Shown here: positions 1 to 64,000 of the stretch, one piece after another
Position numbering within the stretch: the first letter of the stretch is position 1
Layout: every line of letters starts with the position of its first letter
Source of the DNA: a virus
IMG/VR virus record: IMGVR_UViG_3300022680_000058
Coordinates: 1-64,000 of that record
Length of the DNA: 64,000 nt
Reading direction: 5' to 3' (one strand)
Translations under genes and position numbers: made by a program
Notes under the pieces: model-generated
Database searches by the model: none
What the model was told of the DNA's origin: nothing
What the model saw: only the letters and a program-made list of their open reading frames with translations

Positions 1-95
1 AAGAGCCAGAATGAGGGGCGCCAAAATCTCTGGGTCATCCCCGTCTTCGAGGAGATGATCCCAAGCAACTTGGACATCTTCGGGAAGGTCAAAGA

Positions 96-386
96 TCATT
101 GTGACTTTTTGGGAAGCTCATGAGCCCATGGGAAACGAGCGAAACCACCTCTCGGAATGGCGATTTCATGACCTTGAGGAGCGATCTCGATCGTGGTGTC
201 GGGGACGATCCCTTTCGCCAGGAGCTCGCTCATGCGAATTCCCATATCCTCCATCCAGCACGCGTTTTTGATGTAGACGTCGAAGAGTGTCACACGAGTG
301 ACCTCGCCGAGGTAGATCATCCTTCCGTGGAAAAGAAACTTTGCTCCAACCTCGATATCAGTTGTTTCCATACCCATCTCTCTCAC
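96..386 (-). CDS. hypothetical phage protein
   Basis: 96-aa ORF with protein-like composition and a purine-rich RBS-like sequence near the start, on the strand used by its neighbours. Confidence 0.6.
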   Translation of the reverse strand: MREMGMETTDIEVGAKFLFHGRMIYLGEVTRVTLFDVYIKNACWMEDMGIRMSELLAKGIVPDTTIEIAPQGHEIAIPRGGFARFPWAHELPKKSQ

Positions 387-509
387 TCTCCTTTCAACCG
401 GCGGATGAACTCACCCACCGCACTCCTGAATCTCATGAAACTCGGGCGACTGACCAGCCACCTCACTCCGAACCCGAGAAAGGACACACCAGATCCCAGG
501 ATCATCAAC

Positions 510-1172
510 TCATTCGCTCAAAGATGCATCCTTCAACTCCATCTCCACGAGGGTGAACCCCTCGACACCTGCTCTGATACTGCTCTCCCAGTCATCGCCT
601 GGAATGGTAATGCCCCTATTCATTTGCCCCATGAGGTCAAACGAGGCGTCTGGGACGTCCCCAAACATGGCATCGTCAGCTTGTTCGAGGTCATCAGTCT
701 GATAGATGACATGCCAGCAATCACCATCCCACGCCTTCAGCTTCACGAACACAGGATCACCGACAATCGAGTTGCCATGCTTCTCCTCGGTTGTCTTGTG
801 CTGAAGGAACCACCTGTGAGCTCCTTCGAGCGTCGCGAAACACCCGACATCACACTTCGCTTTCAGTAACTCCAACTCGGCTTGGCGCCCGATCTCTTCG
901 AGCGTCATCAACACCTCATGGTTGCTTGTTCTGAAAGTCACCGGAATAGACGCCGCGTCAACATTGGCCACAGCATTCTTGATGATGCTGAGCTTGCAAA
1001 GAGCTATCCTGGCGTGATGGGCGAGGTATCCGTTTGAACTCCTCAGCGCCTCATTCTCCGCTTTTAGCCCCCTCTTCTCGAATGCTCCCCATTCCGCCTG
1101 AATGAGCGTCCCCAGGACAAACATTCCGACTCCGACAACGACACAGAACACCACAGAGATTTCGTGTCCCAC
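510..1172 (-). CDS. hypothetical protein with N-terminal transmembrane segment
   Basis: GGAGGG RBS before GTG; hydrophobic ISVVFCVVVGVGMFVLGTLI followed by a short coiled coil. Confidence 0.65.
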   Translation of the reverse strand: MGHEISVVFCVVVGVGMFVLGTLIQAEWGAFEKRGLKAENEALRSSNGYLAHHARIALCKLSIIKNAVANVDAASIPVTFRTSNHEVLMTLEEIGRQAELELLKAKCDVGCFATLEGAHRWFLQHKTTEEKHGNSIVGDPVFVKLKAWDGDCWHVIYQTDDLEQADDAMFGDVPDASFDLMGQMNRGITIPGDDWESSIRAGVEGFTLVEMELKDASLSE

Positions 1173-1183
1173 AGGACCCTCCT

Positions 1184-1636
1184 CTATCTCGCCGAGAAAA
1201 AGACTTTTCTGAGCTCTTCCACCGCATCTTCGAACTGCTCTTTGCCGATCGAAGAGAACTCCCTCTGACGCTTCCTCAGGCCTTCCAGCTCTGGAGCGAT
1301 TTCCGCATCAAGAGGAATGAGACTGGACTTCATCTCCCTCAGGATCTCTGCCTTGGCCTTTTGGAGACCATCAAGTCTCCTGAGGGTGTGGAGGATCTCC
1401 TTCTCACAGTCTCTAAGAGCTTCGTTGTATCCACGATAGCTCAGAGTGTCGACGTAACCGTCCGTCGACCAGTGCATCGAGTACATCCAGGAGCTGTTGA
1501 TCTTGCTCGCCAACCACCTAAACGTGGAGATATCGTCAGGGATAAGGCTTTCACTGAGCTCCTCTTCTTCTGCTTCAGGGTCGTTACCCTGAGCAACCCC
1601 ACACGACGGACAAAAGGAATCACCGCACATACACAT
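1184..1636 (-). CDS. hypothetical protein with N-terminal Cys cluster
   Basis: MCMCGDSFCPSCG start, GGAGGG RBS, directly upstream of the 510-1172 gene. Confidence 0.65.
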   Translation of the reverse strand: MCMCGDSFCPSCGVAQGNDPEAEEEELSESLIPDDISTFRWLASKINSSWMYSMHWSTDGYVDTLSYRGYNEALRDCEKEILHTLRRLDGLQKAKAEILREMKSSLIPLDAEIAPELEGLRKRQREFSSIGKEQFEDAVEELRKVFFSAR

Positions 1637-1697
1637 GGCCAACCCTCCAATGAATGCGACCGTTACCCAGGAATCATTATCACTAGATTAGCGTTTG

Positions 1698-2090
1698 TCA
1701 ACGAGATTTCGGAGAACAACCCTTTTTTACCATACTGCAACGATCTGAACATGTTAGGAACCATGCAAATGTAGAGAGCCCACAAATCACGCATGGTCGG
1801 GTCCCCTCCCTTTCGAGCCTTCGATGGAGAGTCCTGCCCCCTCGCATCTTCTCCTCGAACAGGTTGATGACGAGATACATGTCGTGCTCAGTAGGTGGAG
1901 GAGACACCCTCGGAGAATCAATACATTCGTTGCAGTAGATCGAATCGGGATTCGTAACGACGCCACCACATCCAGCGGCACACCGATCACCGATCAGCAA
2001 TCGGTGGTCCTTGAACCGCTTGTATCCGGACATGGTCCTGACAGGCTCCACGTTGAGCCTGCCAGATGTCCATGACGCCTGCTGTCTCAT
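1698..2090 (-). CDS. Cys-rich (Zn-binding?) hypothetical protein
   Basis: CAAGC..CNEC and CVIC..CSDRC motifs; abuts the upstream gene. Confidence 0.55.
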   Translation of the reverse strand: MRQQASWTSGRLNVEPVRTMSGYKRFKDHRLLIGDRCAAGCGGVVTNPDSIYCNECIDSPRVSPPPTEHDMYLVINLFEEKMRGGRTLHRRLEREGTRPCVICGLSTFAWFLTCSDRCSMVKKGCSPKSR

Positions 2091-2092
2091 CT

Positions 2093-2356
2093 CTAAGACT
2101 TCTTCCGAGCTGCCTCAGCCTCTCGGCGCCGCTTCTCTGCCAACCTCATGGATACCTCCTTCTCCATTCCGGTTGGAGCTTCGAGCTTCTTGATCTCCTC
2201 ATACCCAGCCAGAGCTGTGAGATTCAGCTTCGTGGAGAGGTCCCGAAGCTTCGCCACCATCTCCCACAGGATGTACGTCTCGATTTCGAGCCGATCCGCT
2301 CGCTCATTCGCGGAATCCAACTCTTTCTGGAGTTCTTCTACTCTTTGATCTGACAT
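2093..2356 (-). CDS. small coiled-coil hypothetical protein, probably on a leaderless mRNA
   Basis: 87-aa heptad-rich ORF; ATG lies 8 nt after a TGG-TATAAT -10 box and there is no RBS. Confidence 0.65.
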   Translation of the reverse strand: MSDQRVEELQKELDSANERADRLEIETYILWEMVAKLRDLSTKLNLTALAGYEEIKKLEAPTGMEKEVSMRLAEKRRREAEAARKKS

Positions 2357-2390
2357 ACGGTCATATTATACCATGACCGTCAACTGTCAA
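2357..2390 (-). promoter_or_regulatory. promoter with extended -10 enclosed in an 8-bp inverted repeat (operator candidate)
   Basis: Minus strand reads TTGACA-N14-TATAAT with TG extension; ACGGTCAT-N8-ATGACCGT (2357-2380) flanks the -10. Confidence 0.6.
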
Positions 2391-2398
2391 TCGGTTGG

Positions 2399-3364
2399 CT
2401 ATCGAACGTCGAAAGCGTCGGCGTACTGCCAGGGGATTCGCCTGGTGTTCAAAGCATAGTCGATGTGCTCCATGGAGACCCCAAGTCTCCTGAGCTCCTC
2501 GGTGAAGACTTGTTGTGTCGAGCTCTCATCACCAGCGGCACGAATGAGCTGCCTGAACCGCCTGCTGACAGTCGTCAACGGCTTTGACGTCCTCTCGTCA
2601 GTCTCTGACACTGGACGCCTTCTGACACCCTCTGACGCCTCCTGAATGATGCTGGAGAAGTCGTTGATGAGAGAAGCGTGCTCTGATATGGGATCATCCT
2701 GCTCACTCTCAGTGTCATCCTGGAGAGCCATCGCAAGGATTCCGCCCATCTCCTCCTTCAAGACATTCTTGAGCCAGTCGACATAGTTCTTCTTGTCGAC
2801 GTCTGAGACCTTCTGCTTCGAGTAGACCTTCTGAGACCCGTTCGGACCCTCCACGAAGATCGTCGCCATGAGAGAGCCAGGGTCGAATTCCCAGAAGATA
2901 TCGATGGACCTTTTCGGCTTCTCATCTGAATCGAGGCTGAAAATGTCACGGCTCGCAGAGACGACCTTCCACTTCGCTCCAGTCATTCTGTTGAGCTCAG
3001 CGACGTATTTCTTCGCCACCTTCTTGAGCTTCTCGCCAATTTCTGTCTCTGCTTTGTCGACAACAGCTTGCTGATCCGCGTCAGCCTTCATGAGCGCCTT
3101 CAGAGCGAAGTTCTCATCAAGTTCCTTGCCCATGTCATGGAGAGCCTCACCGATCGCTTTGATCGCTTCACGGCGCCCGAGAGGTTTGGTGTCGTTGTTG
3201 ATGAAATAGCTCCCGTCTCCATCACGATAAGCGGGAACTCCATACACCATACGACGCTCATTCTGTGGAATGGAGAGCTTTTCCCTCACCATATCCTCAG
3301 TCACCTTCTCTTCATTGAGAGGCCCCTCGATGAGGCTCATTAGCTCTTCAGCCAGACGTCTCAT
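2399..3364 (-). CDS. hypothetical protein, candidate internal head protein
   Basis: 321-aa charged ORF with N-terminal MRRLAEELMSLIE..LNEE resembling T4-type L-x-E cleaved propeptides. Confidence 0.65.
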   Translation of the reverse strand: MRRLAEELMSLIEGPLNEEKVTEDMVREKLSIPQNERRMVYGVPAYRDGDGSYFINNDTKPLGRREAIKAIGEALHDMGKELDENFALKALMKADADQQAVVDKAETEIGEKLKKVAKKYVAELNRMTGAKWKVVSASRDIFSLDSDEKPKRSIDIFWEFDPGSLMATIFVEGPNGSQKVYSKQKVSDVDKKNYVDWLKNVLKEEMGGILAMALQDDTESEQDDPISEHASLINDFSSIIQEASEGVRRRPVSETDERTSKPLTTVSRRFRQLIRAAGDESSTQQVFTEELRRLGVSMEHIDYALNTRRIPWQYADAFDVR

Positions 3365-3367
3365 TCG

Positions 3368-3871
3368 TCACTCCGTAGCTTGGTCAATAGCCGCCGCGAT
3401 GCCGATGGCAGTAGCTGCTCCAACGACAAAGCCAACCGTGATCCCGATGACACCTTTGTTTTTCTCGAACCACGAGCGCCTGGACTTTTCACGCCAAAAC
3501 TCAATCTCATCGTCAGCGTCTTCGAGTTCATTCTCATAGATCCGGCGCTCCCGATCCATGGTGGACAGATCTACCTTGTAAAGCCCACGAATCTCATCAT
3601 AGGCAATCTTCACCCGAGCTGCCCTGACAGACATCTCCTGTGACATGTAGACACCAGGAGGTGTCTTCTGAGGAGGAGACGCCCCTTCCACAACACACTC
3701 GCTGACAGGGAGAACAATACGCTTGCTTGGAGGGACTTCTTCTGGCAGGTCTGGGAGAGTTTGTGTGAACAGTGGTTCCGGAAGAACTCTCTCTCGTGAC
3801 TCAGTCTGAGCTACAGGAGCTCCACAACATGCCATGGCCAATGAAACAAAAAGACAAACGGCCTTCTTCAT
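3368..3871 (-). CDS. putative spanin-like lipoprotein (lipobox plus C-terminal transmembrane helix)
   Basis: MKKAVCLFVSLAMACC signal/lipobox, central coiled coil, C-terminal GVIGITVGFVVGAATAIGIAAAI; near a holin-like gene. Confidence 0.55.
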   Translation of the reverse strand: MKKAVCLFVSLAMACCGAPVAQTESRERVLPEPLFTQTLPDLPEEVPPSKRIVLPVSECVVEGASPPQKTPPGVYMSQEMSVRAARVKIAYDEIRGLYKVDLSTMDRERRIYENELEDADDEIEFWREKSRRSWFEKNKGVIGITVGFVVGAATAIGIAAAIDQATE

Positions 3872-3872
3872 G

Positions 3873-4781
3873 TCAATCACCAACAGATGTATGGAATGAA
3901 AATTCACAACCACCATCTACTGGGCTGAGAATCGCCGCCTGACACTCAGAAAACCATCCATACACGACATGCCCATTTGAGTCTTGGGACCTTGTCTCTG
4001 GAGAGACCTCGAACGCCTCGGAGACCCAATCAGGAACATCACCTTGATAGGACAAGACCTCTCCCGTACCAATCGGGTCCTCAGCATGAGATGTCAACCA
4101 CTGAACTGCCTCAACAAGGGATTGATCAGCAGATTCAATCTGGACGCTCTCCTGCTTCTTTTTCGAGCCGGACTCTTTCGTTTTGACCCATCGTCCGAAC
4201 ACCATCTTCATACCCTTCTTGACGCCATGTTTGGCAAGCTCCTTCGCCGCCTCTTTCCCATGGGATTTGATGATGTCGGAAGCCCTCGATGGGTCTTTGG
4301 AGATCTGATCAAGAGCTTTTCCAGCAATACCTTTCAGCTTCTTCTCGATCCCCTTTTTGGGTTCCTCGCCCTTATCGTCCTTTTCCTCGTCGTCATCCTC
4401 AGCGCCAATCTTTTTCTTGATCTGCTCGGCGCCAGCTTTGACAGCCTCTTTGCCGCCCTCTTTCGCAGCATCGAGAGCTGCCTTACCAACAGCTTTCAAC
4501 GCATCTTTCGCAGCGCTTTTCAGTCGCCCAAGGATTCCTTGACTACCACCATTGTCACACTTGCTCGCTTCGACGAACTCATCAATAGCCTCGAAGACCA
4601 CATCAGAGTCATCCTCTGTCAATCCGTATGACGAGAAGATTCCGACAAACGCTTCAGCGATCATCTCGTCCGAGAAATCACCCACTCTCATGGATTGAAT
4701 GACATCCTCGGACAAGACGTCCAAGAGATGGTCATCAGAATGCTGGCATCGAGCCTCATCCAACCTCTGTGACAACCTCAT
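3873..4781 (-). CDS. hypothetical Lys/Ala-rich protein, candidate internal head protein
   Basis: MRLSQRLDE|A start, acidic N-terminal region, K/A-rich helical centre. Confidence 0.65.
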   Translation of the reverse strand: MRLSQRLDEARCQHSDDHLLDVLSEDVIQSMRVGDFSDEMIAEAFVGIFSSYGLTEDDSDVVFEAIDEFVEASKCDNGGSQGILGRLKSAAKDALKAVGKAALDAAKEGGKEAVKAGAEQIKKKIGAEDDDEEKDDKGEEPKKGIEKKLKGIAGKALDQISKDPSRASDIIKSHGKEAAKELAKHGVKKGMKMVFGRWVKTKESGSKKKQESVQIESADQSLVEAVQWLTSHAEDPIGTGEVLSYQGDVPDWVSEAFEVSPETRSQDSNGHVVYGWFSECQAAILSPVDGGCEFSFHTSVGD

Positions 4782-4794
4782 CTCTCACCTCGCC

Positions 4795-5352
4795 TCACTC
4801 GTCTGAAGAAACCAATGCAGGTGCTGGTACTGGCGGGTCCGACGGAATGACACCATCAGGCTTCGTTCTTTCTTTGTGGAGCCTTGCTTCGAGTAGGTCT
4901 CGGATCGCGTCCTGAGCAAGCGTATCGAGTCCAGCCTCTCCAACCCTTGCCTCAACGTAATCGACAGCCACCTGTAGCTTCTCAGCACTCTCTGTCTTCA
5001 CACCGTCTGACCGGAGAGCTTTTCTCGTCTGCTCCTCAGAGAACGCGACAGCATCCTTGACGATCCGATTGTAGATACTCAAGGCGGCATGCTGTTTGTC
5101 GTCGCTCCACTTCCTTGACAGCTTCCGAATGAGCCATCCACCGAGAACGACAAGAACCGTCTCCAACAACGGAGACACGATCTGAACCAAGAAACTGAGC
5201 AGGACCATCCACCACTCTTGGGTATCTGCCGCCTGCTCCATCGTCAGATTCACATCAACCGGCGGGCAAGGCTGAGCAAACGCCGCCGTGGCAATCAGAG
5301 ACAGCGCTCCAAAAACCAAAATTCCTGCAACCATCCTCCAACTCATCACCAA
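4795..5352 (-). CDS. putative holin (LL-H-like C-terminal pattern)
   Basis: N-terminal hydrophobic segments, then AVAFSEEQ..SAEKLQVAVDYV..IRDLLEA resembling the LL-H holin pattern. Confidence 0.5.
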   Translation of the reverse strand: MVMSWRMVAGILVFGALSLIATAAFAQPCPPVDVNLTMEQAADTQEWWMVLLSFLVQIVSPLLETVLVVLGGWLIRKLSRKWSDDKQHAALSIYNRIVKDAVAFSEEQTRKALRSDGVKTESAEKLQVAVDYVEARVGEAGLDTLAQDAIRDLLEARLHKERTKPDGVIPSDPPVPAPALVSSDE

Positions 5353-5382
5353 CCTCCAACTCCCCAGCTACAGAAACACGTC

Positions 5383-5429
5383 ATACCGAAGAGCACCGAA
5401 GGAAGATACCCCTCGATGCTCGACGGTAT
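5383..5429 (-). terminator. long 3' stem-loop (terminator or stabiliser)
   Basis: Minus strand ATACCG-TC-GAGCATCGAGGG pairs with CCTTCGGTGCTC-TT-CGGTAT using G-U pairs; lies just after the 5452-5709 gene; U-tract is weak. Confidence 0.5.
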
Positions 5430-5451
5430 AACCAGTGGTCCGGCGAAGTCC

Positions 5452-5709
5452 TTAGACCTCGTTCGCAGCGTCCTCGGTCGTCACGCTGGCGGCATTCGTC
5501 GCGAAGGCAACCGTGATGTCGCCCTTCTTGATCAGATCGTCGAGGTACATCGCAGGGGAGTACCCCTTCGTGAATCCCTCGCCGTACAGATCGGACATGC
5601 TCATACCAGCGACATAGGTTCCAGCCGCCGCCAAGGTCTGCTCGGGGACGAGCCCTTTGAACCCGATGGAAAGACTCGCACCGGACGTGTTCGTGATTGT
5701 CATGATCAT
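5452..5709 (-). CDS. small putative virion (decoration) protein
   Basis: Strong AGGAGG RBS; C/G-ending codon usage like the capsid gene; similar to the N-terminus of 39880-40284. Confidence 0.65.
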   Translation of the reverse strand: MIMTITNTSGASLSIGFKGLVPEQTLAAAGTYVAGMSMSDLYGEGFTKGYSPAMYLDDLIKKGDITVAFATNAASVTTEDAANEV

Positions 5710-5786
5710 GGTGTTTTTCCTCCTACCTACAGGGTCTATTCACCGGACCCTCACCCATACACGAATCCTATCATACCATCACAAGC

Positions 5787-6593
5787 TCAAACAGAGGCAC
5801 CTTTCGAGACCTTCGACCAGTTCTGGTGACCAATCACCCGACCAAACGTGCTCGACATCCTCTCCATGACATCATTGCTGATTGGTTTTCCCGTCGCTAT
5901 CAAGAAAAACGCATCAGAGAATGGGTACCACGCCACAGACGGCTCACCCCACACGTTGACATCGCTTTTCCCGAACTTCTTGACCCAAATTTTCCCAGCA
6001 AATGCATCAATGATGTCTCTGTATCTGTGCTTCCCTGCGATTGGGTCAGCAGAGAACGAATCGTTTATGGGATCATAGAACAGTGCCTTCCCACCAGCAT
6101 CATTCGGGTCCAAAAGAACACTTGTTCGCTCGATGTCTTCGGATAGCCCAGTCTTTTTGATGAAATCGTGAGCTCTCCTGATGGAGTTCAAAAACGGGAC
6201 CAACTCACGATCTGTGTATCCCCACACATTGAGCAGCACCATCTCTCCGACACCAAACGCCGCAGGAACGTCTCCAAGTCCCATCCTCAGAAGTCTCTTT
6301 GTATTGCCAACAGCAGAGGCAAGAGCCCTCACATTCTTTGCCGCGTAGACAGCTCTGGTCTTCGAGTGAGCAACATTGTGAGATTCACGACGAAGAGAGT
6401 CTCGAACCTTCTTGACCTCGGGTCGGACACCCACAAGAGATTCGATCACTGGAACCACTAGACGAGACAACTCAAGTAACTTTTGTCGCCTCGTGCCAGC
6501 AACACTGATCGCTGTCGCGACCTGTTCCAGCTCGGTCTTTATTCTGTCGAGGTTTTGCTGGGAGAGAGTCATCACAGGTTGTTTGCGAGCCAT
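5787..6593 (-). CDS. hypothetical protein
   Basis: 268-aa ORF tiled within the operon. Confidence 0.7.
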   Translation of the reverse strand: MARKQPVMTLSQQNLDRIKTELEQVATAISVAGTRRQKLLELSRLVVPVIESLVGVRPEVKKVRDSLRRESHNVAHSKTRAVYAAKNVRALASAVGNTKRLLRMGLGDVPAAFGVGEMVLLNVWGYTDRELVPFLNSIRRAHDFIKKTGLSEDIERTSVLLDPNDAGGKALFYDPINDSFSADPIAGKHRYRDIIDAFAGKIWVKKFGKSDVNVWGEPSVAWYPFSDAFFLIATGKPISNDVMERMSSTFGRVIGHQNWSKVSKGASV

Positions 6594-6904
6594 GCCGAAA
6601 TCTGTCGCCTTCCCTCGGCTGGGTCTTCTTGACCTACCTCTTCGATTCTATCAACCTCAGCGCTCTGTGTCTCTGCTACCGCCGCCACTCTGGCCCGCTC
6701 AATCTCTCCTTCGAGCCTCACGCGTTCCACCTGGGTTTGAGCTCTCTCTTTGAATGTCTGCTTCTCTTGTTGCTCTCGTGGGGACTCTACGACCTCCTCA
6801 CGCCTTGGAAGCAACAGCATAAGCAGGAAACCACCTACAGCAGCAGCACCAGCAAGAAACACCCACCAGCGTTCTCTGAGCCATCTCCACACAGAGCTAC
6901 CCAC
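6572..6904 (-). CDS. putative i-spanin-like membrane protein
   Basis: GGAGG RBS before GTG at 6904; N-terminal TM (WWVFLAGAAAVGGFLLMLLLP) followed by a charged helical region. Confidence 0.5.
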   Translation of the reverse strand: MGSSVWRWLRERWWVFLAGAAAVGGFLLMLLLPRREEVVESPREQQEKQTFKERAQTQVERVRLEGEIERARVAAVAETQSAEVDRIEEVGQEDPAEGRRQISAWLANNL

Positions 6905-7112
6905 AGAGCGGCCCTCCGTTGCCACTGTTGTAGTCATCCATAGATGTCTCTCGCTGTGGAGGTCGAGACGAACCCATGTCTCCAGTGAGGTATCCACGCC
7001 CCTGACTATCCACGAGCCGACTCTCTCCACAGCTCTGACAGGTGAACTTCTTATTGCCTCCGATGTGGCTTTCAGTGAGCACCATCGGCTTCCCACACGA
7101 CGAACAATTCAT
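6897..7112 (-). CDS. small zinc-ribbon protein
   Basis: MNCSSC..FTCQSC (two CxxC pairs); start overlaps the stop of the upstream gene. Confidence 0.55.
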   Translation of the reverse strand: MNCSSCGKPMVLTESHIGGNKKFTCQSCGESRLVDSQGRGYLTGDMGSSRPPQRETSMDDYNSGNGGPLCG

Positions 7113-7918
7113 GATGTCTTCTCCTTCATCCATGCCACGAGAGTCTGAAATCGACTCTCCTCCTTCTTCTTTTTCTTCTTCCCACTCTTCACAGAGCCAC
7201 TCGCCGTAACTGTGAAGTCCTCTGGATCTATGAATGGCTTCTCTCGACCACTCTTGTTTTTTCGATGGACAGGGACATCACCGAATCTGTCATAAGGCCT
7301 GAACCTGAAAGGGCTACGTCCTTTCGCTCCAGGATTCAAAGCGAGCTCCTCTGTCTTTTTGAGAATGGACTTGGCCCACTCCCATCCAGCATCACCACCC
7401 CAAAGAAGCCAAGCGATCCAACCTGCACTCGGGTTTGATTCGCTGCCCCATCCGTCAGCACTGCTGTCTCCCTGATGCCTGGAAAAGTAAGAGTGCATCC
7501 TCTTGATTGTTTCAAGGGATACCCTGTCTCCATTCTTCAGGTTCGTCGCTCGTTGGACACCAGACCCTATGCCTTGTTTTGACGCCTGCTTCCTGCTCAG
7601 ACCACCTCGACCGAACTTCTTTCTGAGTTCAAGACCCTTCGCAGCATTTTTTCTCACAGACTCTGGCGGAACGAACCCTTCAGAGCTCTCTGTCTTGCTT
7701 TGGCCCCTGGAAACGATCTCCTTGGCAGAAAGCCTTTCGTCAGTATTCACGCCGCACGACTTTTTCAAGACGTTCATGGCGATGGCGACATGTTGCGTCC
7801 CCTGAGCAGTCTTCCCGGACCTATACTCTGATCTGACGTTATCCTTGAACGCAGCCAGAGAACACGCCCTGTTCAGAACCTCGCTCAGGTAATCCTTCCG
7901 ACTGTCGCCCATCATCAC
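7109..7918 (-). CDS. basic phage protein with conserved head-associated domain of unknown function
   Basis: PPESVRKNAAKGL..GVQRA..TIKRMHSYFSRH..GWIAWLLWGGDAG pattern recalled from phage head-region proteins; K-rich C-terminus. Confidence 0.65.
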   Translation of the reverse strand: MMMGDSRKDYLSEVLNRACSLAAFKDNVRSEYRSGKTAQGTQHVAIAMNVLKKSCGVNTDERLSAKEIVSRGQSKTESSEGFVPPESVRKNAAKGLELRKKFGRGGLSRKQASKQGIGSGVQRATNLKNGDRVSLETIKRMHSYFSRHQGDSSADGWGSESNPSAGWIAWLLWGGDAGWEWAKSILKKTEELALNPGAKGRSPFRFRPYDRFGDVPVHRKNKSGREKPFIDPEDFTVTASGSVKSGKKKKKKEESRFQTLVAWMKEKTS

Positions 7919-8160
7919 TCCGAATGGGCAATTGATTGCCCACTTTCAATCATCGATTTGACTGCCTGTGCCCGCTCTCCACCATTGGCTTCGAGATATT
8001 CACACACAGCTTTGTCAAGGACTTCTCCAGGAGAGCACCCTTCAAGCGCCCCTTGTGCCACCAGAACCTTCCAAAGAAAGACAGGGACCAGCAACGGCAT
8101 GACACCGCCATTGCCGTCTGTGAACGTCTGAGGCGCCTGTATTGACTCTGCTCTCGCCAT
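7915..8160 (-). CDS. small protein, possible ribbon-helix-helix DNA-binding protein
   Basis: LLVP-VFLWKVLVAQGALEG-SPGEVLDKAVCEYL fits a strand-helix-helix pattern. Confidence 0.4.
   Translation of the reverse strand: MARAESIQAPQTFTDGNGGVMPLLVPVFLWKVLVAQGALEGCSPGEVLDKAVCEYLEANGGERAQAVKSMIESGQSIAHSE
7925..7942. repeat. dispersed palindrome copy 1 (TGGGCAATTGATTGCCCA)
   Basis: Exact GGCAATTGATTGCC core, a few nt upstream of the 7109-7918 start. Confidence 0.9.
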
Positions 8161-8165
8161 CGAAG

Positions 8166-8954
8166 TTACCTTGCCGAGCCCGTGGTGCTCAGAAATGCCT
8201 TCACAGTGCTCGCAAATGTCATATTCGACCGGTCATGGAACCTGACCCTCTGCCCCTCCTGAACCACCTCGGCGAATTCGAGAGAGACCTCCATGATCCG
8301 AGGAAACCCAGTCTCGAACCATGCCTCATATGTGACATCACACTGAGTCATGACACACACAACGTAATCCACACCGTTGTGGCCGAGCTTTGTGTTCGGA
8401 AGCACTAGAAGACACTTCGCTGGCTCATACGCCTGAAGGTTTTCGCCGAGCCCATAATGAGGGTAGGTGTACCACCTCAACCATGAGACGACAGACCGCA
8501 AATCCACATCTCGGACACCGAGTTCAAGTCCGTTCAGAAGCGTTGAACCAGTCTCATACGGAGACGCCACAAAAGTTTCTTCGATCGCCTCCAAGACACT
8601 CTCGTCCGGAGCTGTGTCCGTTGTGAAGACAGACGTGAAGCTGATCCGCCTCTCACCGCCATGGGTCCACTGATAGATTGGGTGAGACCCGCCTGGAATA
8701 TTTCTGGGATTCCACTCGCTCGCTCTGGTGTCCTGAAGACTCTCTGGCCAATACTGAAATGCTATTGCTCCAAGATTGTCCGTCAGAGAGCTCCCTTCAC
8801 CGCCAGCACTTCCGGCGCCACCAACGTTGTTACTGTTCCAAGGAACAGTCTCATCAGGAGCAGTGTCAAGCGGCTGCAAGTATGCCTTCGCAGCTCGAAC
8901 CTCCTGAGGGAACTGTGTGAGCAAAGAGAGGATATTCCCAGGAAGACCAGGCAT
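8166..8954 (-). CDS. contractile tail tube-initiator / CIS-tube-like baseplate protein
   Basis: FQYWPESLQDTR..IPGGSHPIYQWTHGGERRISF and C-terminal PRIMEVSLEFAE are typical of gp48/gp54/Afp7-like proteins. Confidence 0.65.
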   Translation of the reverse strand: MPGLPGNILSLLTQFPQEVRAAKAYLQPLDTAPDETVPWNSNNVGGAGSAGGEGSSLTDNLGAIAFQYWPESLQDTRASEWNPRNIPGGSHPIYQWTHGGERRISFTSVFTTDTAPDESVLEAIEETFVASPYETGSTLLNGLELGVRDVDLRSVVSWLRWYTYPHYGLGENLQAYEPAKCLLVLPNTKLGHNGVDYVVCVMTQCDVTYEAWFETGFPRIMEVSLEFAEVVQEGQRVRFHDRSNMTFASTVKAFLSTTGSAR

Positions 8955-8957
8955 TCA

Positions 8958-9152
8958 TCACCCCTCGATCAACCCCATGTGGACAACCATGAACTCCAAC
9001 AGCTCGTCCTTTTCTGCACGCTTCAGGTCGTCAAATCGCTTTCCAGCGAATTTCGCCTTGATCGACTCCAACGCCTCTTCCTCTTTGGTCTTCTTGCCCT
9101 GTGGTCCGTTCTTGTAGTGCTCCGTCTCCCGGATCATCACACCTTTCTTCAT
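8958..9152 (-). CDS. small hypothetical protein
   Basis: 64-aa ORF tiled between tail genes, GGAG RBS. Confidence 0.55.
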   Translation of the reverse strand: MKKGVMIRETEHYKNGPQGKKTKEEEALESIKAKFAGKRFDDLKRAEKDELLEFMVVHMGLIEG

Positions 9153-9155
9153 GAT

Positions 9156-9542
9156 TTACTCCTGCTTCTTCGATCGGAAAACAATGAACGAGACATCATG
9201 ACTTTCGAGGTCCGACGAGCCCGATGGAATGTCGATGGTGAACAATCTCTCGATCAATGCATAAGGAGCTGCCCTTGTGAATCTATAGAACGAGTTCCCC
9301 TCGAACCTCTCATCACAAAGAACCGTGATGTCTCCAGTCTCACGCTCCCTGACAAGGAATCCGAACACCTGTCTCGGCTTGTCAATGACCTTGAGCTTCA
9401 CCTCGACATCATCATCCAAGTCGTACTCAATGCCGCCACAAATAACTTCTCCAGCTCCAACCATGACCTTCATGCCCGATACAGACACATCAAGCCCAAG
9501 CCTGAAGGATGGCGTCTCTGCTATCTCCTTGTACTTCATCAT
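9156..9542 (-). CDS. hypothetical protein, possible fibre-associated chaperone
   Basis: Translationally coupled to the upstream fibre gene. Confidence 0.55.
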   Translation of the reverse strand: MMKYKEIAETPSFRLGLDVSVSGMKVMVGAGEVICGGIEYDLDDDVEVKLKVIDKPRQVFGFLVRERETGDITVLCDERFEGNSFYRFTRAAPYALIERLFTIDIPSGSSDLESHDVSFIVFRSKKQE

Positions 9543-11737
9543 GACGTCTGCCTCGCAAGAACGACGATATCAATGGCGCCAGACATAGCGCTTGCGTTTT
9601 TCTCCGTGACGACCGCTGCACCGCCACTCGTATCAGCTTCGAGGAACCTCACCTCGAAACCACCAGTGGTCTTGTTCGCCCAGAACGGAAGGACCCAACT
9701 ATTGGCGATCTCCTCTTCTGCCCCGAAAACAACAGCATACTCTGTGTCAGCCATCGGATATCCAAAGCTGAACGACAAAGACGCCCCTGGTACTGCCGCC
9801 TCATCGAGATTGAACCCCTCATTCACAGTCCCAACAGCGGCGATCCATGAATATGTGATCCAGGCCTTGACGATATTCTTGGCATACAGGGCGTTCCCAA
9901 ATGGAGTCTCACTGAACAGCGGATTGGACCCTGGGTGCCCTACCGTCACATTCGAGAACCAGACCCTACCATCACGGGGTTCGACAATCGTCTGATTTGG
10001 ATGGACAGAGCTCCCCATGACCGCCCTGAACATGTCGATGCCAGGGGACGACCAATCGGTTTCTGGCCACGGGCTAGCATCTGAAGATTCATACCGCTGC
10101 ATGACGAGACCTTGCTCATCAGTCGAATCTCCGACACCGATCTTGATCCTCTGAGAGTTCAACCCTACGACATCTCTGACCCACTGAGTTCCATCCCACC
10201 TGGCGTTCCATGTGAAGAGCAGGATGTTGTTGATCATCGTCCCGCCATCGGCGGTGTTCTCTGTCAGGTAGATCCGAATTGGACACCTGGTAGCAGTCGT
10301 GTACGGAGTCGACTGAAAGAGCAGGGTGAACCCATTCCCAACAGTCCCATCGCCATGGTAGCTCTCCAAACGAGCCTTGGCCATCTCAGCGGCTGTGGAC
10401 AACACGTTCTCGCCGACTCTGAGTCTTCCCCTGGTGAGCTTCAAGAGCCAGCTCGTTGCCGCCTCTCGGAGATCAGATATCTCGTACTCAAGGCCAGTAA
10501 GAGAATTGTTGGCACAAAAGAACTTGAGAGCTCGGTCTGCAATATCACTCGGGTCAGTCAATAGTGCCGACAAAACTGGGGCAACCGTTACCATCGACAC
10601 CATCCTGTCCCCAGACAGAATGTCAGCGTCGAGATCGTACTGTGTCTCGACAGACCCAACCTCTAACCACAGATTGAAGTCATCAAAACTGATGTCACCG
10701 ATGAACCCAGAGCTATCCTCAACGATGAGCTCGACCCGGATGTGAGACGCGCTCGCGGGGACCTTTACTATCCCTTGGAGTTGAATATAGCTGAACGTTC
10801 CGGTGACGACTGTCCCATCCTCGATGATCTCGAACCCACCATTCCACGAGGCTGGAGACGTCACGACTGTTCCGTCGTCCTCGTAAGCTGTGAGTCTGAT
10901 CCCCACCTTCGCTGACGCTCCATCCTGCAAGGTGACGCCATCACCCCTCACCCAGACAGACGCCATGAGATTCTGACCAGGGACGACCTTGATCGTCCTG
11001 GTGCATCTCGCATACATCGCATGAGAAAGCCCACCTCCTCCACCATCGGCAAGGAGGGAATTCTCACCTGTCCTTGGCTGTGAGGCTGGAGCGCTCGTAG
11101 GAGTCAAAATCTCCCAAATCCCATGTGAAAGCGTATCGCCCATCCACCAACCGACAAAAGAACGAGAAAGGTCGGTCGAAGAAATTCTCAATCCAGGCCC
11201 CTCGAAGGACCCATTCACGATCGCCTGACGCCACCCCCTCATTCCAGATGACATGTTGAGTGCAGCTTCAGTCCTTCTGTCACTCGTAATATCAGTCTCA
11301 GGGATCAGTGCCGCGACACCAGGGACGTCAGCGCTCCCAAGGCAGAGAATCGTGCTGTCGGCATCCACTTCGGCAGAAGACAACCCCTGCCACTTCACGG
11401 TTGTGTCCGCCCCAACGGTATAGTTAATGACGAGCCCGATATATGCTGTCGTTCCAGGGAGCCCACCAACATCAAGATCCAGAGTGACGTCTCCAACCTG
11501 GCGAAACGTCATCTGCTGGCCATTGGAATTGATGACGGAATAGATGCTGTCGCCAGTATCAGGATCAGCCTGAATCGTCACTCTCGATGCCAGAGCACTC
11601 GCCACGAGTCTCCCACCGCGAATGACACCATGTGGGGCCAATCCATTGAGCTTCTCATTGAGACCTTGTGAAGCATACGGCTCTCGCCATCTGACCTTCA
11701 CTAGAGAGCTTGAAGGGGTCGAAAGATCAGTCGCCAT
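9539..11737 (-). CDS. tail fibre / receptor-binding protein with carbohydrate-binding-like domain
   Basis: 732 aa, beta-rich; IVNGSFE..ISFDDFNL is CBM4/9-like; follows the baseplate genes. Confidence 0.65.
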   Translation of the reverse strand: MATDLSTPSSSLVKVRWREPYASQGLNEKLNGLAPHGVIRGGRLVASALASRVTIQADPDTGDSIYSVINSNGQQMTFRQVGDVTLDLDVGGLPGTTAYIGLVINYTVGADTTVKWQGLSSAEVDADSTILCLGSADVPGVAALIPETDITSDRRTEAALNMSSGMRGWRQAIVNGSFEGPGLRISSTDLSRSFVGWWMGDTLSHGIWEILTPTSAPASQPRTGENSLLADGGGGGLSHAMYARCTRTIKVVPGQNLMASVWVRGDGVTLQDGASAKVGIRLTAYEDDGTVVTSPASWNGGFEIIEDGTVVTGTFSYIQLQGIVKVPASASHIRVELIVEDSSGFIGDISFDDFNLWLEVGSVETQYDLDADILSGDRMVSMVTVAPVLSALLTDPSDIADRALKFFCANNSLTGLEYEISDLREAATSWLLKLTRGRLRVGENVLSTAAEMAKARLESYHGDGTVGNGFTLLFQSTPYTTATRCPIRIYLTENTADGGTMINNILLFTWNARWDGTQWVRDVVGLNSQRIKIGVGDSTDEQGLVMQRYESSDASPWPETDWSSPGIDMFRAVMGSSVHPNQTIVEPRDGRVWFSNVTVGHPGSNPLFSETPFGNALYAKNIVKAWITYSWIAAVGTVNEGFNLDEAAVPGASLSFSFGYPMADTEYAVVFGAEEEIANSWVLPFWANKTTGGFEVRFLEADTSGGAAVVTEKNASAMSGAIDIVVLARQTS

Positions 11738-11750
11738 TCTACTATCTCCT

Positions 11751-12455
11751 CTACATGGTGAGGTCTGCTATCGTCACCAACTGGACCCCAGAAATTTTTT
11801 CCTGTTTATCAAACGTCATGTACCCAATCATGACGCCGTCATTGTCGAAAATCCCAATCTCATAGAACTCTGGTGTCGAACCGAGCTGTGTCGTATTCGC
11901 CTCAGAAGCTCCAACGGTACATGTGATTTCCGTGATCGCCGGAAGAACGGTATCGAAGAGAACGTCAGCGACAGTGAGCGCTTTCCGAAACACATACAAC
12001 GGAGAACTCGCTGTATGACCAGCTCTCGAACCTATCGTGGTCCCACCACCATAGTTCGCCGTCAAAACGAGGTTACTGTTGTCCGTCACGGACAAAACCT
12101 CGCCCCACACATCCTCTTCCGTACCTGGAGTCCCAGCCGAGTATGGATCAGCGGAAGGTGTCGGCCCCGGCTTGATCCAATCACCAGGGCTCACGTCAGC
12201 CAAGAAACTTGTGCCAGCCCCTGTCACGTTTGGAGAGCCATTGGTGAAGCCAACAGTCCCGCCACCAGGGAGAGGTGTTCCCTCGCCCTCAATATCAGTG
12301 AATGTCGCGTCTGGAGTGATCGGAGACCCTGCCAAAGAACCGCCTTCACCAATCTTGAACCTGACGATGTCACTTTTTGTTCTCGCAATATCCCGTGAAT
12401 ACACGAGCGCAAGGACAGTTCTCCAGTTGTTCTGGACGGTTGCTGAAACTGCCAC
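11751..12455 (-). CDS. baseplate / tail-fibre attachment protein (P2 gpH N-terminal or gp8-like)
   Basis: RFKIGEGG..FYEIGIFDNDGVMIGYMTF..K motif. Confidence 0.65.
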   Translation of the reverse strand: MAVSATVQNNWRTVLALVYSRDIARTKSDIVRFKIGEGGSLAGSPITPDATFTDIEGEGTPLPGGGTVGFTNGSPNVTGAGTSFLADVSPGDWIKPGPTPSADPYSAGTPGTEEDVWGEVLSVTDNSNLVLTANYGGGTTIGSRAGHTASSPLYVFRKALTVADVLFDTVLPAITEITCTVGASEANTTQLGSTPEFYEIGIFDNDGVMIGYMTFDKQEKISGVQLVTIADLTM

Positions 12456-12467
12456 GTCTCAATCCTC

Positions 12468-14219
12468 CTACACCTCAACAGTCCAAGAGCCAGCGAAGAC
12501 CTCAGCCACGCCGCCCGCATTCGTATACGTGATCTGCGTCGGGCTGACGTAACCCGTAATTGGAAATGTACCATCATTGGCTGGAGTTGTCGCGCCAGAG
12601 ATGACCACATCCTTACCAACCATACCGGCATCGAATCCACCAGCAGCATCTGTCAACGTCATGTTTGGAGCCGTTCCTGAAATGGAATCACCAGTACCGA
12701 TCTCGAACTGAGAACCATCAATATGAAGATGCGCGGGATCAAGAGTCAGCTCATCCGCTGGTACCATGTCGAAGTAGTATCCAACTGGCATATAAGCAAA
12801 GAGAGCTCTCTGCTGTGATGCCGTCATGATGAGGTGCTGTCCAGCGACACCAACCGCGAGCTCTACAGGACCAACAATATGGACCAAGTCAGCAACACGA
12901 ACATGGATGGGGACTACCTTGAGAATCCTGTCCCTCACACGTTCAAGAGCTCCATCAAGGCGCGCTGTGGGCTCGTTCAAAATCTCGTCAGGGGTAATCT
13001 CAACCCTGATGGTACTCGCCCTACAGTAGCAACAGAGTGATTGCTCTGGGCAGTCATAGCTGAGATTGACTGTCGCCCCAAAAGTCGGCGCCGTTCCAGC
13101 AAGAATCTCAAAAGTCCACGAAGCCCCTCCATCAACAGGGGTTGTTTCGAGCCAAAAATCACCACTGTCTCCTGATGGGAAGTTCGCATACCACCTCCCA
13201 TGCCGAGCAATACTCCACAGATCCGCCGATCCATTGACCTCGATTCTCCATCGTCCGCCACCCAAATCAGTGGTCGAAGAGATGGTCAACCCCTGGGTAT
13301 ACGAATTGATGGCATCTGACACAGATGTCCCATCAGGGAGGGGACCAGCAGGCGGCTCGATGGCGTCTGTGGTCCAATTCGGCGTGTCCCAGCACATCAT
13401 GTCAAGAGGAACAGCATCCAAACTGACATCGTCAAATGAAGGCCTTGTGGGGGGCTGATTGGTGTAGTAGTTCCCACTGTTCTCGGGGATCTCGAATATC
13501 TGGTTTGGAGCCAATGGGTCGAAAGAGTCTCCACAAAGGCGCCACAAAGGGACGGCAACGACATCGTATCCCGCCATCTTCCCAACAATCTCGTATCCCC
13601 TTTGAGCTCCCTTCGCGGCGTACAATTGCCACGCGTTCCTAACGATGGCTCTTTGAAACGACTCCGGATCGTGTTGATCGATTTCGACGCCATAGTCATT
13701 GCCAAGGTATTCAATGATTGATGGTGGCCTCAGAGTTGCGTCACCGACCGGGGATGCCCCGGTATTCGGCAAGATGTTCCCCTTGATGATGAAAGCATCA
13801 GAAAGTTTGTGGATATCAGTGACAATGAACTCTCGACCATCAGAATCCGTGAGAATCCAACCAACAGAAGTATCACCAAGAGGGACAAACGGGTCGCTAG
13901 GATCAGTGTCTTCGACCTCAACCCTAACCGTCAAACCATCTTCTTCGACAACAGCAGATGTCAATCTGACGCTGATATTTTCCTGATACTGCGTCCGGAC
14001 ATCATCAGGGTCTCTGAGTGTTTCGAGGCCAATCGCAGACTCCAACAGGTCCCTGAACAGACCAGCCTGTGAATCAGCCCAATTCTCAAGAGTCCCGCCG
14101 CCGTCTTCCCTGTCAGCCTGCCTATCTACTGATGGGAGGTCGTAGAACAGAACCTGTTTCGCCCAATCGAAGGCACCGAAAGGTCCATCGCCGAAAAATC
14201 CACTCCCGAAGCCTCCCAC
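12468..14219 (-). CDS. baseplate wedge protein (gp7/gpI-like)
   Basis: IEYLGNDYG..RAIVRNAWQLYAAKGAQRG and LKVVPIHV motifs. Confidence 0.65.
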   Translation of the reverse strand: MGGFGSGFFGDGPFGAFDWAKQVLFYDLPSVDRQADREDGGGTLENWADSQAGLFRDLLESAIGLETLRDPDDVRTQYQENISVRLTSAVVEEDGLTVRVEVEDTDPSDPFVPLGDTSVGWILTDSDGREFIVTDIHKLSDAFIIKGNILPNTGASPVGDATLRPPSIIEYLGNDYGVEIDQHDPESFQRAIVRNAWQLYAAKGAQRGYEIVGKMAGYDVVAVPLWRLCGDSFDPLAPNQIFEIPENSGNYYTNQPPTRPSFDDVSLDAVPLDMMCWDTPNWTTDAIEPPAGPLPDGTSVSDAINSYTQGLTISSTTDLGGGRWRIEVNGSADLWSIARHGRWYANFPSGDSGDFWLETTPVDGGASWTFEILAGTAPTFGATVNLSYDCPEQSLCCYCRASTIRVEITPDEILNEPTARLDGALERVRDRILKVVPIHVRVADLVHIVGPVELAVGVAGQHLIMTASQQRALFAYMPVGYYFDMVPADELTLDPAHLHIDGSQFEIGTGDSISGTAPNMTLTDAAGGFDAGMVGKDVVISGATTPANDGTFPITGYVSPTQITYTNAGGVAEVFAGSWTVEV

Positions 14220-14243
14220 TCTCCACCTCCCGAGATCAGACTA

Positions 14244-16007
14244 TCACCCTCTCGACGAACCGTAATCATCAAGGGCACTGTCAATCACGTCACCAGATGT
14301 TGTCTCAGACTGATTCCAATTCCCTGTGAATGGATCAGCATTGTAACCATTCCGATTACTGTGAATCGCAGTGCTGGCTGTGGGGTTTGAAATAGGAACG
14401 TTCGCGCCCCCATCACCATGAATGAATGTCGACTGCTGGAGATAGAGGTTTGGATTGTCAGCAGAGTTGAGTTCAATTGCTGGAGCTCCACTTCCGCCCC
14501 TCAAATGGGATGTCCCATACACTCTAAGTGTTGGATCAACATCGCCAACTCTTACCGCCGCCAAACTTGCTGTGGTTGGGAATATGTCTGATCCAATGAT
14601 TTCAACAACAGTCGTGCTGTCGCCACCACTGATATCAACCTGCCCATCCATGAAACACCCATCAATTTCTAGATGAGCTCCAATACCAGACACATCAATG
14701 TTCCCCTGGTCAATCTTTACTTTGTCCAGCCTCAAAGACCCAGAAGTTGCCAACGTGAATAGGTCTGCATTCCCTCCACGATCAAGAGTAAAAGACCTAC
14801 CACGACCATCAATCGTAATGTCAGCGGACGCTGCTATTGAAATTGCCCCAGTGAACGCAAGGTCATCTTCAATAACAACAACTCCCTTTGTCGTTCCATG
14901 ATTCGAGACTGCTATGCTCAGGCTCTTATGATAATCTCTACCACCATTCACACAAACTCTATGTACAGCATTCAATAATCGAATACCACACATACCATAA
15001 TTCATCGTAGTTCCACTTACATTCGCCGTGCGGACGCTGCCACCATATCCATATATCCCACAATCACTAGATGAACCAACTGTAAGGTTGCAATTGTTTA
15101 TTATTGCACCATCATTCGCTTCAACTGCATGGTGAACTGTTCCAGTTATATCACACCCATCAAGAATCAAATTTCCCGCCTGCGTTTGAATCGTACCAAC
15201 AGACGATGAGCTGCCAGACATTCTTGTTCCAACAGCCTTGAACGTACCACCAGCAATCCGTGTAACACCCTCGACGTAACAATTGTAAAGCTCCATCACG
15301 CCAGAGCTGTAAATCATAAGAGCTGTAGCACCAGAAGGCTGCTCAAAACGGCAATGATAATACCTATGCTCACCAGAATTGTTTGTTCTTCTCTCACCAG
15401 CAGAATATGAAACAAATGTACAGTCAGTAGAAAAACAACCAGTACCAGTTGTCATTCCATATGTTCCACCTGTTGAAGAACCAGCGGTCCTGAATGTAAC
15501 CCCAGTTATAGAACTGTTACTCGACGTCCAGTTGAGGATCGCTCCAGATGCGTCCCAGTAAAATTCAACAGCAGCAGACCCTCCAAACCCATAAAGAGAG
15601 AGGTAGTCAGTGTTAAGTGTAACCTGCTCGTTATACACCCCAGGCATTGCAACTATTGCAACCCTATTTGTCGACGACGGTGTTAGCGCGTCAGCAAGTG
15701 TTTTTGCTTGAGAATATGTCTTCACAGCAGTGTCAAGAGTAAGCCCATCATTCGCGTCATTGCCGTTTGGGCTCATGATTATGACATTGTCAAAATTGAT
15801 TGATAATGCACCACCAAGAGATGACCATACACCAGCCCCAACAGTAGCTGTATCACAAACATACAAACCATCACCTGTAACATAACAGGTGTCTCCAATC
15901 TCTACAGCCGCATCTTGTATCGTAGCTCCAGAGACGTTCGGGAGCTGTGAAGTGCTCGCCACATCTCCCCAGTGATTGTGAAACTGAGTTGGACTTTTCT
16001 TAGCCAT
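14244..16007 (-). CDS. parallel beta-helix tailspike / depolymerase-like protein
   Basis: GNDANDG..PGVYNEQV lead-in followed by pectin-lyase-like repeats; AT-rich relative to flanks. Confidence 0.65.
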   Translation of the reverse strand: MAKKSPTQFHNHWGDVASTSQLPNVSGATIQDAAVEIGDTCYVTGDGLYVCDTATVGAGVWSSLGGALSINFDNVIIMSPNGNDANDGLTLDTAVKTYSQAKTLADALTPSSTNRVAIVAMPGVYNEQVTLNTDYLSLYGFGGSAAVEFYWDASGAILNWTSSNSSITGVTFRTAGSSTGGTYGMTTGTGCFSTDCTFVSYSAGERRTNNSGEHRYYHCRFEQPSGATALMIYSSGVMELYNCYVEGVTRIAGGTFKAVGTRMSGSSSSVGTIQTQAGNLILDGCDITGTVHHAVEANDGAIINNCNLTVGSSSDCGIYGYGGSVRTANVSGTTMNYGMCGIRLLNAVHRVCVNGGRDYHKSLSIAVSNHGTTKGVVVIEDDLAFTGAISIAASADITIDGRGRSFTLDRGGNADLFTLATSGSLRLDKVKIDQGNIDVSGIGAHLEIDGCFMDGQVDISGGDSTTVVEIIGSDIFPTTASLAAVRVGDVDPTLRVYGTSHLRGGSGAPAIELNSADNPNLYLQQSTFIHGDGGANVPISNPTASTAIHSNRNGYNADPFTGNWNQSETTSGDVIDSALDDYGSSRG

Positions 16008-16016
16008 CTTTAGCCC

Positions 16017-17885
16017 CTACAGGTTATGAGCGATGTCGTTTCCTGTTCCAGAATCATTGTAATTATTGGCAGATGGCGTAACACCATCAAAAAAGTTGTT
16101 TGAAATGACAGTGTTGTAATCTCCAGAGATATTGAGTGCAGACTGCCATCCGCTACCACCGATCAGGTCACCAACACCGCGATTACCTGATATGATACAA
16201 AAATCTGAAGATGCATTGATAGCGTTTGCTCCAGAAGCACCTGTGAGCCCTTCAATCCTGTTATCTTGCAACGAGCACCTGTGAGCAGCAGAGCCAATGG
16301 AAACACCATCACCGCCCATAGATGCGAGCCTTGTGAGAACATTCCCATGAACCTCACAATTCTCAGAGCTCAGGTTCACAATAGTGTCGTATGTCCCATC
16401 AATCTCCGAGTTAAAGACAATGACAGGTCCACCTGAATCATAAACACCAATGTCCGCACCATACGAAACCAAAGCAGACACAGTGTTTATCGACCCGCTC
16501 TTCGTAATCACAGAAGCGAATGGAGAAGCTCCAAACGCAGCCAATATCTGAGGAACATTTACAGCAAAACAATCAACGACCCTGCTTGTACTACTCACAC
16601 CTGGGTTCATGCAAAATGCCGCCTCTACAGTGACATTATTCGCAAGGTCCCACCCAGTCCATCCGTTCTCAAACGATACAGCGACGTGACGACATGTCGC
16701 CTCGTACCCACCAAGGGTTACGATCCCATCAACAACATTCTGGACATCCCCCATAGTCGCATCAGGACAAAAGATCGTCACATTCTCCAATGACGCCCCA
16801 GCACTCAACGAAAATGCCCGAGGGTCAACTGGATTTCCAGAATACAATGTAGAAATGGTCACCTGTCCGTAACCAGCACCTCGAACCCTCACACTGGCTG
16901 GTATCGTGATCGGACCTGTCAAGGAACCAAGTGAGTAGTCATACGTCCCAGGTCTGATATATACGTCTCTCGCCGGTGATCCAGATGCCGCCGCGATAGC
17001 AGCAGCCAACTGAACACCATCTCCAATATCCAGGTAATCAACATCACTGGCAGAGTCGCCCGCGACCTGGTTCCCTACAATGATCGCTGGAGCTGATTTA
17101 TCTCCAGAGCTCCCAACAATCGAACCGATCGTTGCTCTCTTTTTCGAGAACGAGTCAGCAGAATCCTCGATAACGAGGATGTCAGCAGAGATAGGCGTCC
17201 CCTTCAATGTGATGCCTTGAATCTCGCTTCCAACACTCTGATGTATCGCGTCAGAGTCTGTTGTCGGGAGCGACATCACAGTCGCCTTCTTTTTCGAGTA
17301 CGAGTCTGCCGAATCCTCAAGGAGGACAATATCAGCAGAGACAGGAGTCGCCTTCAGAGCTACTCCGTTGATCTCTCCTGACACATTCACATGAACAGCA
17401 TTCGCATCCGTGGCAGACCCACCAGGGTTCGGAGCTACGCCATTTGCAGTCTGACCATCTGACAGGCTGATTCCAGTCCTGAGGTAGATGACATTTCCAA
17501 CCCTCACACCAAACGCCATCGCATCGTCTGTGGACGGCAACGTCGAAACCTTCGAGAACGCCGCCGTCCCATTCGCAAGAATTGACCTGGTGATATCGAC
17601 ATAGACGATCTCACCGTCAGCCCAAGACGCGATGGAACCAGCGGCGATCTGAATGAGCTTTCCACTGATCGGGGACAGAATGCTGATCGTATCAGTCCAG
17701 TCCAGCGTACCGCTTGCCAGTGTCCATGTAAGGACACCACCACCAGTCCAGATGATACTCCTGTCTTCACGAGAGGCGAATCCAGATCCATCAAGAGCAG
17801 AGACGAGATCCTCAAACCCATCAAACCATGGGTCGTCATACTGTGAAGGGTAAGGCCACCCGAGACGTGGAGAGCTTTGAGTCAT
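16017..17885 (-). CDS. tailspike / fibre with beta-helix C-terminus
   Basis: N-terminal LGWPYP anchor, internal 50-aa duplication, VYIRPGTY and repeated GN/NN beta-helix rungs. Confidence 0.65.
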   Translation of the reverse strand: MTQSSPRLGWPYPSQYDDPWFDGFEDLVSALDGSGFASREDRSIIWTGGGVLTWTLASGTLDWTDTISILSPISGKLIQIAAGSIASWADGEIVYVDITRSILANGTAAFSKVSTLPSTDDAMAFGVRVGNVIYLRTGISLSDGQTANGVAPNPGGSATDANAVHVNVSGEINGVALKATPVSADIVLLEDSADSYSKKKATVMSLPTTDSDAIHQSVGSEIQGITLKGTPISADILVIEDSADSFSKKRATIGSIVGSSGDKSAPAIIVGNQVAGDSASDVDYLDIGDGVQLAAAIAAASGSPARDVYIRPGTYDYSLGSLTGPITIPASVRVRGAGYGQVTISTLYSGNPVDPRAFSLSAGASLENVTIFCPDATMGDVQNVVDGIVTLGGYEATCRHVAVSFENGWTGWDLANNVTVEAAFCMNPGVSSTSRVVDCFAVNVPQILAAFGASPFASVITKSGSINTVSALVSYGADIGVYDSGGPVIVFNSEIDGTYDTIVNLSSENCEVHGNVLTRLASMGGDGVSIGSAAHRCSLQDNRIEGLTGASGANAINASSDFCIISGNRGVGDLIGGSGWQSALNISGDYNTVISNNFFDGVTPSANNYNDSGTGNDIAHNL

Positions 17886-17889
17886 TGTC

Positions 17890-18486
17890 CTACCTATCCA
17901 GAAGGTCTGTCTGAGCTCTTGCGCTTTCTTCGTGCGCCGAGCCCCAGTACGCCTTTTCGCCCCTCAGGAGAGCTGTGAGCCACCCTGCCACCCCCATCAT
18001 AAGGTATCCAGAGGCCCAGATGGCCAGAAAGATGCCGAGAGCAGCCCAATACTCACCAACAACCAGCAAAGGAATAGCCGCGATGATGCCGACAAGGAAG
18101 CTCCTCATCATTGACACCTCACACTGCTCAACGTGGATGTGTTCATGCATCTGTGTTCTGGACCAAGTTTCTTTGTCCGCCTTTCTTCCGTATGGACCAT
18201 AGAAGATTCCGTGCCCCAGAGTTGTCCCGCCCCATGGACGACCAGGCTCTCTCATGTACCAGCCCTTCGGGAAAGTCCCTTCAACGACAGGGAACGAACC
18301 TTCTTTGATCTGACAGGTGAGACATGGTCCGCCACCTCCACCTGCTTTTTCGTCATATCTCGGAGGTGACTCCCACCGAAGATCCTTTCCCCAGAACAGA
18401 CGCACCAACAAAACAACTGGCCACGCGATCATGATGTCCCATGGAGCACTGAGGATGTACAAAACGATATGTCTCTTTGTCTTCAT
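17890..18486 (-). CDS. membrane-associated HExxH metallopeptidase-like protein (DUF4157-like)
   Basis: GTTLGHGIFY..HEHIHVEQ..HEESAR plus several hydrophobic segments. Confidence 0.55.
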   Translation of the reverse strand: MKTKRHIVLYILSAPWDIMIAWPVVLLVRLFWGKDLRWESPPRYDEKAGGGGGPCLTCQIKEGSFPVVEGTFPKGWYMREPGRPWGGTTLGHGIFYGPYGRKADKETWSRTQMHEHIHVEQCEVSMMRSFLVGIIAAIPLLVVGEYWAALGIFLAIWASGYLMMGVAGWLTALLRGEKAYWGSAHEESARAQTDLLDR

Positions 18487-20609
18487 CAGGCGACCGCCGT
18501 TTCTCCCACAATAGCCAACGAACCAAGGGTGATCACGCGTTCTTTTGTGATGATCAGATTCCCGTTCGAGTCCAAGAACTCAGACGGCCCATCGATACTG
18601 AAGATCGCATACTGAACACCTTCAACACCACCGACTCCAGTCTGTGGGTCCGGCTGGATCGAGGTGTAGATATCAGAGAGCCTCAAGCTGGCGCCGAATG
18701 CCCTATTTCTGAGGACATCATAGATTGCACTTCTGACGTTCGAGATGACGGTTGCTTGGACATACCCCTCGATGATTCCAAGAGTCCCTGTGATGACTGC
18801 CTCAACAAGGAATGCCTCACCAGAGACGACATCCACCACCTGAGTGACCTCTTTCCTGCTGTCGAGATAGTTCTCCAGAGAACGAATGAGCGCTGTAGAT
18901 GGCGATGTGTAGAACCCGTCAGCGTCATACGCAAGGATCGGGACCTGAACCAAGTTACTTTGGCAGTCGCTGGCGAGAAACGTGTCGACGTGATCGTAGA
19001 TCGCCTGCAAGTCGTTCTCGATGGCTGTCTCGAAGTCAGTCCCCATCGTCGTTTCAATGCTATCGAGCTGCGTCTGAAGACTCGTAATCGCCGTCGCCAT
19101 AGATACGAGGTCTGCGACTATAGCCACCTGAGCCGTCTCGGCGGCTCCTCTCTCGCTTTCAAGAGTTCCGAGCTCCGTCAGCACCGTGTCTCCATACCCC
19201 TTCGCTGCCGAAGCCTTCGAGGAGATGCCACTGAGCATGTTGAGCAAAGCAGTCTTTTCTGGGTCCTGAATCTGAGTCGCCCCGGCAGCAAACGTGTTCA
19301 CATAGGCTGTCACCGCCGTAACGTCACCCTCGATCTTTGTCGCTTCGGTCTGAGCATCAATCGTGTTGTCAGAGGCATTATCCGCAGCCGTCTCGATGTT
19401 CGAGAGCGCTGTCCCTATCGCGGTATTCTGAGAAGAGATGTCAGATCTCAAAGATGAGATCGTCGAGAGGTCAGTGTCTCCCTGAGAGACATACCCATTG
19501 ACTGTTGATTCCAGCGCCCCTGTGGTAGCTCTGATGCTGTCCAAAAGCCCCTGAAGAGTCAGGTCGTCCTCAGCACCAAGGGCAACGAACGCTTGAGCCA
19601 CAGCCACGGAACCTGCCACTGGGTCAGAATACCCCTGAGAAAGCGCAATGTAGTCACTCTCGACAACAGCGACGTCTCTCGCGGCAAAGTAGAGAGGAGC
19701 GTTCGATTTCGCAGACTCCAACGACTCAGGAGGAGACCCGCCAGAAGACCCGTCTGGATTCGTAACGTTGAGGCCTATATCGGTGAACGCCACGACAAGA
19801 GGCGTCACGACATCATTGATCGTTCCCTGGAGGACTTTCCCGTTCGCACCTGACGTCTCAACATACGTGACAACGACATCAACTCCAGACGCCGGAACAT
19901 TCCCAGCGACACCATCACCAAACCGGAGAACAGACGGCTCCGAGTTGTAGTCGATCTCATACTGGTCTGTGGCGTCATAGCTGATAAAGACACTCTCGTC
20001 CCAAACAGCTCCATCGACTGTCACAGAGACCTCTCCAGCGACCCACTTCCCCTCACTCGGTGTCAGTCTGAACCTTTGATTCTTCTCGCCAGTTCCTTTG
20101 AACTTCTGGATCTTTGTCGTACCCTCCCTCACAGAGAGCGTCCTTGGTGTACTCGTTGGACCTTCACCGGCAGGAAACGTGATCGTCTCTGTCGCCTCGA
20201 AAACGAGCTCATTCGGACCCTGAAATTGAAACCCTACAGGAATCGGAACATCGAACGCTCTTGCTTCTGTCAGAGTGATTTCGAGATCGACAGATGAGCT
20301 CGATGCTGAGTTCATCTTGTAGCCGACTTGCCGACACAGCCGGTTCACAGACCGCCTGAATCGCGCCGTCTCAAGGTAGCTCTCCGTTGCCTGTCGATCG
20401 ATGTAGAAGCTCAGTGTCTCGGCTGCCCACGACGTCATGTCGATGAGCATCTGACCAGTCCCACTCGAAATGAAGTCGTTGAACTCCGTGACGAACAGAA
20501 GCTGTATCCTGGAAATCAGATCATCGACAAACGTGAAGAAGTCTTTCCCAGAAAAACGAACCCTATTCACCAACGCCTGGGGGCTATCAATCGTGAGCGG
20601 CTCGGACAT
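18486..20609 (-). CDS. baseplate wedge protein (gp6 / baseplate J-like)
   Basis: FSGKDF..FYIDRQATESYLETA, LRFGDGVAGNVP, ESLESAKSNAP..AVVESDY motifs. Confidence 0.85.
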   Translation of the reverse strand: MSEPLTIDSPQALVNRVRFSGKDFFTFVDDLISRIQLLFVTEFNDFISSGTGQMLIDMTSWAAETLSFYIDRQATESYLETARFRRSVNRLCRQVGYKMNSASSSSVDLEITLTEARAFDVPIPVGFQFQGPNELVFEATETITFPAGEGPTSTPRTLSVREGTTKIQKFKGTGEKNQRFRLTPSEGKWVAGEVSVTVDGAVWDESVFISYDATDQYEIDYNSEPSVLRFGDGVAGNVPASGVDVVVTYVETSGANGKVLQGTINDVVTPLVVAFTDIGLNVTNPDGSSGGSPPESLESAKSNAPLYFAARDVAVVESDYIALSQGYSDPVAGSVAVAQAFVALGAEDDLTLQGLLDSIRATTGALESTVNGYVSQGDTDLSTISSLRSDISSQNTAIGTALSNIETAADNASDNTIDAQTEATKIEGDVTAVTAYVNTFAAGATQIQDPEKTALLNMLSGISSKASAAKGYGDTVLTELGTLESERGAAETAQVAIVADLVSMATAITSLQTQLDSIETTMGTDFETAIENDLQAIYDHVDTFLASDCQSNLVQVPILAYDADGFYTSPSTALIRSLENYLDSRKEVTQVVDVVSGEAFLVEAVITGTLGIIEGYVQATVISNVRSAIYDVLRNRAFGASLRLSDIYTSIQPDPQTGVGGVEGVQYAIFSIDGPSEFLDSNGNLIITKERVITLGSLAIVGETAVA

Positions 20610-20649
20610 CGTCTACATCTCCTGTAAAGATCTCAAGTTGAGATCTTTG

Positions 20650-21033
20650 TTACCCCACCTGGGGCTGTGTGAATTGAACCGCCACCTGTTGAACGTCGAG
20701 ATTCACCTTGTAAGTCACAAGGACAATGATATTGATCCCGCCATCGTTTCGCGACTCTTCCGTCAGCCGAACATCAACAACGTTCGCCCTCGGCTCACCC
20801 TCAGCGATGGCTCTCCTCACCTCATGGTCTATCCTGGCGTTCAGGACAGGACCAGTGTTCTCAAAAACAAACGTGAGAACCTTACTCCCTGACGTTGGCC
20901 TCATGACCCTCTCACCACTGATAGTCTGCATGATCCTGATGATGTTGTCCCTGATCACGTCATTGTCTTCAGCCGTCGCTGGAAAAGAGAACGTCCCTCT
21001 TCTAAATGGAAACGATATCCCCTTGATCGTCAT
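20650..21033 (-). CDS. gp25/GPW-like sheath-initiating baseplate protein
   Basis: GISFPF..T..GERVMRPT.GS..FE..EPR motif. Confidence 0.9.
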   Translation of the reverse strand: MTIKGISFPFRRGTFSFPATAEDNDVIRDNIIRIMQTISGERVMRPTSGSKVLTFVFENTGPVLNARIDHEVRRAIAEGEPRANVVDVRLTEESRNDGGINIIVLVTYKVNLDVQQVAVQFTQPQVG

Positions 21034-21040
21034 GACGCCC

Positions 21041-21811
21041 TCACTTCACCTGAATCGTCTGGCTCAACATCGTCTGTAGCTGAGACTTTATGGCAATAAA
21101 TTGTGGAGCATTGACCGGGGTCCCAGACGTTCCAGCCGGTGTTGGAACAGTGATCGTATTGATCGCGTCAATGATCTGTTCCAGAAGAGACTTCAGTGTC
21201 GTACCAAGGACGCCAGCCTCATTGGCATTCACTGCCCCGTCCCCAATGTTCACCTTCTTGCCCGAGGCGTTTGTAATCGAGATCGACCCTTCAGAATCCA
21301 TCTCAATCGATGTGCTCCCATTCTTGTGCTTGACAGTGATCGTCTCCCCACCATCAGTATCATCAAGAAGGATTCTATGTCCCTGAGGACTCACCCACGC
21401 GTGAACATCTGTCGACTCGATGTCACTGGTGAAATCTCCATCTCCAACCCATCCACCGATCCACAGCGGAAGGTCTGGTCGACCTCTCTCGTAGATAACC
21501 CAGACATACCCACCAACAGGAGGAATGCTCTTGAACCCATATCCTGGGCCAAACATCGGGAAAACAGGATAGGCTATCCTTGTCGTCCTCCTCGACGCGC
21601 CATCGACAGACGGGATGTTCAACTCTAAGCGCCCATTCGGATCTGGACTTCCAGGACTACTTGGGTCTTCATTGCCTACAACCTCAGCCCGGTAGACTCC
21701 ATAGTACAAACCAATGGCTTCAAGCCCGTACCTCGTGATCTCATCCAAAAATCGACGAAACCCCGACGAGCTGTAAGCAGTGGACCCAAAAGCTCTAGTC
21801 CGCTCGAACAT
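21041..21811 (-). CDS. baseplate central spike (gpV / gp5 OB-fold)
   Basis: YGVYRAEVV.N.DP...GR..P.VG..VWVIYE.G.PD.PLWIGG, then beta repeats. Confidence 0.85.
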   Translation of the reverse strand: MFERTRAFGSTAYSSSGFRRFLDEITRYGLEAIGLYYGVYRAEVVGNEDPSSPGSPDPNGRLELNIPSVDGASRRTTRIAYPVFPMFGPGYGFKSIPPVGGYVWVIYERGRPDLPLWIGGWVGDGDFTSDIESTDVHAWVSPQGHRILLDDTDGGETITVKHKNGSTSIEMDSEGSISITNASGKKVNIGDGAVNANEAGVLGTTLKSLLEQIIDAINTITVPTPAGTSGTPVNAPQFIAIKSQLQTMLSQTIQVK

Positions 21812-21818
21812 CCATCAC

Positions 21819-22262
21819 CTATTCAGGACACAGAACGCCAGTGCTGGACACCCTGAACTCTTCTAACCTGTCTGCACTCTTCAAGGTGTAAGAGACTGCA
21901 TGCATCAAAGCACGCTTGTCCGTGGCCCACACAGGTTTTGTTCCATGGACATGGTCTATGAACGGCACCCACTTCCCTGGGTTGTCCATGGCGACCTTGA
22001 TAGAGACCAAGGACGACAGCAGTGTTCGTCCAGTTCCAGTATCGGTATCAGCCGAGCTGAAGAACCACGACAGCGGAGACCTCTTCCTGTACAGCCCAAC
22101 AACCTCATCAAGACTGTACGACTCACCTCGCCCAATCACCGCCAAAAGCAACTCCTCGACGGCATCAAAAGTACCTTCCTGTTCCGAGTTCAAAACGAGC
22201 TCACTCCCGTCATTTCTCTTGGCTCCAAACTCCTTCAGGAACCTCTTCGTACTGTCCTTCAT
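21819..22262 (-). CDS. hypothetical protein
   Basis: 147-aa ORF with GGGAG RBS, tiled between hub and spike. Confidence 0.6.
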   Translation of the reverse strand: MKDSTKRFLKEFGAKRNDGSELVLNSEQEGTFDAVEELLLAVIGRGESYSLDEVVGLYRKRSPLSWFFSSADTDTGTGRTLLSSLVSIKVAMDNPGKWVPFIDHVHGTKPVWATDKRALMHAVSYTLKSADRLEEFRVSSTGVLCPE

Positions 22263-22271
22263 CTCCCACTC

Positions 22272-23645
22272 CTATCCGTCATTCACTGTAGGCTCGACAG
22301 AGATCGTACCACCTCCATCCGCCTCCTGTCGCTGTGGTGCAGATTGAGAGTTCCAGCCTTCCCACTCCTGGGTGATCCCATTGGCCAGACCATTCGCGTC
22401 CACACCATCCCCAAGAAGCTTGACTGACATCGTCCACTCTCCAGCACCAGCATTGTGAGCCACGCTCTCGATAGTGTAGTTCCCAGAGAAGATTCCAAGG
22501 CCTTCCAACCTCACAACCTCACCTGGGAATATGTCAGGAAGCCCTATCGTCTCGAAAGACGCGTTGAGACCGCCCCTCTGACGCGCCTCAGTGACCATCG
22601 AGGTCAGAACTTCGTCCGGAGTCTCCGTGGCGTGAGCAGGCGCCACAACGCGCCTGCCAGTGCCCCTGTCGTCTCTCGGCGTCGGCTCAGTCGCAACTAC
22701 CGTTCCATCGTCCTCTTCAGACCCAGTACCAGGAGTGTCTCTTCCAGGAAGGGCCGGAACGTCAGTGTCCTCTGGACGAAGTGTTGACTCAGATGCCTCC
22801 CTCGTCCTGATATGAATATCAGCCGTCTGATGCTCTCTCGGAGGGAGCCACACTCCCTCAGCAGAAGACTCGAATCCGATAATCGGGAATGTGTTGATGA
22901 AATCCACATTACCCCGAGACCAGAACGTGTACCTTGGCTGTCCTGACATAGCCTCAGAACGTCGAACCACCCGAAGAATGTTTGCTCCCCTGGTGTCAGG
23001 ATCTGGAGCAATGAACGCGTCACAATTCGCCAACCGCGAAATATGCTGAACAAACATCCAATCCGTTCTGTTGCCCTGAGACACCCCCTCGCGACTGATA
23101 TAGAGGGGGTCGCTCTCACCGGAGCTATCCGGAAGGCTCAAAGCCCACCCATTCGATTCTTGATTGGCAATGTCCTCTATGATCGAAGCATACGACCCAT
23201 TGAAGACCTCGGAAGAGCTCCCCCTCGCCGCCGCGAATGCACCACCCTCACCATTGAGCGTCGCTGAAAGTCCATCATCTGGATTGATACTGATCGACGG
23301 CTTCGATGCCATCGTTGAAAACCATGGGAGGAACCGACCAATTCGAGGATATCCAATCTGAACATCAATCACAGAACCAATGGCAAACAGAGAGCTATTG
23401 AGGAGCTCCAACCCAAGATCGTATGTAGCAGAAATCTCAACAGAGACTTTTCCGATCAGCCCCATCCCAACATCAACCTGGACAGATTCCACAATCGGAA
23501 GATCCTGAAACGTCTCACCGTCACTCCCGTAAAAGATACTTGTGTCACCATCGACCGCACCACCAATCCAAAGGGGGAACGTCCCCCCAGCGGTCCTCAC
23601 AACGACAGCAATCTGGAATCCAGACGGGTCGATTGGCTGGGTCAT
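22272..23645 (-). CDS. baseplate hub (gpD/gp27-like)
   Basis: QIGY, QGNRTDWMFVQHI, GLPDIFPGEVVRLEGLGIFSGNYTIESVAH motifs. Confidence 0.8.
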   Translation of the reverse strand: MTQPIDPSGFQIAVVVRTAGGTFPLWIGGAVDGDTSIFYGSDGETFQDLPIVESVQVDVGMGLIGKVSVEISATYDLGLELLNSSLFAIGSVIDVQIGYPRIGRFLPWFSTMASKPSISINPDDGLSATLNGEGGAFAAARGSSSEVFNGSYASIIEDIANQESNGWALSLPDSSGESDPLYISREGVSQGNRTDWMFVQHISRLANCDAFIAPDPDTRGANILRVVRRSEAMSGQPRYTFWSRGNVDFINTFPIIGFESSAEGVWLPPREHQTADIHIRTREASESTLRPEDTDVPALPGRDTPGTGSEEDDGTVVATEPTPRDDRGTGRRVVAPAHATETPDEVLTSMVTEARQRGGLNASFETIGLPDIFPGEVVRLEGLGIFSGNYTIESVAHNAGAGEWTMSVKLLGDGVDANGLANGITQEWEGWNSQSAPQRQEADGGGTISVEPTVNDG

Positions 23646-23971
23646 CGGCCCTCCTCACCACGGGTGGCGCCCTTCAGAATTCTGGTGAAGACTCTGGACT
23701 TTGACGGGCACCGAAGCCTCATGTTCTCATGGAGTTCACTCGGCAAAAGATTGATGCCGTTTGCTATCGCAATAATCCACCAGAGATCTGCAACCCCATA
23801 GAAGCGATATGACAACAAGTCAATCCGATCGCGTCTCACTGTGGTGTAGAAAAAATCGTCGGCAGATTCTTCAATCACAGGGTATTCAACATTTCCCCAG
23901 TGCTCCACATCATCCGTAGTGAAGAGCCCGGCGAATCGAAGACGAGACGTTGTTCTCAGATTGATAGCCAT
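23642..23971 (-). CDS. LysM-like baseplate protein (gp53/gpX-like)
   Basis: DRIDLLSYRFYGVADLWWIIAIANGI motif. Confidence 0.85.
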   Translation of the reverse strand: MAINLRTTSRLRFAGLFTTDDVEHWGNVEYPVIEESADDFFYTTVRRDRIDLLSYRFYGVADLWWIIAIANGINLLPSELHENMRLRCPSKSRVFTRILKGATRGEEGR

Positions 23972-23984
23972 GCTTCACCGCCAA

Positions 23985-26900
23985 TCACATCTGCTCCGCA
24001 CCACCAGGAGTGGTTGGACGAGCCGCCGGTCGGCGCCTTTGTGAGCGTCGCCCCATGCCAGCTCTCACTGAATCAGCCAACTGACGTCGAGCTTCCGTGC
24101 CAAACGTGCTGATCTCGATTGCTCTCGCCAGTCGCTCGACTTCTCGCGTCCTCTCCCTTTCCACAGTCGCCTCTCGACGTGAGGCAGTGCGCCTTGTCCT
24201 TCTCACCGTCTCTTCTTCAGTTGGAACAAGCGGCCTCGCCACCTGTGCCCTTCGTGAAGTGACAGGTGCCGCAACACTCACAGCAGCAGAACGACGCCAC
24301 TCCTCACGAGCCGCCTCGAACTCCTGCATTGCTGCCTGCTGACGGGCCTGTGACGCCGCTTCCTCTGCCTCTCGTTGAGCTCGATTCCTTCGCGCCTCTT
24401 CCTCAGCCCTGGTGACCATCGGGCGAATTCGAGAAATCTCACTTTGCAACGCCTCTCTCGGTGAAGACAAGGCGCCCCTGACGAGGTCCCCAAGGAACGG
24501 AACATTGTTGGCCAACGTCTGGATTGAGTCGAAGATTCGATGGAAGATTTCGAGCACTGTGAGCTTGAGCCGCATGAACGTTGTGTTCACAGCATCTGCC
24601 ATCGTCCGAAGAGTTCCACCAACACGGACAAAAGGATGGACCAAGTATCTTTCGACACTGGCACCAACAAGCCGGAAACCTGTCCTGAGCACACCGAGTG
24701 TCGCATTCCAGGTATCTCTCAAGAAGTTGAAGATTCTCGTCGCCTCCCTGATCCTGTCAGTGATGTGGTCTCGAATGACATTGAACACTCGGCGAGCAAC
24801 ACTGAAAACCCTCCCAAGGATAGCCGACCAAACAGTGAACAATGCCTCAAATACAGGTCGAATAACAGAGCGCCAAACAGTCTGGACATGACGCCCAATA
24901 GCGTTGAACACTGGCCGGAACACACGAGTCCAAAGGAACCTGACAACACCCATGAACGTCTGGAACCCCTCAATCAGAGACGCCGTACTCTCTGACAGAT
25001 ACGGATAGACCCCATGAGCCACATCCCACAGCGTTCGGAGAGCTCCAACAACCCATCTGATAGAGTCAGCAAGGACCCTCACGCCCTCGACGACGAGTGG
25101 CATTGCCGTCCTGTGGAGCCACTGAACCATCGGCATGACATAGTCGAGGACTCTCCTCATCATATCGCCGAAACTTTGGACGTTACCCTCTGCTCCCTCG
25201 AAAGCCTCTCCCACACCTCCAACATCAATCCGGAACCCGAAGATGTCTTCAAGCAACGGAAGAAGAGTGTCATCCCAGAGCTCACCAAGGACACCACCAA
25301 TCTCCCGGAACGTCGCCATCCACTCATCCCAAAGCGGAGTGACATAGTCCAGCCAATGCATGAAGGTGTCTCGGATCTCGACGCCCCATGTCCTCAGAAG
25401 CCCTACTACACCATCGAGATAGGCATTGACCGTATCTTCGCCTATGACATGCTCCAGAAGCATTCTGACAAGTCCGATGCCAGGTAGCGATGAAATCGCC
25501 TCAACAATGCCACGGAGAATTTGACCCGATCGGAAATACTCAACAATCGATTCGATGTTGAACATGTCCATCAAGAAGTCAAAGATGCCACCAGTGATGT
25601 CAGTCCCTGTCATCCCTGACAAGATTCTCGGAATCCCGAACAGCAATCCATTCACAATCGAGCTGAACAGGGTCCTGAAGCCATTGACGATACCTTCCGT
25701 CCTAAAGCTTGAGATGATGTCAGGGAGATCGAAGAGAACTCCGATGATCGCACCGATGTACGGGATGCGCCTCAAGACCGTTCTGAGAGCTGTACCAGTG
25801 AGCCCTCGACCACCAATCATGAATCTGCCAAGCGACGAGAATACACGACGGAAAGCATTGATGATGCTCCCCCGAAGAGGGGTCAGCATAGCGGCACCAA
25901 AGACACCACCAATCGCAACACCAGCCGCCGCCCCGGCTCGCTGAACCTGACCACGAACATCCGGAGGCTCCATGACCCATTCGACGATACGATTCCACAT
26001 GCCGCGAATGAAGCCACCCACGATCCGAGTCACCCCATCAAACAGAGCTCTGAAACCCTCAGCAATGGAGCGAGCTCCTTCTGTCATCTGTGGGCTGCTT
26101 TCGAGGTCGCCCAGGGCGCCGAACGCTCCGAGGATTCCGTCTACCAGGTCTTGGCCCATCTGGTCCCAATCGATGGACTTCGAGAAGTTCTCAACACTTC
26201 TCCCGAAGTTCTCGAACATCTGAGTCCCACGCCTCATGATCGGGCCGAGACGATCCCAATACCTGATGAGGAGATAGATCCCACCAGCGAACAATGTCAA
26301 AGGATTGAACGCGAGACGAAGAAGGCGCCCAATCTGTGGCAGCCTGATCCCCATAGCTGACAGACCGATCATGAATGGACCCATCTGACCAGCAACTTGG
26401 AACAACCCTTCACCAACACCATCGAGCAGCGGGAGAAACTCTCCAATGCGCCTCGAAAGCGTTGGGAACGCCTCTCCAAGCTCATCCTGCAATGCCACAG
26501 TCAGTCCCATGGCGCCGCCTCGACGGAGAGCAATCATTGCCCTTGTCGTCGCCCCGAGAGGGCCTCTGTTGGCTGCAAAGTTGTCAATGATCCCCGTCAG
26601 CCGTTGGAACGCCTCCGTTTGCCTCCTGATGACGTTCCGCTCGAAGTTCGGGTAATGCCTCCTGGCCATCCTGTCGAGGCCTGCTCGGAACCTCTCCTCG
26701 ACGAGCTCCATCTGCTCAGCGAATGTCCTCGTTGACCCACCAGCCCCATGAGCCATCCTAGCGAACGCACCTTCAGCATTCCCAGCGTCCCCCATAGCAG
26801 CCTGTAACGCCGCCTGAGACGCTTCTCCACCCTGGACAAGGAACATGAAGGCTGGTCCCATCTGTTCAAGCACAGAACGGAGCCTGGCAGCCGCTGGACT

Positions 26901-27905
26901 GTTCCTGTCCATGTTGTTGAACATATCAGCGATGGTCGCACCAAACCTTGCCGGGTCCTGCATAATGGCATCGAAGGACATTTCAACATTGCCGGTCGCC
27001 CTGGCTATCTCAGCAGCAAGCTCCGGGAACTCCCCACCGAGACCAACCAATAGCCCTTCCATCTCACGACGTGTACCAGCAAGTTGATTGAAGACCTCAA
27101 CGGCACCTTGGACCCCCTCCTGGAAACTCCCTCCGAGCCGCCTCTGCTGAGCAAGGCCAAGCCTGGTGATTGACTCGATCGCCACATCAACATTGTCGGA
27201 TATCGCTGGGAATCGAGACGCCGCTTGGTCAACAGCCTGAAGAATCTCAGGCATCGCACGAGCAGCATCCGCCCCGACCCCAAACTGCTCACCAAGAGCT
27301 GTCACCGTATCAAGTACACGACGAGCTCCATCCGCCCCGAGGTCGTACCCCTGAGCAAGACTCGTCATGACATCACCAAGCTGTTCTCCTGTCAGGATTC
27401 CAGCTTGAATTGAACCAGCAACATCCCTCATGGAGAGACCGAACTCGTCAATACTCCTTCCGGTCCTGGCAACGGTTGTCGCGTAAGCGAGCATATCGTC
27501 GCCACCGACTCCAAGAGTGAATGACAAGCTACTGATCTGACCTCGAACAGTATCGACCTCTGCTCGATACTCTCCAAGGCCAGCAGTAGCCGCCCTGTAC
27601 TCCTGAGCGAACTGAGCCCCATGAGATTCGAGGCTCGTCGATGATATTTCGTTGGACAAGGCACCGGCGCGCTCTGCCAGGCCTTCAAGAGCGTTACCAA
27701 CACGAGAGAGCTGCGACAGGTTCAGAGCGTCAATAAAATTCCCGAGACGTTGGACACCAATGGACTCTCGACCGATGCTTTCGGACGACGAAGCCATGCG
27801 ATCCATGCTGTCGCTGATTTCCTCAGTCGTCCGAGTCGCGCCGTCGTCTTTTGCTCCAAAGAGAAATCCGAGCCCGAGAGTCCTTGAGATCCCACCTGCC
27901 ATCAC
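23985..27905 (-). CDS. tail tape measure protein
   Basis: 1306 aa, helical and A/G/R-rich with amphipathic W/F repeats; lies between the chaperone and the LysM gene. Confidence 0.85.
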   Translation of the reverse strand: MMAGGISRTLGLGFLFGAKDDGATRTTEEISDSMDRMASSSESIGRESIGVQRLGNFIDALNLSQLSRVGNALEGLAERAGALSNEISSTSLESHGAQFAQEYRAATAGLGEYRAEVDTVRGQISSLSFTLGVGGDDMLAYATTVARTGRSIDEFGLSMRDVAGSIQAGILTGEQLGDVMTSLAQGYDLGADGARRVLDTVTALGEQFGVGADAARAMPEILQAVDQAASRFPAISDNVDVAIESITRLGLAQQRRLGGSFQEGVQGAVEVFNQLAGTRREMEGLLVGLGGEFPELAAEIARATGNVEMSFDAIMQDPARFGATIADMFNNMDRNSPAAARLRSVLEQMGPAFMFLVQGGEASQAALQAAMGDAGNAEGAFARMAHGAGGSTRTFAEQMELVEERFRAGLDRMARRHYPNFERNVIRRQTEAFQRLTGIIDNFAANRGPLGATTRAMIALRRGGAMGLTVALQDELGEAFPTLSRRIGEFLPLLDGVGEGLFQVAGQMGPFMIGLSAMGIRLPQIGRLLRLAFNPLTLFAGGIYLLIRYWDRLGPIMRRGTQMFENFGRSVENFSKSIDWDQMGQDLVDGILGAFGALGDLESSPQMTEGARSIAEGFRALFDGVTRIVGGFIRGMWNRIVEWVMEPPDVRGQVQRAGAAAGVAIGGVFGAAMLTPLRGSIINAFRRVFSSLGRFMIGGRGLTGTALRTVLRRIPYIGAIIGVLFDLPDIISSFRTEGIVNGFRTLFSSIVNGLLFGIPRILSGMTGTDITGGIFDFLMDMFNIESIVEYFRSGQILRGIVEAISSLPGIGLVRMLLEHVIGEDTVNAYLDGVVGLLRTWGVEIRDTFMHWLDYVTPLWDEWMATFREIGGVLGELWDDTLLPLLEDIFGFRIDVGGVGEAFEGAEGNVQSFGDMMRRVLDYVMPMVQWLHRTAMPLVVEGVRVLADSIRWVVGALRTLWDVAHGVYPYLSESTASLIEGFQTFMGVVRFLWTRVFRPVFNAIGRHVQTVWRSVIRPVFEALFTVWSAILGRVFSVARRVFNVIRDHITDRIREATRIFNFLRDTWNATLGVLRTGFRLVGASVERYLVHPFVRVGGTLRTMADAVNTTFMRLKLTVLEIFHRIFDSIQTLANNVPFLGDLVRGALSSPREALQSEISRIRPMVTRAEEEARRNRAQREAEEAASQARQQAAMQEFEAAREEWRRSAAVSVAAPVTSRRAQVARPLVPTEEETVRRTRRTASRREATVERERTREVERLARAIEISTFGTEARRQLADSVRAGMGRRSQRRRPAARPTTPGGAEQM

Positions 27906-28031
27906 ACCCTCTCGATCACTTCTCTTTCGACTTCCTCACGTTCAGGATGTTCTCGAACTCCTCACAGAGCCTCTTTCGTCTCCCCACGGGCATCGCCATT
28001 ACGTCTTGATACCCCTGGTTCAGATGCTCCG

Positions 28032-29027
28032 CTAGGAAGAAGAAATCCGCTTCGAGCGCCGCGAGGTTGCCGTAGGGAAAAAGAATTGCTCCTGGCTGAT
28101 ATCGAGCTTGGCGATGAACTCACGCCCACAATGAGAGCAGTCGATGTCGACGTCCATCTCGATCCCAGGCTCATGCTTCTCGAACTCTCCCCTCAGGTGG
28201 TCCCTGTCTGCCGTTGTGAGACCCTTCACCTCGTTGAGCCAGCGATTGGCATCACTCGAAAGCTTGATCTTCGCCTTCTTCCCGCTCGTCAAGAAGTCCT
28301 TGTACTCCAGATCGATACTCTCCCCATCCCATCCTCGAAGCCTGGTCAAGATCGAGTAGCTCAAAGCACTCGATTCTGCACCGACACCGGCAGAGCTGAT
28401 CCCATGCATGATGCGGTCTTCCCTTCCCGTCATCACAGCCCACGAGACTTCGTGTCCACTATCGGGGAGCTCTGTCGAATGAATCATCACTGATGGATCT
28501 TCCGGCTCGAATAGTTCGAGGTCGAGCAGGTCCACCTTGTAGTACCCGATCTTCCCACACGTATTCGACGCGGGACAGCGCATCTCCATCTCGTACTTGC
28601 TGCCATGTGTCTTCCAATGGCTCGTGACTCTCAGAGCGATCAAGAGATGTGTCCGGCTTCCCGACGACATCGATCGGACAGCTCGAAGAATCTCCCCCTT
28701 GTCGGTGATTGACCCGAGAGACTTGACACAATTCCCCATGATCTGGTCCATCCGTTGGACCATCGGGACAGATCGATTCCCGAGAAGGTCTTCCTCATGG
28801 CCTGACATCGACCGAAGAGAGACCTCCTTGTGGAGCTCACCTTCAGCATCGACGTACCCACCGACCAGAGTGAAGATCCCAGCCTCTGGCTTCGGGTCCG
28901 TCACACGATCATAGCCCCCATCGTCCGGACCCTCGACAGCGACGCCGCCAGCCTTCTTCCCTCTCTCGATTGCTTCCTGGAGATTCTTGGACTTGGCTCC
29001 TCGCTCATTGAGCTCCTGTTCACCCAT
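28032..29027 (-). CDS. tail assembly chaperone (gp26-like, Cys pairs); -1 frameshift extension to 27916
   Basis: EEDLL, CPASNTC, CSHC and terminal FFFP motifs; directly upstream of the tape measure gene. Confidence 0.75.
   Translation of the reverse strand: MGEQELNERGAKSKNLQEAIERGKKAGGVAVEGPDDGGYDRVTDPKPEAGIFTLVGGYVDAEGELHKEVSLRSMSGHEEDLLGNRSVPMVQRMDQIMGNCVKSLGSITDKGEILRAVRSMSSGSRTHLLIALRVTSHWKTHGSKYEMEMRCPASNTCGKIGYYKVDLLDLELFEPEDPSVMIHSTELPDSGHEVSWAVMTGREDRIMHGISSAGVGAESSALSYSILTRLRGWDGESIDLEYKDFLTSGKKAKIKLSSDANRWLNEVKGLTTADRDHLRGEFEKHEPGIEMDVDIDCSHCGREFIAKLDISQEQFFFPTATSRRSKRISSS
28074..28080 (-). other. programmed -1 ribosomal frameshift site T-TTC-CCT
   Basis: X-XXY-YYZ heptamer in frame; the -1 frame is open to TGA at 27916 and encodes YGNLAALEADFFFLAEHLNQGYQDVMAMPVGRRKRLCEEFENIL... 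Confidence 0.75.
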
Positions 29028-29111
29028 CTACTTCACCTTCTCCTTCTACGACGCCCTGATGTGGCGTGACGAACTGGTTAGATCGATACTATCATTCGCC
29101 CGTCTCCAGCG

Positions 29112-29855
29112 CTATCCTCTCCTGAGAATTGCAGTGCGACGAGATGACCGCCTCTTCTTTCGCCTTCTCTTCTTCTCCGGGTCCTCATCACATGGACATC
29201 GGTCAAGAAACTTTCGACCGTCTCCAGCACCGATAGGTACAGGGACCGTAGCGACATTCGCTGTCGTCGTCATCGACTCATCAATTCCGAGTGACCTCAT
29301 CACCCTCCTGAAACGGGCAATTGATTGCCCATTTCGAGACTCACTCGTCGGCTGAGCCACCCTCCTCACAGCGACAATCGATTTCTCTCCATACTCTTTT
29401 TCGACATCACGGCGAGCTCTCTTCTCGTGTCCTGGGCAGGCATAGGCGATAGCTCGACCGTCAGCAAACTGGAACCCCTTGGACGCGTAGTCGGAACAGT
29501 ACCTACACTTCTGTGGTCTCGCCCATTGCGGAGTGGGACCAGACCTACCCTCAGCGACTTTTGTAGAAATATTCTTTGGCGCAGGTGCCGCCACATCGGA
29601 CACTGGTCCAGAAGAACCCTCCCCACCCTTCTCCTTTTGTGCGCCTCTGTCAGAGCCCTGAGACGACCCTGACGCCTTTTTCGTGTCGTCCTTTGTGGTG
29701 GCATGGGTTTTGCCATCACCACCCTTCACAGGCATCTTGTACCCCTTCAGAGCGTCGGGGCCGCCATCATCTTCGAGTGCCCTTGAAAAGAAAGACGAGA
29801 GAGGTATCGGGCTGACCAAAGAAACTTTTGTGGAGTGTGGTGGGATTCCTGCCAT
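29112..29855 (-). CDS. basic hypothetical protein with Zn motif, candidate internal head protein
   Basis: CRYC..CPGH motif, K/R-rich; RALE| and IDE| candidate cleavage sites. Confidence 0.6.
   Translation of the reverse strand: MAGIPPHSTKVSLVSPIPLSSFFSRALEDDGGPDALKGYKMPVKGGDGKTHATTKDDTKKASGSSQGSDRGAQKEKGGEGSSGPVSDVAAPAPKNISTKVAEGRSGPTPQWARPQKCRYCSDYASKGFQFADGRAIAYACPGHEKRARRDVEKEYGEKSIVAVRRVAQPTSESRNGQSIARFRRVMRSLGIDESMTTTANVATVPVPIGAGDGRKFLDRCPCDEDPEKKRRRKKRRSSRRTAILRRG
29315..29330. repeat. dispersed palindrome copy 2
   Basis: GAAAC-GGGCAATTGATTGCCC-ATTTC, inside a CDS. Confidence 0.9.
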
Positions 29856-29898
29856 ACAGACAGTCTATCAAAAAAAATATGAGCTCTCCACACAGGGT

Positions 29899-30690
29899 TC
29901 AGTATTCGGAATCCCACTCATATTCAGCTTCAATGTCAATCGGAACAAAAAAACTGAACGTCCATGGGGCCTTTGATTTGAGAGATATTTTTCCAATATC
30001 TGCCTTCATCTCCAAGTCAACATCGATAACGATCTCACCGCTCGTTTCACGAGAAAATTCCTCATCCGTCTCTTCATTTGCCGCGTCAACAGCCTTGCGG
30101 GCAAGAGCCCTGAGAGCATCATCGTCAAACCCGTACTCTTTCTCCCAGGTCTTTACCATGCTGGAGAGCTCTTCATCACCAAAATGATCAACGACTTTTC
30201 TATCAGTCGCGACCTTTTGAGCAATCGACGGGCCAACAAACCCAGAAAGTTGTCTTTTGATGTTTGCGCTGAGTTTTGAGCTTGAGAGCTTGTTCACCCC
30301 GGAGTATGACAGCTCTCTTGGATATGACGCTTTAGCGAAAAACCATTCAGGGTCAGGATCGTCAGGCCAATCGAAGTGCTCGTAGGAACTTTCCAGCTCG
30401 TCCTCACGAACGACCTTGAACTTTGGGTTTTTGTTCTTGAGCGTCTTGTCGATCAAAACACCAACACTCGATTGGAGACCAGAGAGCACCTCTGAAATCG
30501 CATCTTCGAGCTTACCCCGATCCACATTATCAGCCCCATGCCGGATCAAGGCGTCAGAAATGACATCGACAGAAGATACTTTTTTCTTCCTGGAAGCTTT
30601 CCGTCTCGGCTTGCGAGCCTTCGGAGCTCTAACATTATAAGAAGTCCGTCCGGAAGCAATCGCCTCTAACAACTCTTGTGAACCCTTCAT
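29899..30690 (-). CDS. tagged cargo-family protein (MKGSQELLE|AIASGRTSYNVRAP)
   Basis: GGAGGAG RBS before ATG at 30690; shares the post-Glu motif with genes at 46.5-52.2 kb. Confidence 0.7.
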   Translation of the reverse strand: MKGSQELLEAIASGRTSYNVRAPKARKPRRKASRKKKVSSVDVISDALIRHGADNVDRGKLEDAISEVLSGLQSSVGVLIDKTLKNKNPKFKVVREDELESSYEHFDWPDDPDPEWFFAKASYPRELSYSGVNKLSSSKLSANIKRQLSGFVGPSIAQKVATDRKVVDHFGDEELSSMVKTWEKEYGFDDDALRALARKAVDAANEETDEEFSRETSGEIVIDVDLEMKADIGKISLKSKAPWTFSFFVPIDIEAEYEWDSEY

Positions 30691-30740
30691 TTCTGGCTCC
30701 TCCAGCATTCATTGTATCAAACAGCAATGAATCCTTCACA

Positions 30741-30769
30741 AACATAAGTTGTATGATTTAGTTTGTCAA
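30741..30769 (-). promoter_or_regulatory. sigma70-type promoter
   Basis: TTGACA-N17-TATGTT upstream of 29899-30690. Confidence 0.7.
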
Positions 30770-30778
30770 TGTCATCGC

Positions 30779-30821
30779 AAAAAAATAGCCCCCTCCAGCT
30801 TTTCAGCCAAAGGGGGCTATT
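30779..30821 (-). terminator. rho-independent terminator
   Basis: AATAGCCCCCT..AGGGGGCTATT stem followed by a T-run on the minus strand. Confidence 0.8.
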
Positions 30822-31228
30822 CGAGTTCCCCTTACCCCTGGGCTTTATGTCGAAGTACCCAGCGGCTTTTGTCTTTTTGAGATCAGGTGCCCGCCCACCA
30901 TCACATCAGTTCTGCCCAACTTCTCAGAACCATGCCACCCCTATCGCACTGCCTGACGCGTTGCCTGGTGGCTCCCTTGGAATCGAGTTTCACTCGACAG
31001 AACAATATCCCCCTGTCCGGGGTTGCTATCGATGACTTGGGGTTATCTTGTTCACCCCTATCAGGCCACCGATGCTTTGTCCGTCCATCAGAGCGAGACT
31101 TCGTCTTATCCCAACCCCTGATGAACGTGCCGATGACTGACCAAGCCACCAGCAGCATCCTGAAAATCATTTCAACCCTTCACCGCCTTCTCCTGTGTTT
31201 TCGCCTATCTACCGGCTTTCATCCACAC
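30779..31228 (-). ncRNA. candidate large structured non-coding RNA (~450 nt), family unrecognised
   Basis: Own promoter and terminator, at least 8 nested helices with minus-strand G-U pairs, no convincing ORF. Confidence 0.6.
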
Positions 31229-31233
31229 CCAAC

Positions 31234-31261
31234 AGTCTAACTCTCCAGCGTTTTCTGTCAA
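31234..31261 (-). promoter_or_regulatory. sigma70-type promoter for the ncRNA candidate
   Basis: TTGACA-N16-TAGACT. Confidence 0.65.
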
Positions 31262-31284
31262 CACTGACAGACCGTTTTTATCGT

Positions 31285-31473
31285 CTAATTCATCCACCTC
31301 ATATCGAAGTGTTCATTCCATCCACGTCGCCACGCAACATGCTCTGGAGTGCCCTCTGGATACGGATTGTCTGGACTCCCAGCAAGGACACCATCACACT
31401 CGACGGATGTGTTGTAGCCTTCGTTGAAGGCGTTCCTTTGTGAACCCGTTTTTAGGTACCTATGCAGACTCAT
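31285..31473 (-). CDS. Rmf/CrpP-fold-like small protein
   Basis: AFNEGY..NPY..AWRRGW pattern as in ribosome-modulation-factor-like proteins. Confidence 0.55.
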   Translation of the reverse strand: MSLHRYLKTGSQRNAFNEGYNTSVECDGVLAGSPDNPYPEGTPEHVAWRRGWNEHFDMRWMN

Positions 31474-31918
31474 CGTTGATCCTCATCCCGTTCGATGACA
31501 GCTCATGGATCATCTTCGTGGTGTTCATGTCACACTTTGGGCACCTGAGTTCGACGGCTGCCCATCCCTCAGAGCCAAACTCGATGAGAGAGAAATCGAC
31601 TGCATGGACACCGGTCACCCCACAATTCCCACACTTCGACTTTACCTCCCTGAGATCCTGCTCGAATCCTGGAACATCCGGAGTTGGCGGAAGGTCCGGA
31701 CGAGGAACGCTCCAAATCCAAGCTCCCCAAGCATCTGAGAGGTGACACTTTCCATCAATCTCGTACACCACAACTGTAAGGCCACCTTGGCGCCCGTACT
31801 CCTCTCCTGTCGCCCGGATGTCATAGACCCCAGGCTCAGACGGGACACCCTTAGTCCACTGACCTTGCTGATAGCGCTTGAGTTGCTTCTCGAAGTCATA
31901 CCGAGTTTTCTGGTCCAT
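31460..31918 (-). CDS. hypothetical protein with C-terminal CxxC pairs
   Basis: WTKGVPSEPGVY..W; CGNC..CPKC. Confidence 0.65.
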   Translation of the reverse strand: MDQKTRYDFEKQLKRYQQGQWTKGVPSEPGVYDIRATGEEYGRQGGLTVVVYEIDGKCHLSDAWGAWIWSVPRPDLPPTPDVPGFEQDLREVKSKCGNCGVTGVHAVDFSLIEFGSEGWAAVELRCPKCDMNTTKMIHELSSNGMRINDESA

Positions 31919-31920
31919 GA

Positions 31921-32304
31921 CTACACCTCGAATTTGTTGTTTTTCCCAGCGGACAGCTTCAGGACCGGATCATTGATGTCGTCATCCCCTCCAAAGAGCG
32001 GGACAACCCTGACGTCAGATTCCGGATTCACCTCCAAAAGCTCTGCCTTCATCTTCCTGGCATCGTCGAACTCATCAAAGTTCTGGAACTGACGACCACC
32101 CTCAGTGATCTGGACCACCGAATACCCCGTGGGGTCCATATCCGGAAGAGCTCTTTGTTCAACCCCAAGTTTTTTGACCTCAATCGCCGCCAACGCAGTA
32201 TCCCGCATAGTTCTATATTTTAGCCAATCCGTGAACGAGAAGCTTCCAATCGCCAGAGCAGCCACACCACCGAGCACCAAAAACATCGCTGTAATCGGGT
32301 CCAT
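31921..32304 (-). CDS. hypothetical membrane-anchored protein
   Basis: GAGGAG RBS; N-terminal TM segment. Confidence 0.7.
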   Translation of the reverse strand: MDPITAMFLVLGGVAALAIGSFSFTDWLKYRTMRDTALAAIEVKKLGVEQRALPDMDPTGYSVVQITEGGRQFQNFDEFDDARKMKAELLEVNPESDVRVVPLFGGDDDINDPVLKLSAGKNNKFEV

Positions 32305-32314
32305 CTTCTTCTCC

Positions 32315-32602
32315 TCACCAGCCCATAGAGAGCCGTCTCATGTCGTCTTCTCGGTCCTCTTCTCGGCGGATCTCCCGAATCTCATCCTCGATATCGTCAT
32401 CGGCATATCCGCAGAGGTATTCATCATTCGCCGCCTCTTCTGCCTCTTCGTCGAGCTCTTCGAGATACTCCGTGTACTCATCTCGACAAAGCGCCCTCCC
32501 TCCTTGTCTCGCACGGGAACGAAAAGCCTTCGCCCGCCGCCTGGAATCGCCCTTTGAGAGAGACGCAACCTCGGTCCAACTTCCTGCCCCCAACGGTTTC
32601 AT
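32315..32602 (-). CDS. hypothetical protein, basic N-half and acidic C-half
   Basis: GGAGG RBS; ATGA overlap with the upstream gene. Confidence 0.6.
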   Translation of the reverse strand: MKPLGAGSWTEVASLSKGDSRRRAKAFRSRARQGGRALCRDEYTEYLEELDEEAEEAANDEYLCGYADDDIEDEIREIRREEDREDDMRRLSMGW

Positions 32603-33114
32603 GACTTACCTCCATTGACGAGCTCAGAAAACTCGTCGCTGTTGTCACTCCCTGTGATGGCTCGCCAAAGGTCGAAGGCTTCGTGAGCGTTGCAGTTCAC
32701 ACTCGCATAGAGCGCTTGAGCCATACAGACCTTGGCGGTCAAGGCCGGGTCATCCTGGTCTTTCTTGACACCAGACCACTCATCAACGAGAACCTGTTGT
32801 TCTTCATCAGAGAGGATGAACCAGTCCTCCTGATACTTCTCATCAGTGTTGACGAGGAGCGCCTTGTCAGCGACATTCCCCAAGAAGTCCAACACCACCG
32901 ACTCCTTTGTCTCAGGAGATAGTTGATCGACGAGGAGGAGCTCCTTCTCCGGACCCCAGAGACAGACGATGTCCAGAGCACGCTGAACGCCCGTCCGAAC
33001 ACCAGCCCAATATGATTCAGGATTCCACTCAAGCTCCGAACGACTGATACGCTCCCTCTCAGCCAGAACCTCAGACCTCAAGACACTAATCTTCTTCACC
33101 AACCCACTCAGCAT
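32599..33114 (-). CDS. hypothetical protein
   Basis: Probable start ATG at 33114, coupled to the upstream stop. Confidence 0.6.
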   Translation of the reverse strand: MLSGLVKKISVLRSEVLAERERISRSELEWNPESYWAGVRTGVQRALDIVCLWGPEKELLLVDQLSPETKESVVLDFLGNVADKALLVNTDEKYQEDWFILSDEEQQVLVDEWSGVKKDQDDPALTAKVCMAQALYASVNCNAHEAFDLWRAITGSDNSDEFSELVNGGKS

Positions 33115-33296
33115 GACGACCCTTCTTTCTGTCTTTTCAGCTCGAATTCGAGCATAGCTTTCACATCGACGAGCCCACTGATTCGACCCTCGTAGTAACG
33201 ACCCCACCGACTATCCGGAGAGTAGTGGCCACCGAGGCGCCTGGACTCTTCGATTGCCCCATCGATTTGCTTCAAGAGCTCATCCATGACGACCAA
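33108..33296 (-). CDS. small hypothetical protein
   Basis: Tiled in the operon; YYEGRISGL helix typical of small phage proteins. Confidence 0.55.
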   Translation of the reverse strand: MVVMDELLKQIDGAIEESRRLGGHYSPDSRWGRYYEGRISGLVDVKAMLEFELKRQKEGSSC

Positions 33297-33299
33297 CCC

Positions 33300-33491
33300 C
33301 TAATCTTCCCATGTGGTGTAGTAGACGCTTTTCCCATCCCGAAGACGACGCTCAGCATCTTTGGCGTGGAGCAAGTCACCACCCCACGTCTCGTAAACCA
33401 CAACATCGCCAACAATCGGCGTCTTTGTCGGGAGCCCGTACCACTTGATCATGCCTTTGTTTGCTGGCCTGCGCTCATGGGTCCGTCTCAT
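33300..33491 (-). CDS. small hypothetical protein (first gene of operon)
   Basis: GAGGGAGG RBS before ATG at 33491, directly after a promoter. Confidence 0.55.
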   Translation of the reverse strand: MRRTHERRPANKGMIKWYGLPTKTPIVGDVVVYETWGGDLLHAKDAERRLRDGKSVYYTTWED

Positions 33492-33516
33492 GGGGTCCCT
33501 CCCTCTCACAAACCTC

Positions 33517-33545
33517 AATCTAGTACCATGATTTGCGCTTGTCAA
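33517..33545 (-). promoter_or_regulatory. sigma70-type promoter
   Basis: TTGACA-N17-TAGATT. Confidence 0.65.
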
Positions 33546-33625
33546 CCGGACCAAAAGAAAAAAGCAAAAAACCTCACAGCGCAGATCGCCACCAGCTCTT
33601 TTGTCAAAAAAGAGTCCAGCATGCA

Positions 33626-33653
33626 TTGACAGACGTAAATCACATTATAAGAT
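33626..33653 (+). promoter_or_regulatory. divergent sigma70-type promoter
   Basis: TTGACA-N16-TAAGAT upstream of the only + strand gene. Confidence 0.6.
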
Positions 33654-33676
33654 TGTCAGTGAAAGGGAAACGAACC

Positions 33677-33877
33677 ATGACCAACCCGAACGAAACAGTC
33701 ACCGCTCTCCTTCGTCAGGCCCGCAAGACCTCGGGCGCATCGCCTGAAGAGGCGCACACCGCCGCCCTGGCAGCCTTGAACATGGCCCGGAAGCACAAGC
33801 TTCACGGAGCCATCATCGCCCGATGTCACAACGAACTCTTCAAAGCCAACTCTCGGCGACATCAAGCCGCCGCCTAA
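33677..33877 (+). CDS. DUF2786-like small helical protein
   Basis: GAAAGGGA RBS; TVTALLRQA..SPEEAHTAALAALNMARKH resembles the DUF2786 helical hairpin. Confidence 0.6.
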   Translation: MTNPNETVTALLRQARKTSGASPEEAHTAALAALNMARKHKLHGAIIARCHNELFKANSRRHQAAA

Positions 33878-33882
33878 CCTGC

Positions 33883-34257
33883 CTACGAATAATCCACCAA
33901 AGAAGCTTCGACGACGAAGTTTGCCTGATTGACGACGGGATACCTCACAGGTGGGGTCGCACTGGGATACTCGACTGAGATCCCGTAGTAGTAGCATCCC
34001 TTGGCGAGCACTGACTGGTCTGATGGGATTGTAATCGTCGCCTGACCGTTCTGGGCGTCCGTGATCTCAATTCCATTGTCGGGGCTGGATAGTTGAATCA
34101 GCGCATCTGAGCTCGAATCAGCCTTCACTGTGAAGTACATGACGGCGTCGACAAGAGACGCGTTGCGCCCCTCACAAGTCTTCACAGTGACCTTGATCAC
34201 CTTCGTCTGGCCACTGACGATCTTCACTGAGTTGAGTAGGTTGGGAGGTGTCGCCAT
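33883..34257 (-). CDS. BppU-like Ig-fold virion protein
   Basis: MYFTVK..GIEITDAQNGQATITIP..G.YYYGI pattern. Confidence 0.6.
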   Translation of the reverse strand: MATPPNLLNSVKIVSGQTKVIKVTVKTCEGRNASLVDAVMYFTVKADSSSDALIQLSSPDNGIEITDAQNGQATITIPSDQSVLAKGCYYYGISVEYPSATPPVRYPVVNQANFVVEASLVDYS

Positions 34258-34269
34258 CTTCTTGCCCTC

Positions 34270-34452
34270 TCAGTCGCTCTCTACGGCTGCTTCCAGGTCA
34301 CAATGAACCACAGAGCCCTGTAAGTCTGACGGCGCCTCAAGCACCGCTACAGCGTCACAAGACATCACTTCTCCTTTGAGGTCTTCCGTAATGGTCATCA
34401 CTGCCACAGCATCACACGAAACAACAGTCGCCCACGACGGAGAACTCAACAT
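34270..34452 (-). CDS. small protein with internal repeats
   Basis: Three SCDAVAV-like repeats; tiled between neighbours. Confidence 0.5.
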   Translation of the reverse strand: MLSSPSWATVVSCDAVAVMTITEDLKGEVMSCDAVAVLEAPSDLQGSVVHCDLEAAVESD

Positions 34453-34455
34453 GAG

Positions 34456-35103
34456 TTATCGCCTTCGGGACCCATGAGATCGCCCACGATCACCTTGCGA
34501 GGATGTCTGCTGCGAGGATTGATTCTTGAGCTGCGTAGCGATGCCTCTCATCTCTTGGAGTAGTTGCTGGCTTGTCTTGCTGTTCTCTTCCCGAGCAGTC
34601 TCAATGGCTTTGATTCTCTCGTCGTGAGCTGTGACCTTCTCGGGAATCTCATCGAGCGTTTCGAGCTGTGTCGCCGCCGCCGATGCCGCCGAGTTACTGG
34701 CGAGAGCTATCGTGATGGCTGTGCCACCAACTATCACCAACACACCGAGGACCCACCAAAGAAGCTTGCTCGTCCCCTTGGACCTCTCGTCCACTTTTGA
34801 CAGGTCAGACGATGTCTTGTTGATGCGCTCCATCTCAGTGCAATGGTCGACGCCGTGGATATCGGTGTTCAGAATGTGTGAGTCGATCTTCTGAAGAGCT
34901 TCTCTCGCTGTATCCCTGGCTTCTCTGACATCATTGGCAAGAGGAGGGATCAAGTCTTCCTTGATGCTCCTGACGTTCTCTGTGAGGCCGGTCAAGCCTT
35001 TCTCGATGTTCGTCAGCACAGTCATGGACACCGTGGTGTGCATGTCATTGAGGCGCCCCTGGTCGAGGTCAGATCCCATACTGCTTCTCCTCCTACCGCC
35101 CAT
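34456..35103 (-). CDS. single-pass membrane coiled-coil protein (lysis-related?)
   Basis: Central TM LLWWVLGVLVIVGGTAITIALA flanked by heptads; GGAGG RBS. Confidence 0.65.
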   Translation of the reverse strand: MGGRRRSSMGSDLDQGRLNDMHTTVSMTVLTNIEKGLTGLTENVRSIKEDLIPPLANDVREARDTAREALQKIDSHILNTDIHGVDHCTEMERINKTSSDLSKVDERSKGTSKLLWWVLGVLVIVGGTAITIALASNSAASAAATQLETLDEIPEKVTAHDERIKAIETAREENSKTSQQLLQEMRGIATQLKNQSSQQTSSQGDRGRSHGSRRR

Positions 35104-35147
35104 GGCCCCTCCTGGCGAATCAAATCGCCCATTTCAGTCGATTATCT

Positions 35148-35429
35148 CTACTTCGCAGGATCAGGGCAACCCGGCTCTTCCATATCGGCAGCATCATCCA
35201 GCTTTTTCGATGCCTCCTGAGTCTCTCGGATGGCTCTCACATCAGAACCGATCTGAGCCAGCTTCGTCTCACTATCTGCAACAAGATCCTCGACCTTCTT
35301 CAGTCTTTCATCAAGGACATCGTTTTTTTTGAGCAGCTCCTTGATTGACCTTTTGAGAATCTCGACAGAGTCTTCGTCACACTCGTTGCCAACCTCTACC
35401 ACCGGACTCTGCATCAACCACTCCTGCAC
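35148..35429 (-). CDS. small coiled-coil protein
   Basis: Heptad-rich 93-aa ORF. Confidence 0.55.
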   Translation of the reverse strand: MQEWLMQSPVVEVGNECDEDSVEILKRSIKELLKKNDVLDERLKKVEDLVADSETKLAQIGSDVRAIRETQEASKKLDDAADMEEPGCPDPAK

Positions 35430-35462
35430 CCCCCCCCATCAACGACCTATCAAAATGACAAA

Positions 35463-36215
35463 TCAATACTCCGTAACAACGTGCCCGCCAACAGTTACCG
35501 TCAACTCTGTCAATCCGGTCAAATTATCATTGATAAGCGCACAAAACTCATCACCAGCACTACCATCAAGCCTAACCACAGCTCCAAATTCAGTATTACT
35601 CTCGATTTTTGCTATGAATCCATAAAATCCAGACGGCGCCTTATCATCGTATTTTGTTGTGAATTTTTGCTGAGCAAAACCAATATTGTTATATACAGTA
35701 CCGAAATTCTTTGAAATACCATTCTCACCTCTGAGGACAAACCCATTCGGAAGTCTTGTTAGTCCTCCAAACAAAGCGCTGTCCATTGGAGAGTTGTCCT
35801 GAATCGATATAACTAGTGATACCAAATCAAACTTCACCCCATCAGGAGCATGAATGCAGAACTTCTCAGGAGATGCAAGCGTTCCGCTTACGTTCATGTT
35901 TACTGGTCCTGCTTCTACAATAGTATTTGTCAAAGAATAATCGGCATCAGATTTCGGGACAATATTTACAGTTCCAGCCCCAATTGACTTTATGATGAAT
36001 TGTGAGTGTCGCCCACCACCAAGAAGGTTTATTGACTCATTTGCAGCCATACCAGTTGTGGATGACACATTTATAACATCGTCACCCTTTGATACATTTG
36101 CTGAAAGAGTGGTTATTGCATCAGGTCTGTACATGTACAGATTTACGAGTTCTCCTGTATAATCCTGAATGTATACGTCTTGAGACCTGAAGTTTACTGG
36201 GTAATACACACCCAT
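35463..36215 (-). CDS. beta-rich putative virion protein (MGVYYP tag)
   Basis: AT-rich gene; shared N-terminal hexapeptide with its two neighbours. Confidence 0.65.
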   Translation of the reverse strand: MGVYYPVNFRSQDVYIQDYTGELVNLYMYRPDAITTLSANVSKGDDVINVSSTTGMAANESINLLGGGRHSQFIIKSIGAGTVNIVPKSDADYSLTNTIVEAGPVNMNVSGTLASPEKFCIHAPDGVKFDLVSLVISIQDNSPMDSALFGGLTRLPNGFVLRGENGISKNFGTVYNNIGFAQQKFTTKYDDKAPSGFYGFIAKIESNTEFGAVVRLDGSAGDEFCALINDNLTGLTELTVTVGGHVVTEY

Positions 36216-36235
36216 CTCACCACCCCTTTACCTTA

Positions 36236-36730
36236 CTACTCATCTATCTGAGTAGGATCAATGCTTCTTCTTCCCTCAACAAGAAGATCTATCCATGATG
36301 ATGACGAAGAGTAAGTACACTTCACACGAGCCCATATCTTCAAATCACCTTTTATCAAAGGAGACCCAGAGGCTATCTGTCCAGTGCCCCCATACTTTGT
36401 GGAAGCAAACCTTGGTCCACTAGACACAATACGAGTAGCATTTGCAAACGTTGTTGAGCCCGCCCACGCCTCAACCAAATATGTTTCATCTGCCCTTTGC
36501 ATCTCTATGACAAGCAACCGATCAAGAATGACATAGCAACAAGGTCCAAGATTTCCATTGTATACTTGGACTTCAGAGCCGAATGAGCCGTCTGCTGAAG
36601 AAGTCAAACGGAACGGGTCAAGATTCCCATCCTCAAAGTAACCATCACCACCCATCCCATAGACGATTGGTTGTGTAAAAAGCTTTTCAGCTATTATGTT
36701 TGAAGATACCTGTGGGAAGTAAACACTCAT
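36236..36730 (-). CDS. beta-rich putative virion protein (MSVYFP tag)
   Basis: AT-rich gene; shared N-terminal hexapeptide. Confidence 0.65.
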   Translation of the reverse strand: MSVYFPQVSSNIIAEKLFTQPIVYGMGGDGYFEDGNLDPFRLTSSADGSFGSEVQVYNGNLGPCCYVILDRLLVIEMQRADETYLVEAWAGSTTFANATRIVSSGPRFASTKYGGTGQIASGSPLIKGDLKIWARVKCTYSSSSSWIDLLVEGRRSIDPTQIDE

Positions 36731-36732
36731 GA

Positions 36733-37539
36733 TTATGCATCCACTAGCCAGATGTCAAACGCCCCAGTAACTATCGAATTGTCCCCGCTTACCTCATCCG
36801 CTCTTATGAGTATATCAGCAGGTCCATTCACCTTGTTGTACGGTTCAAACCTATGACGGCCAACACCACCTTCAGAGGATAGCTGAATAGAATCCCTGAT
36901 TGGGAGATTCGTCTTGCTCTGACCACTCTCTGACACTCGAAGAGTAGCAGTAAGAGATCTATCTTGCGTTCCAGAACCAAGAGACACAGAAACAATCCAA
37001 TAAGTAATAAGCGCAATCTTGTTTCTCGGAACAGAATACACAGCCATCATAGTTTGATTGTCAGCCGGTTGAACAATCGCTTTCACAGCAGAAGGTGTTT
37101 GAGGAACTCCAGCAACAACCGCAACATCCTCATACACATAAACAGTCCCATTGAGAGTATCGCCTTTGTTTCTCACCCTAAATACTCTCAACCACTCCAA
37201 TGGAGATGTTATGAGTGTTTTTGTCTGACCGCTCAGTACCTGTGTCACAGTCTGTATATCGTTGTTCTCATCGAGTCCCTGAATCTCCATATCTTGAACA
37301 TCACCATTATCAGAGCTTGATATATACAAGTCTCCAGATGACGTCATGAATGGATACAACGCGTTTGCGTTCGCATTGTTCCCACCGGACCATACATCTT
37401 CTGGGACGGTGGCCACATCAACGTCTGTATTCCTTCCAAACTTGTTGACAGCTACCACACCGTCAACAAGCCCCATGGATGCTCCTATCGGCGCTGGAAC
37501 AGAAAGCACAGACGCCTTATCTGGATAGTAAACACCCAT
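36733..37539 (-). CDS. beta-rich putative virion protein (MGVYYP tag)
   Basis: KFGRN.DVD..EDVW..ISSSD..D..IQGLD..NQTMMAVYSVP pattern recalled from phage structural proteins. Confidence 0.7.
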   Translation of the reverse strand: MGVYYPDKASVLSVPAPIGASMGLVDGVVAVNKFGRNTDVDVATVPEDVWSGGNNANANALYPFMTSSGDLYISSSDNGDVQDMEIQGLDENNDIQTVTQVLSGQTKTLITSPLEWLRVFRVRNKGDTLNGTVYVYEDVAVVAGVPQTPSAVKAIVQPADNQTMMAVYSVPRNKIALITYWIVSVSLGSGTQDRSLTATLRVSESGQSKTNLPIRDSIQLSSEGGVGRHRFEPYNKVNGPADILIRADEVSGDNSIVTGAFDIWLVDA

Positions 37540-37542
37540 GAT

Positions 37543-37962
37543 TCACACCTTGTGCTTGTAAGGTTGTGCTGAAACTCTCGCCTGCATTTCTGTGGCGGCA
37601 GCCGTCGACAGGATCTCTATGTACTCATCGGCACACAAAACGATCTTGTCAGTGTTCGTCCACCTGTTCTCAGACGCAACAATTGAATCAAAGAGATAGT
37701 ACGAAAGAGACCCAGCAGACGTATTCCTGATGGCAACACTTTTTGTCGCAACACCATTGAAATTTACAACAATCTTCTCAACGACCCACAAGAGCTGGTT
37801 TGTGAACCCAAACTGAGCAATACCAAACCGGCCACCAACAGTGTCGATTGGATACGACCTGAGGCCAATATCTTCATCGTCGACCGGGTCTATTGCTGGG
37901 ACGGCACCATTCCAGTCATTGGTAGCCGTGATTCTCTGCTCGACAGTCGTTATGATAGCCAT
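37543..37962 (-). CDS. putative virion protein
   Basis: Beta-rich 139-aa ORF after the tube genes. Confidence 0.6.
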   Translation of the reverse strand: MAIITTVEQRITATNDWNGAVPAIDPVDDEDIGLRSYPIDTVGGRFGIAQFGFTNQLLWVVEKIVVNFNGVATKSVAIRNTSAGSLSYYLFDSIVASENRWTNTDKIVLCADEYIEILSTAAATEMQARVSAQPYKHKV

Positions 37963-37974
37963 CTCTACCCTACC

Positions 37975-38610
37975 TCAAAACCCTCTGACTCCAGCCGCAG
38001 AAAGGGACGCAGCCGTCAAAGAGAATGTTCTAGCCAACACTGGGGACAACGTAGCGACCGTCATCTCCACGACATCTTCAGGTTGTACTTCAAGCTCCTG
38101 AATCGAAACGTCGCTTGAATTGGCGTCGAAGTCACCACCAGCCTTGTATCTCGTTGGGAGACACGCTTGTAGAAACCACGCACGAGCCGGAAGCCTCGTC
38201 ACCAAACTTGTGATCGCCAGTTCATCTGGAAGGCTCCCAGAAGTGTCGCCATCCAGTGCAGCCGCCAACGGTCTGAACCCCATGAAATGGACCAGGACAA
38301 TGTTTCTCCTCAGGGGTTGCTTCCCCTTCACGGCATTGTTCATCCAGATCCAAAAATCGCTGTCATAGAACCGAGACCCACGAGAAAGGACAACAGGCGC
38401 CACATCCGCCGACTTCACTGCCCTCTTCTTATACTCCCAATTCCCCGGTTGGACCTCTCTGAGCTCCAAAGACACCTCTGGAGCACTGCATGCCGAGAAT
38501 CCAAGGGCAGGATCAAAAATCGAGAACAATGGATTTCCAGAGAAGCCGCTGGCATCGAATGCCCAGAACGGATAGAGCTGGAGCATGTCGAGGTATCTGA
38601 GCCGTGGCAA
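37975..38610 (-). CDS. tail tube protein paralog 2 (gp19-like)
   Basis: GFSACSAPE..LSRG..FWIW..P.RYKAG.DFDANSSDVSIQELEV; TTG start. Confidence 0.8.
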   Translation of the reverse strand: MPRLRYLDMLQLYPFWAFDASGFSGNPLFSIFDPALGFSACSAPEVSLELREVQPGNWEYKKRAVKSADVAPVVLSRGSRFYDSDFWIWMNNAVKGKQPLRRNIVLVHFMGFRPLAAALDGDTSGSLPDELAITSLVTRLPARAWFLQACLPTRYKAGGDFDANSSDVSIQELEVQPEDVVEMTVATLSPVLARTFSLTAASLSAAGVRGF

Positions 38611-38690
38611 TGATTGACCCTCCTCGACAATCTTACATCACGACAGCCATCCAGGCCAAGCCGTGACTCTGAGCCGTGGGAAAAGTTACT

Positions 38691-39275
38691 TTAGGCAGCG
38701 GGCCTTTCGACGTCAACTCGCTCCAGAGAGACGTCGAGCTCAGCGATAGAGATGTCACTCGTGGTGGCATCGAGGTCGCCTGCGAGCTTGACCCTGGCCG
38801 GAGAACACTCTCGACACTTGTAGATTTTCGACACGATTCCGTCGCCCGTCACATCGATGTTCGCCCCCTTCGAGGTATCCTGAACGCTTTCCAGGGCGGG
38901 ACGCTGAACATGGAAAATGTTCATGTCACACCGGTACTCGTTCCCCTCGATGGCGGCGAGAACCCAGTTGAAGAACGCGGTGTCGTTCCGAGCGACACCT
39001 CTCTGAAGAGTGATGTCTGCGATCGTTGGAACGCCTGGGAACTTCATCGTGTAGACACGAATGCCTTCACGGTACTCTGCCTGCTCGACGGTGATTTCAG
39101 GAATCGTCACAGAGCTGAACCCTGCCTCGGAACCCTCACCAATCACATATCCCGCCTCAGTCCCATCCGGCTGAAGGATATCAGTGGCACCTGCGCCCGG
39201 AATCGTCGGCGCGTTGACCGACCTGACGTGATACCGGAAATTGTGAAGCGGATCTGACGCTGCTGCTCGTGGCAT
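38691..39275 (-). CDS. major tail tube protein (gp19-like)
   Basis: DPLHNFRY..AGFS..EYREG..KFPG..ITLQRG..DLDATTSDISIAEL motifs. Confidence 0.9.
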   Translation of the reverse strand: MPRAAASDPLHNFRYHVRSVNAPTIPGAGATDILQPDGTEAGYVIGEGSEAGFSSVTIPEITVEQAEYREGIRVYTMKFPGVPTIADITLQRGVARNDTAFFNWVLAAIEGNEYRCDMNIFHVQRPALESVQDTSKGANIDVTGDGIVSKIYKCRECSPARVKLAGDLDATTSDISIAELDVSLERVDVERPAA

Positions 39276-39298
39276 GCCTCTCCCTCTACCCTCGCCCC

Positions 39299-39850
39299 CT
39301 AGTAATCGGGGGTCAACACAACGCTACGACCAATCAGATCGCCGAGCGTCGAACTCCTACCCTGGCCACTCTCGACGGGAGACGGAAGCATCTGAATACG
39401 CCTCACGAACTCGGCGAGTGTCATGGGCTGCTCTGCCATCTCCTCCGCAATGAGGTTGTAGAGAGACGGCCACTTCTCCACCAATTCCAGAACGTAACCA
39501 GCGATGTCGAGGTATCTGTACCGAGAGACACTCTCTCCACCGCCAGGCTGCCTCATGCTTCGTCCGATAGGCGCCGTGGGGAGCATATCCTTGAGGTCGA
39601 CTCCCTCACGAGCCAATCGTGAAGCGTAAGCGATGCCGTAAGGCGCTGTAGCGTTCCTCTGAACCCACCGAGCCCACTCAGACTCCGTGAGATCCTGATG
39701 GCCCACAACGAAGACAGGGAGCACACCGAAGGCAGACCTCCCTGGGTAGTCCTCGTTGGTGAGCTTCGCGAGCTTCACGATCAGCCCTTCGCAGTCCGGA
39801 GGACCGGGGCGAATGGCCGATTCGAGTTGTTCTGACAAACGACGCCCCAC
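39299..39850 (-). CDS. hypothetical protein
   Basis: GAGGAGG RBS; MGRRLSEQLE|S leader-like start. Confidence 0.65.
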   Translation of the reverse strand: MGRRLSEQLESAIRPGPPDCEGLIVKLAKLTNEDYPGRSAFGVLPVFVVGHQDLTESEWARWVQRNATAPYGIAYASRLAREGVDLKDMLPTAPIGRSMRQPGGGESVSRYRYLDIAGYVLELVEKWPSLYNLIAEEMAEQPMTLAEFVRRIQMLPSPVESGQGRSSTLGDLIGRSVVLTPDY

Positions 39851-39879
39851 AGCTCACCTCCTCACCAAACGAAAGATGC

Positions 39880-40284
39880 TCACACCACCGTGGCCAGGTT
39901 GTCGTAGAAGTTCAACCAAGCCGCCGCCGCTGCATCGTAGTACGCCGGAACACCGGTACCAGCACCAACACCCTCGGCAGCCTTTCGTCCGTCGGAGACG
40001 AAAGCCACTCGACCGTTGAAGCCAGTCGGGAGATTGGCGAAGGTGTAGATCGGGAGCGACCCGAACACGAGTGAACCCTGGGTGGCAATCGCAGCGTCGC
40101 CAGTCCCGGAGGTCATGCTGACGGTGAGGTCACCAGCGACCACTCCGGCCTTGATAACCTCGTTCCCATCGATGTCCGCCACAGTGATACCGGACCAAGT
40201 CTTCGACTCACCGGCAGGGATGTTGATGTTCGGCCCAGGGATGAATTTCGCCTCGGCGCTCGCATTGGTGATTACCGCGTCCAT
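39880..40284 (-). CDS. putative head/tail decoration protein
   Basis: ATG at 40284 with RBS; small-residue beta-rich; N-terminus similar to 5452-5709. Confidence 0.65.
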   Translation of the reverse strand: MDAVITNASAEAKFIPGPNINIPAGESKTWSGITVADIDGNEVIKAGVVAGDLTVSMTSGTGDAAIATQGSLVFGSLPIYTFANLPTGFNGRVAFVSDGRKAAEGVGAGTGVPAYYDAAAAAWLNFYDNLATVV

Positions 40285-40304
40285 ATCTGCCCTCGCTCCT
40301 GAAA

Positions 40305-40322
40305 TGGGCAATCAATTGCCCA
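40305..40322. repeat. dispersed palindrome copy 3 (inverted orientation)
   Basis: TGGGCAATCAATTGCCCA, intergenic. Confidence 0.9.
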
Positions 40323-40332
40323 CCTCGTGTTG

Positions 40333-40737
40333 TTACCCGATCTTCCCTGCCCGCCTTCCGAGATAGGCGCAGAAGGCAGCCGGGTCCTTGACTCCAGAAC
40401 AGCACGCCTCGACGTACTTCTCACAGGTGTCAAAGGCGTCGCCTTTCCCACCCTTGAAGTCGCCCTTGGCGGTGCGATACTTCTTCCCGCACTCGCTGTC
40501 GCACTTCATGGCTTCTGTGAGCGCCATGGAGAGGATCTCCGGGTCGAGACCCATCACGCCAGCCATGTCCTCAGCAACAAACTGAGACGCCTCTTGAAGG
40601 TGCCAGCAAGGAGCCTCAGGACCATCACACCCTTCGTCGTCCTCGGTGAAGAGGTTTTCGTCATCCTCTTCATGGATCTGTTCATGGGAGTCATCTCCCT
40701 GAATGATGTTCCTGAGCTCCTCTGCCAACGACTTCAT
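40333..40737 (-). CDS. Cys-rich protein with acidic leader, candidate internal head protein
   Basis: MKSLAEELRNIIQ start; LQE/LTE sites; FDTCEKYV..KDPAAFC motif. Confidence 0.65.
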   Translation of the reverse strand: MKSLAEELRNIIQGDDSHEQIHEEDDENLFTEDDEGCDGPEAPCWHLQEASQFVAEDMAGVMGLDPEILSMALTEAMKCDSECGKKYRTAKGDFKGGKGDAFDTCEKYVEACCSGVKDPAAFCAYLGRRAGKIG

Positions 40738-40772
40738 TTCAACACCTCAATCCGCTACCATGACACGAATGA

Positions 40773-43403
40773 CTATTCCGAAGAGCTGAAGATCTGCTCG
40801 AACCGGAACAGGAGAAATTCTCCAGGCTTGTTCACCGCGACATACACGTCACAGATGACCAGTCCATCCTCCTCGACGTTGGGAGGATTGTTGGTCTCAT
40901 CACAGATGACGGAAAACGCCTCCTGAGGCGTGTCACCCTTGAACAGCCCCTGCCCAAAGAGCGTCAACATGAAACTCTCGACGGACAGTTGAATGGTCTT
41001 CCTGAGGGACGAACCCACGTTCTCGAAAACGAACCCATGGGTACTGTTGAAGACCGAGACCTTCAGGAAGTTGAACAGCCTTCGAGCATGAATGAACCTG
41101 AAGTCCGATGGTGGATTCTCCAGAGTCCTTGCGCCCCACACACACCGCCCTGTCTGGGCAGTGTCCATGAGAGAGTTGACCTGCTTCGGGTGGAGAATAT
41201 CGAGCTCATCGAACTCCATGGTTCGTTCGAGACCGATGCTGAAATTCAGCTTGCCCTCGGTGACGCCAGCCGGAGCTCGACCCACAGATTTCGTGTTGTC
41301 CGTCCTAGCATACACACCAGCGATGTGCCCACCAGGAGGGATATTCACAGGAAGGTCCGTCACAGGGTCAGTGATCGTGATCCAAGGGTAGTACAGCGCG
41401 CCGTAACTGCTGTTCGCCCCGAGGTCATTGATCCTGTAACTCTGAGCCTGTTGAGGCGTGAGTCCCTCCGGAGTCGCCAGGATGATGAACCATTTCTCGT
41501 TCCGCTCGGCCTCTGTGAGCTGATCGAGGGACATCGTGACGTTTCCAGCCGCGTCAGGAATCGTGACGTTCTGGAGCTCGTTCGTCGGGAGCAAAGCGTA
41601 CATCCCTTCACGATCAGTGAGAAGGGTCGGGTCGGTGAGCTCGTTCCGAGTCACAGAGCCGGGAGACGCACCATCGGTACCACCGGCGGCATCCGTCTCA
41701 ACGAGACTGAGATCTGGTTGCTTGTAAAAGCTCGCCGTCGCGATCGACCCAGGAACGAGAACGGCAGGTCCGGCGCCGTGAGACGTCTCGGGCTCCTCGA
41801 TCTCCTGACCAGCGACGAGTCTGAACGCGAAGTGTCCGGTCGTGTAGTTGATGACGTTGAGATTCGACGGGGCTGTCCCATCGACGTCACCAATCAGATT
41901 CCCGTCACCGTCATCAGTGATGGTCCTCGTATTGCCACCAACATCCGTGTAGGTGATACTGACGGACCCTTGCTGAACAGGTGCCTCCAGCGGAAGCGTC
42001 CGAACACCAACCGGAATCACAGCCGACGTCAGACCACCACCACCAGCAGTGCCGTCAGTGGAGCCGTAATCGAGAGTCGGTGTCGCAACCGGGATACCGC
42101 CGTTTCCGGCAGCACACTGGACCGACCTAGCGAAACCACTCAGACGAACGGGGGCGACATCCGCATTCGACGGCTCGGTGAGCTCGATGTAGTCCGACCC
42201 GACACCGGCATTGTTGAGCACACTTCCAACGTACCGAGCATCAGAAGTGTCAGTGAAGCTCAAATCCTCGAAAATCTCTTCGAGGCTGCCGTCAACGGTC
42301 ACCAAGACATCAAACCGAGAGTACGACGCAGTGCTCCTGGTGAAGTAGTCATCGTCCCCACGGATGTCGACGTCCACACCGTTGCCCCAGGTACCTCCAG
42401 AGATGACCGAGTAGTCCCAGATCACCTGCGAATAGCAGACTTCGATCGGGCACTTGTTGTACGGAGCAGGAGACCCAGCATTGATGATGAAACTCGCCTG
42501 CCCTGTCGTGTAGTCGATGGTGTCCGACACGCCCGTGAGGACAGTGTCAGTAGACGCCAATGTTCCGGCGCCGTCATCAAAGATGGTGACCAAGTCTCCA
42601 GCCGGGGTGAAGTCCGCCGTCACCGCAGCCGCTGCATCGGGAACACTCGCCGTCGTTGTCTCGAAAGACAAGTTGAAGACGCCTGTCGTGTAATCGATGT
42701 ACCCACGAGCGATGTTGCTCGTATCGTAGAGAATACCGATTCCCTCTTGAGCTGGAGCCGGGGCATGAACCGCGTCATCACCATAGGTCACAGCGCCAGC
42801 GCTGACCAGCGTATTGATCGTCACTGACCCAGGAACGATCTTCGCGTCGTTCGCAACGACAATCCGGCTGATCATTGCATCGTTCGACGCCGCAGAAACA
42901 CCAGCCACACCATCAGGGACGGGAACAGGAGTCAGGGCCTGAGCCACAACCGGAGTCCCTGCTTCATAGTAGGTGATAGAGACACCACCAGGAGCAGGTG
43001 TGACTTGTTGGATCGGGAGTCCAGAAATGGCTGTGAGAGGAGTACCACCCGAAGAAAAGTCCTGCGTGGTACCATCACCCACACCAATCTGCTCCTCACA
43101 GACTGGATTCGTGAGCTCTCCGACAGCAGTCGCCGCGTCGGACGGGATCACACGAACGACATACGCTCGACGACCGCCATTCGCGAAAAACGCATAGACG
43201 TGTGTTGGAACCTGGCTCAGTGCGGTGAACGTCCCGAACTCTTCCGAGAAAGAGGTGTAGTTCGTCTTGAGCGTGGCTACGTTTGTCGGACCCTTGGTCG
43301 TGAAGCCGACGATGCCCATGTTCGACGTGGAAACGCCTTGAATCGGGGTCAACCCACTCGCGCGTTCCTCGACATACACGCCGGGATGGAGGTATTCTGC
43401 CAT
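40773..43403 (-). CDS. tail sheath protein
   Basis: YLHPGVYVEE, FFANGG, ALYYPWI, PPGGHIAGVYARTD, VWGARTL, KPGEF motifs. Confidence 0.95.
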   Translation of the reverse strand: MAEYLHPGVYVEERASGLTPIQGVSTSNMGIVGFTTKGPTNVATLKTNYTSFSEEFGTFTALSQVPTHVYAFFANGGRRAYVVRVIPSDAATAVGELTNPVCEEQIGVGDGTTQDFSSGGTPLTAISGLPIQQVTPAPGGVSITYYEAGTPVVAQALTPVPVPDGVAGVSAASNDAMISRIVVANDAKIVPGSVTINTLVSAGAVTYGDDAVHAPAPAQEGIGILYDTSNIARGYIDYTTGVFNLSFETTTASVPDAAAAVTADFTPAGDLVTIFDDGAGTLASTDTVLTGVSDTIDYTTGQASFIINAGSPAPYNKCPIEVCYSQVIWDYSVISGGTWGNGVDVDIRGDDDYFTRSTASYSRFDVLVTVDGSLEEIFEDLSFTDTSDARYVGSVLNNAGVGSDYIELTEPSNADVAPVRLSGFARSVQCAAGNGGIPVATPTLDYGSTDGTAGGGGLTSAVIPVGVRTLPLEAPVQQGSVSITYTDVGGNTRTITDDGDGNLIGDVDGTAPSNLNVINYTTGHFAFRLVAGQEIEEPETSHGAGPAVLVPGSIATASFYKQPDLSLVETDAAGGTDGASPGSVTRNELTDPTLLTDREGMYALLPTNELQNVTIPDAAGNVTMSLDQLTEAERNEKWFIILATPEGLTPQQAQSYRINDLGANSSYGALYYPWITITDPVTDLPVNIPPGGHIAGVYARTDNTKSVGRAPAGVTEGKLNFSIGLERTMEFDELDILHPKQVNSLMDTAQTGRCVWGARTLENPPSDFRFIHARRLFNFLKVSVFNSTHGFVFENVGSSLRKTIQLSVESFMLTLFGQGLFKGDTPQEAFSVICDETNNPPNVEEDGLVICDVYVAVNKPGEFLLFRFEQIFSSSE

Positions 43404-43434
43404 GGTATCTTATCCCCTTCCGTCGTCGTGGGCT

Positions 43435-43833
43435 TCAGCCTCGACGCGCTTTCCTTTTCCTCTTTCCCTCCTTCTCCTGCTCCTGTTGCTCCTGCTCCTG
43501 TTGCTCCTCTTCAGAATCTTGCCTGGGAACCTCGGTTTTGGCAACCTTTTCTGAGGTCACCCCATGCTTCTCGCCATCCGAAACCCGCTCTTTTTCCGGC
43601 GCTTTCCTCGGCTCACTTTTCTCGACCTCGACGTTGGAACTCTCGTCCTTCGCCGGGGCCTCCTTTTCCGGAATCTGAAAAGACTTCAGAGGAACGATCT
43701 TCTTGATCCTCTTCAGGTGCGCCAGCTCCCTCGTGAGAGGTGACTCGAAATCCTGATTCGGAACCAAGACAGTCGGACCACCAGGTAGGTCAACAGACTT
43801 CGTGACCTTTCCAACATACCTCCACCACGCCAT
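43435..43833 (-). CDS. hypothetical protein with charged low-complexity tail
   Basis: Tiled upstream of the sheath gene; E/Q/K-rich. Confidence 0.65.
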   Translation of the reverse strand: MAWWRYVGKVTKSVDLPGGPTVLVPNQDFESPLTRELAHLKRIKKIVPLKSFQIPEKEAPAKDESSNVEVEKSEPRKAPEKERVSDGEKHGVTSEKVAKTEVPRQDSEEEQQEQEQQEQEKEGKRKRKARRG

Positions 43834-43850
43834 CCTACACCTCTCTCAGG

Positions 43851-44537
43851 TCAAACGAGACCTCTTGAGTTTACACTCGTGATCAAGTTTGGTGAAGTGG
43901 GGGCGACATACGGGTCGTGGAAATCGAGCTCACCCTCAACCCTGAGGGATATTGTCCAGCCCAATGTTCTGTCCGCCACATCAACAATCTCATCCAAGGT
44001 ATCCAGTGACTCCTGGAACGCATAGTACCCTCTCTCGGCGCCCACAGAGTCAATGAAATACACCTGCCCATACGGTCCGAACTTTTGGCCAACCTTCCGC
44101 AACATCAAGTCTGCCTGAGTCCTCAACCTGGCCCTTATGTGGACCTCATACATGATGTCATACGGGTCTGCCCATTGCTTGATTTCGAGAGCCGAAGGCC
44201 CCTGAACACCACCAGACGAAGTCACAGTCTTTGATGTGGCAGCCGGTGTGTAATACTCACGACCACCTGGGTTCCTTCGTTGAGGAGCATGGTTGAGCGC
44301 TGTCCTCGAAACAACAATGTTTGGAAGAAGCTCGTTCTGATACGTCGCCTCTGGCTCTTGAAAGTAGATCGGAATATACCCACCATACTCGTCCGGCCCG
44401 AGAACATTGTCAATTCTGACCGCATAGACCTGAACAGTCTCACCGTCGAACTCGTGCGGGATCAACTCTCCACCCGCTGTCCGAATCATCCCCTCGTCAA
44501 AATCACGAAGGAAGACTATTCCTGTTCTGGCACTCAT
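43851..44537 (-). CDS. tail terminator / sheath stabiliser (gp15/Pvc16-like)
   Basis: LRDFDEG..LPNIVVSR..PYDIMYEVHIRA..Q motif and position. Confidence 0.65.
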   Translation of the reverse strand: MSARTGIVFLRDFDEGMIRTAGGELIPHEFDGETVQVYAVRIDNVLGPDEYGGYIPIYFQEPEATYQNELLPNIVVSRTALNHAPQRRNPGGREYYTPAATSKTVTSSGGVQGPSALEIKQWADPYDIMYEVHIRARLRTQADLMLRKVGQKFGPYGQVYFIDSVGAERGYYAFQESLDTLDEIVDVADRTLGWTISLRVEGELDFHDPYVAPTSPNLITSVNSRGLV

Positions 44538-45337
44538 CCCAACCCCATTGATACGAGCTCTTGAAATCGACGGACACGCTTCGCTGACGACGCCTTCTCG
44601 AACGGAAGATCATTGGCAGTCTTGTACCCTCTGTCCGATGGCACAGCTACCCAACCCTCGAACCTCTTGAAAATATGCTTCAGATCTGTCCCGATCACCA
44701 TCCTGAGCGCCGGTCTCCAATGAGCTCTTCCTGGGTTCGGTGGAATCCCGAACTCGTACCTGAGCACCTCGAAGGCAACATCGCGAGACACCTTCCTCGA
44801 AATAGACACCTTCTGTTTCGTTCTGACAGTGACTCCAAGCGCCCTGAGCTCAGTCTCTACAGACTCAAGATTCTTCCGTCTGTCCCTCTCAATCGCTTTC
44901 GCCTCCCTCTCAGAGACGAACCTGGACACCACCTCAGCCTCCCGACGTTTTGGCTCGTATGGGATCGTGTCCATGGTCCACGGATTCTCTCGTTCGAGAA
45001 CAACAGTTGCTGGCTCGACCGCCTCACCACCGCGAATCTTCGGGATGACGTAGAGCACTGTCCGCTTCACATCCGACGCCCTTAGCTTGTGAAGCATCTT
45101 CTGTGGAGCGAATATGCCAGCGATCTCCCAATCGTTCTCTTTTGGGAGGCTCATAACTCGAAGACCGTCAGGGTATCCTTCAATCCCCTTCGGAGCTCCC
45201 TCTTTGACCCGCTCCAAAGTTTCTTTGGCGACCTCTTGTGGGAACGTCTTGATGATAGCGACCACACGTTCTGGTAGCTCGTTGACGAGCTTCAACGTTC
45301 GCTTATTCTCCTTGAGTGGCGTAACAGTGAGCTTCAT
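44534..45337 (-). CDS. putative tail completion / head-tail joining protein
   Basis: C-terminal YEFG..RAHWRPAL resembles the HK97 gp10-like motif; position fits. Confidence 0.5.
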   Translation of the reverse strand: MKLTVTPLKENKRTLKLVNELPERVVAIIKTFPQEVAKETLERVKEGAPKGIEGYPDGLRVMSLPKENDWEIAGIFAPQKMLHKLRASDVKRTVLYVIPKIRGGEAVEPATVVLERENPWTMDTIPYEPKRREAEVVSRFVSEREAKAIERDRRKNLESVETELRALGVTVRTKQKVSISRKVSRDVAFEVLRYEFGIPPNPGRAHWRPALRMVIGTDLKHIFKRFEGWVAVPSDRGYKTANDLPFEKASSAKRVRRFQELVSMGLG

Positions 45338-45419
45338 TGTTTCAACCCGTCATGACCCATGCGCGACAACCTGGACTCGTAGAGGCATCTCATCGACACC
45401 GCGAGAGCTGGCTGAGAGC

Positions 45420-45770
45420 CTACACTTCTGTTGGCTCCTGGATTGGTTTCTTTTCCTCACCAGGCCACCGCCAATACAAACCATGAGCTGGTTGCACTGA
45501 AACATGAACGATGCTGGTATGCCCCTTCTCGGTCTGACGACCATAGGGGTCCTGCTTCGACTTATCTCGTGCTACACGAACAGCATTGATGCACGGCATA
45601 CATCCGTTGAGCTTGACGTCTCCGTGCACGGCTAGCACCAAAGCATTTTGGTCTACGCCTTCAGGGTCCGTAAAGATGACGACATCTCCAACGTGAGGTT
45701 GTCTCCGATCCATTATCTCTTGCTCCTTCTGCGACCTTGTTGCCGCGCAGGAGTCATGACGATCACTCAT
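45420..45770 (-). CDS. conserved phage hypothetical protein
   Basis: PHVGDVVIF..ALVLAVH..TSIVH..WRWP pattern. Confidence 0.65.
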   Translation of the reverse strand: MSDRHDSCAATRSQKEQEIMDRRQPHVGDVVIFTDPEGVDQNALVLAVHGDVKLNGCMPCINAVRVARDKSKQDPYGRQTEKGHTSIVHVSVQPAHGLYWRWPGEEKKPIQEPTEV

Positions 45771-46096
45771 TTCTGGCCAACCGGAACCATGGCGTGCGGA
45801 GACTTCGGGCGAAGCATCTCCACATGCTCATCGCACGCCCCGACCATCCCCCCATCCTTCGCTTCGACGAGGTTGGTCGAATCCTTCCCACACCTGAAAC
45901 ACAAAGAGGCAATTGATTGCCTGCTCAATGGACCTCTATATGATGGGAACGACATACCACTGAGAGGACCACCACACTCCCCGTCGCCCAGTGCATCCCT
46001 ACACGAAGCCGAGTTCTCGCCTGTTGGCGCCATCCTCTCACAGCACGAGCACACGAATGAGTAACCCTGCTTCATGAACCTTTCCGTCTGGATCAT
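45767..46096 (-). CDS. Cys-rich Zn-binding protein
   Basis: CSCC, C..CGG, CFRC, CDEH; GGAGGGAG RBS. Confidence 0.6.
   Translation of the reverse strand: MIQTERFMKQGYSFVCSCCERMAPTGENSASCRDALGDGECGGPLSGMSFPSYRGPLSRQSIASLCFRCGKDSTNLVEAKDGGMVGACDEHVEMLRPKSPHAMVPVGQK
45907..45922. repeat. dispersed palindrome copy 4
   Basis: AGGCAATTGATTGCCT, with a symmetric change at both outer positions; inside a CDS. Confidence 0.9.
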
Positions 46097-46112
46097 ACTC
46101 CTACTCCCTCCT

Positions 46113-46538
46113 CTACAACATACTCCGACCACCACCTGAAACCACTGGCCACTTCCCTCCCTGGTATGGGTTCGGCTTCAAAACGTTCCTGACATACAAG
46201 TCCTTCACCCGATCGAGCCGAGACTTCTCCATGTCAGGGGGTGGGACGACCCACACAAGATACTTTTCCGGGTCCACATCCACTTCGAGAGTCGTCCCCG
46301 ACGAAACGTCTCGAACCCGAACAACACCAATGGCAGGATCAACCTGAGTGATTCGACCATGCTTGATGATGTTCTTCCCCTTCTTTGACCTCACAGTGAC
46401 CAACTGCCCAGCCATCAGGTTTACCCGCTCTGCCGCCTCCTCCAGCCTCGCAGAGTTTTCCACGATGTCAGAGACCTCGGATTCCTGTAAGGCTACAATC
46501 GCCTCTCTGAGGACCGCATTGATGCGCTGAACATCCAT
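46113..46538 (-). CDS. leader-tagged protein (MDVQRINAVLREAIVALQE), SH3-like payload
   Basis: Shared leader; GQLVTV..GRITQVD..VRVRD beta barrel. Confidence 0.75.
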   Translation of the reverse strand: MDVQRINAVLREAIVALQESEVSDIVENSARLEEAAERVNLMAGQLVTVRSKKGKNIIKHGRITQVDPAIGVVRVRDVSSGTTLEVDVDPEKYLVWVVPPPDMEKSRLDRVKDLYVRNVLKPNPYQGGKWPVVSGGGRSML

Positions 46539-47173
46539 CAGACCGGAACTCCCTCGTAGCCAATGACACCCTTGATGTCCATGACCATCTCTCCGACCTT
46601 ATCGACCTGTGATTGGGCAAATGTTCTGGCGTCACCCTTCGATGATGTGAAGAAGATTCCGCGAGACCCCCATCCGCGTCTCACTGTCTTGACATAGACA
46701 GCACTTTCCCGCTCCTTTGACACCTTGATCAGAAATCTCTTCTTTCCACCCTTGCTGGCGCCCCCACCCTGAGCTTCGAGTTCTGCCAAAGTTTCACGAC
46801 CGAGCTGTGTAATGGACCACTTCTCAATCTCGGAGCCATCATCGTCACCCTTGTAGACCTCCATCACAATGAGGCCAAGATCCTCCATCTTGTAGAGGGT
46901 TGGAGTGAACATCCCCGTGATTGCTTTCGTGCCCATCGGGGTCGTGTACCACTTCCAGTAGTACCCAGTCCCAGGGTGCCTGGTGTAGAGGGTCCCATGG
47001 TCAGCAAGGTTTCTGAGCGTCTGCACAGCCTTTGGGGCGAGCCTTGGGAGCTTCTTCCCCTTCCGCCCTTTACCCTTGCTCGACAACTGTTTTGGCGTCG
47101 GAATTTCGTATCCACCGAGCTTCGTCTCACTAATTGCCGCATGAAGTTGTGCTGAAAGTTTAGGCATCATCAA
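46538..47173 (-). CDS. tagged basic protein with winged-helix-like payload
   Basis: AISE|TKLGGYEIPTP, K-rich linker, TLYKMEDLGLI..WSITQLGRETL. Confidence 0.7.
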   Translation of the reverse strand: MMMPKLSAQLHAAISETKLGGYEIPTPKQLSSKGKGRKGKKLPRLAPKAVQTLRNLADHGTLYTRHPGTGYYWKWYTTPMGTKAITGMFTPTLYKMEDLGLIVMEVYKGDDDGSEIEKWSITQLGRETLAELEAQGGGASKGGKKRFLIKVSKERESAVYVKTVRRGWGSRGIFFTSSKGDARTFAQSQVDKVGEMVMDIKGVIGYEGVPV

Positions 47174-47730
47174 ATCCTGTCGTGTTCCGTCTTTCGGAAC
47201 GGCACGAACTTCGACCTAAGCTTGACCTCGATCTTGAACTGAACGAAGGTTGATGTCGTGAAGACATTTCCATCCCTGGTAGCCTTCACTACATCCCACT
47301 GACTGAACTGAGACGAGTTTCCGAATGGAACCTCTGACCAAAATTCGATAATGTCGCCCTTCTTCGGATACGGGGCGCTCCTGTCCTCGAACTCTTTTCT
47401 TGAAATCCAGATGACAGCCTCAGACTCCGTTCTCGCACCCTGCTCACTTGCTTCCACAGTGACATTGTCCGACTGTGGATAGTCAATCGCCGCATAGAGC
47501 TCGAAAGGCCCGTTGTACGACCAATCCTTCCCCTCATGAGAGGGCTCTCCATAAACAGGATCTCGATTCTTAGCTCTACGAAGCTGATAGAGCTTCACAG
47601 GCTCTCCAGCGAGCCTGGCAGGCTCTGTAGCAACGGAGTCCCACAACGCTTGTTCCGTGCCACAATCATCACAATCGCTGCCCGGAAAGATGCGTCTCGT
47701 GGGCTCGCAGTCGTCGCTACAGAACCCCAT
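47170..47730 (-). CDS. neck / head closure protein (gp14-like)
   Basis: GEPVKLY..DPVYGE..PKKGDII motifs. Confidence 0.7.
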   Translation of the reverse strand: MGFCSDDCEPTRRIFPGSDCDDCGTEQALWDSVATEPARLAGEPVKLYQLRRAKNRDPVYGEPSHEGKDWSYNGPFELYAAIDYPQSDNVTVEASEQGARTESEAVIWISRKEFEDRSAPYPKKGDIIEFWSEVPFGNSSQFSQWDVVKATRDGNVFTTSTFVQFKIEVKLRSKFVPFRKTEHDRI

Positions 47731-48314
47731 CACCACCACCCCTGATATTTCGCCGGTGGCCTCTTCTGAGCATGTCCAGTAACAGACCTGGCGATATTTC
47801 CAAGCTTCTTGGCATAGTTCGTGATTTTGCTGGCGAGCGTCTTGATCCCTCCCTCATCATCAATCGAGACATTCTTCCCGATCGTCATGAGCTCTGGGTA
47901 CTCATCAACCCACTGGTCCACAACCATCTGAGCATCTTTCTTCCGGTCAAAGAATGTCCCCTCATACCCGCCAAAAGCCATGCTCATCCCAGTTGTGGCA
48001 TGAGAAATAACCCACGAAGTTCCTTTATGGCTCTTGTGAACAGCCCAGACACCTTTGACATACGCCTTGATTGGCTGCTTCGTGTGCCCCTCATCATGGA
48101 ACATGTTCGGGACACGGATCTTGATGGTTTTCCCCGACCATCCAGTCGGCCCTTTCTTCCCCTTCTTCGGCGACTTCATCCCAAAAGTCCCTGGAGCACG
48201 AACATCATAGCTCGTTACACCAGAGGCTATTGCCTCAGCCATTACGGCGATCTCATCTTCTTGAAATGTTGAAATCGCCGTCACGAGAACAGTGTTGACC
48301 GTGTGAACATCCAT
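47730..48314 (-). CDS. leader-tagged protein (MDVHTVNTVLVTAISTFQE)
   Basis: Shared leader plus AE|AIASGVTSYDVRAP. Confidence 0.75.
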   Translation of the reverse strand: MDVHTVNTVLVTAISTFQEDEIAVMAEAIASGVTSYDVRAPGTFGMKSPKKGKKGPTGWSGKTIKIRVPNMFHDEGHTKQPIKAYVKGVWAVHKSHKGTSWVISHATTGMSMAFGGYEGTFFDRKKDAQMVVDQWVDEYPELMTIGKNVSIDDEGGIKTLASKITNYAKKLGNIARSVTGHAQKRPPAKYQGWW

Positions 48315-48841
48315 CACATATCTGCCTTGAACGCAAGGTGCGCTTTCAGAGCTTCGAGGATGTCCTTGTAGACGTCTTTCACGGTTCTGCCCGACGTGAT
48401 GATCGATGCCTTACCATGGTTGAGAACGCCGCCGACATCAACAGAGCTCGGGTTGATGAACATGTCAATGTTCTTCTGCCAGCCGACCTTCTTCTCATCG
48501 AAATCGACGAAGACCTGTCGTCTGTCCTTCTTCTTCCCGGTTCCCTTGTAGCCCTGGTAGACCCTCTTGGTTCCTGGGAGGTCTTTCTTGAGCTTCTTGA
48601 GCTGCTTCAAGAGCGCCGTAGAAAACTTGACCCTCTCTTCGAGAGTCCCCCCGCCAGTGATCCCCGCTGGAGAGAACTTCGATGGAGGAGGAGGAGTATA
48701 CTGCTGTCCACGAGGGGACGGAACTCTGTACACCCCGGTGACACCATGAGCCATCGCCGCCTCGTGGAGGTCGTCAACCTCACACTCCTGGAAGAAAACA
48801 ATGGCTTCGACCAGTGTCGTATTGACCGCCTGAATGTCCAC
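48314..48841 (-). CDS. leader-tagged protein (MDIQAVNTTLVEAIVFFQE)
   Basis: Shared leader plus LHE|AAMAHGVTGVYRVPSP. Confidence 0.75.
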   Translation of the reverse strand: MDIQAVNTTLVEAIVFFQECEVDDLHEAAMAHGVTGVYRVPSPRGQQYTPPPPSKFSPAGITGGGTLEERVKFSTALLKQLKKLKKDLPGTKRVYQGYKGTGKKKDRRQVFVDFDEKKVGWQKNIDMFINPSSVDVGGVLNHGKASIITSGRTVKDVYKDILEALKAHLAFKADM

Positions 48842-48844
48842 AGC

Positions 48845-49171
48845 TCACCCCTTTTTCTTGGTCCGGTTCTTCATGATGCTGACGCAAACGCCTTCCGGCT
48901 CTTTCGCCTTGGAACACCGTCGGAAAGCATCAACACAGTCTGAGAAGCTATTGAAGTCCTTCCCTTGCTTGTCTCGGTACTTCCGCATGCAGTCAGGTTC
49001 GCTCTTGATGGGACCTGTGGGCCGCTTCCGCTCCTTGCCCTTCTTCCCCCTCTTGGCAAGCGCCGCCGGTGTTGGAGGCGTGTATGCCGCCTCGGAGATC
49101 CCATCGATGTCCGCTTCCTGAAAACCGATGATTGCTTGAAGGAGAACCGAATTGACCTGCCCGATATCCAT
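48845..49171 (-). CDS. leader-tagged basic Cys protein (MDIGQVNSVLLQAIIGFQE)
   Basis: Shared leader plus ISE|AAYTPPTP. Confidence 0.75.
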   Translation of the reverse strand: MDIGQVNSVLLQAIIGFQEADIDGISEAAYTPPTPAALAKRGKKGKERKRPTGPIKSEPDCMRKYRDKQGKDFNSFSDCVDAFRRCSKAKEPEGVCVSIMKNRTKKKG

Positions 49172-49174
49172 GAC

Positions 49175-49768
49175 CTACCTCGCTTCACCAACACCAACGG
49201 ACTCAAAGGCAGGATCGCCCTCCATTTTGTCCGCATGGGGATAATACCTCATGGTGTAAAGCCAGCCCTTCAATGGGGCAAGCCCACCAGTTCCATAATA
49301 CTCTGTCGTGAACCTGCCCTTGAACGCCTTGCCGCCGATCTTTGTCCTGAGTGTTTTTGCGACATCTTTTGCAATCTTTGGAACATCTTTCGACTTGCCA
49401 TCGTCAGCGTCCATGAAGATAGAAACCTGGAATTGCGGTCCAAGCTTCTTCGAGACGTCCTGACCAAAAGTGTGGCCTGTAGCACGGATCGAAATCTTGG
49501 GGTACTTCTGCTTGAACTTTTTGTCCAATTCAGAGGCTATCGCGATGATTCTCGATCCGTAGATTCTCTCGAAGTGTTTAGCAAGGTGCATCTTGCTATA
49601 CCGCTTGAACTCCTCAGGACTCGGCACATGGAATCCAGACCCGTACTTCTCTCCGGTAGCGCTCGTTCTGTACGGCTTCCCGACGATGTACACTGACTCT
49701 TCGAGCTCACTCTCTTGGAAGCCGATGATCGCCTGAAGAAGAACCGAGTTGACTTGCCTGATATCCAC
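49175..49768 (-). CDS. leader-tagged protein (MDIRQVNSVLLQAIIGFQE)
   Basis: GTG start at 49768; leader nearly identical in protein to 48845-49171. Confidence 0.75.
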   Translation of the reverse strand: MDIRQVNSVLLQAIIGFQESELEESVYIVGKPYRTSATGEKYGSGFHVPSPEEFKRYSKMHLAKHFERIYGSRIIAIASELDKKFKQKYPKISIRATGHTFGQDVSKKLGPQFQVSIFMDADDGKSKDVPKIAKDVAKTLRTKIGGKAFKGRFTTEYYGTGGLAPLKGWLYTMRYYPHADKMEGDPAFESVGVGEAR

Positions 49769-49772
49769 GCCC

Positions 49773-51227
49773 TCACCCCTTGCCCAACAATTCAACAATA
49801 TCATGCACAGGGACCCAGCCGGGAGATGTTTTCAGAAGAGGGAGACTCTTGAGCGCCTCTTCTGCTTCGACCTGCTCCGGATCTGACCCAAGTTTCTTGA
49901 GCTCACGAACGACCTCGAATCGCTCTCCATCCTGAGTCACTGTGTGAGCGGACCTCTCGTCAGTGAACTTTCCGTCTTTCCCGTGGTAGGTCTTCGACTC
50001 GCCGAACACCTGTTTCCTAGCCTTGACGAGCTTGATCTTCCTCTGGAACTTCCCCTGAACGTCGTCACCCTCGAAACCAACCTTGTTGAGGTAGATTTCT
50101 GTCGCACGAATCCACTCCCGCTGTCGGTGGGCTTCTTCGTCCCGATCATCCACAGAATGCATGAGAGCGAGACCAGCCATGGCCACCCCGTACCAGAATG
50201 GACTCGATGACCTTAGATGACGAAACGCCGTGTCGTCGTCGATGTCACTCCACGTCCAACCAGTACCACCCTGGTAAGACGTCTTTGCCCTTGTCGTTCG
50301 ACGAACCTTCGCCTTGGCAAAAGCGATATCGAGGAGCTTATCAGCGAGACGCCTCGCAGGATGCCTTGTCATCATCCTCGGGACGAAACGTTTCAACATC
50401 TCAGGATTCGCACGAGATGACATCCTCATGAAGTTCTTCTCGTTCGAAACAGCCTCTCGGTCCTCGGGCACGTCAACCCTCTTGGCCCAATTGACACCCT
50501 TCATGTACTGAGACGTGTCACGCCTGAGGTTTGGCAACGGGACATCAACATCAACCCCAGCGAGCTCAACCCCCATGGTCTTTCTTGGACCCGAGGCCTT
50601 GTCCTTCTTCCCCATCACATCCTTCTCTGGGTTGATGTCCTCTGGGTTCAGGTACTTGCTCCTGAGCTCACGAGCTGTTCTCTGTACGTAGTCCTCACGT
50701 TCGCTCTTCGGCAACGCCCCCTTGAGCGCCGATCCAGCCATCGCCACGCCATACCAGAACGGATCAGTCTTGAGGAGGTCACCAGGAACTACCCCATGGA
50801 ACTGATACCCGCCCCGAGTTGTCCCTACGCGCCTCATCTTATCGGCGACCAGATCCACTGGGTGAGTGATGTTCGCCACGACAGTCCCCTGGTCGAGCAA
50901 GACAGCGATAGACTTCCTGTCCATCTTCTTCGCCCCCTCCAGGCTCTTCGTGATGGACCTGAGCTTCGGGTCCTCGAACTCGGGCAGATCCTTCGTCATG
51001 TTTTTGTTCGCCCAGTTGACACCCTTAACAAACTGAGACTGGCGTCCAGGGGATGTGTTCGGGACCTTGACGTCAGCCGTGACGCCCCCATAACTGATGA
51101 TCGGCTTCTGCCGATAGAGAGGCGTCGGGTCCTTCTCCACTTTCGGCGGCGCCGGAACATCAAAAGACGTCACTCCCTTGGCGACTGCTTCATCAACGCG
51201 GCTGAAAAGATTGCCCCACCTACTCAT
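49773..51227 (-). CDS. tagged protein with two copies of an unrecognised domain
   Basis: ATG at 51227 with GAGG RBS; VDE|AVAKGVTSFDVPAP; duplicated KGVNWA..HP..PFWYGVAMAG. Confidence 0.75.
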   Translation of the reverse strand: MSRWGNLFSRVDEAVAKGVTSFDVPAPPKVEKDPTPLYRQKPIISYGGVTADVKVPNTSPGRQSQFVKGVNWANKNMTKDLPEFEDPKLRSITKSLEGAKKMDRKSIAVLLDQGTVVANITHPVDLVADKMRRVGTTRGGYQFHGVVPGDLLKTDPFWYGVAMAGSALKGALPKSEREDYVQRTARELRSKYLNPEDINPEKDVMGKKDKASGPRKTMGVELAGVDVDVPLPNLRRDTSQYMKGVNWAKRVDVPEDREAVSNEKNFMRMSSRANPEMLKRFVPRMMTRHPARRLADKLLDIAFAKAKVRRTTRAKTSYQGGTGWTWSDIDDDTAFRHLRSSSPFWYGVAMAGLALMHSVDDRDEEAHRQREWIRATEIYLNKVGFEGDDVQGKFQRKIKLVKARKQVFGESKTYHGKDGKFTDERSAHTVTQDGERFEVVRELKKLGSDPEQVEAEEALKSLPLLKTSPGWVPVHDIVELLGKG

Positions 51228-51235
51228 GACCAACC

Positions 51236-51640
51236 TCACACAGTTTTCTCGATGTCCCTGAACAGATCCTTGAATCGCTTGTACTTCGCCGGGGCTTCTT
51301 TTTCCATGGCGTGCTTCATCGTCCGGCGAGCTCCCTTCTGAGTCTGCCTGATGCTCGACACCTGACCGCCCTTCTTGTAGGGGGGCTTCAGGTATCCATT
51401 GCGAGTCATCGCCCAACGACAGATGTTCCACGCCGCACGAACGCTCTTCTTCTTCCCACCATTCTTGCCATCTTTCACAGCGACGATACAGTGAGCAAGC
51501 TGAGCTGGAACCCTGTCGACCTTCGCCGCCGCCTTCGAGCCGCCTGGCTTCTGTTGCTGGCGAGGAGGTTTCCTCCTCAGACCTCCACGGGGAGCTTGGC
51601 GCCTCTCAAGAATCATCTCGACTGGTACCCACAGACTCAC
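51236..51640 (-). CDS. basic hypothetical protein
   Basis: MSLWVPVEMILE| start; very K/R-rich; HC..IC Cys pair. Confidence 0.7.
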   Translation of the reverse strand: MSLWVPVEMILERRQAPRGGLRRKPPRQQQKPGGSKAAAKVDRVPAQLAHCIVAVKDGKNGGKKKSVRAAWNICRWAMTRNGYLKPPYKKGGQVSSIRQTQKGARRTMKHAMEKEAPAKYKRFKDLFRDIEKTV

Positions 51641-51643
51641 AAC

Positions 51644-52228
51644 TCACCCCACACACAGATCGTTGCAGATGTTCGAGAAGTATTTCTTCTTCAAGGCTAC
51701 AACCTCTCGGTCGACGTAGTCATCCTTCTGCCTCATCGTGAGGGAGCGAATGAGCGCCTCCCCGACCATCCCGACAGCGTACCAATAAGGATCGGTTTCC
51801 AGCATCTGGTCTGGTACCGTTCCGTCGTACCTGTAACCGGCTTTCTGTGAAGCCATAGCGATCAGCTTCTTCGCCACCCGCTCAACAGGATGCCTCATCA
51901 CAGACTGATACCGACCAGACGAAAATCCGGAACGGACAGCTCCAATGTTCCGGCCAGACTGCTTCTCGATCTCACGAACAACGAACGCCAAACCCTCATC
52001 AGGAGGTGGCGGGTCCTTCAAGACAGTATCCTTCACCCACTCGACGCCGAGCCTGAACTTCTCGTTCGTCCACGCAGACCCCGCTGGCGTCTTCACAGTA
52101 GCGCTCACAGGCCCGTAAGAAACTCTGAGGGGGACTCCACCCCTGGTCACCTTCCTTTGCATTTGAGACGGCGTAGGCACCTTGTATGAGCCAGCCATCG
52201 CCTCCAGCAACCGAGCGGAGAGCTGCAT
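51644..52228 (-). CDS. tagged protein with one copy of the same unrecognised domain
   Basis: MQLSARLLE|AMAGSYKVPTP; GVEWV..HP..DPYWYAVGMVG. Confidence 0.75.
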   Translation of the reverse strand: MQLSARLLEAMAGSYKVPTPSQMQRKVTRGGVPLRVSYGPVSATVKTPAGSAWTNEKFRLGVEWVKDTVLKDPPPPDEGLAFVVREIEKQSGRNIGAVRSGFSSGRYQSVMRHPVERVAKKLIAMASQKAGYRYDGTVPDQMLETDPYWYAVGMVGEALIRSLTMRQKDDYVDREVVALKKKYFSNICNDLCVG

Positions 52229-52231
52229 GTA

Positions 52232-53011
52232 TCACCCCACGATGAAAGGAACAGGATCGCTGAGACTGATCAGCTCCTGATCAAGTGAGAGTTTCTCGTC
52301 CTGAGCTTCGGCGAGTAGTGTCTCACCGTCCATAGATTTCGCACCACCTGCCGACGGGAATTCAGTGTACTTCCCACGGACTCGACCGAGGCGTTCTTTG
52401 AGACACGCCCTGGCGTACCTGAGGATCATGTCCCTGTCACGGAACCGAAGCTTCCTGAAATCATTCACAGGGGTCGTATCAGGCGCCACAGGGTCCTCGG
52501 TAACCAAGGTGGTGCTGGCGTATCTGGCGACCACTGTTCCAGTCGAATGGTTGACCGGATAGATGGACAGCAAGTTGTCGACTCGGCTGTACTCCCACGA
52601 TGGCTCGGAGCCGACAACCCGCTTCGCTGTCTCGGAGTGGGCGATCATCTGGTTGAGGGTGCCGTAAAACGAGCCCCCAGGGATTCCTGTGAGGCTCGCA
52701 TAGGCCACGGGGAGCATGTCCACGTCAATGAACGCGAAGGGGTTGATCGAGGCAATGACATCGAGCTGGACACCAGGGAACCAAACGGACAAAACCTCGT
52801 CACAGTCATCAGGCATCGAATAAGTGCTGATTCCAGACGAGACATTCTGAACGGCATGTCGTTTGATCCCCTTTTTCCCGATCCACCACCTCAAGGCATC
52901 ATCGAAGGAATCACTGCAATGCTCGTCAGTGACTTCGAGGACCACAACGCCACAGCCCAGCGAGCGCTTGACCCAGCCCTCAGCCTCTTCCCTGTTCATT
53001 GGGTCCGTCAT
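52232..53011 (-). CDS. neck protein / head-tail adaptor (gp13-like)
   Basis: WVKRSLG..VVVLEV; YARACLKERLGRVRGKY..P..GG...DGETLLAEA. Confidence 0.85.
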   Translation of the reverse strand: MTDPMNREEAEGWVKRSLGCGVVVLEVTDEHCSDSFDDALRWWIGKKGIKRHAVQNVSSGISTYSMPDDCDEVLSVWFPGVQLDVIASINPFAFIDVDMLPVAYASLTGIPGGSFYGTLNQMIAHSETAKRVVGSEPSWEYSRVDNLLSIYPVNHSTGTVVARYASTTLVTEDPVAPDTTPVNDFRKLRFRDRDMILRYARACLKERLGRVRGKYTEFPSAGGAKSMDGETLLAEAQDEKLSLDQELISLSDPVPFIVG

Positions 53012-53039
53012 AGATCACCTCTCCAGCAAAAATCCAGAA

Positions 53040-53057
53040 TGGGCAATTGATTGCCTA
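53040..53057. repeat. dispersed palindrome copy 5
   Basis: TGGGCAATTGATTGCCTA, intergenic before the neck gene. Confidence 0.9.
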
Positions 53058-53489
53058 TCAGTCCTTTTTCTTGCTGGACCTGCGTCGCTTGGCTCCCTTC
53101 GCTGCCTTGGCGAGCTTCGAGGCGTGAGACTTGGTCCCTTCACCCTCAGCCCTCTTCTCCTCGGAGGCGACCGACGACGCCGAGTCGAGGACGGATGCGC
53201 TGGCGCCGGAAAAGCTCTCTTCCTGGGCAACCTTCTCGGCCATCTCGATGACCGAGCTCTGTGGTGCTGGTTCATCCAAAGCTTCTTTGGTCAGAGCCTC
53301 GGCGATCCGGCGAGACGTCTCCTCGGAGCGGTCCACTTCAACCGACTCCTTCACCTCAACCAAGAGACCTTCGTCGGCGAATTTCTGGTACTCGTCACCA
53401 ACAAGGATCTCGCCATCTCGAACTCGGCGACTCCCACCGTTCACGTACAAAGAGAGTCTTCCGGGGCGCGGCTTCCTGAACCTTTTCAT
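53058..53489 (-). CDS. hypothetical protein downstream of capsid gene
   Basis: GAGGAG RBS; acidic middle and basic tail. Confidence 0.65.
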   Translation of the reverse strand: MKRFRKPRPGRLSLYVNGGSRRVRDGEILVGDEYQKFADEGLLVEVKESVEVDRSEETSRRIAEALTKEALDEPAPQSSVIEMAEKVAQEESFSGASASVLDSASSVASEEKRAEGEGTKSHASKLAKAAKGAKRRRSSKKKD

Positions 53490-53501
53490 GGTCTGCTCCT
53501 C

Positions 53502-53533
53502 AAAAAGAAACGGGAGACTATGAATGGCCTCCC
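53502..53533 (-). terminator. rho-independent terminator/attenuator after capsid gene
   Basis: GGGAGGC-N8-GTCTCCC-GTTTCTTTTT. Confidence 0.65.
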
Positions 53534-53725
53534 ACCACTATCAACATAATGCACTTAAAAGGGGTGAATGATCAACCTGACCAAACGCACCTCTTCTCAC
53601 TGTGGTCATAGGTCAACCTCATGGGCTCCATCGCAGAGCTCATGATCGCATAAAAAGAGGTATGTAGTGTGTGGTTATACAGGCCTAATGATGTACGGCC
53701 TGATTACGTGTGGTGTTCCAGCGAA

Positions 53726-55219
53726 TCAGAGTCCGCCAGTGATTGCGACGCGCCCGAACCATTCGCTCCTCAAGAGCTTGGTTGCATATCGGGTCCTCAT
53801 CCCCTTCTTGTTCGTCTGATCCTCAGGATCTTGGAACGTCTGGGTCATTTGAAGGGGGACGTATGGGCTGAAGACGAAGCCCGCATCCAGATAGCTGCGA
53901 CCACGGAGGCCAAGCATGATGTTGTTCCAGGAGAAGAAGGGGTCTTGGTATCCCCACCACTTGTTGGAGAGGGGACCCATCTTGAGGATGCCCTGGTGCG
54001 AGGTCATGGGACCGTAGCTCGGGGGCACCTGGATGCCATCGAAGGGGCCTTGAACGCCAGCACCGGAGGAGATCCATCCGGGGCGATAGTCGCCATGGGT
54101 CTGGGTCTGAATGAGCTTGGCCGAGACGTCGGGACTGGTGACGTACCAGTTTGCCGGGGCTCGGAGGGTTTGCTTGTGGATCTCGAAGCTGACGGCGCTC
54201 ATCCGAGTCATGACAGCTCGGATGTGGTCGACCTCGGAGAGACCAGCAGGAACGGTGAAGTCGAAGGTATCGGTGATACCCGCCGACGCCGCATAGAGCT
54301 GGTTGATGATGTCGCGGTCGATTTCGAGAGCGACTTCCTGGGCGATGCCGCCGACGAGCTCTGTTTCGGCGTCGAGCCCGTGGAACGCTCGGAGGTCATC
54401 CTGGGCCTCAGAGCTCCAGCGAGCCTTGAGCTTGCGGGTTTGAGCCTGGATGGGCAGGAAACTGATGTCGATGTAGACATCCGGGATGTTCCGGTTGCCT
54501 TCCATGTCGTACCAGTAGGTCACCCGAACGATGTTGCCATTGGTGGTGTTGACGCCGAACTGGAAGTTCGTGATCTGGCCATTGGCATAGTTGATGGTAC
54601 CAGAGGTCGCACCAGTGAACCCACCAGATCCATTGTCGACGTGACTTTGGACGATGATGTCCGCAGTCGCGTTGTACTCCTCGACCGTCACCGAGTAGCC
54701 CAGGTCGGCGTCGAGCGGACGAACTGGGTTGTACTGAAGGATGGTCGCACCAGAACCACCAGCCGGTGACCACTCCTGAGCAGCAGTGATATCAGCGAGC
54801 TTCTCATACTCGATCTTCTCGGAGGAGTAGAGCGAGTCGAAGTTCTGGATGAGGTTCGAGCCAGCCGTGGTCCCTCCCTTGGAGCGGCCATGCTTGAACT
54901 CGAAGTAGAAGACCGCACCGACGGGAGAAGTCATCGGCTGGACCGAGACGATCTCGTTGGCGATCAGGTTGGGGAACACCCTCCGGAGAACCGGAAAGAT
55001 GTACTTCGTGTACGATCCCGCGTTGGTCGAGAGCGTGTCCTCTTCGAGCTGCCGACGCATGTCACGGAACTGGTTCTCCATGAGCATGGCCATGCACTTG
55101 CGGGTGTAGTCTTCCTGGATGCCGCCGAGGTAGCGACCCCATTTTTTGACGAGCAGAGAAGTATATCGCTGGTCGCGAATCGTCTCACTCCCTGCCTCGT
55201 TCAGATTTTGTCTACTCAT
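53726..55219 (-). CDS. major capsid protein (T4 gp23-like)
   Basis: RRVFPNLIANEIVSVQPMTSP, TRKLKARWS.EAQDDL..HGLDAE.EL, FSPYVPL, GMRTRYA motifs. Confidence 0.95.
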   Translation of the reverse strand: MSRQNLNEAGSETIRDQRYTSLLVKKWGRYLGGIQEDYTRKCMAMLMENQFRDMRRQLEEDTLSTNAGSYTKYIFPVLRRVFPNLIANEIVSVQPMTSPVGAVFYFEFKHGRSKGGTTAGSNLIQNFDSLYSSEKIEYEKLADITAAQEWSPAGGSGATILQYNPVRPLDADLGYSVTVEEYNATADIIVQSHVDNGSGGFTGATSGTINYANGQITNFQFGVNTTNGNIVRVTYWYDMEGNRNIPDVYIDISFLPIQAQTRKLKARWSSEAQDDLRAFHGLDAETELVGGIAQEVALEIDRDIINQLYAASAGITDTFDFTVPAGLSEVDHIRAVMTRMSAVSFEIHKQTLRAPANWYVTSPDVSAKLIQTQTHGDYRPGWISSGAGVQGPFDGIQVPPSYGPMTSHQGILKMGPLSNKWWGYQDPFFSWNNIMLGLRGRSYLDAGFVFSPYVPLQMTQTFQDPEDQTNKKGMRTRYATKLLRSEWFGRVAITGGL

Positions 55220-55254
55220 GATACGGCCTTTCTCCCTCCGTCCGTCCTGACCCC

Positions 55255-56895
55255 TCAGCGCTGGTTCTCTGGAATACCAGAGAGTTCATCGAAGGCATCA
55301 TCCGTGAGTCCGAAGCCTTCGACCAACGCGCCCGATTGGCCCTCACCGTTTTTGTCTCTCCAGGGCTCCGACGTCCCGTCCCTGAACGGGTTCTCTTCCT
55401 CTGACAGAGCCCTTCTGTTCCCCCGACTCACACGAGAACGGATTCGTTCTGCCTCGTCCTGGTCGAGAGCTCTCGTTCGTCGAGCACCAAAGGATCTGAT
55501 GACCCTTTCGGCGCCATCGATATCTGTGATCCCCTCACAGAGATCCACGACCTCTTCACCTTGCGGGTGTGCCGTCTGGACCCCTCTGAGGTACGACTCG
55601 ATCTGAATCGTCTCTGCAATCTGGATGGCCTCCTTCAGCTTCGACTTGGCGTGGTCCGCCTCCTCAGTCGCTTTCGAGAGCTTTCCCTCCAGATTTGCGA
55701 TCCTCTCACGGAGCTTGGCTTCGATGTCATCAGGTTCGTCATCCTCAGTCTTTGCCGAAGAGAGTTCGCCCTGAATAGCCTCAATCCGCTCGTCAATCTC
55801 GCTGACGTTTTTGAACGACTTCACATCTCCCACGAGCTTGACGATGGTGTCCCTTGAAGGGTCTCCACTCAACTTCCGCTCCATGTGGAGTCTGTATGTC
55901 GCCTCTTTCGCCACCTCAGCCATTTCGGCGTACTTCTTTTCCGCCGCCTCGACCTCCAACTCCTTGTCAGAGACCCTCTTTTCGAGCTCAGAAACCTTGC
56001 CCGACTGGTCATCCGCTCCATCACCTGTCGGAGTCGACGACGCGAAACTCGTGACGAGCCCAGCAATCTGCTCCAACACCTGGATGGCGCCACCGACCTC
56101 CGGGTCGTTCAGTAGTTCCTGTCGAACCCTCGTCTCGGCAGCCTCATCGAGCTTTTCGATCTTGCGAAGGAGTTCGTTCGAGAGCTGCTCCCTGACCTCC
56201 TCCTCGATCAGAGCACGCTCGGGAGACTCGACGTCTTCCCTGATCGGCTCCCCATCACCATCTGCCAGCGGACAGCCACAGCCCTCTCTGAGAGCCGCTG
56301 CTGCGAATTCATCCGCGAGACCTGGGTAGTCACGCTTGAAGGACTCCAAGGTGAAGTCTCCGTCACCTGGGACCTTCTCGATCTCTTCCTGGAAGACCTT
56401 GGGGTATGCAGTCTTTGTCGCTGGGTCTGCCACGAAGTCAAAAGTGTCCAGTCTGAAATCTTCCTGAACCTCCATAATCCCATTCGGGAGCGCCTTCGTG
56501 GAACCGAAACCTCGGCTACTGACACCGACCTTGGCCCCCGCCTCGGCCAGGGTCTTCATGATGCGACCCATAGGAGTGTCGAGGAGCTCAGCCTCCCCAA
56601 TGACTGAGTTCCCCTCAACACGAAGATTCGTGAGCAAGTGACTGACACGTTGAAGCTTGGTTCTTCCGTCAGCCGGATGATCGAGCTCTCCGAACGCCCT
56701 GCGATCTCTCATCGCCTCAGACAGTCGCCCGATCTCACGCCGCCAAAGATGCTCTCTGTAGAGACGCTTGTTCTCGGTTGGCTTATCAGACCTGGCGAAT
56801 TCGCCCTTCATGACGAGCTTGTGAGGCTTTGATGAGTCTGCCGACTCCTGCAAAGCACACGAAAACGTCATGGTGTCGATGAGCAGCTCAGCCAT
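55255..56895 (-). CDS. prohead protease (gp21-like) fused to scaffold coiled coil
   Basis: N.RLY, GELDHP, VSH, GVSSRG.GS, DFVADP, then about 370 aa of E-rich coiled coil. Confidence 0.9.
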   Translation of the reverse strand: MAELLIDTMTFSCALQESADSSKPHKLVMKGEFARSDKPTENKRLYREHLWRREIGRLSEAMRDRRAFGELDHPADGRTKLQRVSHLLTNLRVEGNSVIGEAELLDTPMGRIMKTLAEAGAKVGVSSRGFGSTKALPNGIMEVQEDFRLDTFDFVADPATKTAYPKVFQEEIEKVPGDGDFTLESFKRDYPGLADEFAAAALREGCGCPLADGDGEPIREDVESPERALIEEEVREQLSNELLRKIEKLDEAAETRVRQELLNDPEVGGAIQVLEQIAGLVTSFASSTPTGDGADDQSGKVSELEKRVSDKELEVEAAEKKYAEMAEVAKEATYRLHMERKLSGDPSRDTIVKLVGDVKSFKNVSEIDERIEAIQGELSSAKTEDDEPDDIEAKLRERIANLEGKLSKATEEADHAKSKLKEAIQIAETIQIESYLRGVQTAHPQGEEVVDLCEGITDIDGAERVIRSFGARRTRALDQDEAERIRSRVSRGNRRALSEEENPFRDGTSEPWRDKNGEGQSGALVEGFGLTDDAFDELSGIPENQR

Positions 56896-56903
56896 TTCAA
56901 CTC

Positions 56904-57122
56904 CTACCGGGACCTGATTTCTCCAGAACGATACTGGCTCCTAGCCAGTAGGTCACCGAGACGCTTCTTGGGTCTTTTCCGCTTCGGGACAATTTTCTTC
57001 TTCCCCTTAGCCTCGAACCCAATCCTGTCTCTGACCGTCCCTCCAAGTCCAAGGATGTCCCGTCGGCGACTCCGATGTTTCAGCTTGTTGGCTTCCAAGA
57101 GCCACCGAACGGGAATCCACAC
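56904..57122 (-). CDS. small very basic protein
   Basis: GAGG RBS, GTG start, MWIPVRWLLE| then R/K-rich. Confidence 0.55.
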   Translation of the reverse strand: MWIPVRWLLEANKLKHRSRRRDILGLGGTVRDRIGFEAKGKKKIVPKRKRPKKRLGDLLARSQYRSGEIRSR

Positions 57123-57130
57123 CTCACGCC

Positions 57131-58171
57131 CTACTCGCCGTCGTCGTCGAAGAAATTGATCCCGGAGAAGTCTTCGTCATCTCCGTCGTCGATATCCTCG
57201 TCCTCATCGATCTGGGTGTCGTCGTCGATGTCCTCATCCTCATCGAGGAATTCATCATCTTCGTCGTCATCCACATCTTCGAGAAGACCGTTCTCGATAC
57301 CCATCCCGATCGACTCGTGAAGACTGGGTTGCCCCAAATCCTCGTGAGCCGCCATGGCCTTGCTGACACCTTCGAGGAGCCCATTGAGCTTCTCTTCGAT
57401 GGACTCGCTGAGCTCCCCACCGTTGGCTTCGATCTCCTCGGAGATGGTGGCGCCGGTGTCGCTCATCGTGTAGAGCATGTCGGCGATGCTCTGATCACCG
57501 ATGGCCTCGAAACACTCGCCAAGGAGGTGAGCCAGATACCCGGCATTGAGAGCAGCATCCTCATACTCACTCACATCGCCCGTGTTGGTGCTGGTGCTCT
57601 CCAAATCTTCCTTGAGCTGAGACAGCCGATCGCTCGCCTGGATGTTGACACTCTCCTGACGGACGATGAAACCCTTCTTGGTCTTGCCCTTCCGCATCTT
57701 GCGGCGCTTGGCGATCTTGCTCTTGAACCGCTTGCGGTAGAGTCGAGAGGCAGCCTTGAGAGCTCCCCTCTTCTTTCGACGCGCAGCCTTCTCCTTCCGG
57801 AGTTGCTGCTTCGACACCTTGACCATCTTCCCGGAGGCGTCCATCCGATAGCCCTTCTTGCGACGCTTCAGGGCTTCGTCCATGGTCTCGGGCTCTCCGT
57901 CGATGTCCTCGTCATCGTCGTCCACTTCCTCGTAGACGTCGCTGGGAGCGGAGTCGGAGCCGACCTCTTGATAGATGTCACCACACCCACAATCCTCTTG
58001 GAGCGGGTCTTCTCGAACACCCTCGCCGCCGAGAGGAGCGGTGGACCACTCTTCCACGAGCTTGCAGTTGCGGTCCATGTCACCGATGATTTTGTTCGGG
58101 TCGAGACCGAGGCTCTCGATGTCCTCTTCCAACGGTCGGACTGTTCTGTCTTCGCCGTACATTACCTTCAA
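57131..58171 (-). CDS. prohead core protein (gp67/gp68-like)
   Basis: KKGYRMDASGKMVKVS..KAARRKKR basic block between acidic regions; lies between portal and protease. Confidence 0.65.
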   Translation of the reverse strand: MKVMYGEDRTVRPLEEDIESLGLDPNKIIGDMDRNCKLVEEWSTAPLGGEGVREDPLQEDCGCGDIYQEVGSDSAPSDVYEEVDDDDEDIDGEPETMDEALKRRKKGYRMDASGKMVKVSKQQLRKEKAARRKKRGALKAASRLYRKRFKSKIAKRRKMRKGKTKKGFIVRQESVNIQASDRLSQLKEDLESTSTNTGDVSEYEDAALNAGYLAHLLGECFEAIGDQSIADMLYTMSDTGATISEEIEANGGELSESIEEKLNGLLEGVSKAMAAHEDLGQPSLHESIGMGIENGLLEDVDDDEDDEFLDEDEDIDDDTQIDEDEDIDDGDDEDFSGINFFDDDGE

Positions 58172-58180
58172 CCTCCCTGC

Positions 58181-59128
58181 CTACGCTTGAGGTGTTGAAC
58201 TCAAAAAATGGCTGACGAATTTCTCAGAAAACGCCGCCGCCAGATTCATCTCTCTCAACCTCGAAGCCACACCATCATGAACCCGTCCAAGGCTCATGAC
58301 ATCCCCGCCGTCAGCGACAGCAATCGCACTCTCGACGATTCCAATGGTATCTTCCAGATTCTCGCTGAACTCATGGACGAACTCACCAAAGTCTTCGCCA
58401 AGCAACCCTTCCTCACCGGAAGTCATGTTCTCGTCAAACCCAGACCGCATGACTGATTCTACATCGACATGCATTCGCCTGAGCTCTGAAAGGACGTCAT
58501 CGAGTGAAACCTGGATAGAGTCCCTGATTCGTTGGTCCGAACGGTCCACAGCGGACTCGAAAAGATCGTTGAACTTCGGCTTCGGGAGAGCCCTGTTGGC
58601 GTCCGAACCAACGAACTTTGCCATCGACTCTTCATTCTCCCGAACCGCCTCGATCCAGTCGTGGTCATCACCCATCGCGATCAAGTCATCCTCGACACCC
58701 TCAGCGGTGAACTTCACGCCAGACCTTGCCATCGTGTAAAGAGACTCGATACGGGCGTCCGCCTCATCATCGTTCCCATCCAGGATAGCATCCACGACGA
58801 GGAGTGACTCTACCTTCGCATCGCCACTCAACTCAGAAGCTTCTTTGACCGGGACCTGCACCTGTTCGACAGTCCCGAGCTCCAAGTCACCCGTCTCCTC
58901 ATTCCGAGAAAGCTCGACCTTGAAAAACTCTCCACTCTCGTTGACCACGATCGCGTGCTCAGAGAATGTCCCGATGACACGAATCTCGTCGTCACTGTCG
59001 CCGCCGAAAAGGTCAAGGTTGGAAGACACAGCCTCGTCAACCTCGTTCCTCACAACCTCGAAACTCCCATCGAGGAGTTTCGCCAGTGCTTCGCCGTCAA
59101 CCAATCTCTGTGTAGCCATGTTTCCCAA
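58181..59128 (-). CDS. acidic hypothetical head-module protein
   Basis: 315-aa ORF between portal and core protein. Confidence 0.7.
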   Translation of the reverse strand: MGNMATQRLVDGEALAKLLDGSFEVVRNEVDEAVSSNLDLFGGDSDDEIRVIGTFSEHAIVVNESGEFFKVELSRNEETGDLELGTVEQVQVPVKEASELSGDAKVESLLVVDAILDGNDDEADARIESLYTMARSGVKFTAEGVEDDLIAMGDDHDWIEAVRENEESMAKFVGSDANRALPKPKFNDLFESAVDRSDQRIRDSIQVSLDDVLSELRRMHVDVESVMRSGFDENMTSGEEGLLGEDFGEFVHEFSENLEDTIGIVESAIAVADGGDVMSLGRVHDGVASRLREMNLAAAFSEKFVSHFLSSTPQA

Positions 59129-59192
59129 GCTCTAATTTGAAAGCCTACGTGTAGGGTCTATCGTGTGTCAAGCCTCGTTATTGAACAGAATA

Positions 59193-60983
59193 TCACACAG
59201 CGCCCTGGTCGCGCATCATAGACCTCAATTCATGCATCATTGGGGCAACCTCCATAAACCTCTTCCTGAATCCGGCTTGTTCTTTGAGCACCTTGTCGAG
59301 CTTGTCCTTCCACCGATATTCATCACGTCTGGAGCCATGGTCGAAGTTACGCCGCCAGTCATTCCTCGGAACAGCCTTGATCAACTTCGACAACCTCATC
59401 TCCATCTGCTGCATTTCTGTGAGTTCAGGACTCCCGGCTGAGAGCTCGTCATCGGACAATGACTGAAGAAGCTTTTGCGCCTGAGCATCAATGGCAGCGT
59501 TCGCCAGTGTCTCCTGTCGCTTCTCATCCATGACCTGAAGTGCCTCATCCTCTGAGAACCTAAACAGATGTACGAGAAGCCACTTCGCGCTGACAAACTC
59601 ACCCATACGGGACGCAAGGTCCGCCACAGTGTTCATGACCTCCATCCTGGCGAGTTCCAGAATAGACGATGGGACCGCCATCTTGACCTGGTAGTCGGCC
59701 CTCTCCGGGTCCTTGTTCGTCGCGATGAGATGCACCCGACAAACCTTCCGGTAGCCTCCCCTGATGACCCTCTGAATCCTCATAACAGAGCGAGCAAACC
59801 GAATGTCCTGTGTCGAGAGCTGCCCCTGAACAGCCTCGCCACCATACCCCATATAAATTTGTGGGATCTTGAGAGCAGCTACCAGCTTGTCCCTGTGGTA
59901 GTTGAGGCTCTCAATCTCGGTGTAGTCCGGCCCCTGAATGACATCAATCTCTGTCGTTCTCTTCCCGTCACGAACCCCAATGAAAAAATCTTCGTCATGG
60001 GCCAACGGGTTGTTTCTCATGTCGAGCTGGCCAGAGGAGTTCACAAACTTCTTTCTGGCAAACTGATTCTTCACTCGGTTGACATGAGCTAACCCACGCT
60101 CAGCATCGAGCCCGCCGATATCAACGTAGAATGCGTATCGAGCCGGGGCACGTTCGAGCTTGTAAATCAGGAGCGCATCCTCCAAAAGAGAGAGCCTTTT
60201 CCACACCCACCGTGCAGGGTCAATGACAGCAGAACCATACACACTGTTTGGATGCTTCCCCCTCAACCTCCAATGAACGACCTCCCAATCCTCGAAAACA
60301 GTGATGCCCTGGGAGCTCGTTCTACCGTCACTCAAGAAACTTTTCTGAAGAGCAGGAGATGGACCTCCGCTCCTCTCGGCAGCCAGGGCGTAAAAATCCT
60401 CCATTGTGAGGTTGAAACCCCCACTCATGTCCTGGACGAACCCGAGCAGCAGTCCACGCCTGCTCTCCACGCGGCGCATCGTTGGAGGTGGAAGATAGTT
60501 GATCCCAACAACACCCTCATCCGCAACCAATATCTCACCGAAGCTATCGCCGTACTTACAGAGAGTCCTCGACGCCGCCCAAATGTCATCCTCGATTCCG
60601 AGGTTTTTGTGGAGCATGTCGTTGAGGTCTTCGGCAACGGCCTTGTCTTTCGACTCGACCCAGATCGCCTCTTCACGATCAAGATTCGGTGTACAGGTGT
60701 CGTCTGCATAGAGATCCAGCGCCACCTGAATCTCAGGGTACTGATCCATCTCTTCGTAATCGGTCTGAGCCGCCTGAAGTTGCTGGTCTACCCTGAGGGT
60801 CTCTGCGAGTTCATTGTATCCATAATTGCTTGCCTGAGTGAACGGAAGCCCCGCCTTCTCTACAGATGGGATGCCGCCCCTTCTAAGGTCTTGTGCTGAC
60901 TGTTCTGACGACCGAGCAAAGAAACTTCTGACAGCCTGGCCTGCACTTTTGACGAACCCCTCGAAGAGCTTTTTCTCTGCCAC
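59193..60983 (-). CDS. portal protein (T4 gp20-like)
   Basis: YEEMDQYPEI..ALD, LLEDALLIYKLERAPARYAFYVDIG, EDFFI, ALKIP, DIRFARSVMRIQ motifs. Confidence 0.95.
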   Translation of the reverse strand: MAEKKLFEGFVKSAGQAVRSFFARSSEQSAQDLRRGGIPSVEKAGLPFTQASNYGYNELAETLRVDQQLQAAQTDYEEMDQYPEIQVALDLYADDTCTPNLDREEAIWVESKDKAVAEDLNDMLHKNLGIEDDIWAASRTLCKYGDSFGEILVADEGVVGINYLPPPTMRRVESRRGLLLGFVQDMSGGFNLTMEDFYALAAERSGGPSPALQKSFLSDGRTSSQGITVFEDWEVVHWRLRGKHPNSVYGSAVIDPARWVWKRLSLLEDALLIYKLERAPARYAFYVDIGGLDAERGLAHVNRVKNQFARKKFVNSSGQLDMRNNPLAHDEDFFIGVRDGKRTTEIDVIQGPDYTEIESLNYHRDKLVAALKIPQIYMGYGGEAVQGQLSTQDIRFARSVMRIQRVIRGGYRKVCRVHLIATNKDPERADYQVKMAVPSSILELARMEVMNTVADLASRMGEFVSAKWLLVHLFRFSEDEALQVMDEKRQETLANAAIDAQAQKLLQSLSDDELSAGSPELTEMQQMEMRLSKLIKAVPRNDWRRNFDHGSRRDEYRWKDKLDKVLKEQAGFRKRFMEVAPMMHELRSMMRDQGAV

Positions 60984-60994
60984 GACTCCACCAC

Positions 60995-63900
60995 CTAACT
61001 TCTGAGAAACGGCAACGATCCGCCTGGGGCCTTCTTCTGGGGTCCGCTCTTCTTGCGGTCTCCATGGTCATCCTTCTTCACGAGAATCATACCGCCAGTC
61101 ACCCAGGAATCATCCTCTTTGTTCATATCGGGCGACTCTCTGGAACTCGACACCATGTCCACAGGGCGCCCAGGAGCCTTCTTACTCAGAGAATACACGA
61201 CACCAGCGATCGAGTCAGCCACGTCCTTTGACCCTGGTGTCCCATCCGGGTTTCGCTTTGGGTGGTCAATCTTGACCTTCCCGCCCCGCTTCGGAACTCG
61301 CTGTAGATATCTGAACTCTTGCAAGGCGATAGGGTTCGGCGCCATCCGGAAACGACCTTCATAGATGGCTGCCTTCAATGTGTCGTATGGCTCGGTTGTC
61401 CTGTCAATCGAAACGACTTCAGCCTCGATCCCATGCTTGTTGAATTGCTGGATCGTATCAGCACTCTGGAACTGGTCGAGAGAGCTGTAGGAAACCATGA
61501 ATCCATGACCCATAAATTGATAAACGATCCCACGCAGATCAGCCAACATGATCTCGTCACCTGGCGGTGGGATAACACGAAGGACAAGATCTGCTTCCAT
61601 GCGAGGGGCCAGCTCGTTGTACTCCTCGCCGTAAGCATCCTTCCGAACAACCTCTGTCCATCCAGCAATATGACCTATCGTGAGTCCCGCAGAGTCCCCC
61701 GTAAGCGCCGGGTCGATGTGGACGTATCGAACCTCCCCAGGATGCCTCTTCGGGCGCCACGCTTCCTCGTGGACCCCACCAGGGAGCCGTCGCACGAACG
61801 GGTTACAAATCCGGTTCCATTCAATCTTCAACGGAGACCCAGCGACCCACTCAACCACAGGCCCATCACCCTCAAGACCGGCCACTGGGTTCTGTAGTGT
61901 CTCATCCTGACAGTTGTAGACCATCTCAGTTCGGCTCATGTACTGAGATATGACGTCAGTAGCCACACCAGCAACGTCTCTCAAGGCACTATCGATATCC
62001 GCCTCAAATTCACCTCGATAATCCTCTGGAACATCGACGATTTGAAGCCCGAGCTCTCGATACCGTGCCTCATCTTCCTCGTCTCCAGGGCCAAGGATTC
62101 GAGAAGAAATCCGCTCATTACCAACAACAACCTTGAAAAACTTCCCGCTGAATCGCTCCTTGGGGTGGACCTCCCAGGTTGCATACTCCCGGATAAACGT
62201 CATGGGGTCTTCAGATTCTTTAGCCTGGTCAATCCTCTTCTCGATGAACGCGTTGGGGCGCTCCTTCGATGACGCCACAATCAGCACACCTGGGAGCCGA
62301 CCAACCCTCTGGAACCTGGACTTCATTCGCCGAATGATCGACTTGTAGATTTTCTCTCCGACATCGATGAGCACCTCTCGCCCAAGGCGATCAACCTCCT
62401 TGGCCTCACCCATAAAGCTCGACTCATCGATAAACCCAGAGAACACATTGAGGCCGATGATTGCAGACGAACCAGTCGAGCCAGCCACGACCTGAATATT
62501 GTTCGGGAACCTGATTTCGAGCTGCGACGGCGCCTCTTTGGATGGAAAGTGCTCCTGAAAGTATCTTGAGTGACGAATCTTTCCGATCAACTCGTTGATA
62601 ACGACACGCTTGGCCACCTTCTCCGTGACACTCAACATCGCCACGTAGATATTAGACCCAAGGTCAATCCCATACGCCCGTTGAGGATTCCTGAGGCATG
62701 ACATCTGATAAATGGCGTAAGCCATCGCAGTTGTTGAGAAAAAGCTATTGTGAACCACGACGCCATTGACAACAGCGTTACCTGTCGCCGGAACACTCAA
62801 GTCGTAAACATCACGAACACCCCTTGGCTCAACCGACTCAACCCGCTCCCACACGATGTCATCGCTCATGTCAGCGAATCTCCGGAACCTCCCGTGATAC
62901 CCGACCGAATCACACAACCGAACAAACTTTTGACGCCCCATATAGGAGCCCTTACACAACCCAGCAAGCTTGGCCCACTTCTTCTTGTTGTGCAGTCCAG
63001 TCTCTCTTCGGATCTCTTTCAGCTCTTTTGTCGTAATCGGGACAACATCCCAATTCGAGTTCGGCTTCACACTCCTCGCCTGCTTCAGGAGCCGATCACA
63101 CGCCGCCTCTTTCCCCGGTATCTGTCCAACCCTCTCCATGAACAAAATCTGGTTCGGCGCGTCAGCTATCTGAAGCCTCCAGGCATCGAGGTCACCATCC
63201 TGGTTCTTTTTGCGCTTGTAGCTCTTCCGAGCCACCACACCAAAGCGACGGAGGAGATACTGGATGTCATCGATCAACCCCTCAGACGCAAGGCAGATCT
63301 CAATCTTTCGAGGACTCCCCGTGTAGACGTCCCCATCGGTGAACAGCCAACGAAGAAAGAGAGAGAGCTGCTCATCCGACAAACCAAAATACGTATCCGG
63401 TACCCTTTTTACTTTCGACAGGCATCTGATACCAAGAGTGTCAGTCCACTCTGTCAATCCCCTAAGGCTGATCGTAGGCTTCCCATCTGTGGTCGGGCTC
63501 GCCCCATCAAACCCAGGAATCGATCCAGCATGCTTGACGACTTCTGCTCTAAGATTCGGGTCACCTTTGGTGTACGTCGTCCGCGCCCCTGTCATGCTTC
63601 CGTCAGCGATGAGAGCCGCCGAGACGACCACTTCATCGTCTGAGATTTCGAGCTCTCTCTGAGGGGCTGGGACGCGACGAGCTACAGCTACCAAATCACC
63701 CTCTTCAAGAGCAGAGACATGACGATACCCATCCGGGCACAACACCGGGTGATCAAGGCTCGCATCGAGGTGCTGACCTGAGACCAGCTTCATCCTGGCA
63801 CATTCTTTTCGACCAGACTTCCATACCCGATTCGACCTCTCATGGGCAATTGATTGCCCACCAAATGACGGAACTGATGGTGTCTTCCCAACAGCTTGAC

Positions 63901-64000
63901 CAATCGTCATCCTTGTGCCAGAATCTGAATCTACGAAAAAACTCAATGATTCTAGGCACTTCCCCCACCCAATGCTGCCTCCGAGCAATGCCTCTTGGTA
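60995..64000 (-). CDS. terL: terminase large subunit (5' end outside window), intein-containing
   Basis: Walker A GSIGWGK/S, Walker B FIDE, nuclease HIDPA..D and KDVADS; frame open to the window edge. Confidence 0.9.
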   Translation of the reverse strand, partial: YQEALLGGSIGWGKCLESLSFFVDSDSGTRMTIGQAVGKTPSVPSFGGQSIAHERSNRVWKSGRKECARMKLVSGQHLDASLDHPVLCPDGYRHVSALEEGDLVAVARRVPAPQRELEISDDEVVVSAALIADGSMTGARTTYTKGDPNLRAEVVKHAGSIPGFDGASPTTDGKPTISLRGLTEWTDTLGIRCLSKVKRVPDTYFGLSDEQLSLFLRWLFTDGDVYTGSPRKIEICLASEGLIDDIQYLLRRFGVVARKSYKRKKNQDGDLDAWRLQIADAPNQILFMERVGQIPGKEAACDRLLKQARSVKPNSNWDVVPITTKELKEIRRETGLHNKKKWAKLAGLCKGSYMGRQKFVRLCDSVGYHGRFRRFADMSDDIVWERVESVEPRGVRDVYDLSVPATGNAVVNGVVVHNSFFSTTAMAYAIYQMSCLRNPQRAYGIDLGSNIYVAMLSVTEKVAKRVVINELIGKIRHSRYFQEHFPSKEAPSQLEIRFPNNIQVVAGSTGSSAIIGLNVFSGFIDESSFMGEAKEVDRLGREVLIDVGEKIYKSIIRRMKSRFQRVGRLPGVLIVASSKERPNAFIEKRIDQAKESEDPMTFIREYATWEVHPKERFSGKFFKVVVGNERISSRILGPGDEEDEARYRELGLQIVDVPEDYRGEFEADIDSALRDVAGVATDVISQYMSRTEMVYNCQDETLQNPVAGLEGDGPVVEWVAGSPLKIEWNRICNPFVRRLPGGVHEEAWRPKRHPGEVRYVHIDPALTGDSAGLTIGHIAGWTEVVRKDAYGEEYNELAPRMEADLVLRVIPPPGDEIMLADLRGIVYQFMGHGFMVSYSSLDQFQSADTIQQFNKHGIEAEVVSIDRTTEPYDTLKAAIYEGRFRMAPNPIALQEFRYLQRVPKRGGKVKIDHPKRNPDGTPGSKDVADSIAGVVYSLSKKAPGRPVDMVSSSRESPDMNKEDDSWVTGGMILVKKDDHGDRKKSGPQKKAPGGSLPFLRS
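62747..63958 (-). mobile_element. intein with LAGLIDADG homing endonuclease (404 aa)
   Basis: GK|CL start, block B LDHP, ALIADG and WLFTDG motifs, VYDLSV..VVHN|S end. Confidence 0.92.
63843..63860. repeat. dispersed palindrome copy 6 (inside the intein)
   Basis: TGGGCAATTGATTGCCCA. Confidence 0.9.

Follow-up and report, generated by a model that had tools for sequence, protein, structure and literature searches.

Some phages inject proteins together with their DNA to disarm host defences, and the T4 leader is already in use for loading foreign proteins into capsids; the retention, dosage and release of internal proteins once the leader is gone are, to our knowledge, little understood. The 64,000-nt window analysed here, one portion of the 148-kb genome of an uncultured T4-like phage, raises this question in a specific form, namely what the recurrent peptide is that follows a predicted leader cleavage site in eight of its genes, all on the minus strand (Table 1), and what it would do inside the head. 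The phage carries a gp20-type portal protein, a gp21-type prohead protease and a gp23-type major capsid protein. In the protease, an S77/gp21-like domain (aa 19-166) is joined to an acidic, scaffold-like tail of considerable length that contains many [LIVM]-x-E↓A sites, and alignment to the T4 gp21 structure 5JBL places the catalytic His in ELDHP and the catalytic Ser in VSSRG. Judged from sequence, this is the presumed enzyme that cuts the cargo at Glu.

All eight instances of the peptide quoted in the initial annotation were found in the sequence at the gene starts assigned to them. The core [YF]-x-[VI]-P-[STA]-P occurs in these eight genes and in five more elsewhere in the genome (positions 104531, 106889, 108877, 110318 and 119508), usually 1-13 residues past [LIM]-x-E. 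The proposed exposure directly after the Glu would apply to seven of the quoted genes, whereas in g49768 the motif follows 27 residues past LEE. The expected enrichment over shuffled N-termini was borne out, with 8 matches in a crude gene set of the phage compared to 0.26-0.31 expected and a maximum of 3-4 in 2000 shuffles; for the genome, N-terminal matches number 8-12 against about 0.3 expected. When the strict pattern was searched in all six frames of the whole genome, ten N-terminal sites of long ORFs and four junk-frame sites were obtained, and a profile of leader plus motif matched 16 places, five of them through the Glu and motif half alone (per-genome E-values of 1.4e-6 to 0.02, g30708 being matched in this way with 1.4e-6).

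Table 1 Features of the window, with positions on the 64,000-nt stretch.
Feature	Position	Strand	Remark
Cargo gene g30708, 269 aa	29899..30708	-	database start 30690
g30708 short leader, aa 1-15	30664-30708	-	predicted P1 Glu at 30664-30666
g30708 flavour-A motif, LLE then AIASGRTSYNVRAP	30622-30663	-	followed by K/R run
Cargo with MD leader, no motif, 141 aa	46113..46538	-	sequence and profile search
Cargo gene g47167 (start 47167-47173)	46538..47167	-	short leader aa 1-14
g47167 Glu	47126-47128	-	end of ISE
g47167 flavour-B motif TKLGGYEIPTP	47093-47125	-	followed by K/G/R run
Cargo gene g48314	47730..48314	-	MD leader aa 1-27 at 48234-48314
g48314 Glu	48234-48236	-	end of MAE
g48314 flavour-A motif AIASGVTSYDVRAP	48192-48233	-	followed by KSPKKGKKG
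Cargo gene g48841, MD leader	48314..48841	-	Glu at 48761-48763, end of LHE
g48841 motif AAMAHGVTGVYRVPSP	48713-48760	-	plus second degenerate copy YTPPPP
Cargo gene g49171, 108 aa, MD leader	48845..49171	-	Cys-rich body
g49171 Glu	49091-49093	-	end of ISE
g49171 short motif AAYTPPTP	49067-49090	-	followed by K/R run
Cargo gene g49768, MD leader ending LEE	49175..49768	-	LEE at 49697-49699
g49768 motif core FHVPSP (GSGFHVPSP)	within 49616-49696	-	27 residues downstream of LEE
Cargo gene g51227, 484 aa	49773..51227	-	short leader aa 1-13
g51227 Glu	51189-51191	-	end of VDE
g51227 flavour-A motif AVAKGVTSFDVPAP	51147-51188	-	sequence and profile match
Cargo gene g52228	51644..52228	-	9-residue leader MQLSARLLE
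g52228 Glu	52202-52204	-	end of LLE
g52228 flavour-B motif AMAGSYKVPTP	52169-52201	-	followed by SQMQRK
gp23-type major capsid protein	53726..55219	-	tblastn; PF07068 in relatives
Prohead protease	55255..56895	-	Pfam PF03420, E 2.2e-16
gp20-type portal protein	59193..60983	-	Pfam PF07230, E 8.6e-57

Beyond this genome, a profile search revealed 113 protein clusters with the same leader, all of metagenomic origin, of which 70 have the motif, in 15 of them as two copies; these clusters had no match in Pfam, PHROG, PDB or cultured phages, and the motif is limited to one phage sub-clade. The consensus reads [SG]-[YF]-x-V-P-[STA]-P-x-[QEK]-[MLF]-[GAH]-[KFR]-K and comes in three flavours, and in a logo of 110 instances the last Pro is fixed (100%), followed by Y/F (98%), the first Pro (86%) and Val (76%). 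Compared with the protein bodies, the first 90 residues show a 25-fold greater motif density. An SPKK or AT-hook core ([ST]-P-[KR]-[KR] or R-G-R-P, usually repeated) was considered as a description and rejected, [ST]-P being followed mostly by A, G or K and then by Q, E or K; the [ST]-P-x-[EQ] part could correspond to a helix N-cap pattern. The motif is also conserved in orthologues, as had been anticipated, since it is kept over the 113 clusters and in orthologues of 32-47% identity, to the same degree as catalytic or Cys residues. For g49171, the Glu, the next Ala and the last Pro are invariant in six orthologues of 38-47% identity (alignment A6), with Y or F at the aromatic position in all six. 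At the nucleotide level, the 12 paralogues in the genome use the same codon at just 31% of identical residues, and g30708 and g48314 have 13 of 15 residues in common, yet 29 of 45 bases.

The motif and the leader proved to be separate elements, in agreement with the earlier view that two tags are combined independently. Eight genes of the genome join the motif to a long MD leader (in a divergent form at 108877) and five to a short leader of 9-15 residues, and among orthologues retaining their leader the motif can be present or absent, while its three flavours are exchanged within single body families. The leaders are variable too: relatives of the motif-less cargo at 46113..46538 have a short LSxQLxE↓A leader in place of the MD leader. 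Where a second copy exists, it follows 9-32 residues further on, 12 of 16 such pairs having no intervening Glu, and one orthologue of g48841 (L027 14938) holds two full copies. In polyproteins the motif recurs past internal Glu sites, e.g., as E↓AMAxGVTSYxVPxP before internal cargo-like bodies in P0091 and P0104. Saturated synonymous sites and this modular gain, loss and swapping establish the post-Glu peptide as a separate, portable short linear motif under selection rather than a leftover of duplication, and its absence from several cargo orthologues indicates that some cargo can do without it.

The cargo proteins begin with a short predicted N-terminal propeptide ending in L/I-x-E, and among the motif-bearing representatives [LIM]-x-E lies 1-13 residues upstream of the aromatic residue in 74 of 75, with M, L or I at P3 in 73/74 and Ala at P1' in 49/74; alignments A1 and A6 show no variation at the predicted cleavage Glu. 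In the AF2 model of g48314, residues 3-30 form a helix and the motif is coil. The suggestion that the motif becomes the mature N-terminus may thus be kept in the form that the motif would coincide with the predicted one or start no further than 13 residues from it. The Lys-rich linker assigned to it is clear in about six of the 13 genes of the genome and generalises only in part. The Lys/Arg run is absent past flavour C in some proteins such as g106889. Across 74 motif-bearing representatives, 62% have a net charge of at least +3 in the 25 residues past the last motif, the mean for the 25 residues past the motif being +4.2.

What follows the motif is diverse. Fifteen of 16 leader proteins are net basic (charge +2 to +18), the body of g30708 is acidic, and the mature parts are diverse and fast-evolving. 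By BLASTP the cargo bodies are mutually unrelated except for two paralogue pairs, g51227 being a paralogue of g52228 with a duplicated body domain, and g52228 and g110318, although unrelated in their bodies, have N-terminal modules of 75% identity. No cargo protein belongs to a Pfam or PHROG family, g30708 and g52228 had no relatives besides themselves in 5.8e9 proteins, and homology to T4 IPI/II/III or Alt was found neither in Pfam or PHROG nor by tblastn in 50,697 phage records. Two large motif-bearing cargo proteins contain HExxH. In the one encoded at genome positions 106925-108877, all three orthologues have AHE[MS]GHHIY and EEAF[CA]E as invariant elements, giving the HExxH and downstream Glu ligand of gluzincins, and the modelled core (residues 235-478, pLDDT 70-89) matched PPEP-3 (Z 9.3) and PPEP-2 and the lethal-factor catalytic domain (both Z 8.8), which are middling scores; in Foldseek the best E-value was just 0.0096, with all top matches being zincins. 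Phage-packaged zincin-like metallopeptidases have been described in polyvalent proteins (PMC5512222), to which the likeness would be that of zincin-like packaged phage cargo. Polyvalent proteins are, however, multidomain giants, unlike the single-enzyme cargo with a T4-type leader found here, for which the putative zincin family link is drawn only from middling Z scores and motifs.

The closest known arrangement is that of T4, where the CTS (MKTYQEFIAE) and the proteins IPI, IPII, IPIII and Alt likewise combine head genes of T4 type, a brief propeptide at the N-terminus that closes with hydrophobic-x-Glu, encoded beside a gp21-type protease, and basic, diverse cargo of fast turnover with common leaders on unrelated bodies (PMC3012670, PMC8442874, PMC9026906). 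The 9-residue leaders here (MKGSQELLE, MQLSARLLE) agree with the T4 leader in length and in their hydrophobic-x-Glu ending. The cargo differs in showing no sequence similarity to the proteins of T4, in having an additional leader type of some 27 residues and, above all, in the conserved motif of 12-18 residues past the predicted cut, no such post-cleavage motif being mentioned in four T4 papers (PMC3012670, PMC7697877, PMC8442874, PMC9026906). A protein fused to the 10-residue T4 leader alone is retained and delivered (PMC8442874, PMC9026906), so T4 needs no second motif. In phiKZ and SPN3US (gp175/gp245, A-x-E sites), many head proteins are cut after x-x-Glu by a gp21-like protease and propeptides are common to paralogous ejection proteins, but these propeptides mostly span 111-254 residues, the cleavage logo ends at P1' and no post-cleavage motif was reported (PMC10052503). 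DarA-Hdf of P1 is also internal head cargo processed by the head protease; it lies on the inner capsid wall, touching DNA, and is missing from heads emptied of DNA (PMC12810830). The P1 Dar proteins differ in being folded proteins at defined capsid sites, with no shared linear peptide and no sequence relation. Encapsulin cargo-loading peptides are short, portable and sometimes repeated, and direct unrelated cargo inside an HK97-fold shell; they follow a GSL-type consensus, are usually C-terminal, involve no protease step and bind the inner shell face. The consensus found here, compared by eye, is not GSL-type. The cargo may resemble T4 internal proteins in its working without being a member of their families by sequence.

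We favour, at a probability of about 40%, the view that these genes are counterparts of the T4 internal head proteins and that the motif is a docking or retention peptide which, within the head, acts jointly with the Lys/Arg run next to it. An acidic, amphipathic helix at the N-terminus, in its long MD-I-x-x-V-N... form or as a 9-15-residue LSxxLxE form, would bring the cargo into the prohead scaffolding core, and the gp21-type S77 protease would then make a single cut past [LIM]-x-E. The hydrophobic anchors Y/F, V and M, the fixed prolines, the presence in one or two copies and the place by the new N-terminus suggest a docking peptide, which, more tentatively, may bind one common protein site within the head while the Lys/Arg run contacts DNA, so that the cargo would be held or positioned once leader and scaffold are gone, in an amount set by the motif copy number. 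Precedents are DarA-Hdf on the inner capsid wall of P1 and the contacts of Lys residues of T4 internal proteins with DNA phosphates (PMC12810830, PMC3012670). Against docking counts that the internal proteins of T4 are located away from the shell, in the inner phase of the DNA (PMC7697877), as do the leader-only T4 fusions, the cargo orthologues without the motif and the missing Lys/Arg run past flavour C in some proteins. A possible but doubtful extension is a two-part address, in which the cleavable leader loads the prohead and the retained motif (0-2 copies, three interchangeable flavours) sets the holding place, the amount or the exit order; if true, this phage clade would have a portable second code that T4 lacks and that could be used to programme retention or delivery of foreign proteins.

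Other roles have to be weighed against retention. The motif could act in delivery or on the host side, as in the 'package, then deliver' code of the initial annotation, threading cargo into the portal and tail channel or anchoring it, once ejected, to some conserved protein of the host or to an envelope component. In 74 of 75 representatives no more than 13 residues separate it from the predicted new N-terminus and, like an export signal, it is common to about 13 otherwise unrelated cargo proteins per genome; its restriction to one sub-clade could mean a shared host, and the large zincin-like cargo (479-650 aa) must traverse a narrow channel. We nevertheless regard this as unlikely, given that orthologues without the motif persist, that second copies lie well inside the chain and that no PDB chain matches the motif profile, and we know of no host-binding motif that it resembles. 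Moreover, T4 leader-only fusions reach cells, the leader being enough for packaging and delivery of foreign proteins, so that a separate delivery signal is without precedent (PMC9026906). An exosite that helps the S77 protease to find or present the adjoining Glu site, with no later role, would suit the tight adjacency to [LIM]-x-E, the retention of the motif beside internal Glu sites of polyproteins with decayed leaders, and the AF2 picture of a leader helix stopping just past the Glu with the motif extended. It is made decidedly improbable by the Glu-to-aromatic spacing, which falls into three groups (1-4, 6-7 and 9-10 residues) and hence keeps no fixed register with the protease active site, by second copies mostly without a preceding Glu, by motif-less leader proteins that retain the same [LIM]-x-E↓A, and by candidate sites without the motif in the protease tail, scaffold-like proteins and the capsid protein; the logos of gp21 and SPN3US gp245 likewise show few determinants past P3-P1 and P1' (PMC9026906, PMC10052503).

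That the motif joins with the Lys/Arg run in a minor-groove anchor of SPKK or AT-hook type, tying the cargo to the packaged genome with which it would leave, appears quite unlikely to us, because conservation is strongest at hydrophobic residues and Pro (Y/F, V, P, P, M) and not at basic ones, Y and F are interchangeable, [KR][KR] comes right after [ST]-P in a minority of copies only and acidic sequence can follow flavour C. In its favour are the positive mean charge past the motif, copies reading VPSPKK, KSPKKGKKG or PTKKGMPRKRR, and the observation that in T4 internal proteins the DNA phosphates are touched by Lys residues only (PMC3012670). The genes are clustered and share leaders, and the nearly common module of g52228 and g110318 might suggest a remnant of one ancestral N-terminal module, spread among cargo genes by duplication and recombination and without a function of its own. 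Given the codon analysis, this reading is disfavoured and in our estimate very improbable: the peptide is kept although synonymous sites are saturated, it is conserved across clusters and orthologues, extra copies occur, and its presence varies among orthologues that keep the leader.

A portable, selected peptide at the predicted new N-terminus of about a dozen unrelated cargo proteins, common to at least 70 metagenomic protein clusters, offers a handle on how cargo is held, dosed and released, as it can be mutated, transplanted or used as bait for its partner. Should it serve as a tag for retention or delivery, phage-based protein delivery would gain a second control; should it be just an exosite of the protease, a gp21-type protease would thereby have its first extended recognition element, none being known to us. 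The cargo also makes up a large family, so far without annotation, of proteins that are probably injected as effectors, with zincin-like enzymes among them, in an uncultured T4-like clade.

The window covers the first 64 kb of a 147,979-bp virus contig that carries inverted terminal repeats and is estimated to be 77% complete; nearly all genes are encoded on the minus strand. By its predicted genes, the head module of the window is of T4 type (Table), the protease aligning to the solved T4 gp21 structure 5JBL with its His in ELDHP and its Ser in VSSRG, where the crystallised 5JBL chain reads Ala. The capsid protein is just 32% identical to its best named relative and has more than 2000 relatives in metagenomes, indicating that the phage represents a large uncultured clade. 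In the acidic scaffold-like protein, the strongly basic block that directly follows a candidate site (TMDE↓ALKRRKK; ↓, predicted cut) may be a further internal basic peptide freed by processing. Two observations come from related records: in L028 inteins split the portal gene as well as its upstream neighbour, and in the close relative L027 a HicA-toxin-like protein, opening with MRLSEEL and resembling a short cargo leader, is encoded between the capsid and adaptor genes.

Table. Coordinates of head genes, leader-bearing proteins and related features; positions refer to the window unless marked as genome positions or as a related record (L numbers; L024 and L025 are later segments of the same genome).
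Feature	Position	Strand	Domain or remark
gp20-like portal	59193-60983		PF07230, E 8.6e-57
Prohead protease fused to long acidic tail	55255-56895		PF03420 Peptidase_S77, E 2.2e-16
gp23-like major capsid protein	53726-55219		
gp13/SU10-like adaptor	52232-53011		
Sheath	40773-43403		
Acidic scaffold-like protein	57131-58171	-	
Short-leader protein, no motif	3873-4781	-	MRLSQRLDE↓A
Short-leader protein, no motif	genome 105405-105863	-	MLSLSQRLSE↓A
650-aa cargo protein	genome 106925-108877 (L024:6925-8877)	-	HExxH
Second large cargo protein	genome 108879-110318 (L024:8879-10318)	-	HExxH
Flavour-C protein	genome 106889 (L024:5864-6889)		
Flavour-C protein	genome 119508 (L025:508-1149)		
Y-x-P-P-[ST]-P copies	48713-48760; 49067-49090		
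Intein-split portal gene	L028:999-6218	+	PF14890
Intein-split gene upstream of portal	L028:1-855		PF14890
HicA-toxin-like protein	L027:12564-12833	+	PF07927
MD/MN-leader proteins with acidic body	L014:17227; L018:14009; L022:12001; L028:18353	+	

The initial annotation had described a peptide tag exposed after a predicted Glu cleavage, and every instance it quoted was found at the start of the gene named. The core reads [YF]-x-[VI]-[PRL]-[AST]-P. Across all six frames of the whole genome, the strict pattern fell on 10 N-terminal sites of long ORFs versus 4 junk-frame sites, and the proposed enrichment over shuffled N-termini held in a test based on a crude gene set, with 8 N-terminal matches against 0.26-0.31 expected and a maximum of 3-4 in 2000 shuffles. 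A profile search of the genome matched at 16 places, ten of them in the leader part, with or without the motif, and five in the Glu and motif half alone (cargo genes named by their start: g30708, E 1.4e-6; g51227, 1.3e-5; g110318, 3.4e-5; g52228, 7.5e-5; g47167, 0.02), the remaining match being a second motif copy in g119508. Beyond the window the motif is present in five more genes, belonging to a second cluster of cargo genes (104-110 kb) or, in one case, standing alone (119.5 kb). As claimed, the motif occurs with and without the MD leader: eight genes carry it behind a long MD leader (one a divergent form) and five behind short leaders of 9-15 residues, and both leader types are also found without it. 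Two further proteins (Table) begin with a short leader and have no motif; leader-bearing proteins are not confined to the two clusters.

Searching 1.84 billion representative proteins with a profile of 12 leader and motif N-termini yielded 113 clusters at E <= 1e-3 (51 at E <= 1e-10), almost all matches starting at residue 1; the motif core lay within 110 residues in 70 of the 113 and was present twice in 15. The density of the strict motif in the first 90 residues was 25-fold that in the bodies; as the motif was part of the search profile, this ratio carries some ascertainment bias. The logo of 110 instances, [SG]-[Y69 F29]-x-[V76]-[P86]-[S49 T23 A15]-[P100]-x-[Q E K]-[M36 L F V]-[G A H]-[K F R]-K, covers three flavours: A, E↓A-x-A-x-G-V-T-S-Y-x-V-P-x-P; B, E↓A-x-I-G-G-Y-x-V-P-[ST]-P; and C, E↓(0-3 residues)-F-x-V-P-[ST]-P-x-[EQ]-M-H-[RK]-K-x-G-M-x-L-P. 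Pfam and PHROGs searches with all 16 leader proteins and 10 metagenomic relatives gave nothing above noise, and the motif profile had no match among PDB sequences at E up to 10. Against 50,697 phage records, tblastn with the N-terminal module returned chance-level matches alone (E 4-5), no cultured phage there carrying the module, and g52228 had no match at an E limit of 0.01. In a word-indexed protein search g30708 and g52228 each found itself alone, and g30708 had no match in five related records; for want of relatives, the orthologue test was impossible for these two genes, and conservation was tested in other families.

There the proposed conservation was upheld: in two families of 32-47% identity the motif is kept in orthologues, parts of it being as invariant as catalytic or Cys residues. 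In one alignment Y, V, the last P, L and K are invariant, and in that of the g49171 family the last P is invariant and every row has Y or F. The motif regions of g30708 and g48314 share 13 of 15 residues and just 29 of 45 bases. Over 66 paralogue pairs the same codon is used at 31% of identical residues and third bases agree in 33%, so that the codons are saturated while the peptide is kept, which rules out that the likeness stems from recent duplication or gene conversion. Judged from these codons and alignments, the motif is under selection, and that it should have no function is very improbable.

In T4, leader residues 8 and 10 (L/I-x-E) govern processing (PMC9026906). From this rule and the protease type, together with the features of the Glu itself and of natural polyproteins, we infer that the protease cuts after the Glu. 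This Glu is invariant in the alignments, and in 74 of 75 representatives [LIM]-x-E precedes the aromatic residue by 1-13 residues, P1' being Ala in 49. In the polyproteins P0091 (993 aa) and P0104 (864 aa), cargo-like bodies that are separate genes in the window are linked by E↓AMAxGVTSYxVPxP units with decayed leaders. In the AF2 model, residues 3-30 form a single leader helix that stops shortly after the Glu, and the motif is coil. A real cut downstream of the motif was rejected, no conserved hydrophobic-x-Glu being found there. With the predicted cut, the first residue of the mature protein would be F, R or K in 21 of 74 representatives, as in flavour-C proteins (Table); in many bacteria these N-terminal residues mark proteins for ClpS-dependent degradation.

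Given the two leader types, unrelated bodies, flavour swaps, gain and loss among orthologues, and second copies, the gene comparisons indicate that the motif is a module separate from the leader. The independent combination of the two tags put forward in the initial annotation was thereby borne out, either leader type occurring with or without the motif, which varies while the leader stays. The cargo bodies are unrelated save for two paralogue pairs, the similarity of other pairs lying essentially within the first 25-60 residues, and members of a single body family differ in flavour (A, B or C) or lack the motif. In close relatives, whose capsid protein is 77-80% identical, syntenic orthologues keep the leader and gain or lose the motif: a basic 134-aa protein has it in L027 and L004 and lacks it in the window and L003, and the 'KITxAxVKRAL' protein has it in L004 and L003 and lacks it in L027. 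Leaders are swapped as well: g46538 carries an MD leader in the window, its counterparts in L003, L027 and L029 a short one (LSxQLxE↓A). Second motif copies follow 9-32 residues downstream, 12 of 16 without a Glu between the copies. A single folded domain of leader and motif was unsupported by the AF2 model of the 55-residue module, weak evidence in which helix is followed by coil with no compact leader-motif fold evident. The more distant relatives L014, L018, L022 and L028, with 63-70% identity in the capsid protein, each encode just one MD/MN-leader protein, which has a strongly acidic body and lacks the motif. The leader may have originated in an acidic protein of the core or scaffold, and its spread to basic cargo may have been restricted to the window's sub-clade.

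The residues conserved in the motif are prolines or hydrophobic, Y and F can replace each other, [ST]-P-x-[EQ] resembles a helix cap and copies can be doubled, features that would suit a peptide fitting a protein groove; the multivalency suggests a repeated or oligomeric receptor. Our preferred reading, at a probability of about 0.4, is that the motif would serve within the head as a peptide for docking or retention. A signal for delivery or on the host side seems unlikely, as T4 cargo needs nothing but its leader to be loaded, retained and delivered (PMC8442874, PMC9026906). Somewhat more doubtful still is a protease exosite: the register from the Glu varies, second copies lack a Glu, and the capsid protein, the tail of the protease and the scaffold-like proteins have candidate sites without the motif. 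An anchor on DNA is equally doubtful, the motif itself not being basic. By contrast with the leaders (mean charge -3.8), the 25 residues after the motif average +4.2, and 15 of 16 leader proteins are net basic; this basic run probably touches DNA, by analogy with T4 internal proteins, whose Lys residues do so (PMC3012670). As receptor for the motif, g46538, a conserved leader cargo with a beta-rich body, was set aside, its orthologues also occurring in motif-less relatives. To our knowledge, the spacing fits neither a sliding-clamp motif, a TonB box or ClpX tags nor the A-x-A sites of signal peptidase or herpes protease.

Two large cargo proteins with leader and motif, both outside the window, contain HExxH. 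In the 650-aa protein AHE[MS]GHHIY and EEAF[CA]E are kept in orthologues, and the modelled core (pLDDT 70-89) has zincins as its best non-helical structural matches, with Z scores of 9.3 and 8.8 for Pro-Pro endopeptidases, 8.8 for the lethal-factor catalytic domain and 8.6 for ERAP1; in Foldseek zincins filled all top rows with weak E-values, and atlas scores were below 0.9. Each of the two is probably a packaged metallopeptidase of the zincin type. Some 10% of motif copies have the form Y-x-P-P-[ST]-P, in the window (Table) and in P0018, P0020, P0030, P0045, P0050, P0067 and P0079, and their P-P-x-P string resembles what is cleaved by Pro-Pro endopeptidases, the enzymes that the modelled cargo core matched best; one idea is that the putative zincin would trim the tag. 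At residues about 485-497 the 650-aa protein has an internal short-leader-like string, LSSQLVEALLSE, before a C-terminal extension absent from the orthologues P0095 and P0087, and C-terminal processing may occur there; such processing has been described for T4 Alt.

The cargo system would work like the leader-targeted internal proteins of T4, which it resembles in every other feature tested, sequence homology being absent. T4 cargo lies in the inner DNA phase (PMC7697877), the opposite of the arrangement in P1, where processed cargo sits on the inner capsid wall, contacts DNA and is absent from DNA-emptied heads (PMC12810830). The SPN3US cleavage logo ends at P1' (PMC10052503), and no conserved post-cleavage motif is described for T4, phiKZ/SPN3US or P1 in PMC3012670, PMC12810830, PMC9026906 or PMC10052503. 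Zincins are the commonest domain of phage-packaged polyvalent proteins (PMC5512222), and the cargo set would fit an arsenal of injected effectors. What is new here is that a T4-type cargo system has, besides the leader, another tag that is portable.

Follow-up and report, generated by a model that had tools for sequence, protein, structure and literature searches.

The interval at positions 30,779–31,261 of the DNA analysed here has the sequence signals of a self-contained promoter-to-terminator transcription unit of ~450 nt on the minus strand, and it appears to be an accessory insertion in a variable island between two conserved tail genes. An earlier reading, made from the sequence alone, had proposed that it encodes a new large structured phage RNA, ~450 nt long and built of nested helices. 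What stands of that proposal is an independent unit that belongs to no known RNA family and has one well-folded domain of ~190 nt; the 3′ domain and the closing helix are unsupported, the reading frame inside the unit is not a trivial one and the layout is that of a moron. The interpretation that we favour, and that we hold to be evenly balanced between right and wrong, is that of a moron-type unit whose strongly folded mRNA encodes a small membrane protein.

The phage and its tail module

The DNA comes from IMG/VR virus record IMGVR_UViG_3300022680_000058, which is 148 kb long; 'the window' refers throughout to the first 64 kb (64,000 nucleotides) of this record. The phage is a myovirus, in which a T4-type major head protein, a prohead protease and a portal were identified. 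Its head and tail genes are close-packed and lie almost all on the minus strand. In a simple frame map, open frames cover 92% of the genome and gaps of more than 330 nt are very rare. The candidate unit is situated within the tail region, as was first described, with the sheath and tube genes on one side and the hub-like and tape-measure genes on the other (Table 1). Annotation of the neighbouring genes agrees with the earlier statement that they include neither a nuclease nor a reverse transcriptase.

Table 1. Positions in the window of the predicted features of the candidate unit and of the tail genes around it.
Feature	Positions	Strand	Details
Sigma-70-type promoter	31234–31261	minus	Motif scan; predicted from sequence signal
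Perfect 7-bp inverted repeat, 4-bp spacer	31254–31271		TCTGTCA-N4-TGACAGA; overlaps −35 hexamer; dG −8.5
Purine-rich leader, ~57–63 nt	31171–31227	minus	AGGAG at 31194–31190; AAGGG 5 nt before ATG
89-codon ATG frame	30901–31170	minus	Hydrophobic residues 2–19, then very basic tail (13 Arg, 6 Lys)
Well-folded RNA domain	30963–31154	minus	H2 31127–31082, H3 31073–31028, H5 30997–30983
3′ part: end of frame and 80-nt trailer	30822–30964	minus	z −0.03
Intrinsic terminator	30779–30821	minus	dG −30.5 kcal/mol; rank 3 in 200-nt window scan
Promoter-like site for downstream 269-aa gene	30741–30769	minus	Motif scan
Tape measure gene	23985–27905		Wedge genes further on
T4_baseplate/hub-like gene	28032–29027		
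Tube gene	37975–38610		Phage tail module
Sheath gene	40773–43403		Phage tail module

An island of accessory genes in related phages

Searches with the neighbouring 269-aa and 152-aa proteins, and a first search with the hub-like gene, recovered no loci. Relatives at 38–64% identity came from an exhaustive HMMER search with the hub-like protein; through these and homologues of a conserved 124-aa gene (33883–34257), about 20 loci were fetched. The closest of those first found (L002, 64%) ends 1.3 kb short of the slot that the unit would occupy. In locus L028, the 124-aa gene is followed by a 247-aa-like gene and then by the hub and tape measure genes, with nothing between; this gene order is the basal one. 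Different inserts are carried between the 124-aa and 247-aa-like genes in L013, L018, L021 and L030; several lineages have 1–5 kb of small genes in the island, and the inserts vary from phage to phage. L021 keeps homologues of the 95-aa, 62-aa and 269-aa genes of the window, and between the last two of these, which is the slot of the candidate unit, it has an unrelated 119-aa gene. No counterpart of the unit is present in L013, L018–L021, L028 or L030. A comparison with the gene that takes its place in relatives, of which the unit might be a remnant, showed no similarity.

Some features of the island deserve mention in their own right. Positions 29856–33882 of the window form a hot spot for accessory small genes, mostly unrelated and 60–130 aa in product length. 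In L021 (10381–11864), three adjoining genes begin with the same MGLAxQL(Q/E)EA leader, and the 269-aa gene of the window (29899–30708) has a similar QELLEAI stretch near its start. Low-complexity repeat proteins are encoded at L018:11667–12026 and L019:11782–12416, with (GNGDGY)n-like repeats and a long (AM)n frame.

Searches for relatives of the unit

A covariance search with the 4227 models of Rfam 15 gave no match at the gathering threshold, in keeping with the claim that the unit represents no known RNA family; at E ≤ 10 there were four chance-level matches, of 14–21 bits as against thresholds of 40–80. The claim that it holds no tRNA or tmRNA is confirmed by ARAGORN and Rfam. At the nucleotide level, no relative was found by blastn among 50,697 phage records or by a 20-mer scan of viral contigs, and no counterpart by nhmmer, blastn, tblastx or tblastn with the frame in any of the fetched loci. 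A covariance model (R1) of domain 1, the 5′ domain, matched nothing in 25 sources and seven whole related virus records, and the phage genome itself holds no second copy of the unit.

The 89-residue frame product is equally isolated. It has no homologue among 5.8 billion proteins and no match in Pfam (E ≤ 0.1), PHROGs or PADLOC; the Protein Data Bank sequences gave matches at E ≥ 0.3 only, and tblastn against phage records gave a single chance match (E 0.4). The ESM Atlas yielded no feature match, the Atlas model having a pLDDT of 0.41. By these comparisons the unit is a singleton, known from one genome only among the collections searched.

Transcription signals

The sequence-only reading described a minus-strand promoter, a strong terminator some 450 nt further on and, directly behind it, a promoter for the next gene, and all three signals are found. 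The first, TTGACA-16-TAGACT, was recovered by a motif scan. It belongs to a class (TTGACA-N15-18-TAnnnT) that has 25 sites in the 148-kb genome, mostly intergenic, compared with 2.2 ± 1.3 in dinucleotide shuffles, an 11-fold enrichment. Transcription from it would start near 31227. Many of the 25 promoter-like sites share the extended consensus TTGACA-(A/G)ACGCAAA(T/C)CATGG-N3-CTAGATT (for example window 33545–33517 and genome 67898, 142598 and 144121), which suggests that they form one promoter class. Several have no called gene start (frames of at least 60 codons) close behind them, and two divergent sites, at 33545 (minus) and 33626 (plus), stand inside the tail module.

The −35 hexamer is overlapped by a perfect inverted repeat that might serve as an operator. 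A genome-wide family of 18-bp palindromes at −35 was considered and rejected, the palindrome being unique in the genome. On the plus strand, a run of T follows the repeat, which gives a terminator-like site (31254–31281). On the minus strand, there is no U-tract after the 31271–31254 hairpin, so that the upstream island operon would have to end at 30779; the terminator there would thus probably serve that operon as well as the unit. This terminator has an 18-bp stem, a GAAA loop and seven U residues. It was not listed by the simple scan that recovered the promoters. The promoter-like site that follows it is TTGACA-17-TATGTT.

Within the leader, a three-codon GTG mini-frame (31183–31172) stops 2 nt upstream of the ATG. 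The Shine-Dalgarno duplex energy is −8.5 kcal/mol, as against a gene median of −5.4. Two properties of the leader are counted against coding: its Shine-Dalgarno motif is less canonical than those of the neighbouring genes, and its length of ~57–63 nt compares with 2–38 nt where a called gene start follows a promoter closely.

RNA folding

All of the helix coordinates in the sequence-only reading are exact in the sequence, and the strand asymmetry that it pointed out is real: the minus strand of the whole unit has z −5.03 against shuffles, the plus strand −1.45. Both the unit and its 5′ domain (z −4.36) fold better than shuffles, which are a lenient null, as 34 random same-length coding windows gave a mean z of −0.91 (sd 1.07, minimum −3.03). 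The unit minus its terminator has z −3.20 against shuffles, so that the value near −5 for the whole unit comes largely from the terminator, and the core window came to only z −1.5 when 400-nt windows were scanned by regression.

The value of −4.36 belongs to positions 30960–31157, where the multibranch model first proposed is both the minimum-energy and the centroid fold. Among 6336 windows of 200 nt, taken from both strands of the whole genome, the 5′ domain ranks 15th. Ten distinct loci fold more strongly, mostly within protein genes such as that for the tape measure, and the genome's own tmRNA is far from the top of the scan. Minus-strand stretches of the window at 27401–27680, 47561–47760 and 40561–40760 fold like the candidate or better (z −3.3 to −4.05); these fall within, or at an end of, the tape measure gene, a 189-aa gene and a 134-aa gene adjoining the sheath gene.

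Helices H2 (pair probability 0.95), H3 (0.93/0.97) and H5 (0.89) are robust in the full transcript. Two closures of the domain are predicted, one by helix H1 (31152–31143 with 30974–30965) and the other by a local hairpin at 31153–31129. H1, which had been put forward as the closing helix, has a probability of 0.01 in the full transcript and costs +3.5 kcal/mol to enforce; the hairpin that displaces it (31153–31144 with 31138–31129) has a probability of 0.86. H4 also has a pair probability of 0.01. The long-range GGCGGU/GCCGCU pairing suggested earlier, which joins leader and trailer, is supported with a probability of 0.63. The second domain of the original model, in the 3′ part of the unit, folds no better than chance: its UCAGG/CCUGA and GUGC/GCAC pairings have probabilities of ~0. 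Those of GGUUCUG/CAGAACU and CUGGGU/GCCCAG are 0.55 and 0.35. What these predictions describe is thus a series of very stable hairpins, real and strand-specific, that covers ~190 nt; an ornate architecture of 450 nt is not demonstrated.

Among the apical loops read from the predicted folds there is no GNRA tetraloop besides the GAAA of the terminator, nor did the unit show hallmarks of the GNRA-receptor type. An exact 10-nt repeat, GAUAGGGGUG, is present in both halves of the unit and is of doubtful meaning; the other DNA repeats in the unit are short and at chance level. As to antisense targets, the phage genome has no complementarity to the unit beyond 12–14 nt.

The 89-codon reading frame

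The frame starts at the first ATG past an in-frame stop. Its length is counted in favour of coding, since a frame of at least 89 codons occurs in dinucleotide shuffles of the transcript in 6% of cases with ATG and in 10.7% with any start. The first 19 residues have a mean Kyte-Doolittle hydropathy of 1.5, and such N-terminal hydrophobicity is equalled by 0.3% of shuffled frames and by 1.5% of the spurious frames that lie within long genes. The joint probability of a chance frame of such length with an N-terminal anchor is well under 1%. The region around the start is no less accessible than that of real genes (unpaired probability 0.46–0.47, as against a gene mean of 0.405). Two cysteines flank a predicted beta-hairpin in the basic tail, and AlphaFold gives a pLDDT of 54, with an N-terminal helix and the Cys-flanked hairpin, compared with 43 for an antisense 117-codon control. 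Among the island genes, that at 31921–32304 also encodes a small protein with a hydrophobic N-terminus, and it has a clear coding signal; the 89-codon frame was compared with it as a possible paralogue and this was rejected.

Although the frame scores best among the three sense frames, its coding score in a three-periodic Markov model is −0.055 to −0.09 per codon, whereas all other island genes have 0.11–0.24. Set against real gene pieces this is the 6th percentile, and against spurious frames the 86th; the two score distributions favour a spurious frame by ~4:1. The composition is likewise odd (Arg 14%, Trp 4.4%, Glu 2%), with G equally frequent at codon positions 2 and 1.

The relation between frame and fold was addressed by permuting synonymous codons, which keeps the protein and the codon counts. 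Against these permutations the domain has z −3.97 and the whole frame −3.71, and none of the 300 was as stable, whereas 40 control coding pieces gave −0.67 ± 1.06 (minimum −2.35). The value for the domain means that the hairpins are not a by-product of the amino-acid sequence, and hairpins more stable than the amino acids require indicate that RNA structure has probably been selected. Supposing that the frame is real, the order of its codons is one that favours pairing.

Translation-related genes and other RNAs of the phage

A tmRNA gene lies outside the window at 110476–110844 of the genome, on the minus strand (L025:6876–7244). It matches RF00023 over its full length with 118.8 bits, ARAGORN gives its tag peptide as ANTDSYPEMSLAA, and a terminator-like hairpin follows it. 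A spurious frame of 61 codons overlaps this tmRNA gene, and open frames inside RNA genes therefore do occur in this genome, a point that counts against our favoured reading. Directly upstream of the unit, a 62-aa gene (31285–31473, minus) matches the Pfam family RMF (ribosome modulation factor) with E 1.4e-5. The match, of 25.5 bits, is slightly below the cut-off of 27.9 and covers profile positions 11–51 of 53. Homologues of this gene are kept in L018–L021, and its product has no match among Protein Data Bank sequences.

The strongest-folded 200-nt window of the genome is intergenic, at ~102400–102640 on the minus strand (L024:18600–18840; z −4.75). In it, a TTGACA promoter-like site is combined with an imperfect hairpin some 110 nt long and a strong terminator. 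It contains no frame, matches no Rfam family and is a cleaner small-RNA candidate than the unit at 30779–31261. The tmRNA, the RMF-like gene and the 102.4-kb unit keep an RNA reading of our candidate alive without testing it.

Proposed function and comparison with morons

Where morons in tail operons encode small membrane proteins, these have the host envelope as their target, superinfection exclusion being one example. On the scheme that we favour, an accessory unit of this kind would have been inserted in the variable small-gene island of the tail module. The host sigma-70 RNA polymerase would start at the promoter of the unit and stop at its terminator. The transcript would most probably be an mRNA, in which a leader of ~60 nt precedes translation, from the ATG at 31170, of an orphan protein of 89 residues. 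The short hydrophobic N-terminus may anchor this protein in the inner membrane, and its very basic tail would, on the positive-inside rule, remain cytoplasmic; by analogy, it has a putative role on the host envelope, such as superinfection exclusion. The first two thirds of the coding region would form the unusually stable hairpin array, which might stabilize the transcript, slow its translation or have an RNA function of its own. A small-protein mRNA with selected structure is favoured because it accommodates the odds on the frame and its N-terminus, the 4:1 coding score and the strength of the hairpins.

Of the four sequence features that define morons, the unit shows three, namely a promoter, a terminator and extra DNA relative to its kin. 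The fourth is a deviant G+C content, and in this respect the unit differs from classic morons in matching its surroundings (53.2%, as against 53.5% for the genome). The first moron to be described was gene 15 of phage HK97, which is located between the tail chaperone and tape measure genes and encodes a small inner-membrane protein (PMC3594210). Like that gene, the unit is an insertion in the tail operon, upstream of the tape measure gene, that related phages lack; it brings a promoter and a terminator of its own, and its candidate product is a small membrane-anchored protein. It differs in that the mRNA is unusually structured, the protein is a predicted one and the phage may not be temperate. 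The frame product has no Pfam match at E ≤ 0.1 to the HK97 gp15/YebO family.

Alternative explanations

The principal alternative, which is close to what was first proposed, is a stand-alone non-coding RNA of ~400–450 nt with a functional 190-nt multi-hairpin domain and an accidental frame. We think it rather unlikely, although worth taking seriously. It draws on the folding of the domain (z −4.36, rank 15 of 6336, −3.97 against synonymous recodings), which is specific to the minus strand, on the long leader and on the poor coding statistics of the frame, with ~4:1 for a spurious one. The phage has both a tmRNA (118.8 bits) and the frameless promoter-hairpin-terminator unit at 102.4 kb, and its genuine tmRNA gene carries a 61-codon frame. 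Against this, the length of the frame and its N-terminal anchor would have to arise by chance (~0.06–0.11 times ~0.003–0.085), the second domain and closing helix are unsupported and, the terminator GAAA excepted, the apical loops lack a GNRA tetraloop. In addition, ten other loci, mostly within protein genes, fold equally well or better, and the domain covariance model matches nothing in seven whole related records or the fetched loci. The large RNAs GOLLD and ROOL (PMC5737381; PMC12286853) are comparable in that here, too, an RNA candidate of several hundred nucleotides is found in a phage with no adjacent partner protein; the unit is, however, much smaller, with one well-folded domain of ~190 nt, no family and a plausible reading frame.

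A wider form of the same idea, on which a structured phage RNA has an active hairpin array and is either purely non-coding or dual-function, seems to us tentative to the same degree. Such an RNA could join the RMF-like gene and the tmRNA as tools aimed at the host translation machinery. Dual-function RNAs, which are at once a regulator and a small-protein mRNA, are known in SgrS/SgrT and RNAIII/delta-haemolysin. These resemble the unit as structured transcripts of a few hundred nucleotides with their own promoter and terminator and a small frame. The differences are that the frame here fills 60% of the transcript and that the complementarity to the phage genome is limited to 12–14 nt.

That the interval has no dedicated product is improbable. 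It would on this view be a spacer from island turnover, carrying the upstream operon's terminator and promoters for neighbouring genes, with a frame and hairpins that are by-products of chance or decay. The island is indeed in rapid flux among relatives, the upstream hairpin without a U-tract means that an operon must end at 30779 in any case, about ten other loci fold as well and the coding score is ambiguous; yet the promoter directed into the interval is of a strongly enriched class, and the genome is 92% frame-covered, gaps of more than 330 nt being very rare. Structure, frame length and N-terminal anchor would all be coincidences, and there is no similarity to the genes that occupy the slot in relatives.

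In phage lambda, PR′-tR′ yields a short '6S' transcript unless an antiterminator acts. A terminated leader of this sort might gate the downstream tail genes, its RNA being a cis site for antitermination or modification of the polymerase. The two systems share a constitutive-type promoter, a short transcript (here a structured one) and a strong terminator ahead of a long same-strand run of late genes, and the 5′ arm of the terminator could face competition from a weak alternative pairing, AAGGGG/CCCCUU. This candidate antiterminator pairing is, however, trivial beside a terminator of −30.5 kcal/mol, a separate promoter comes directly after that terminator, and relatives have the same tail genes without such a unit; neither an antiterminator protein was identified nearby, nor a Q-like factor or qut-like site. 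Alternatively, the unit might be a type I toxin-like module resembling hok/sok, with a membrane-active peptide encoded on a folded, long-lived mRNA, 5′–3′ pairing and an antisense RNA. The hydrophobic N-terminus, the strongly folded mRNA and the pairing of leader GGCGGU with trailer GCCGCU (probability 0.63) would suit this, and the plus-strand terminator-like hairpin at 31254–31281 could end an antisense RNA. Type I toxins usually have fewer than 60 residues, though, and a product of 89 residues with a long hydrophilic tail is unlike them. The best plus-strand promoter is poor (CTGACC-19-GAAAAT, 8/12) and no credible antisense promoter was found, the start region is not sequestered (unpaired 0.46–0.47, gene mean 0.405) and the frame has no family match. 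The lambda-6S-like and hok-like readings both lack their defining parts, and both are very improbable.

Significance

The ordinary reading, a moron-type small membrane protein whose mRNA is stable by chance or by selection, fits the data at least as well as an RNA gene does, and the novelty of the locus is modest unless an RNA function is demonstrated. The locus is a well-delimited and cheap experimental target should the phage lineage be cultured. Were the RNA reading true, the very few large structured RNAs known from phages would be joined by a new class. In a phage that has a tmRNA and a weak match to a ribosome hibernation factor, such an RNA would be truly interesting with regard to the handling of host translation by phages.

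Follow-up and report, generated by a model that had tools for sequence, protein, structure and literature searches.

The window analysed here is the whole 64,000-nucleotide stretch introduced above, part of a 148-kb phage genome. Between positions 46113 and 52228 it holds a cassette of minus-strand genes inside the head-neck operon, with reading frames overlapping or closely spaced, flanked by head-tail adaptor and by neck and sheath genes. The features of the cassette, and those elsewhere in the window that bear on it, are as follows (arrows mark candidate cleavage points).

29899-30708, minus strand: g29899, 269 aa, outside the cassette; short leader L-L-E↓A, G-x-T-S-Y-x-V-x-x-P motif, Lys/Arg tract
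46113-46538, minus strand: g46113, 141 aa; long (type-1) leader, linker, Tudor/SH3-like beta-barrel payload
46538-47173, minus strand: g46538, 211 aa; short leader ending I-S-E, Y-x-I-P-x-P motif, Lys/Gly-rich tract
47170-47739, minus strand: g47170, 189 aa; acidic, Cys-rich, leaderless, inside the cassette
47730-48314, minus strand: g47730, 194 aa; long leader, A-x-G-V-T-S-Y-x-V-x-x-P motif, basic linker, alpha/beta domain
48314-48841, minus strand: g48314, 175 aa, GTG start; long leader, A-x-G-V-T-S-Y-x-V-x-x-P motif as in g47730, payload
48845-49171, minus strand: g48845, 108 aa; long leader and Lys-rich four-Cys payload
49175-49768, minus strand: g49175, 197 aa, GTG start; long leader 17/18 identical to that of its neighbour
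49773-51227, minus strand: g49773, 484 aa, ATG at 51227; short leader V-D-E↓A, G-V-T-S-F-x-V-P-x-P motif
51236-51640, minus strand: g51236, 134 aa, pI 11.4; third leader type, W-x-P-x-x-x-L-x-E
51644-52228, minus strand: g51644, 194 aa; short leader M-x-L-S-x-x-L-L-E↓A, Y-x-V-P-x-P motif, basic body
53726-55219, minus strand: major capsid protein of the gp23 family (Pfam Gp23 1e-60, match from residue 70)
55255-56895, minus strand: prohead protease, 546 aa; N-terminal T4 gp21-like S77 domain and long C-terminal extension
56904-57122, minus strand: very basic protein of 72 aa, just upstream of the protease; W-I-P-V-x-x-L-L-E↓A leader

One common leader opens five minus-strand genes with starts at 46538, 48314, 48841, 49171 and 49768, and all five N-termini were found where the initial annotation had placed them. 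Two of the five (48841 and 49768) start with GTG. The same starts are used by independent gene calls in a public protein collection (P0041, P0052, P0010 and P0045), P0041 being the call that backs g48314. Against a six-frame translation of the whole 148-kb genome, a leader HMM matched the five at E 3e-11 to 2e-8, and the next unrelated matches had E > 3. Further copies, four canonical and one diverged, lie at 104-120 kb; long-leader genes number up to 9-10 in the genome, and genes with a leader of any type about 17. Within 46113-52228 the long leader is accompanied by two other, shorter leader types and by one leaderless conserved gene (47170-47739).

The leader had been described as 19 residues long. 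A common N-terminal leader is indeed present, but its conservation extends to about residue 27, with the consensus M-D-I-x-x-V-N-x-V-L-x-K-A-I-x-G-L-Q-x-x-E-I-E-x-M-x-E. It matches no Pfam or PHROG family, in keeping with the earlier remark that it was not recognised as a named one. Counted from the second codon, the leaders starting at 49171 and 49768, already noted as near-identical peptides with many synonymous differences, agree in 17 of 18 residues; nine of their codons differ synonymously and one non-synonymously. The same synonymous pattern between leaders, together with a common ribosome-binding stretch, is seen in a related phage. Judged from these sequences, purifying selection acts on the leader as a peptide. 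The net charge of the leader is -4 to -7. Its helical hydrophobic moment does not exceed that of shuffled sequences, so docking through a simple amphipathic helix is unsupported.

Column counts were made over 127 family representatives. Best kept are N7 (127), L10 (123), A13 (124), I14 (118), Q18 (117) and E21 (123). L or M stands at position 25 in 106 of the 127 and Glu at position 27 in 97; the pattern [L/M/I]-x-E ending at position 27 is present in 90, with Ala at P1' in 62, and the column count for A28 is 55. P3 is occupied by Leu (55 representatives), Met (46), Ile (14), Val (4) or Phe (1), and S, A or G was never seen there among the representatives. E19 is kept in only 62/127. The best-kept candidate cleavage site in this alignment is [L/M/I]25-x-E27↓A28, not F/L-Q-E19; a T4-type (L/I)-x-E pattern had been proposed, and the pattern exists at residue 27, while the F-Q-E at 19 is the less conserved of the two. 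E27 is missing in about a quarter of the representatives and E19 in half, which leaves the cleavage site uncertain and counts against a capsid-targeting role.

The gp21-like protease that had been reported was recovered: it matches Pfam PF03420 (Peptidase_S77, 2.2e-16), phrog_207 (8.8e-49) and T4 gp21 itself (PDB 5JBL, E 3.9e-8), and its His (G-E-L-D-H-P), Ser (V-S-S-R-G) and Asp align with the catalytic positions of T4 gp21. It is presumed to be the enzyme that removes the leaders. In an alignment of 10 relatives the capsid protein has an invariant L58-x-E60↓D61 just ahead of its conserved domain, likely a maturation site of the same type as the leader site. A T4-type portal is also present (Portal_T4 8.6e-57). 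The 72-aa protein occupies the place of gp67/gp68 in T4.

In an all-against-all BLAST, most pairs were similar over the first 20-27 residues only. The earlier statement that the bodies are unrelated holds for these pairs, but not for g47730 and g48314, which are alike over about 100 residues at 36% identity. No payload belongs to a Pfam or PHROG family. At the level of fold, the 'SH3-like' label given to one payload was correct: AlphaFold2 predicts for g46113 a helix at residues 3-34 and a five-strand barrel at 46-97 (pLDDT 83-89), the best Foldseek matches of which are Tudor domains (E 4e-3). For g47730 the prediction is a helix at 3-30, disorder at 31-59 and a domain at 60-180 (pLDDT 83-90), for which a PDB fold search gave no match; this domain is found again in many leader proteins. 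In both models the leader is predicted as a separate helix outside the folded domain. The 'cysteine-rich basic' payload is that of g48845, with 4 Cys and 28% K+R; the module recurs behind the same leader and, in P0009, is joined behind one leader to two copies of the g47730 domain. The payload of g49175 has no detectable relative, and a search of 5.8 billion clusters returned only itself. The body of g49773 contains two copies of the g51644 domain (E 4e-28 to g51644) and a C-terminal module, which relatives encode as a separate small gene.

The predicted mature leader proteins are basic (pI 9.5-11.9; 9.8 for the basic body of g46538) and their leaders acidic. A mature pI of at least 9.5 is predicted for 16 of 17 leader proteins versus 4 of 50 other open reading frames of the window (Fisher p = 7e-11). 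Leader proteins reach 650 aa, closer to T4 Alt, and two of the about 17 in this genome are putative metalloproteases with HExxH.

An exhaustive leader profile search of 1.84 billion representatives found 129 leader-bearing protein clusters with E <= 1e-3, 47 of them with E <= 1e-10. In almost all, the match begins at residue 1-2, and the proteins have 42-466 aa, a range that leaves out P0015 (1,087 aa, without N-terminal leader). A search of the genome and its relatives for further leader-payload swaps, as had been suggested, yielded both more copies and a large family. Payload lengths run from about 15 to about 440 residues. Grouping of 116 payloads gave 46 unlinked groups, of which 33 have a single member, and leader identity is 0.49 between unrelated payloads versus 0.53 between related ones. 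The family is limited to a single clade of uncultured phages, which encode a T4-type portal, an S77 protease and a gp23 capsid protein; the closest record in a phage collection, itself uncultured, has 32.5% capsid-protein identity. Each of the 22 metagenome loci that carry the leader shows synteny with the two leader loci of this genome. Related phages carry from 1 to at least 9 tagged proteins. In more distant relatives each genome has a single leader, carried by a strongly acidic neck-region protein, which is at odds with a picture of basic, DNA-associated cargo.

The shorter leaders also end in L-x-E, and M-x-L-S-x-x-L-x-E-A can be aligned to residues 6-14 of the long leader. Orthologues of g51236, bearing the third type as well, occur in 17 of 23 related loci. 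The barrel payload follows the long leader in the window but the short M-x-L-S-x-x-L-x-E-A leader in 15 orthologous sequences (11 related loci and 4 database orthologues), which shows that leaders were swapped. The bodies of these orthologues are 58-68% identical in the closest six and 34-46% in more distant ones, and the leader type differs across a clean junction. About half of the tagged proteins have, right behind the site, [Y/F]-x-[V/I]-P-x-P and then a Lys-rich tract; both are disordered in the AlphaFold2 prediction. As a guess, the motif and tract might tether the protein to DNA or to the inside of the capsid, for instance. The motif region of g29899 is 76% identical to that of g47730 over 17 residues. 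The leader is thus well supported as a modular N-terminal element independent of its payload, and its proposed interchangeability is borne out by at least 46 unrelated payload groups and by the swap on an orthologous payload. Full-length paralogy with the leader inside a shared fold was not what the data gave: the bodies are mostly unrelated and the leader is predicted to lie outside the folded domains.

The leader is probably a capsid-targeting propeptide, the counterpart, in a distant uncultured clade with T4-type heads, of the capsid-targeting sequence (CTS) of T4 internal proteins. A common short acidic tag on many unrelated small basic proteins most likely means capsid loading in the style of those proteins. 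By this analogy the tagged proteins would enter the prohead, lose the leader and be delivered with the DNA. The acidic, helical tag of about 27 residues would bind a conserved component of the assembling prohead core, and whatever protein is fused behind it would be carried inside. The gp21-like S77 protease would then cleave behind a Glu residue; the expected site is [L/M/I]25-x-E27↓A28, with [L/F]17-Q-E19 as a possible second one. The acidic tag would leave, and the basic body would remain with the DNA and probably enter the host along with it. Some observations count against this reading: the leader differs from the T4 CTS in length and sequence, its helical hydrophobic moment is unremarkable, the second leader locus (104-110 kb) is distant from the head genes, and the neighbours of g29899 are tail and baseplate genes.

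It is unlikely, on present evidence, that the leader is instead a retained assembly or oligomerisation helix and the tagged proteins structural parts of an inner-body-like or neck-associated bundle rather than cargo. The leader is predicted to be helical over about 30 residues, E21 is conserved above both candidate cleavage Glu residues, distant relatives have their single acidic leader protein among neck genes, and the cassette itself lies between head-tail adaptor and neck and sheath genes, all of which would suit such a helix. However, the helix has low to moderate pLDDT and an undetectable hydrophobic face, and the fixed-position [L/M/I]-x-E↓A resembles a gp21-type site that recurs in the short leaders and the capsid protein. 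The tagged set also varies in number and identity among related phages, unlike a fixed structure, and one payload occurs with either leader type.

The tagged genes could also be fast-diverging tandem paralogues of one ancestor, in which the N-terminus evolved slowest, the bodies diverged beyond recognition and no tag ever moved. They are tandem and tightly packed, g47730 and g48314 are still alike over about 100 residues, g49773 and g51644 are clear paralogues, and the most similar leaders are on adjacent genes. This is nevertheless quite improbable, given predicted folds as unlike as a beta-barrel and an alpha/beta domain, the wide span of payload lengths, payload modules that recombine as in P0009, barrel bodies that stay alike across a clean change of leader type, and a post-leader motif that is present, absent or repeated inside a single payload family. 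A tag function outside the virion, for another destination in the infected cell, timed degradation or regulation, has very little probability: the second locus, at 104-110 kb among non-structural genes, would fit it, but the leader is strongly acidic without hydrophobic or signal-peptide character, the main cassette is in the head-neck operon, the family is confined to phages with a T4-type S77 head module, and the site pattern agrees with the protease specificity inferred from the capsid protein.

Removal of the T4 CTS by gp21 was reportedly described by Mullaney and Black in 1996. The 10-residue CTS is carried by IPI, IPII, IPIII and Alt and is cut off by gp21 (PMC9026906, PMC8442874, PMC5694885), and T-even phages have diverse CTS-tagged internal proteins (PMC8442874, PMC3012670, PMC9026906, PMC5694885). 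As in T4, an N-terminal propeptide with a hydrophobic-x-Glu end, known here from sequence, precedes otherwise unrelated, highly basic proteins, and homologues of gp20, gp21 and gp23 are encoded. The short leaders (M-x-L-S-x-x-L-x-E-A) match the CTS in 10-residue length and in layout. The long leader, in contrast, is nearly three times as long, acidic and by inspection without sequence similarity to the CTS; its internal L-x-E is in most cases replaced by L-x-K/R, and the candidate site is found 15 residues closer to the C-terminus. The number of leader genes in one 148-kb genome is likewise unlike T4, and no payload has a homologue among IPI, IPII, IPIII and Alt by Pfam or PHROG. Varying payloads behind a conserved leader at the same loci recall the polymorphism of internal-protein loci in T-even phages (Repoila et al.), with the same evolutionary logic of fixed address and variable cargo. 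Here, however, the phage clade and the leader are others, three leader classes coexist, an orthologous payload has changed leader class, and a second conserved motif stands behind the site. The principle is already known from T-even phages, and the surprise is limited accordingly; this is a different leader in a different clade.

In phiKZ, 201phi2-1 and SPN3US, inner-body or ejection proteins are processed by gp175/gp245, and the SPN3US paralogues gp53 and gp54 have an identical 15-residue N-terminus and diverged bodies (PMC5694885, PMC7411985, PMC9026906). In that group, N-terminal propeptides are removed from many head-internal proteins by cleavage behind Glu, frequently at two or more sites, as is predicted here. 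The proteases there are S80 with S/A/G at P3, whereas here the match is to S77 and P3 is L/M/I; genome size is over 200 kb there and 148 kb here. A phiKZ-like S80 / (S/A/G)-x-E system was rejected on the protease match and the P3 residues. In P1, about 30 N-terminal residues of DarB suffice to send a foreign protein into the capsid (PMC9024508), a length comparable to that of the leader. Unlike the leader proteins, DarB is one protein and not a cargo family, and it has no sequence in common with the leader; P1 is without a separate scaffold, and protease removal is absent from its description (PMC9024508). A MuF-domain toxin reading was rejected, as Pfam found no Phage_Mu_F domain among 20 proteins scanned (E <= 0.1 or 0.01). 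In the MuF polymorphic toxins found in temperate phages, as with the cargo-loading peptides of encapsulins, a conserved targeting part likewise brings variable cargo into a shell of the HK97 fold. The MuF domain is folded and exceeds 100 residues in length; the peptides of encapsulins mostly sit at the C-terminus and stay uncleaved.

A further, tentative and rather doubtful extension of the capsid-targeting reading is a two-part address, in which a removable acidic leader of about 27 residues and a retained [Y/F]-x-[V/I]-P-x-P/Lys-rich element would together serve some 17 loaded and delivered proteins. The long leader would then have arisen from a short T4-like CTS by loss of the internal Glu site and extension to a new one. 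If so, a 148-kb phage would deliver an unusually large and fast-changing set of proteins, and tagged genes of uncultured relatives could be read as injected effectors from their sequences. Should the tag itself work as proposed, the proteins packed into the capsid, and probably injected, could be listed in this way for the whole uncultured clade. Such proteins, none of which has a known family, would be prime candidates for anti-defence and host takeover. As a natural tag of 27 residues for which a candidate cleavage site is defined, the leader might also provide a second encapsidation handle besides those of T4 and P1. The evolution of the address can be seen in the coexistence of leader classes in one genome, the exchange of leaders on a single payload, the duplication of ribosome-binding stretch and leader as one unit, and the shuffling of payload modules behind the leader.

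The leaderless gene inside the cassette, g47170 (pI 4.9), has no Pfam or PHROG match. It is conserved in 14 related loci at 45-75% identity (44.9% in L015), is leaderless in every one, and probably forms part of the neck or head structure rather than being cargo.

The five genes that carry the long leader, g46113, g47730, g48314, g48845 and g49175 (named by left coordinate, all on the minus strand), have it where the initial annotation had placed it, with the same starts in public gene calls; two of the five start with GTG. The leader observation is real and robust. The bodies had been called unrelated. In all-against-all BLAST most pairs are indeed similar only over the first 20-27 residues, but g47730 and g48314 go further, with a second motif in common and 36% identity over about 100 residues. 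Genes g49773 (true start ATG at 51227) and g51644 lack the long leader and are paralogues of each other (E 4e-28). The adjacent leaders starting at 49171 and 49768, reported as near-identical and synonymously diverged, have 17 of 18 residues in common after the start codon. Their codons show nine synonymous differences and one non-synonymous, so the peptide is conserved and not the DNA. A DNA or RNA signal was rejected because these leaders differ mainly at synonymous sites. The proposed leader HMM search of the full genome found four further canonical copies outside the cassette, and a diverged copy is present on a 650-aa protein elsewhere in the genome.

Canonical leader copies outside the cassette (start positions, leader HMM)
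104531, minus strand, canonical leader
104875, minus strand, canonical leader
106889, minus strand, canonical leader
119508, plus strand, canonical leader

A leader profile was built from an alignment of 18 leaders from this genome and its relatives and searched without a word filter against 1.84 billion representative proteins. The leader was found in 129 clusters at E ≤ 1e-3 and in 47 at E ≤ 1e-10. In nearly every cluster the match starts at residue 1 or 2, and protein length ranges from 42 to 466 aa. All database members are unnamed metagenomic proteins, and in IMG/VR the exact leader pattern occurs in only three contigs. Conservation across 127 representatives (N7 127, L10 123, A13 124, I14 118, Q18 117, E21 123; [L/M]25 106, E27 97, A28 55) indicates a conserved unit of about 27 residues. 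Judged from the sequence, the best candidate for a T4-style site (hydrophobic-x-Glu, then Ala) would be at positions 25-27. FQE19 was ruled out as the main cleavage site, since E19 is kept in only 62 of the 127; a second site is possible at 17-19, F/L-Q-E. Second cleavage sites are common in propeptides of related systems (PMC5694885, PMC9026906).

In T4, a 10-residue capsid-targeting sequence takes basic internal proteins, or any fusion, into the prohead core and is removed by the protease gp21 (PMC8442874, PMC9026906). P1 DarB has a 30-residue N-terminal signal (PMC9024508), and in SPN3US an identical 15-residue propeptide start is common to two paralogues (PMC5694885). The logic of an N-terminal tag that loads varied proteins into the prohead is already described in the T4 literature. 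The present system has the architecture of that of T4, with a protease of the same family, the same type of site and cargo of like charge. It differs in leader sequence and length, in its three coexisting leader classes, in a second motif that is retained and in how many genes are tagged. The long leader is probably a cleavable capsid-targeting propeptide, and we infer that the tagged proteins are encapsidated, cleaved and injected. The packaging leader of the initial annotation is a plausible reading, strengthened by the comparative data. The leaders have a net charge of -4 to -7. The predicted mature pI is 9.5-11.9 in 16 of 17 leader proteins, versus 4 of 50 other ORFs of the window (p = 7e-11).

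The AlphaFold2 model of g46113, made with orthologues as alignment, has a helix (3-34) joined by a linker to a five-strand barrel (46-97, pLDDT 83-89), for which Foldseek gave only generic weak Tudor/SH3-type matches. In that of g47730, a low-confidence helix (3-30) and a disordered stretch (31-59) precede an alpha/beta domain modelled with confidence (60-180); the domain has no PDB match by Foldseek (best E 0.26). The leader lies outside the fold in both models, and not within the shared folded domain that had been named as the contrary outcome. A predicted helix would also suit an uncleaved assembly helix shared by these proteins, a reading that is unlikely beside the L-x-E that ends all three leader types. 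A simple amphipathic leader helix is not supported; the hydrophobic moment of nine leaders is not above that of shuffles (fraction at or above the observed value 0.13-0.70).

With the first 45 residues removed and BLAST links drawn at 1e-3, 116 payloads fall into 46 groups without a link between them, 33 of them singletons. Plain divergent paralogy, which the residues common to g47730 and g48314 would fit, is improbable. Leader identity is the same whether payloads are unrelated (0.49) or related (0.53). The g49175 payload has no relative among 5.8 billion clusters and no usable ESM Atlas match. Modules are shuffled as well; in P0009, from the public protein collection, a single leader precedes the Cys-rich g48845 module together with two copies of the g47730 domain. 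Two adjacent genes of a related phage have the same 18-nt ribosome-binding stretch, then leaders with synonymous differences, then unrelated bodies. The C-terminal ~70 residues of g49773 (49773-51227, minus strand) form a module, Y-H-G-K-D-G-x-F-T ... G-G-E-R-F, that is a separate small gene in relatives, leaderless in loci L001, L014 and L058 and with a short leader in L004. Here too, modules of the cassette have been shuffled. The two largest leader proteins, of 650 and 479 aa, lie outside the window and each contain an HExxH motif, which is kept in the orthologues P0105 and two ORFs of L059. For the 650-aa protein, the ESM Atlas points to zincin-type peptidases, with matches that stay below the reliability threshold. 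Both proteins may be packaged metalloproteases.

HExxH leader proteins (G000, the whole source contig)
106925-108877, minus strand, 650 aa (L024:2926-4878)
108879-110318, minus strand, 479 aa (L024:4880-6319)

Orthologues of the g46113 payload were found in related loci (11) and in the protein collection (4). All are about 25 residues shorter and open with a short leader, M-x-L-S-x-x-L-x-E-A. The g46113 body is 58-63% identical to the closest of them, and the alignment shows a clean leader/body junction. The short leader aligns to long-leader positions 6-14, and g46113 carries an extra 13-residue insertion. Position 12 is Glu in the short form, at its L-x-E site before Ala, and K, R or Q in 116 of 127 long leaders, in which the new candidate site lies 15 residues downstream. 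By this alignment the long leader appears to have arisen from the short one by extension. The very basic g51236 begins with a third leader type, W-x-P-x-x-x-L-x-E, as does a 72-aa protein just upstream of the protease, and the same holds in relatives.

Of the 127 representatives, 65 contain the second motif, [Y/F]-x-[V/I]-P-x-P, with 0.35 expected by shuffling. It is located at residues 28-39, right after the predicted cleavage site, in more than one copy in 12 proteins, and is followed by a basic Lys-rich tract (mean net charge +2.8 over 15 residues). Motif and tract fall within residues 28-60 in the long-leader proteins g47730, g48314 and g48845 and in g46538, g49773 and g51644. The motif is found behind the short leaders of g46538, g49773, g51644 and g29899 (29899-30708). 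Within one payload family it may be present, absent or doubled. AlphaFold2 predicts the stretch to be disordered.

The source virus is a single contig of 147,979 bp, of which the window covers the first 64 kb. All real genes of the window are on the minus strand.

Gene order along transcription (minus strand)
60995-63988, large terminase; an intein that carries a LAGLIDADG homing-endonuclease domain splits the gene (Pfam Intein_splicing 1.1e-13, LAGLIDADG_3 1.3e-7)
T4-type portal (Pfam Portal_T4 8.6e-57)
Three putative core proteins, of 315, 346 and 72 aa, the 346-aa one acidic/basic and scaffold-like
55255-56895, 546-aa protein, N-terminus a T4 gp21-type protease (Peptidase_S77 2.2e-16)
gp23-family capsid protein (1e-60)
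143-aa protein
SU10-like head-tail adaptor
46113-52228, leader cassette
Neck genes and 876-aa sheath

The gp21-like protease reported earlier aligns to T4 gp21 (PDB 5JBL, E 3.9e-8), with His, Ser and Asp at the aligned catalytic positions. Its S77 domain takes up only the first ~180 of 546 residues. The remainder is long and charged and may be a fused scaffold, unlike T4 with its separate gp21 and gp22. The capsid protein has an invariant L58-x-E60 directly before its conserved domain. Pfam and PHROG scans gave no significant family for any cassette protein or leader protein outside the window. A non-virion function of the leader is very improbable for genes placed between head-tail adaptor and neck.

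Phage records include nothing close. A 10-kb megablast had no match among 50,697 of them, and the best capsid-protein match, at 32.5%, is to an uncultured phage of 595 kb. In IMG/VR, 23 loci have capsid-protein relatives at 63-79% identity. The lineage of L004, L005 and L019 carries seven long-leader genes in the corresponding cassette; L001 and L003, which are closest by capsid protein, have short leaders and zero long-leader genes there. A complete 191.6-kb relative has one long-leader gene, with a strongly acidic product, among the neck genes. More distant relatives have a single copy of the long leader, borne by a strongly acidic poly-Asp/Glu protein whose gene lies between neck genes of 267 and 228 aa. 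This protein may be the ancestral leader carrier. The window has no gene at this position, and the two neck genes overlap at 44534-44537.

Acidic single leader protein in relatives
L014:17227-17583
L022:12001-12600
L018 and L023

Genomic context in metagenomes was obtained by a scan with a degenerate DNA pattern, which gave 22 loci, where as many as five leader genes lie within 3.3 kb. Each of the 22 shares synteny with one of the source genome's two leader loci. In the second leader locus of L059, an ORF on the reverse strand (4882-5301) resembles, by eye, an S-adenosylmethionine decarboxylase proenzyme.
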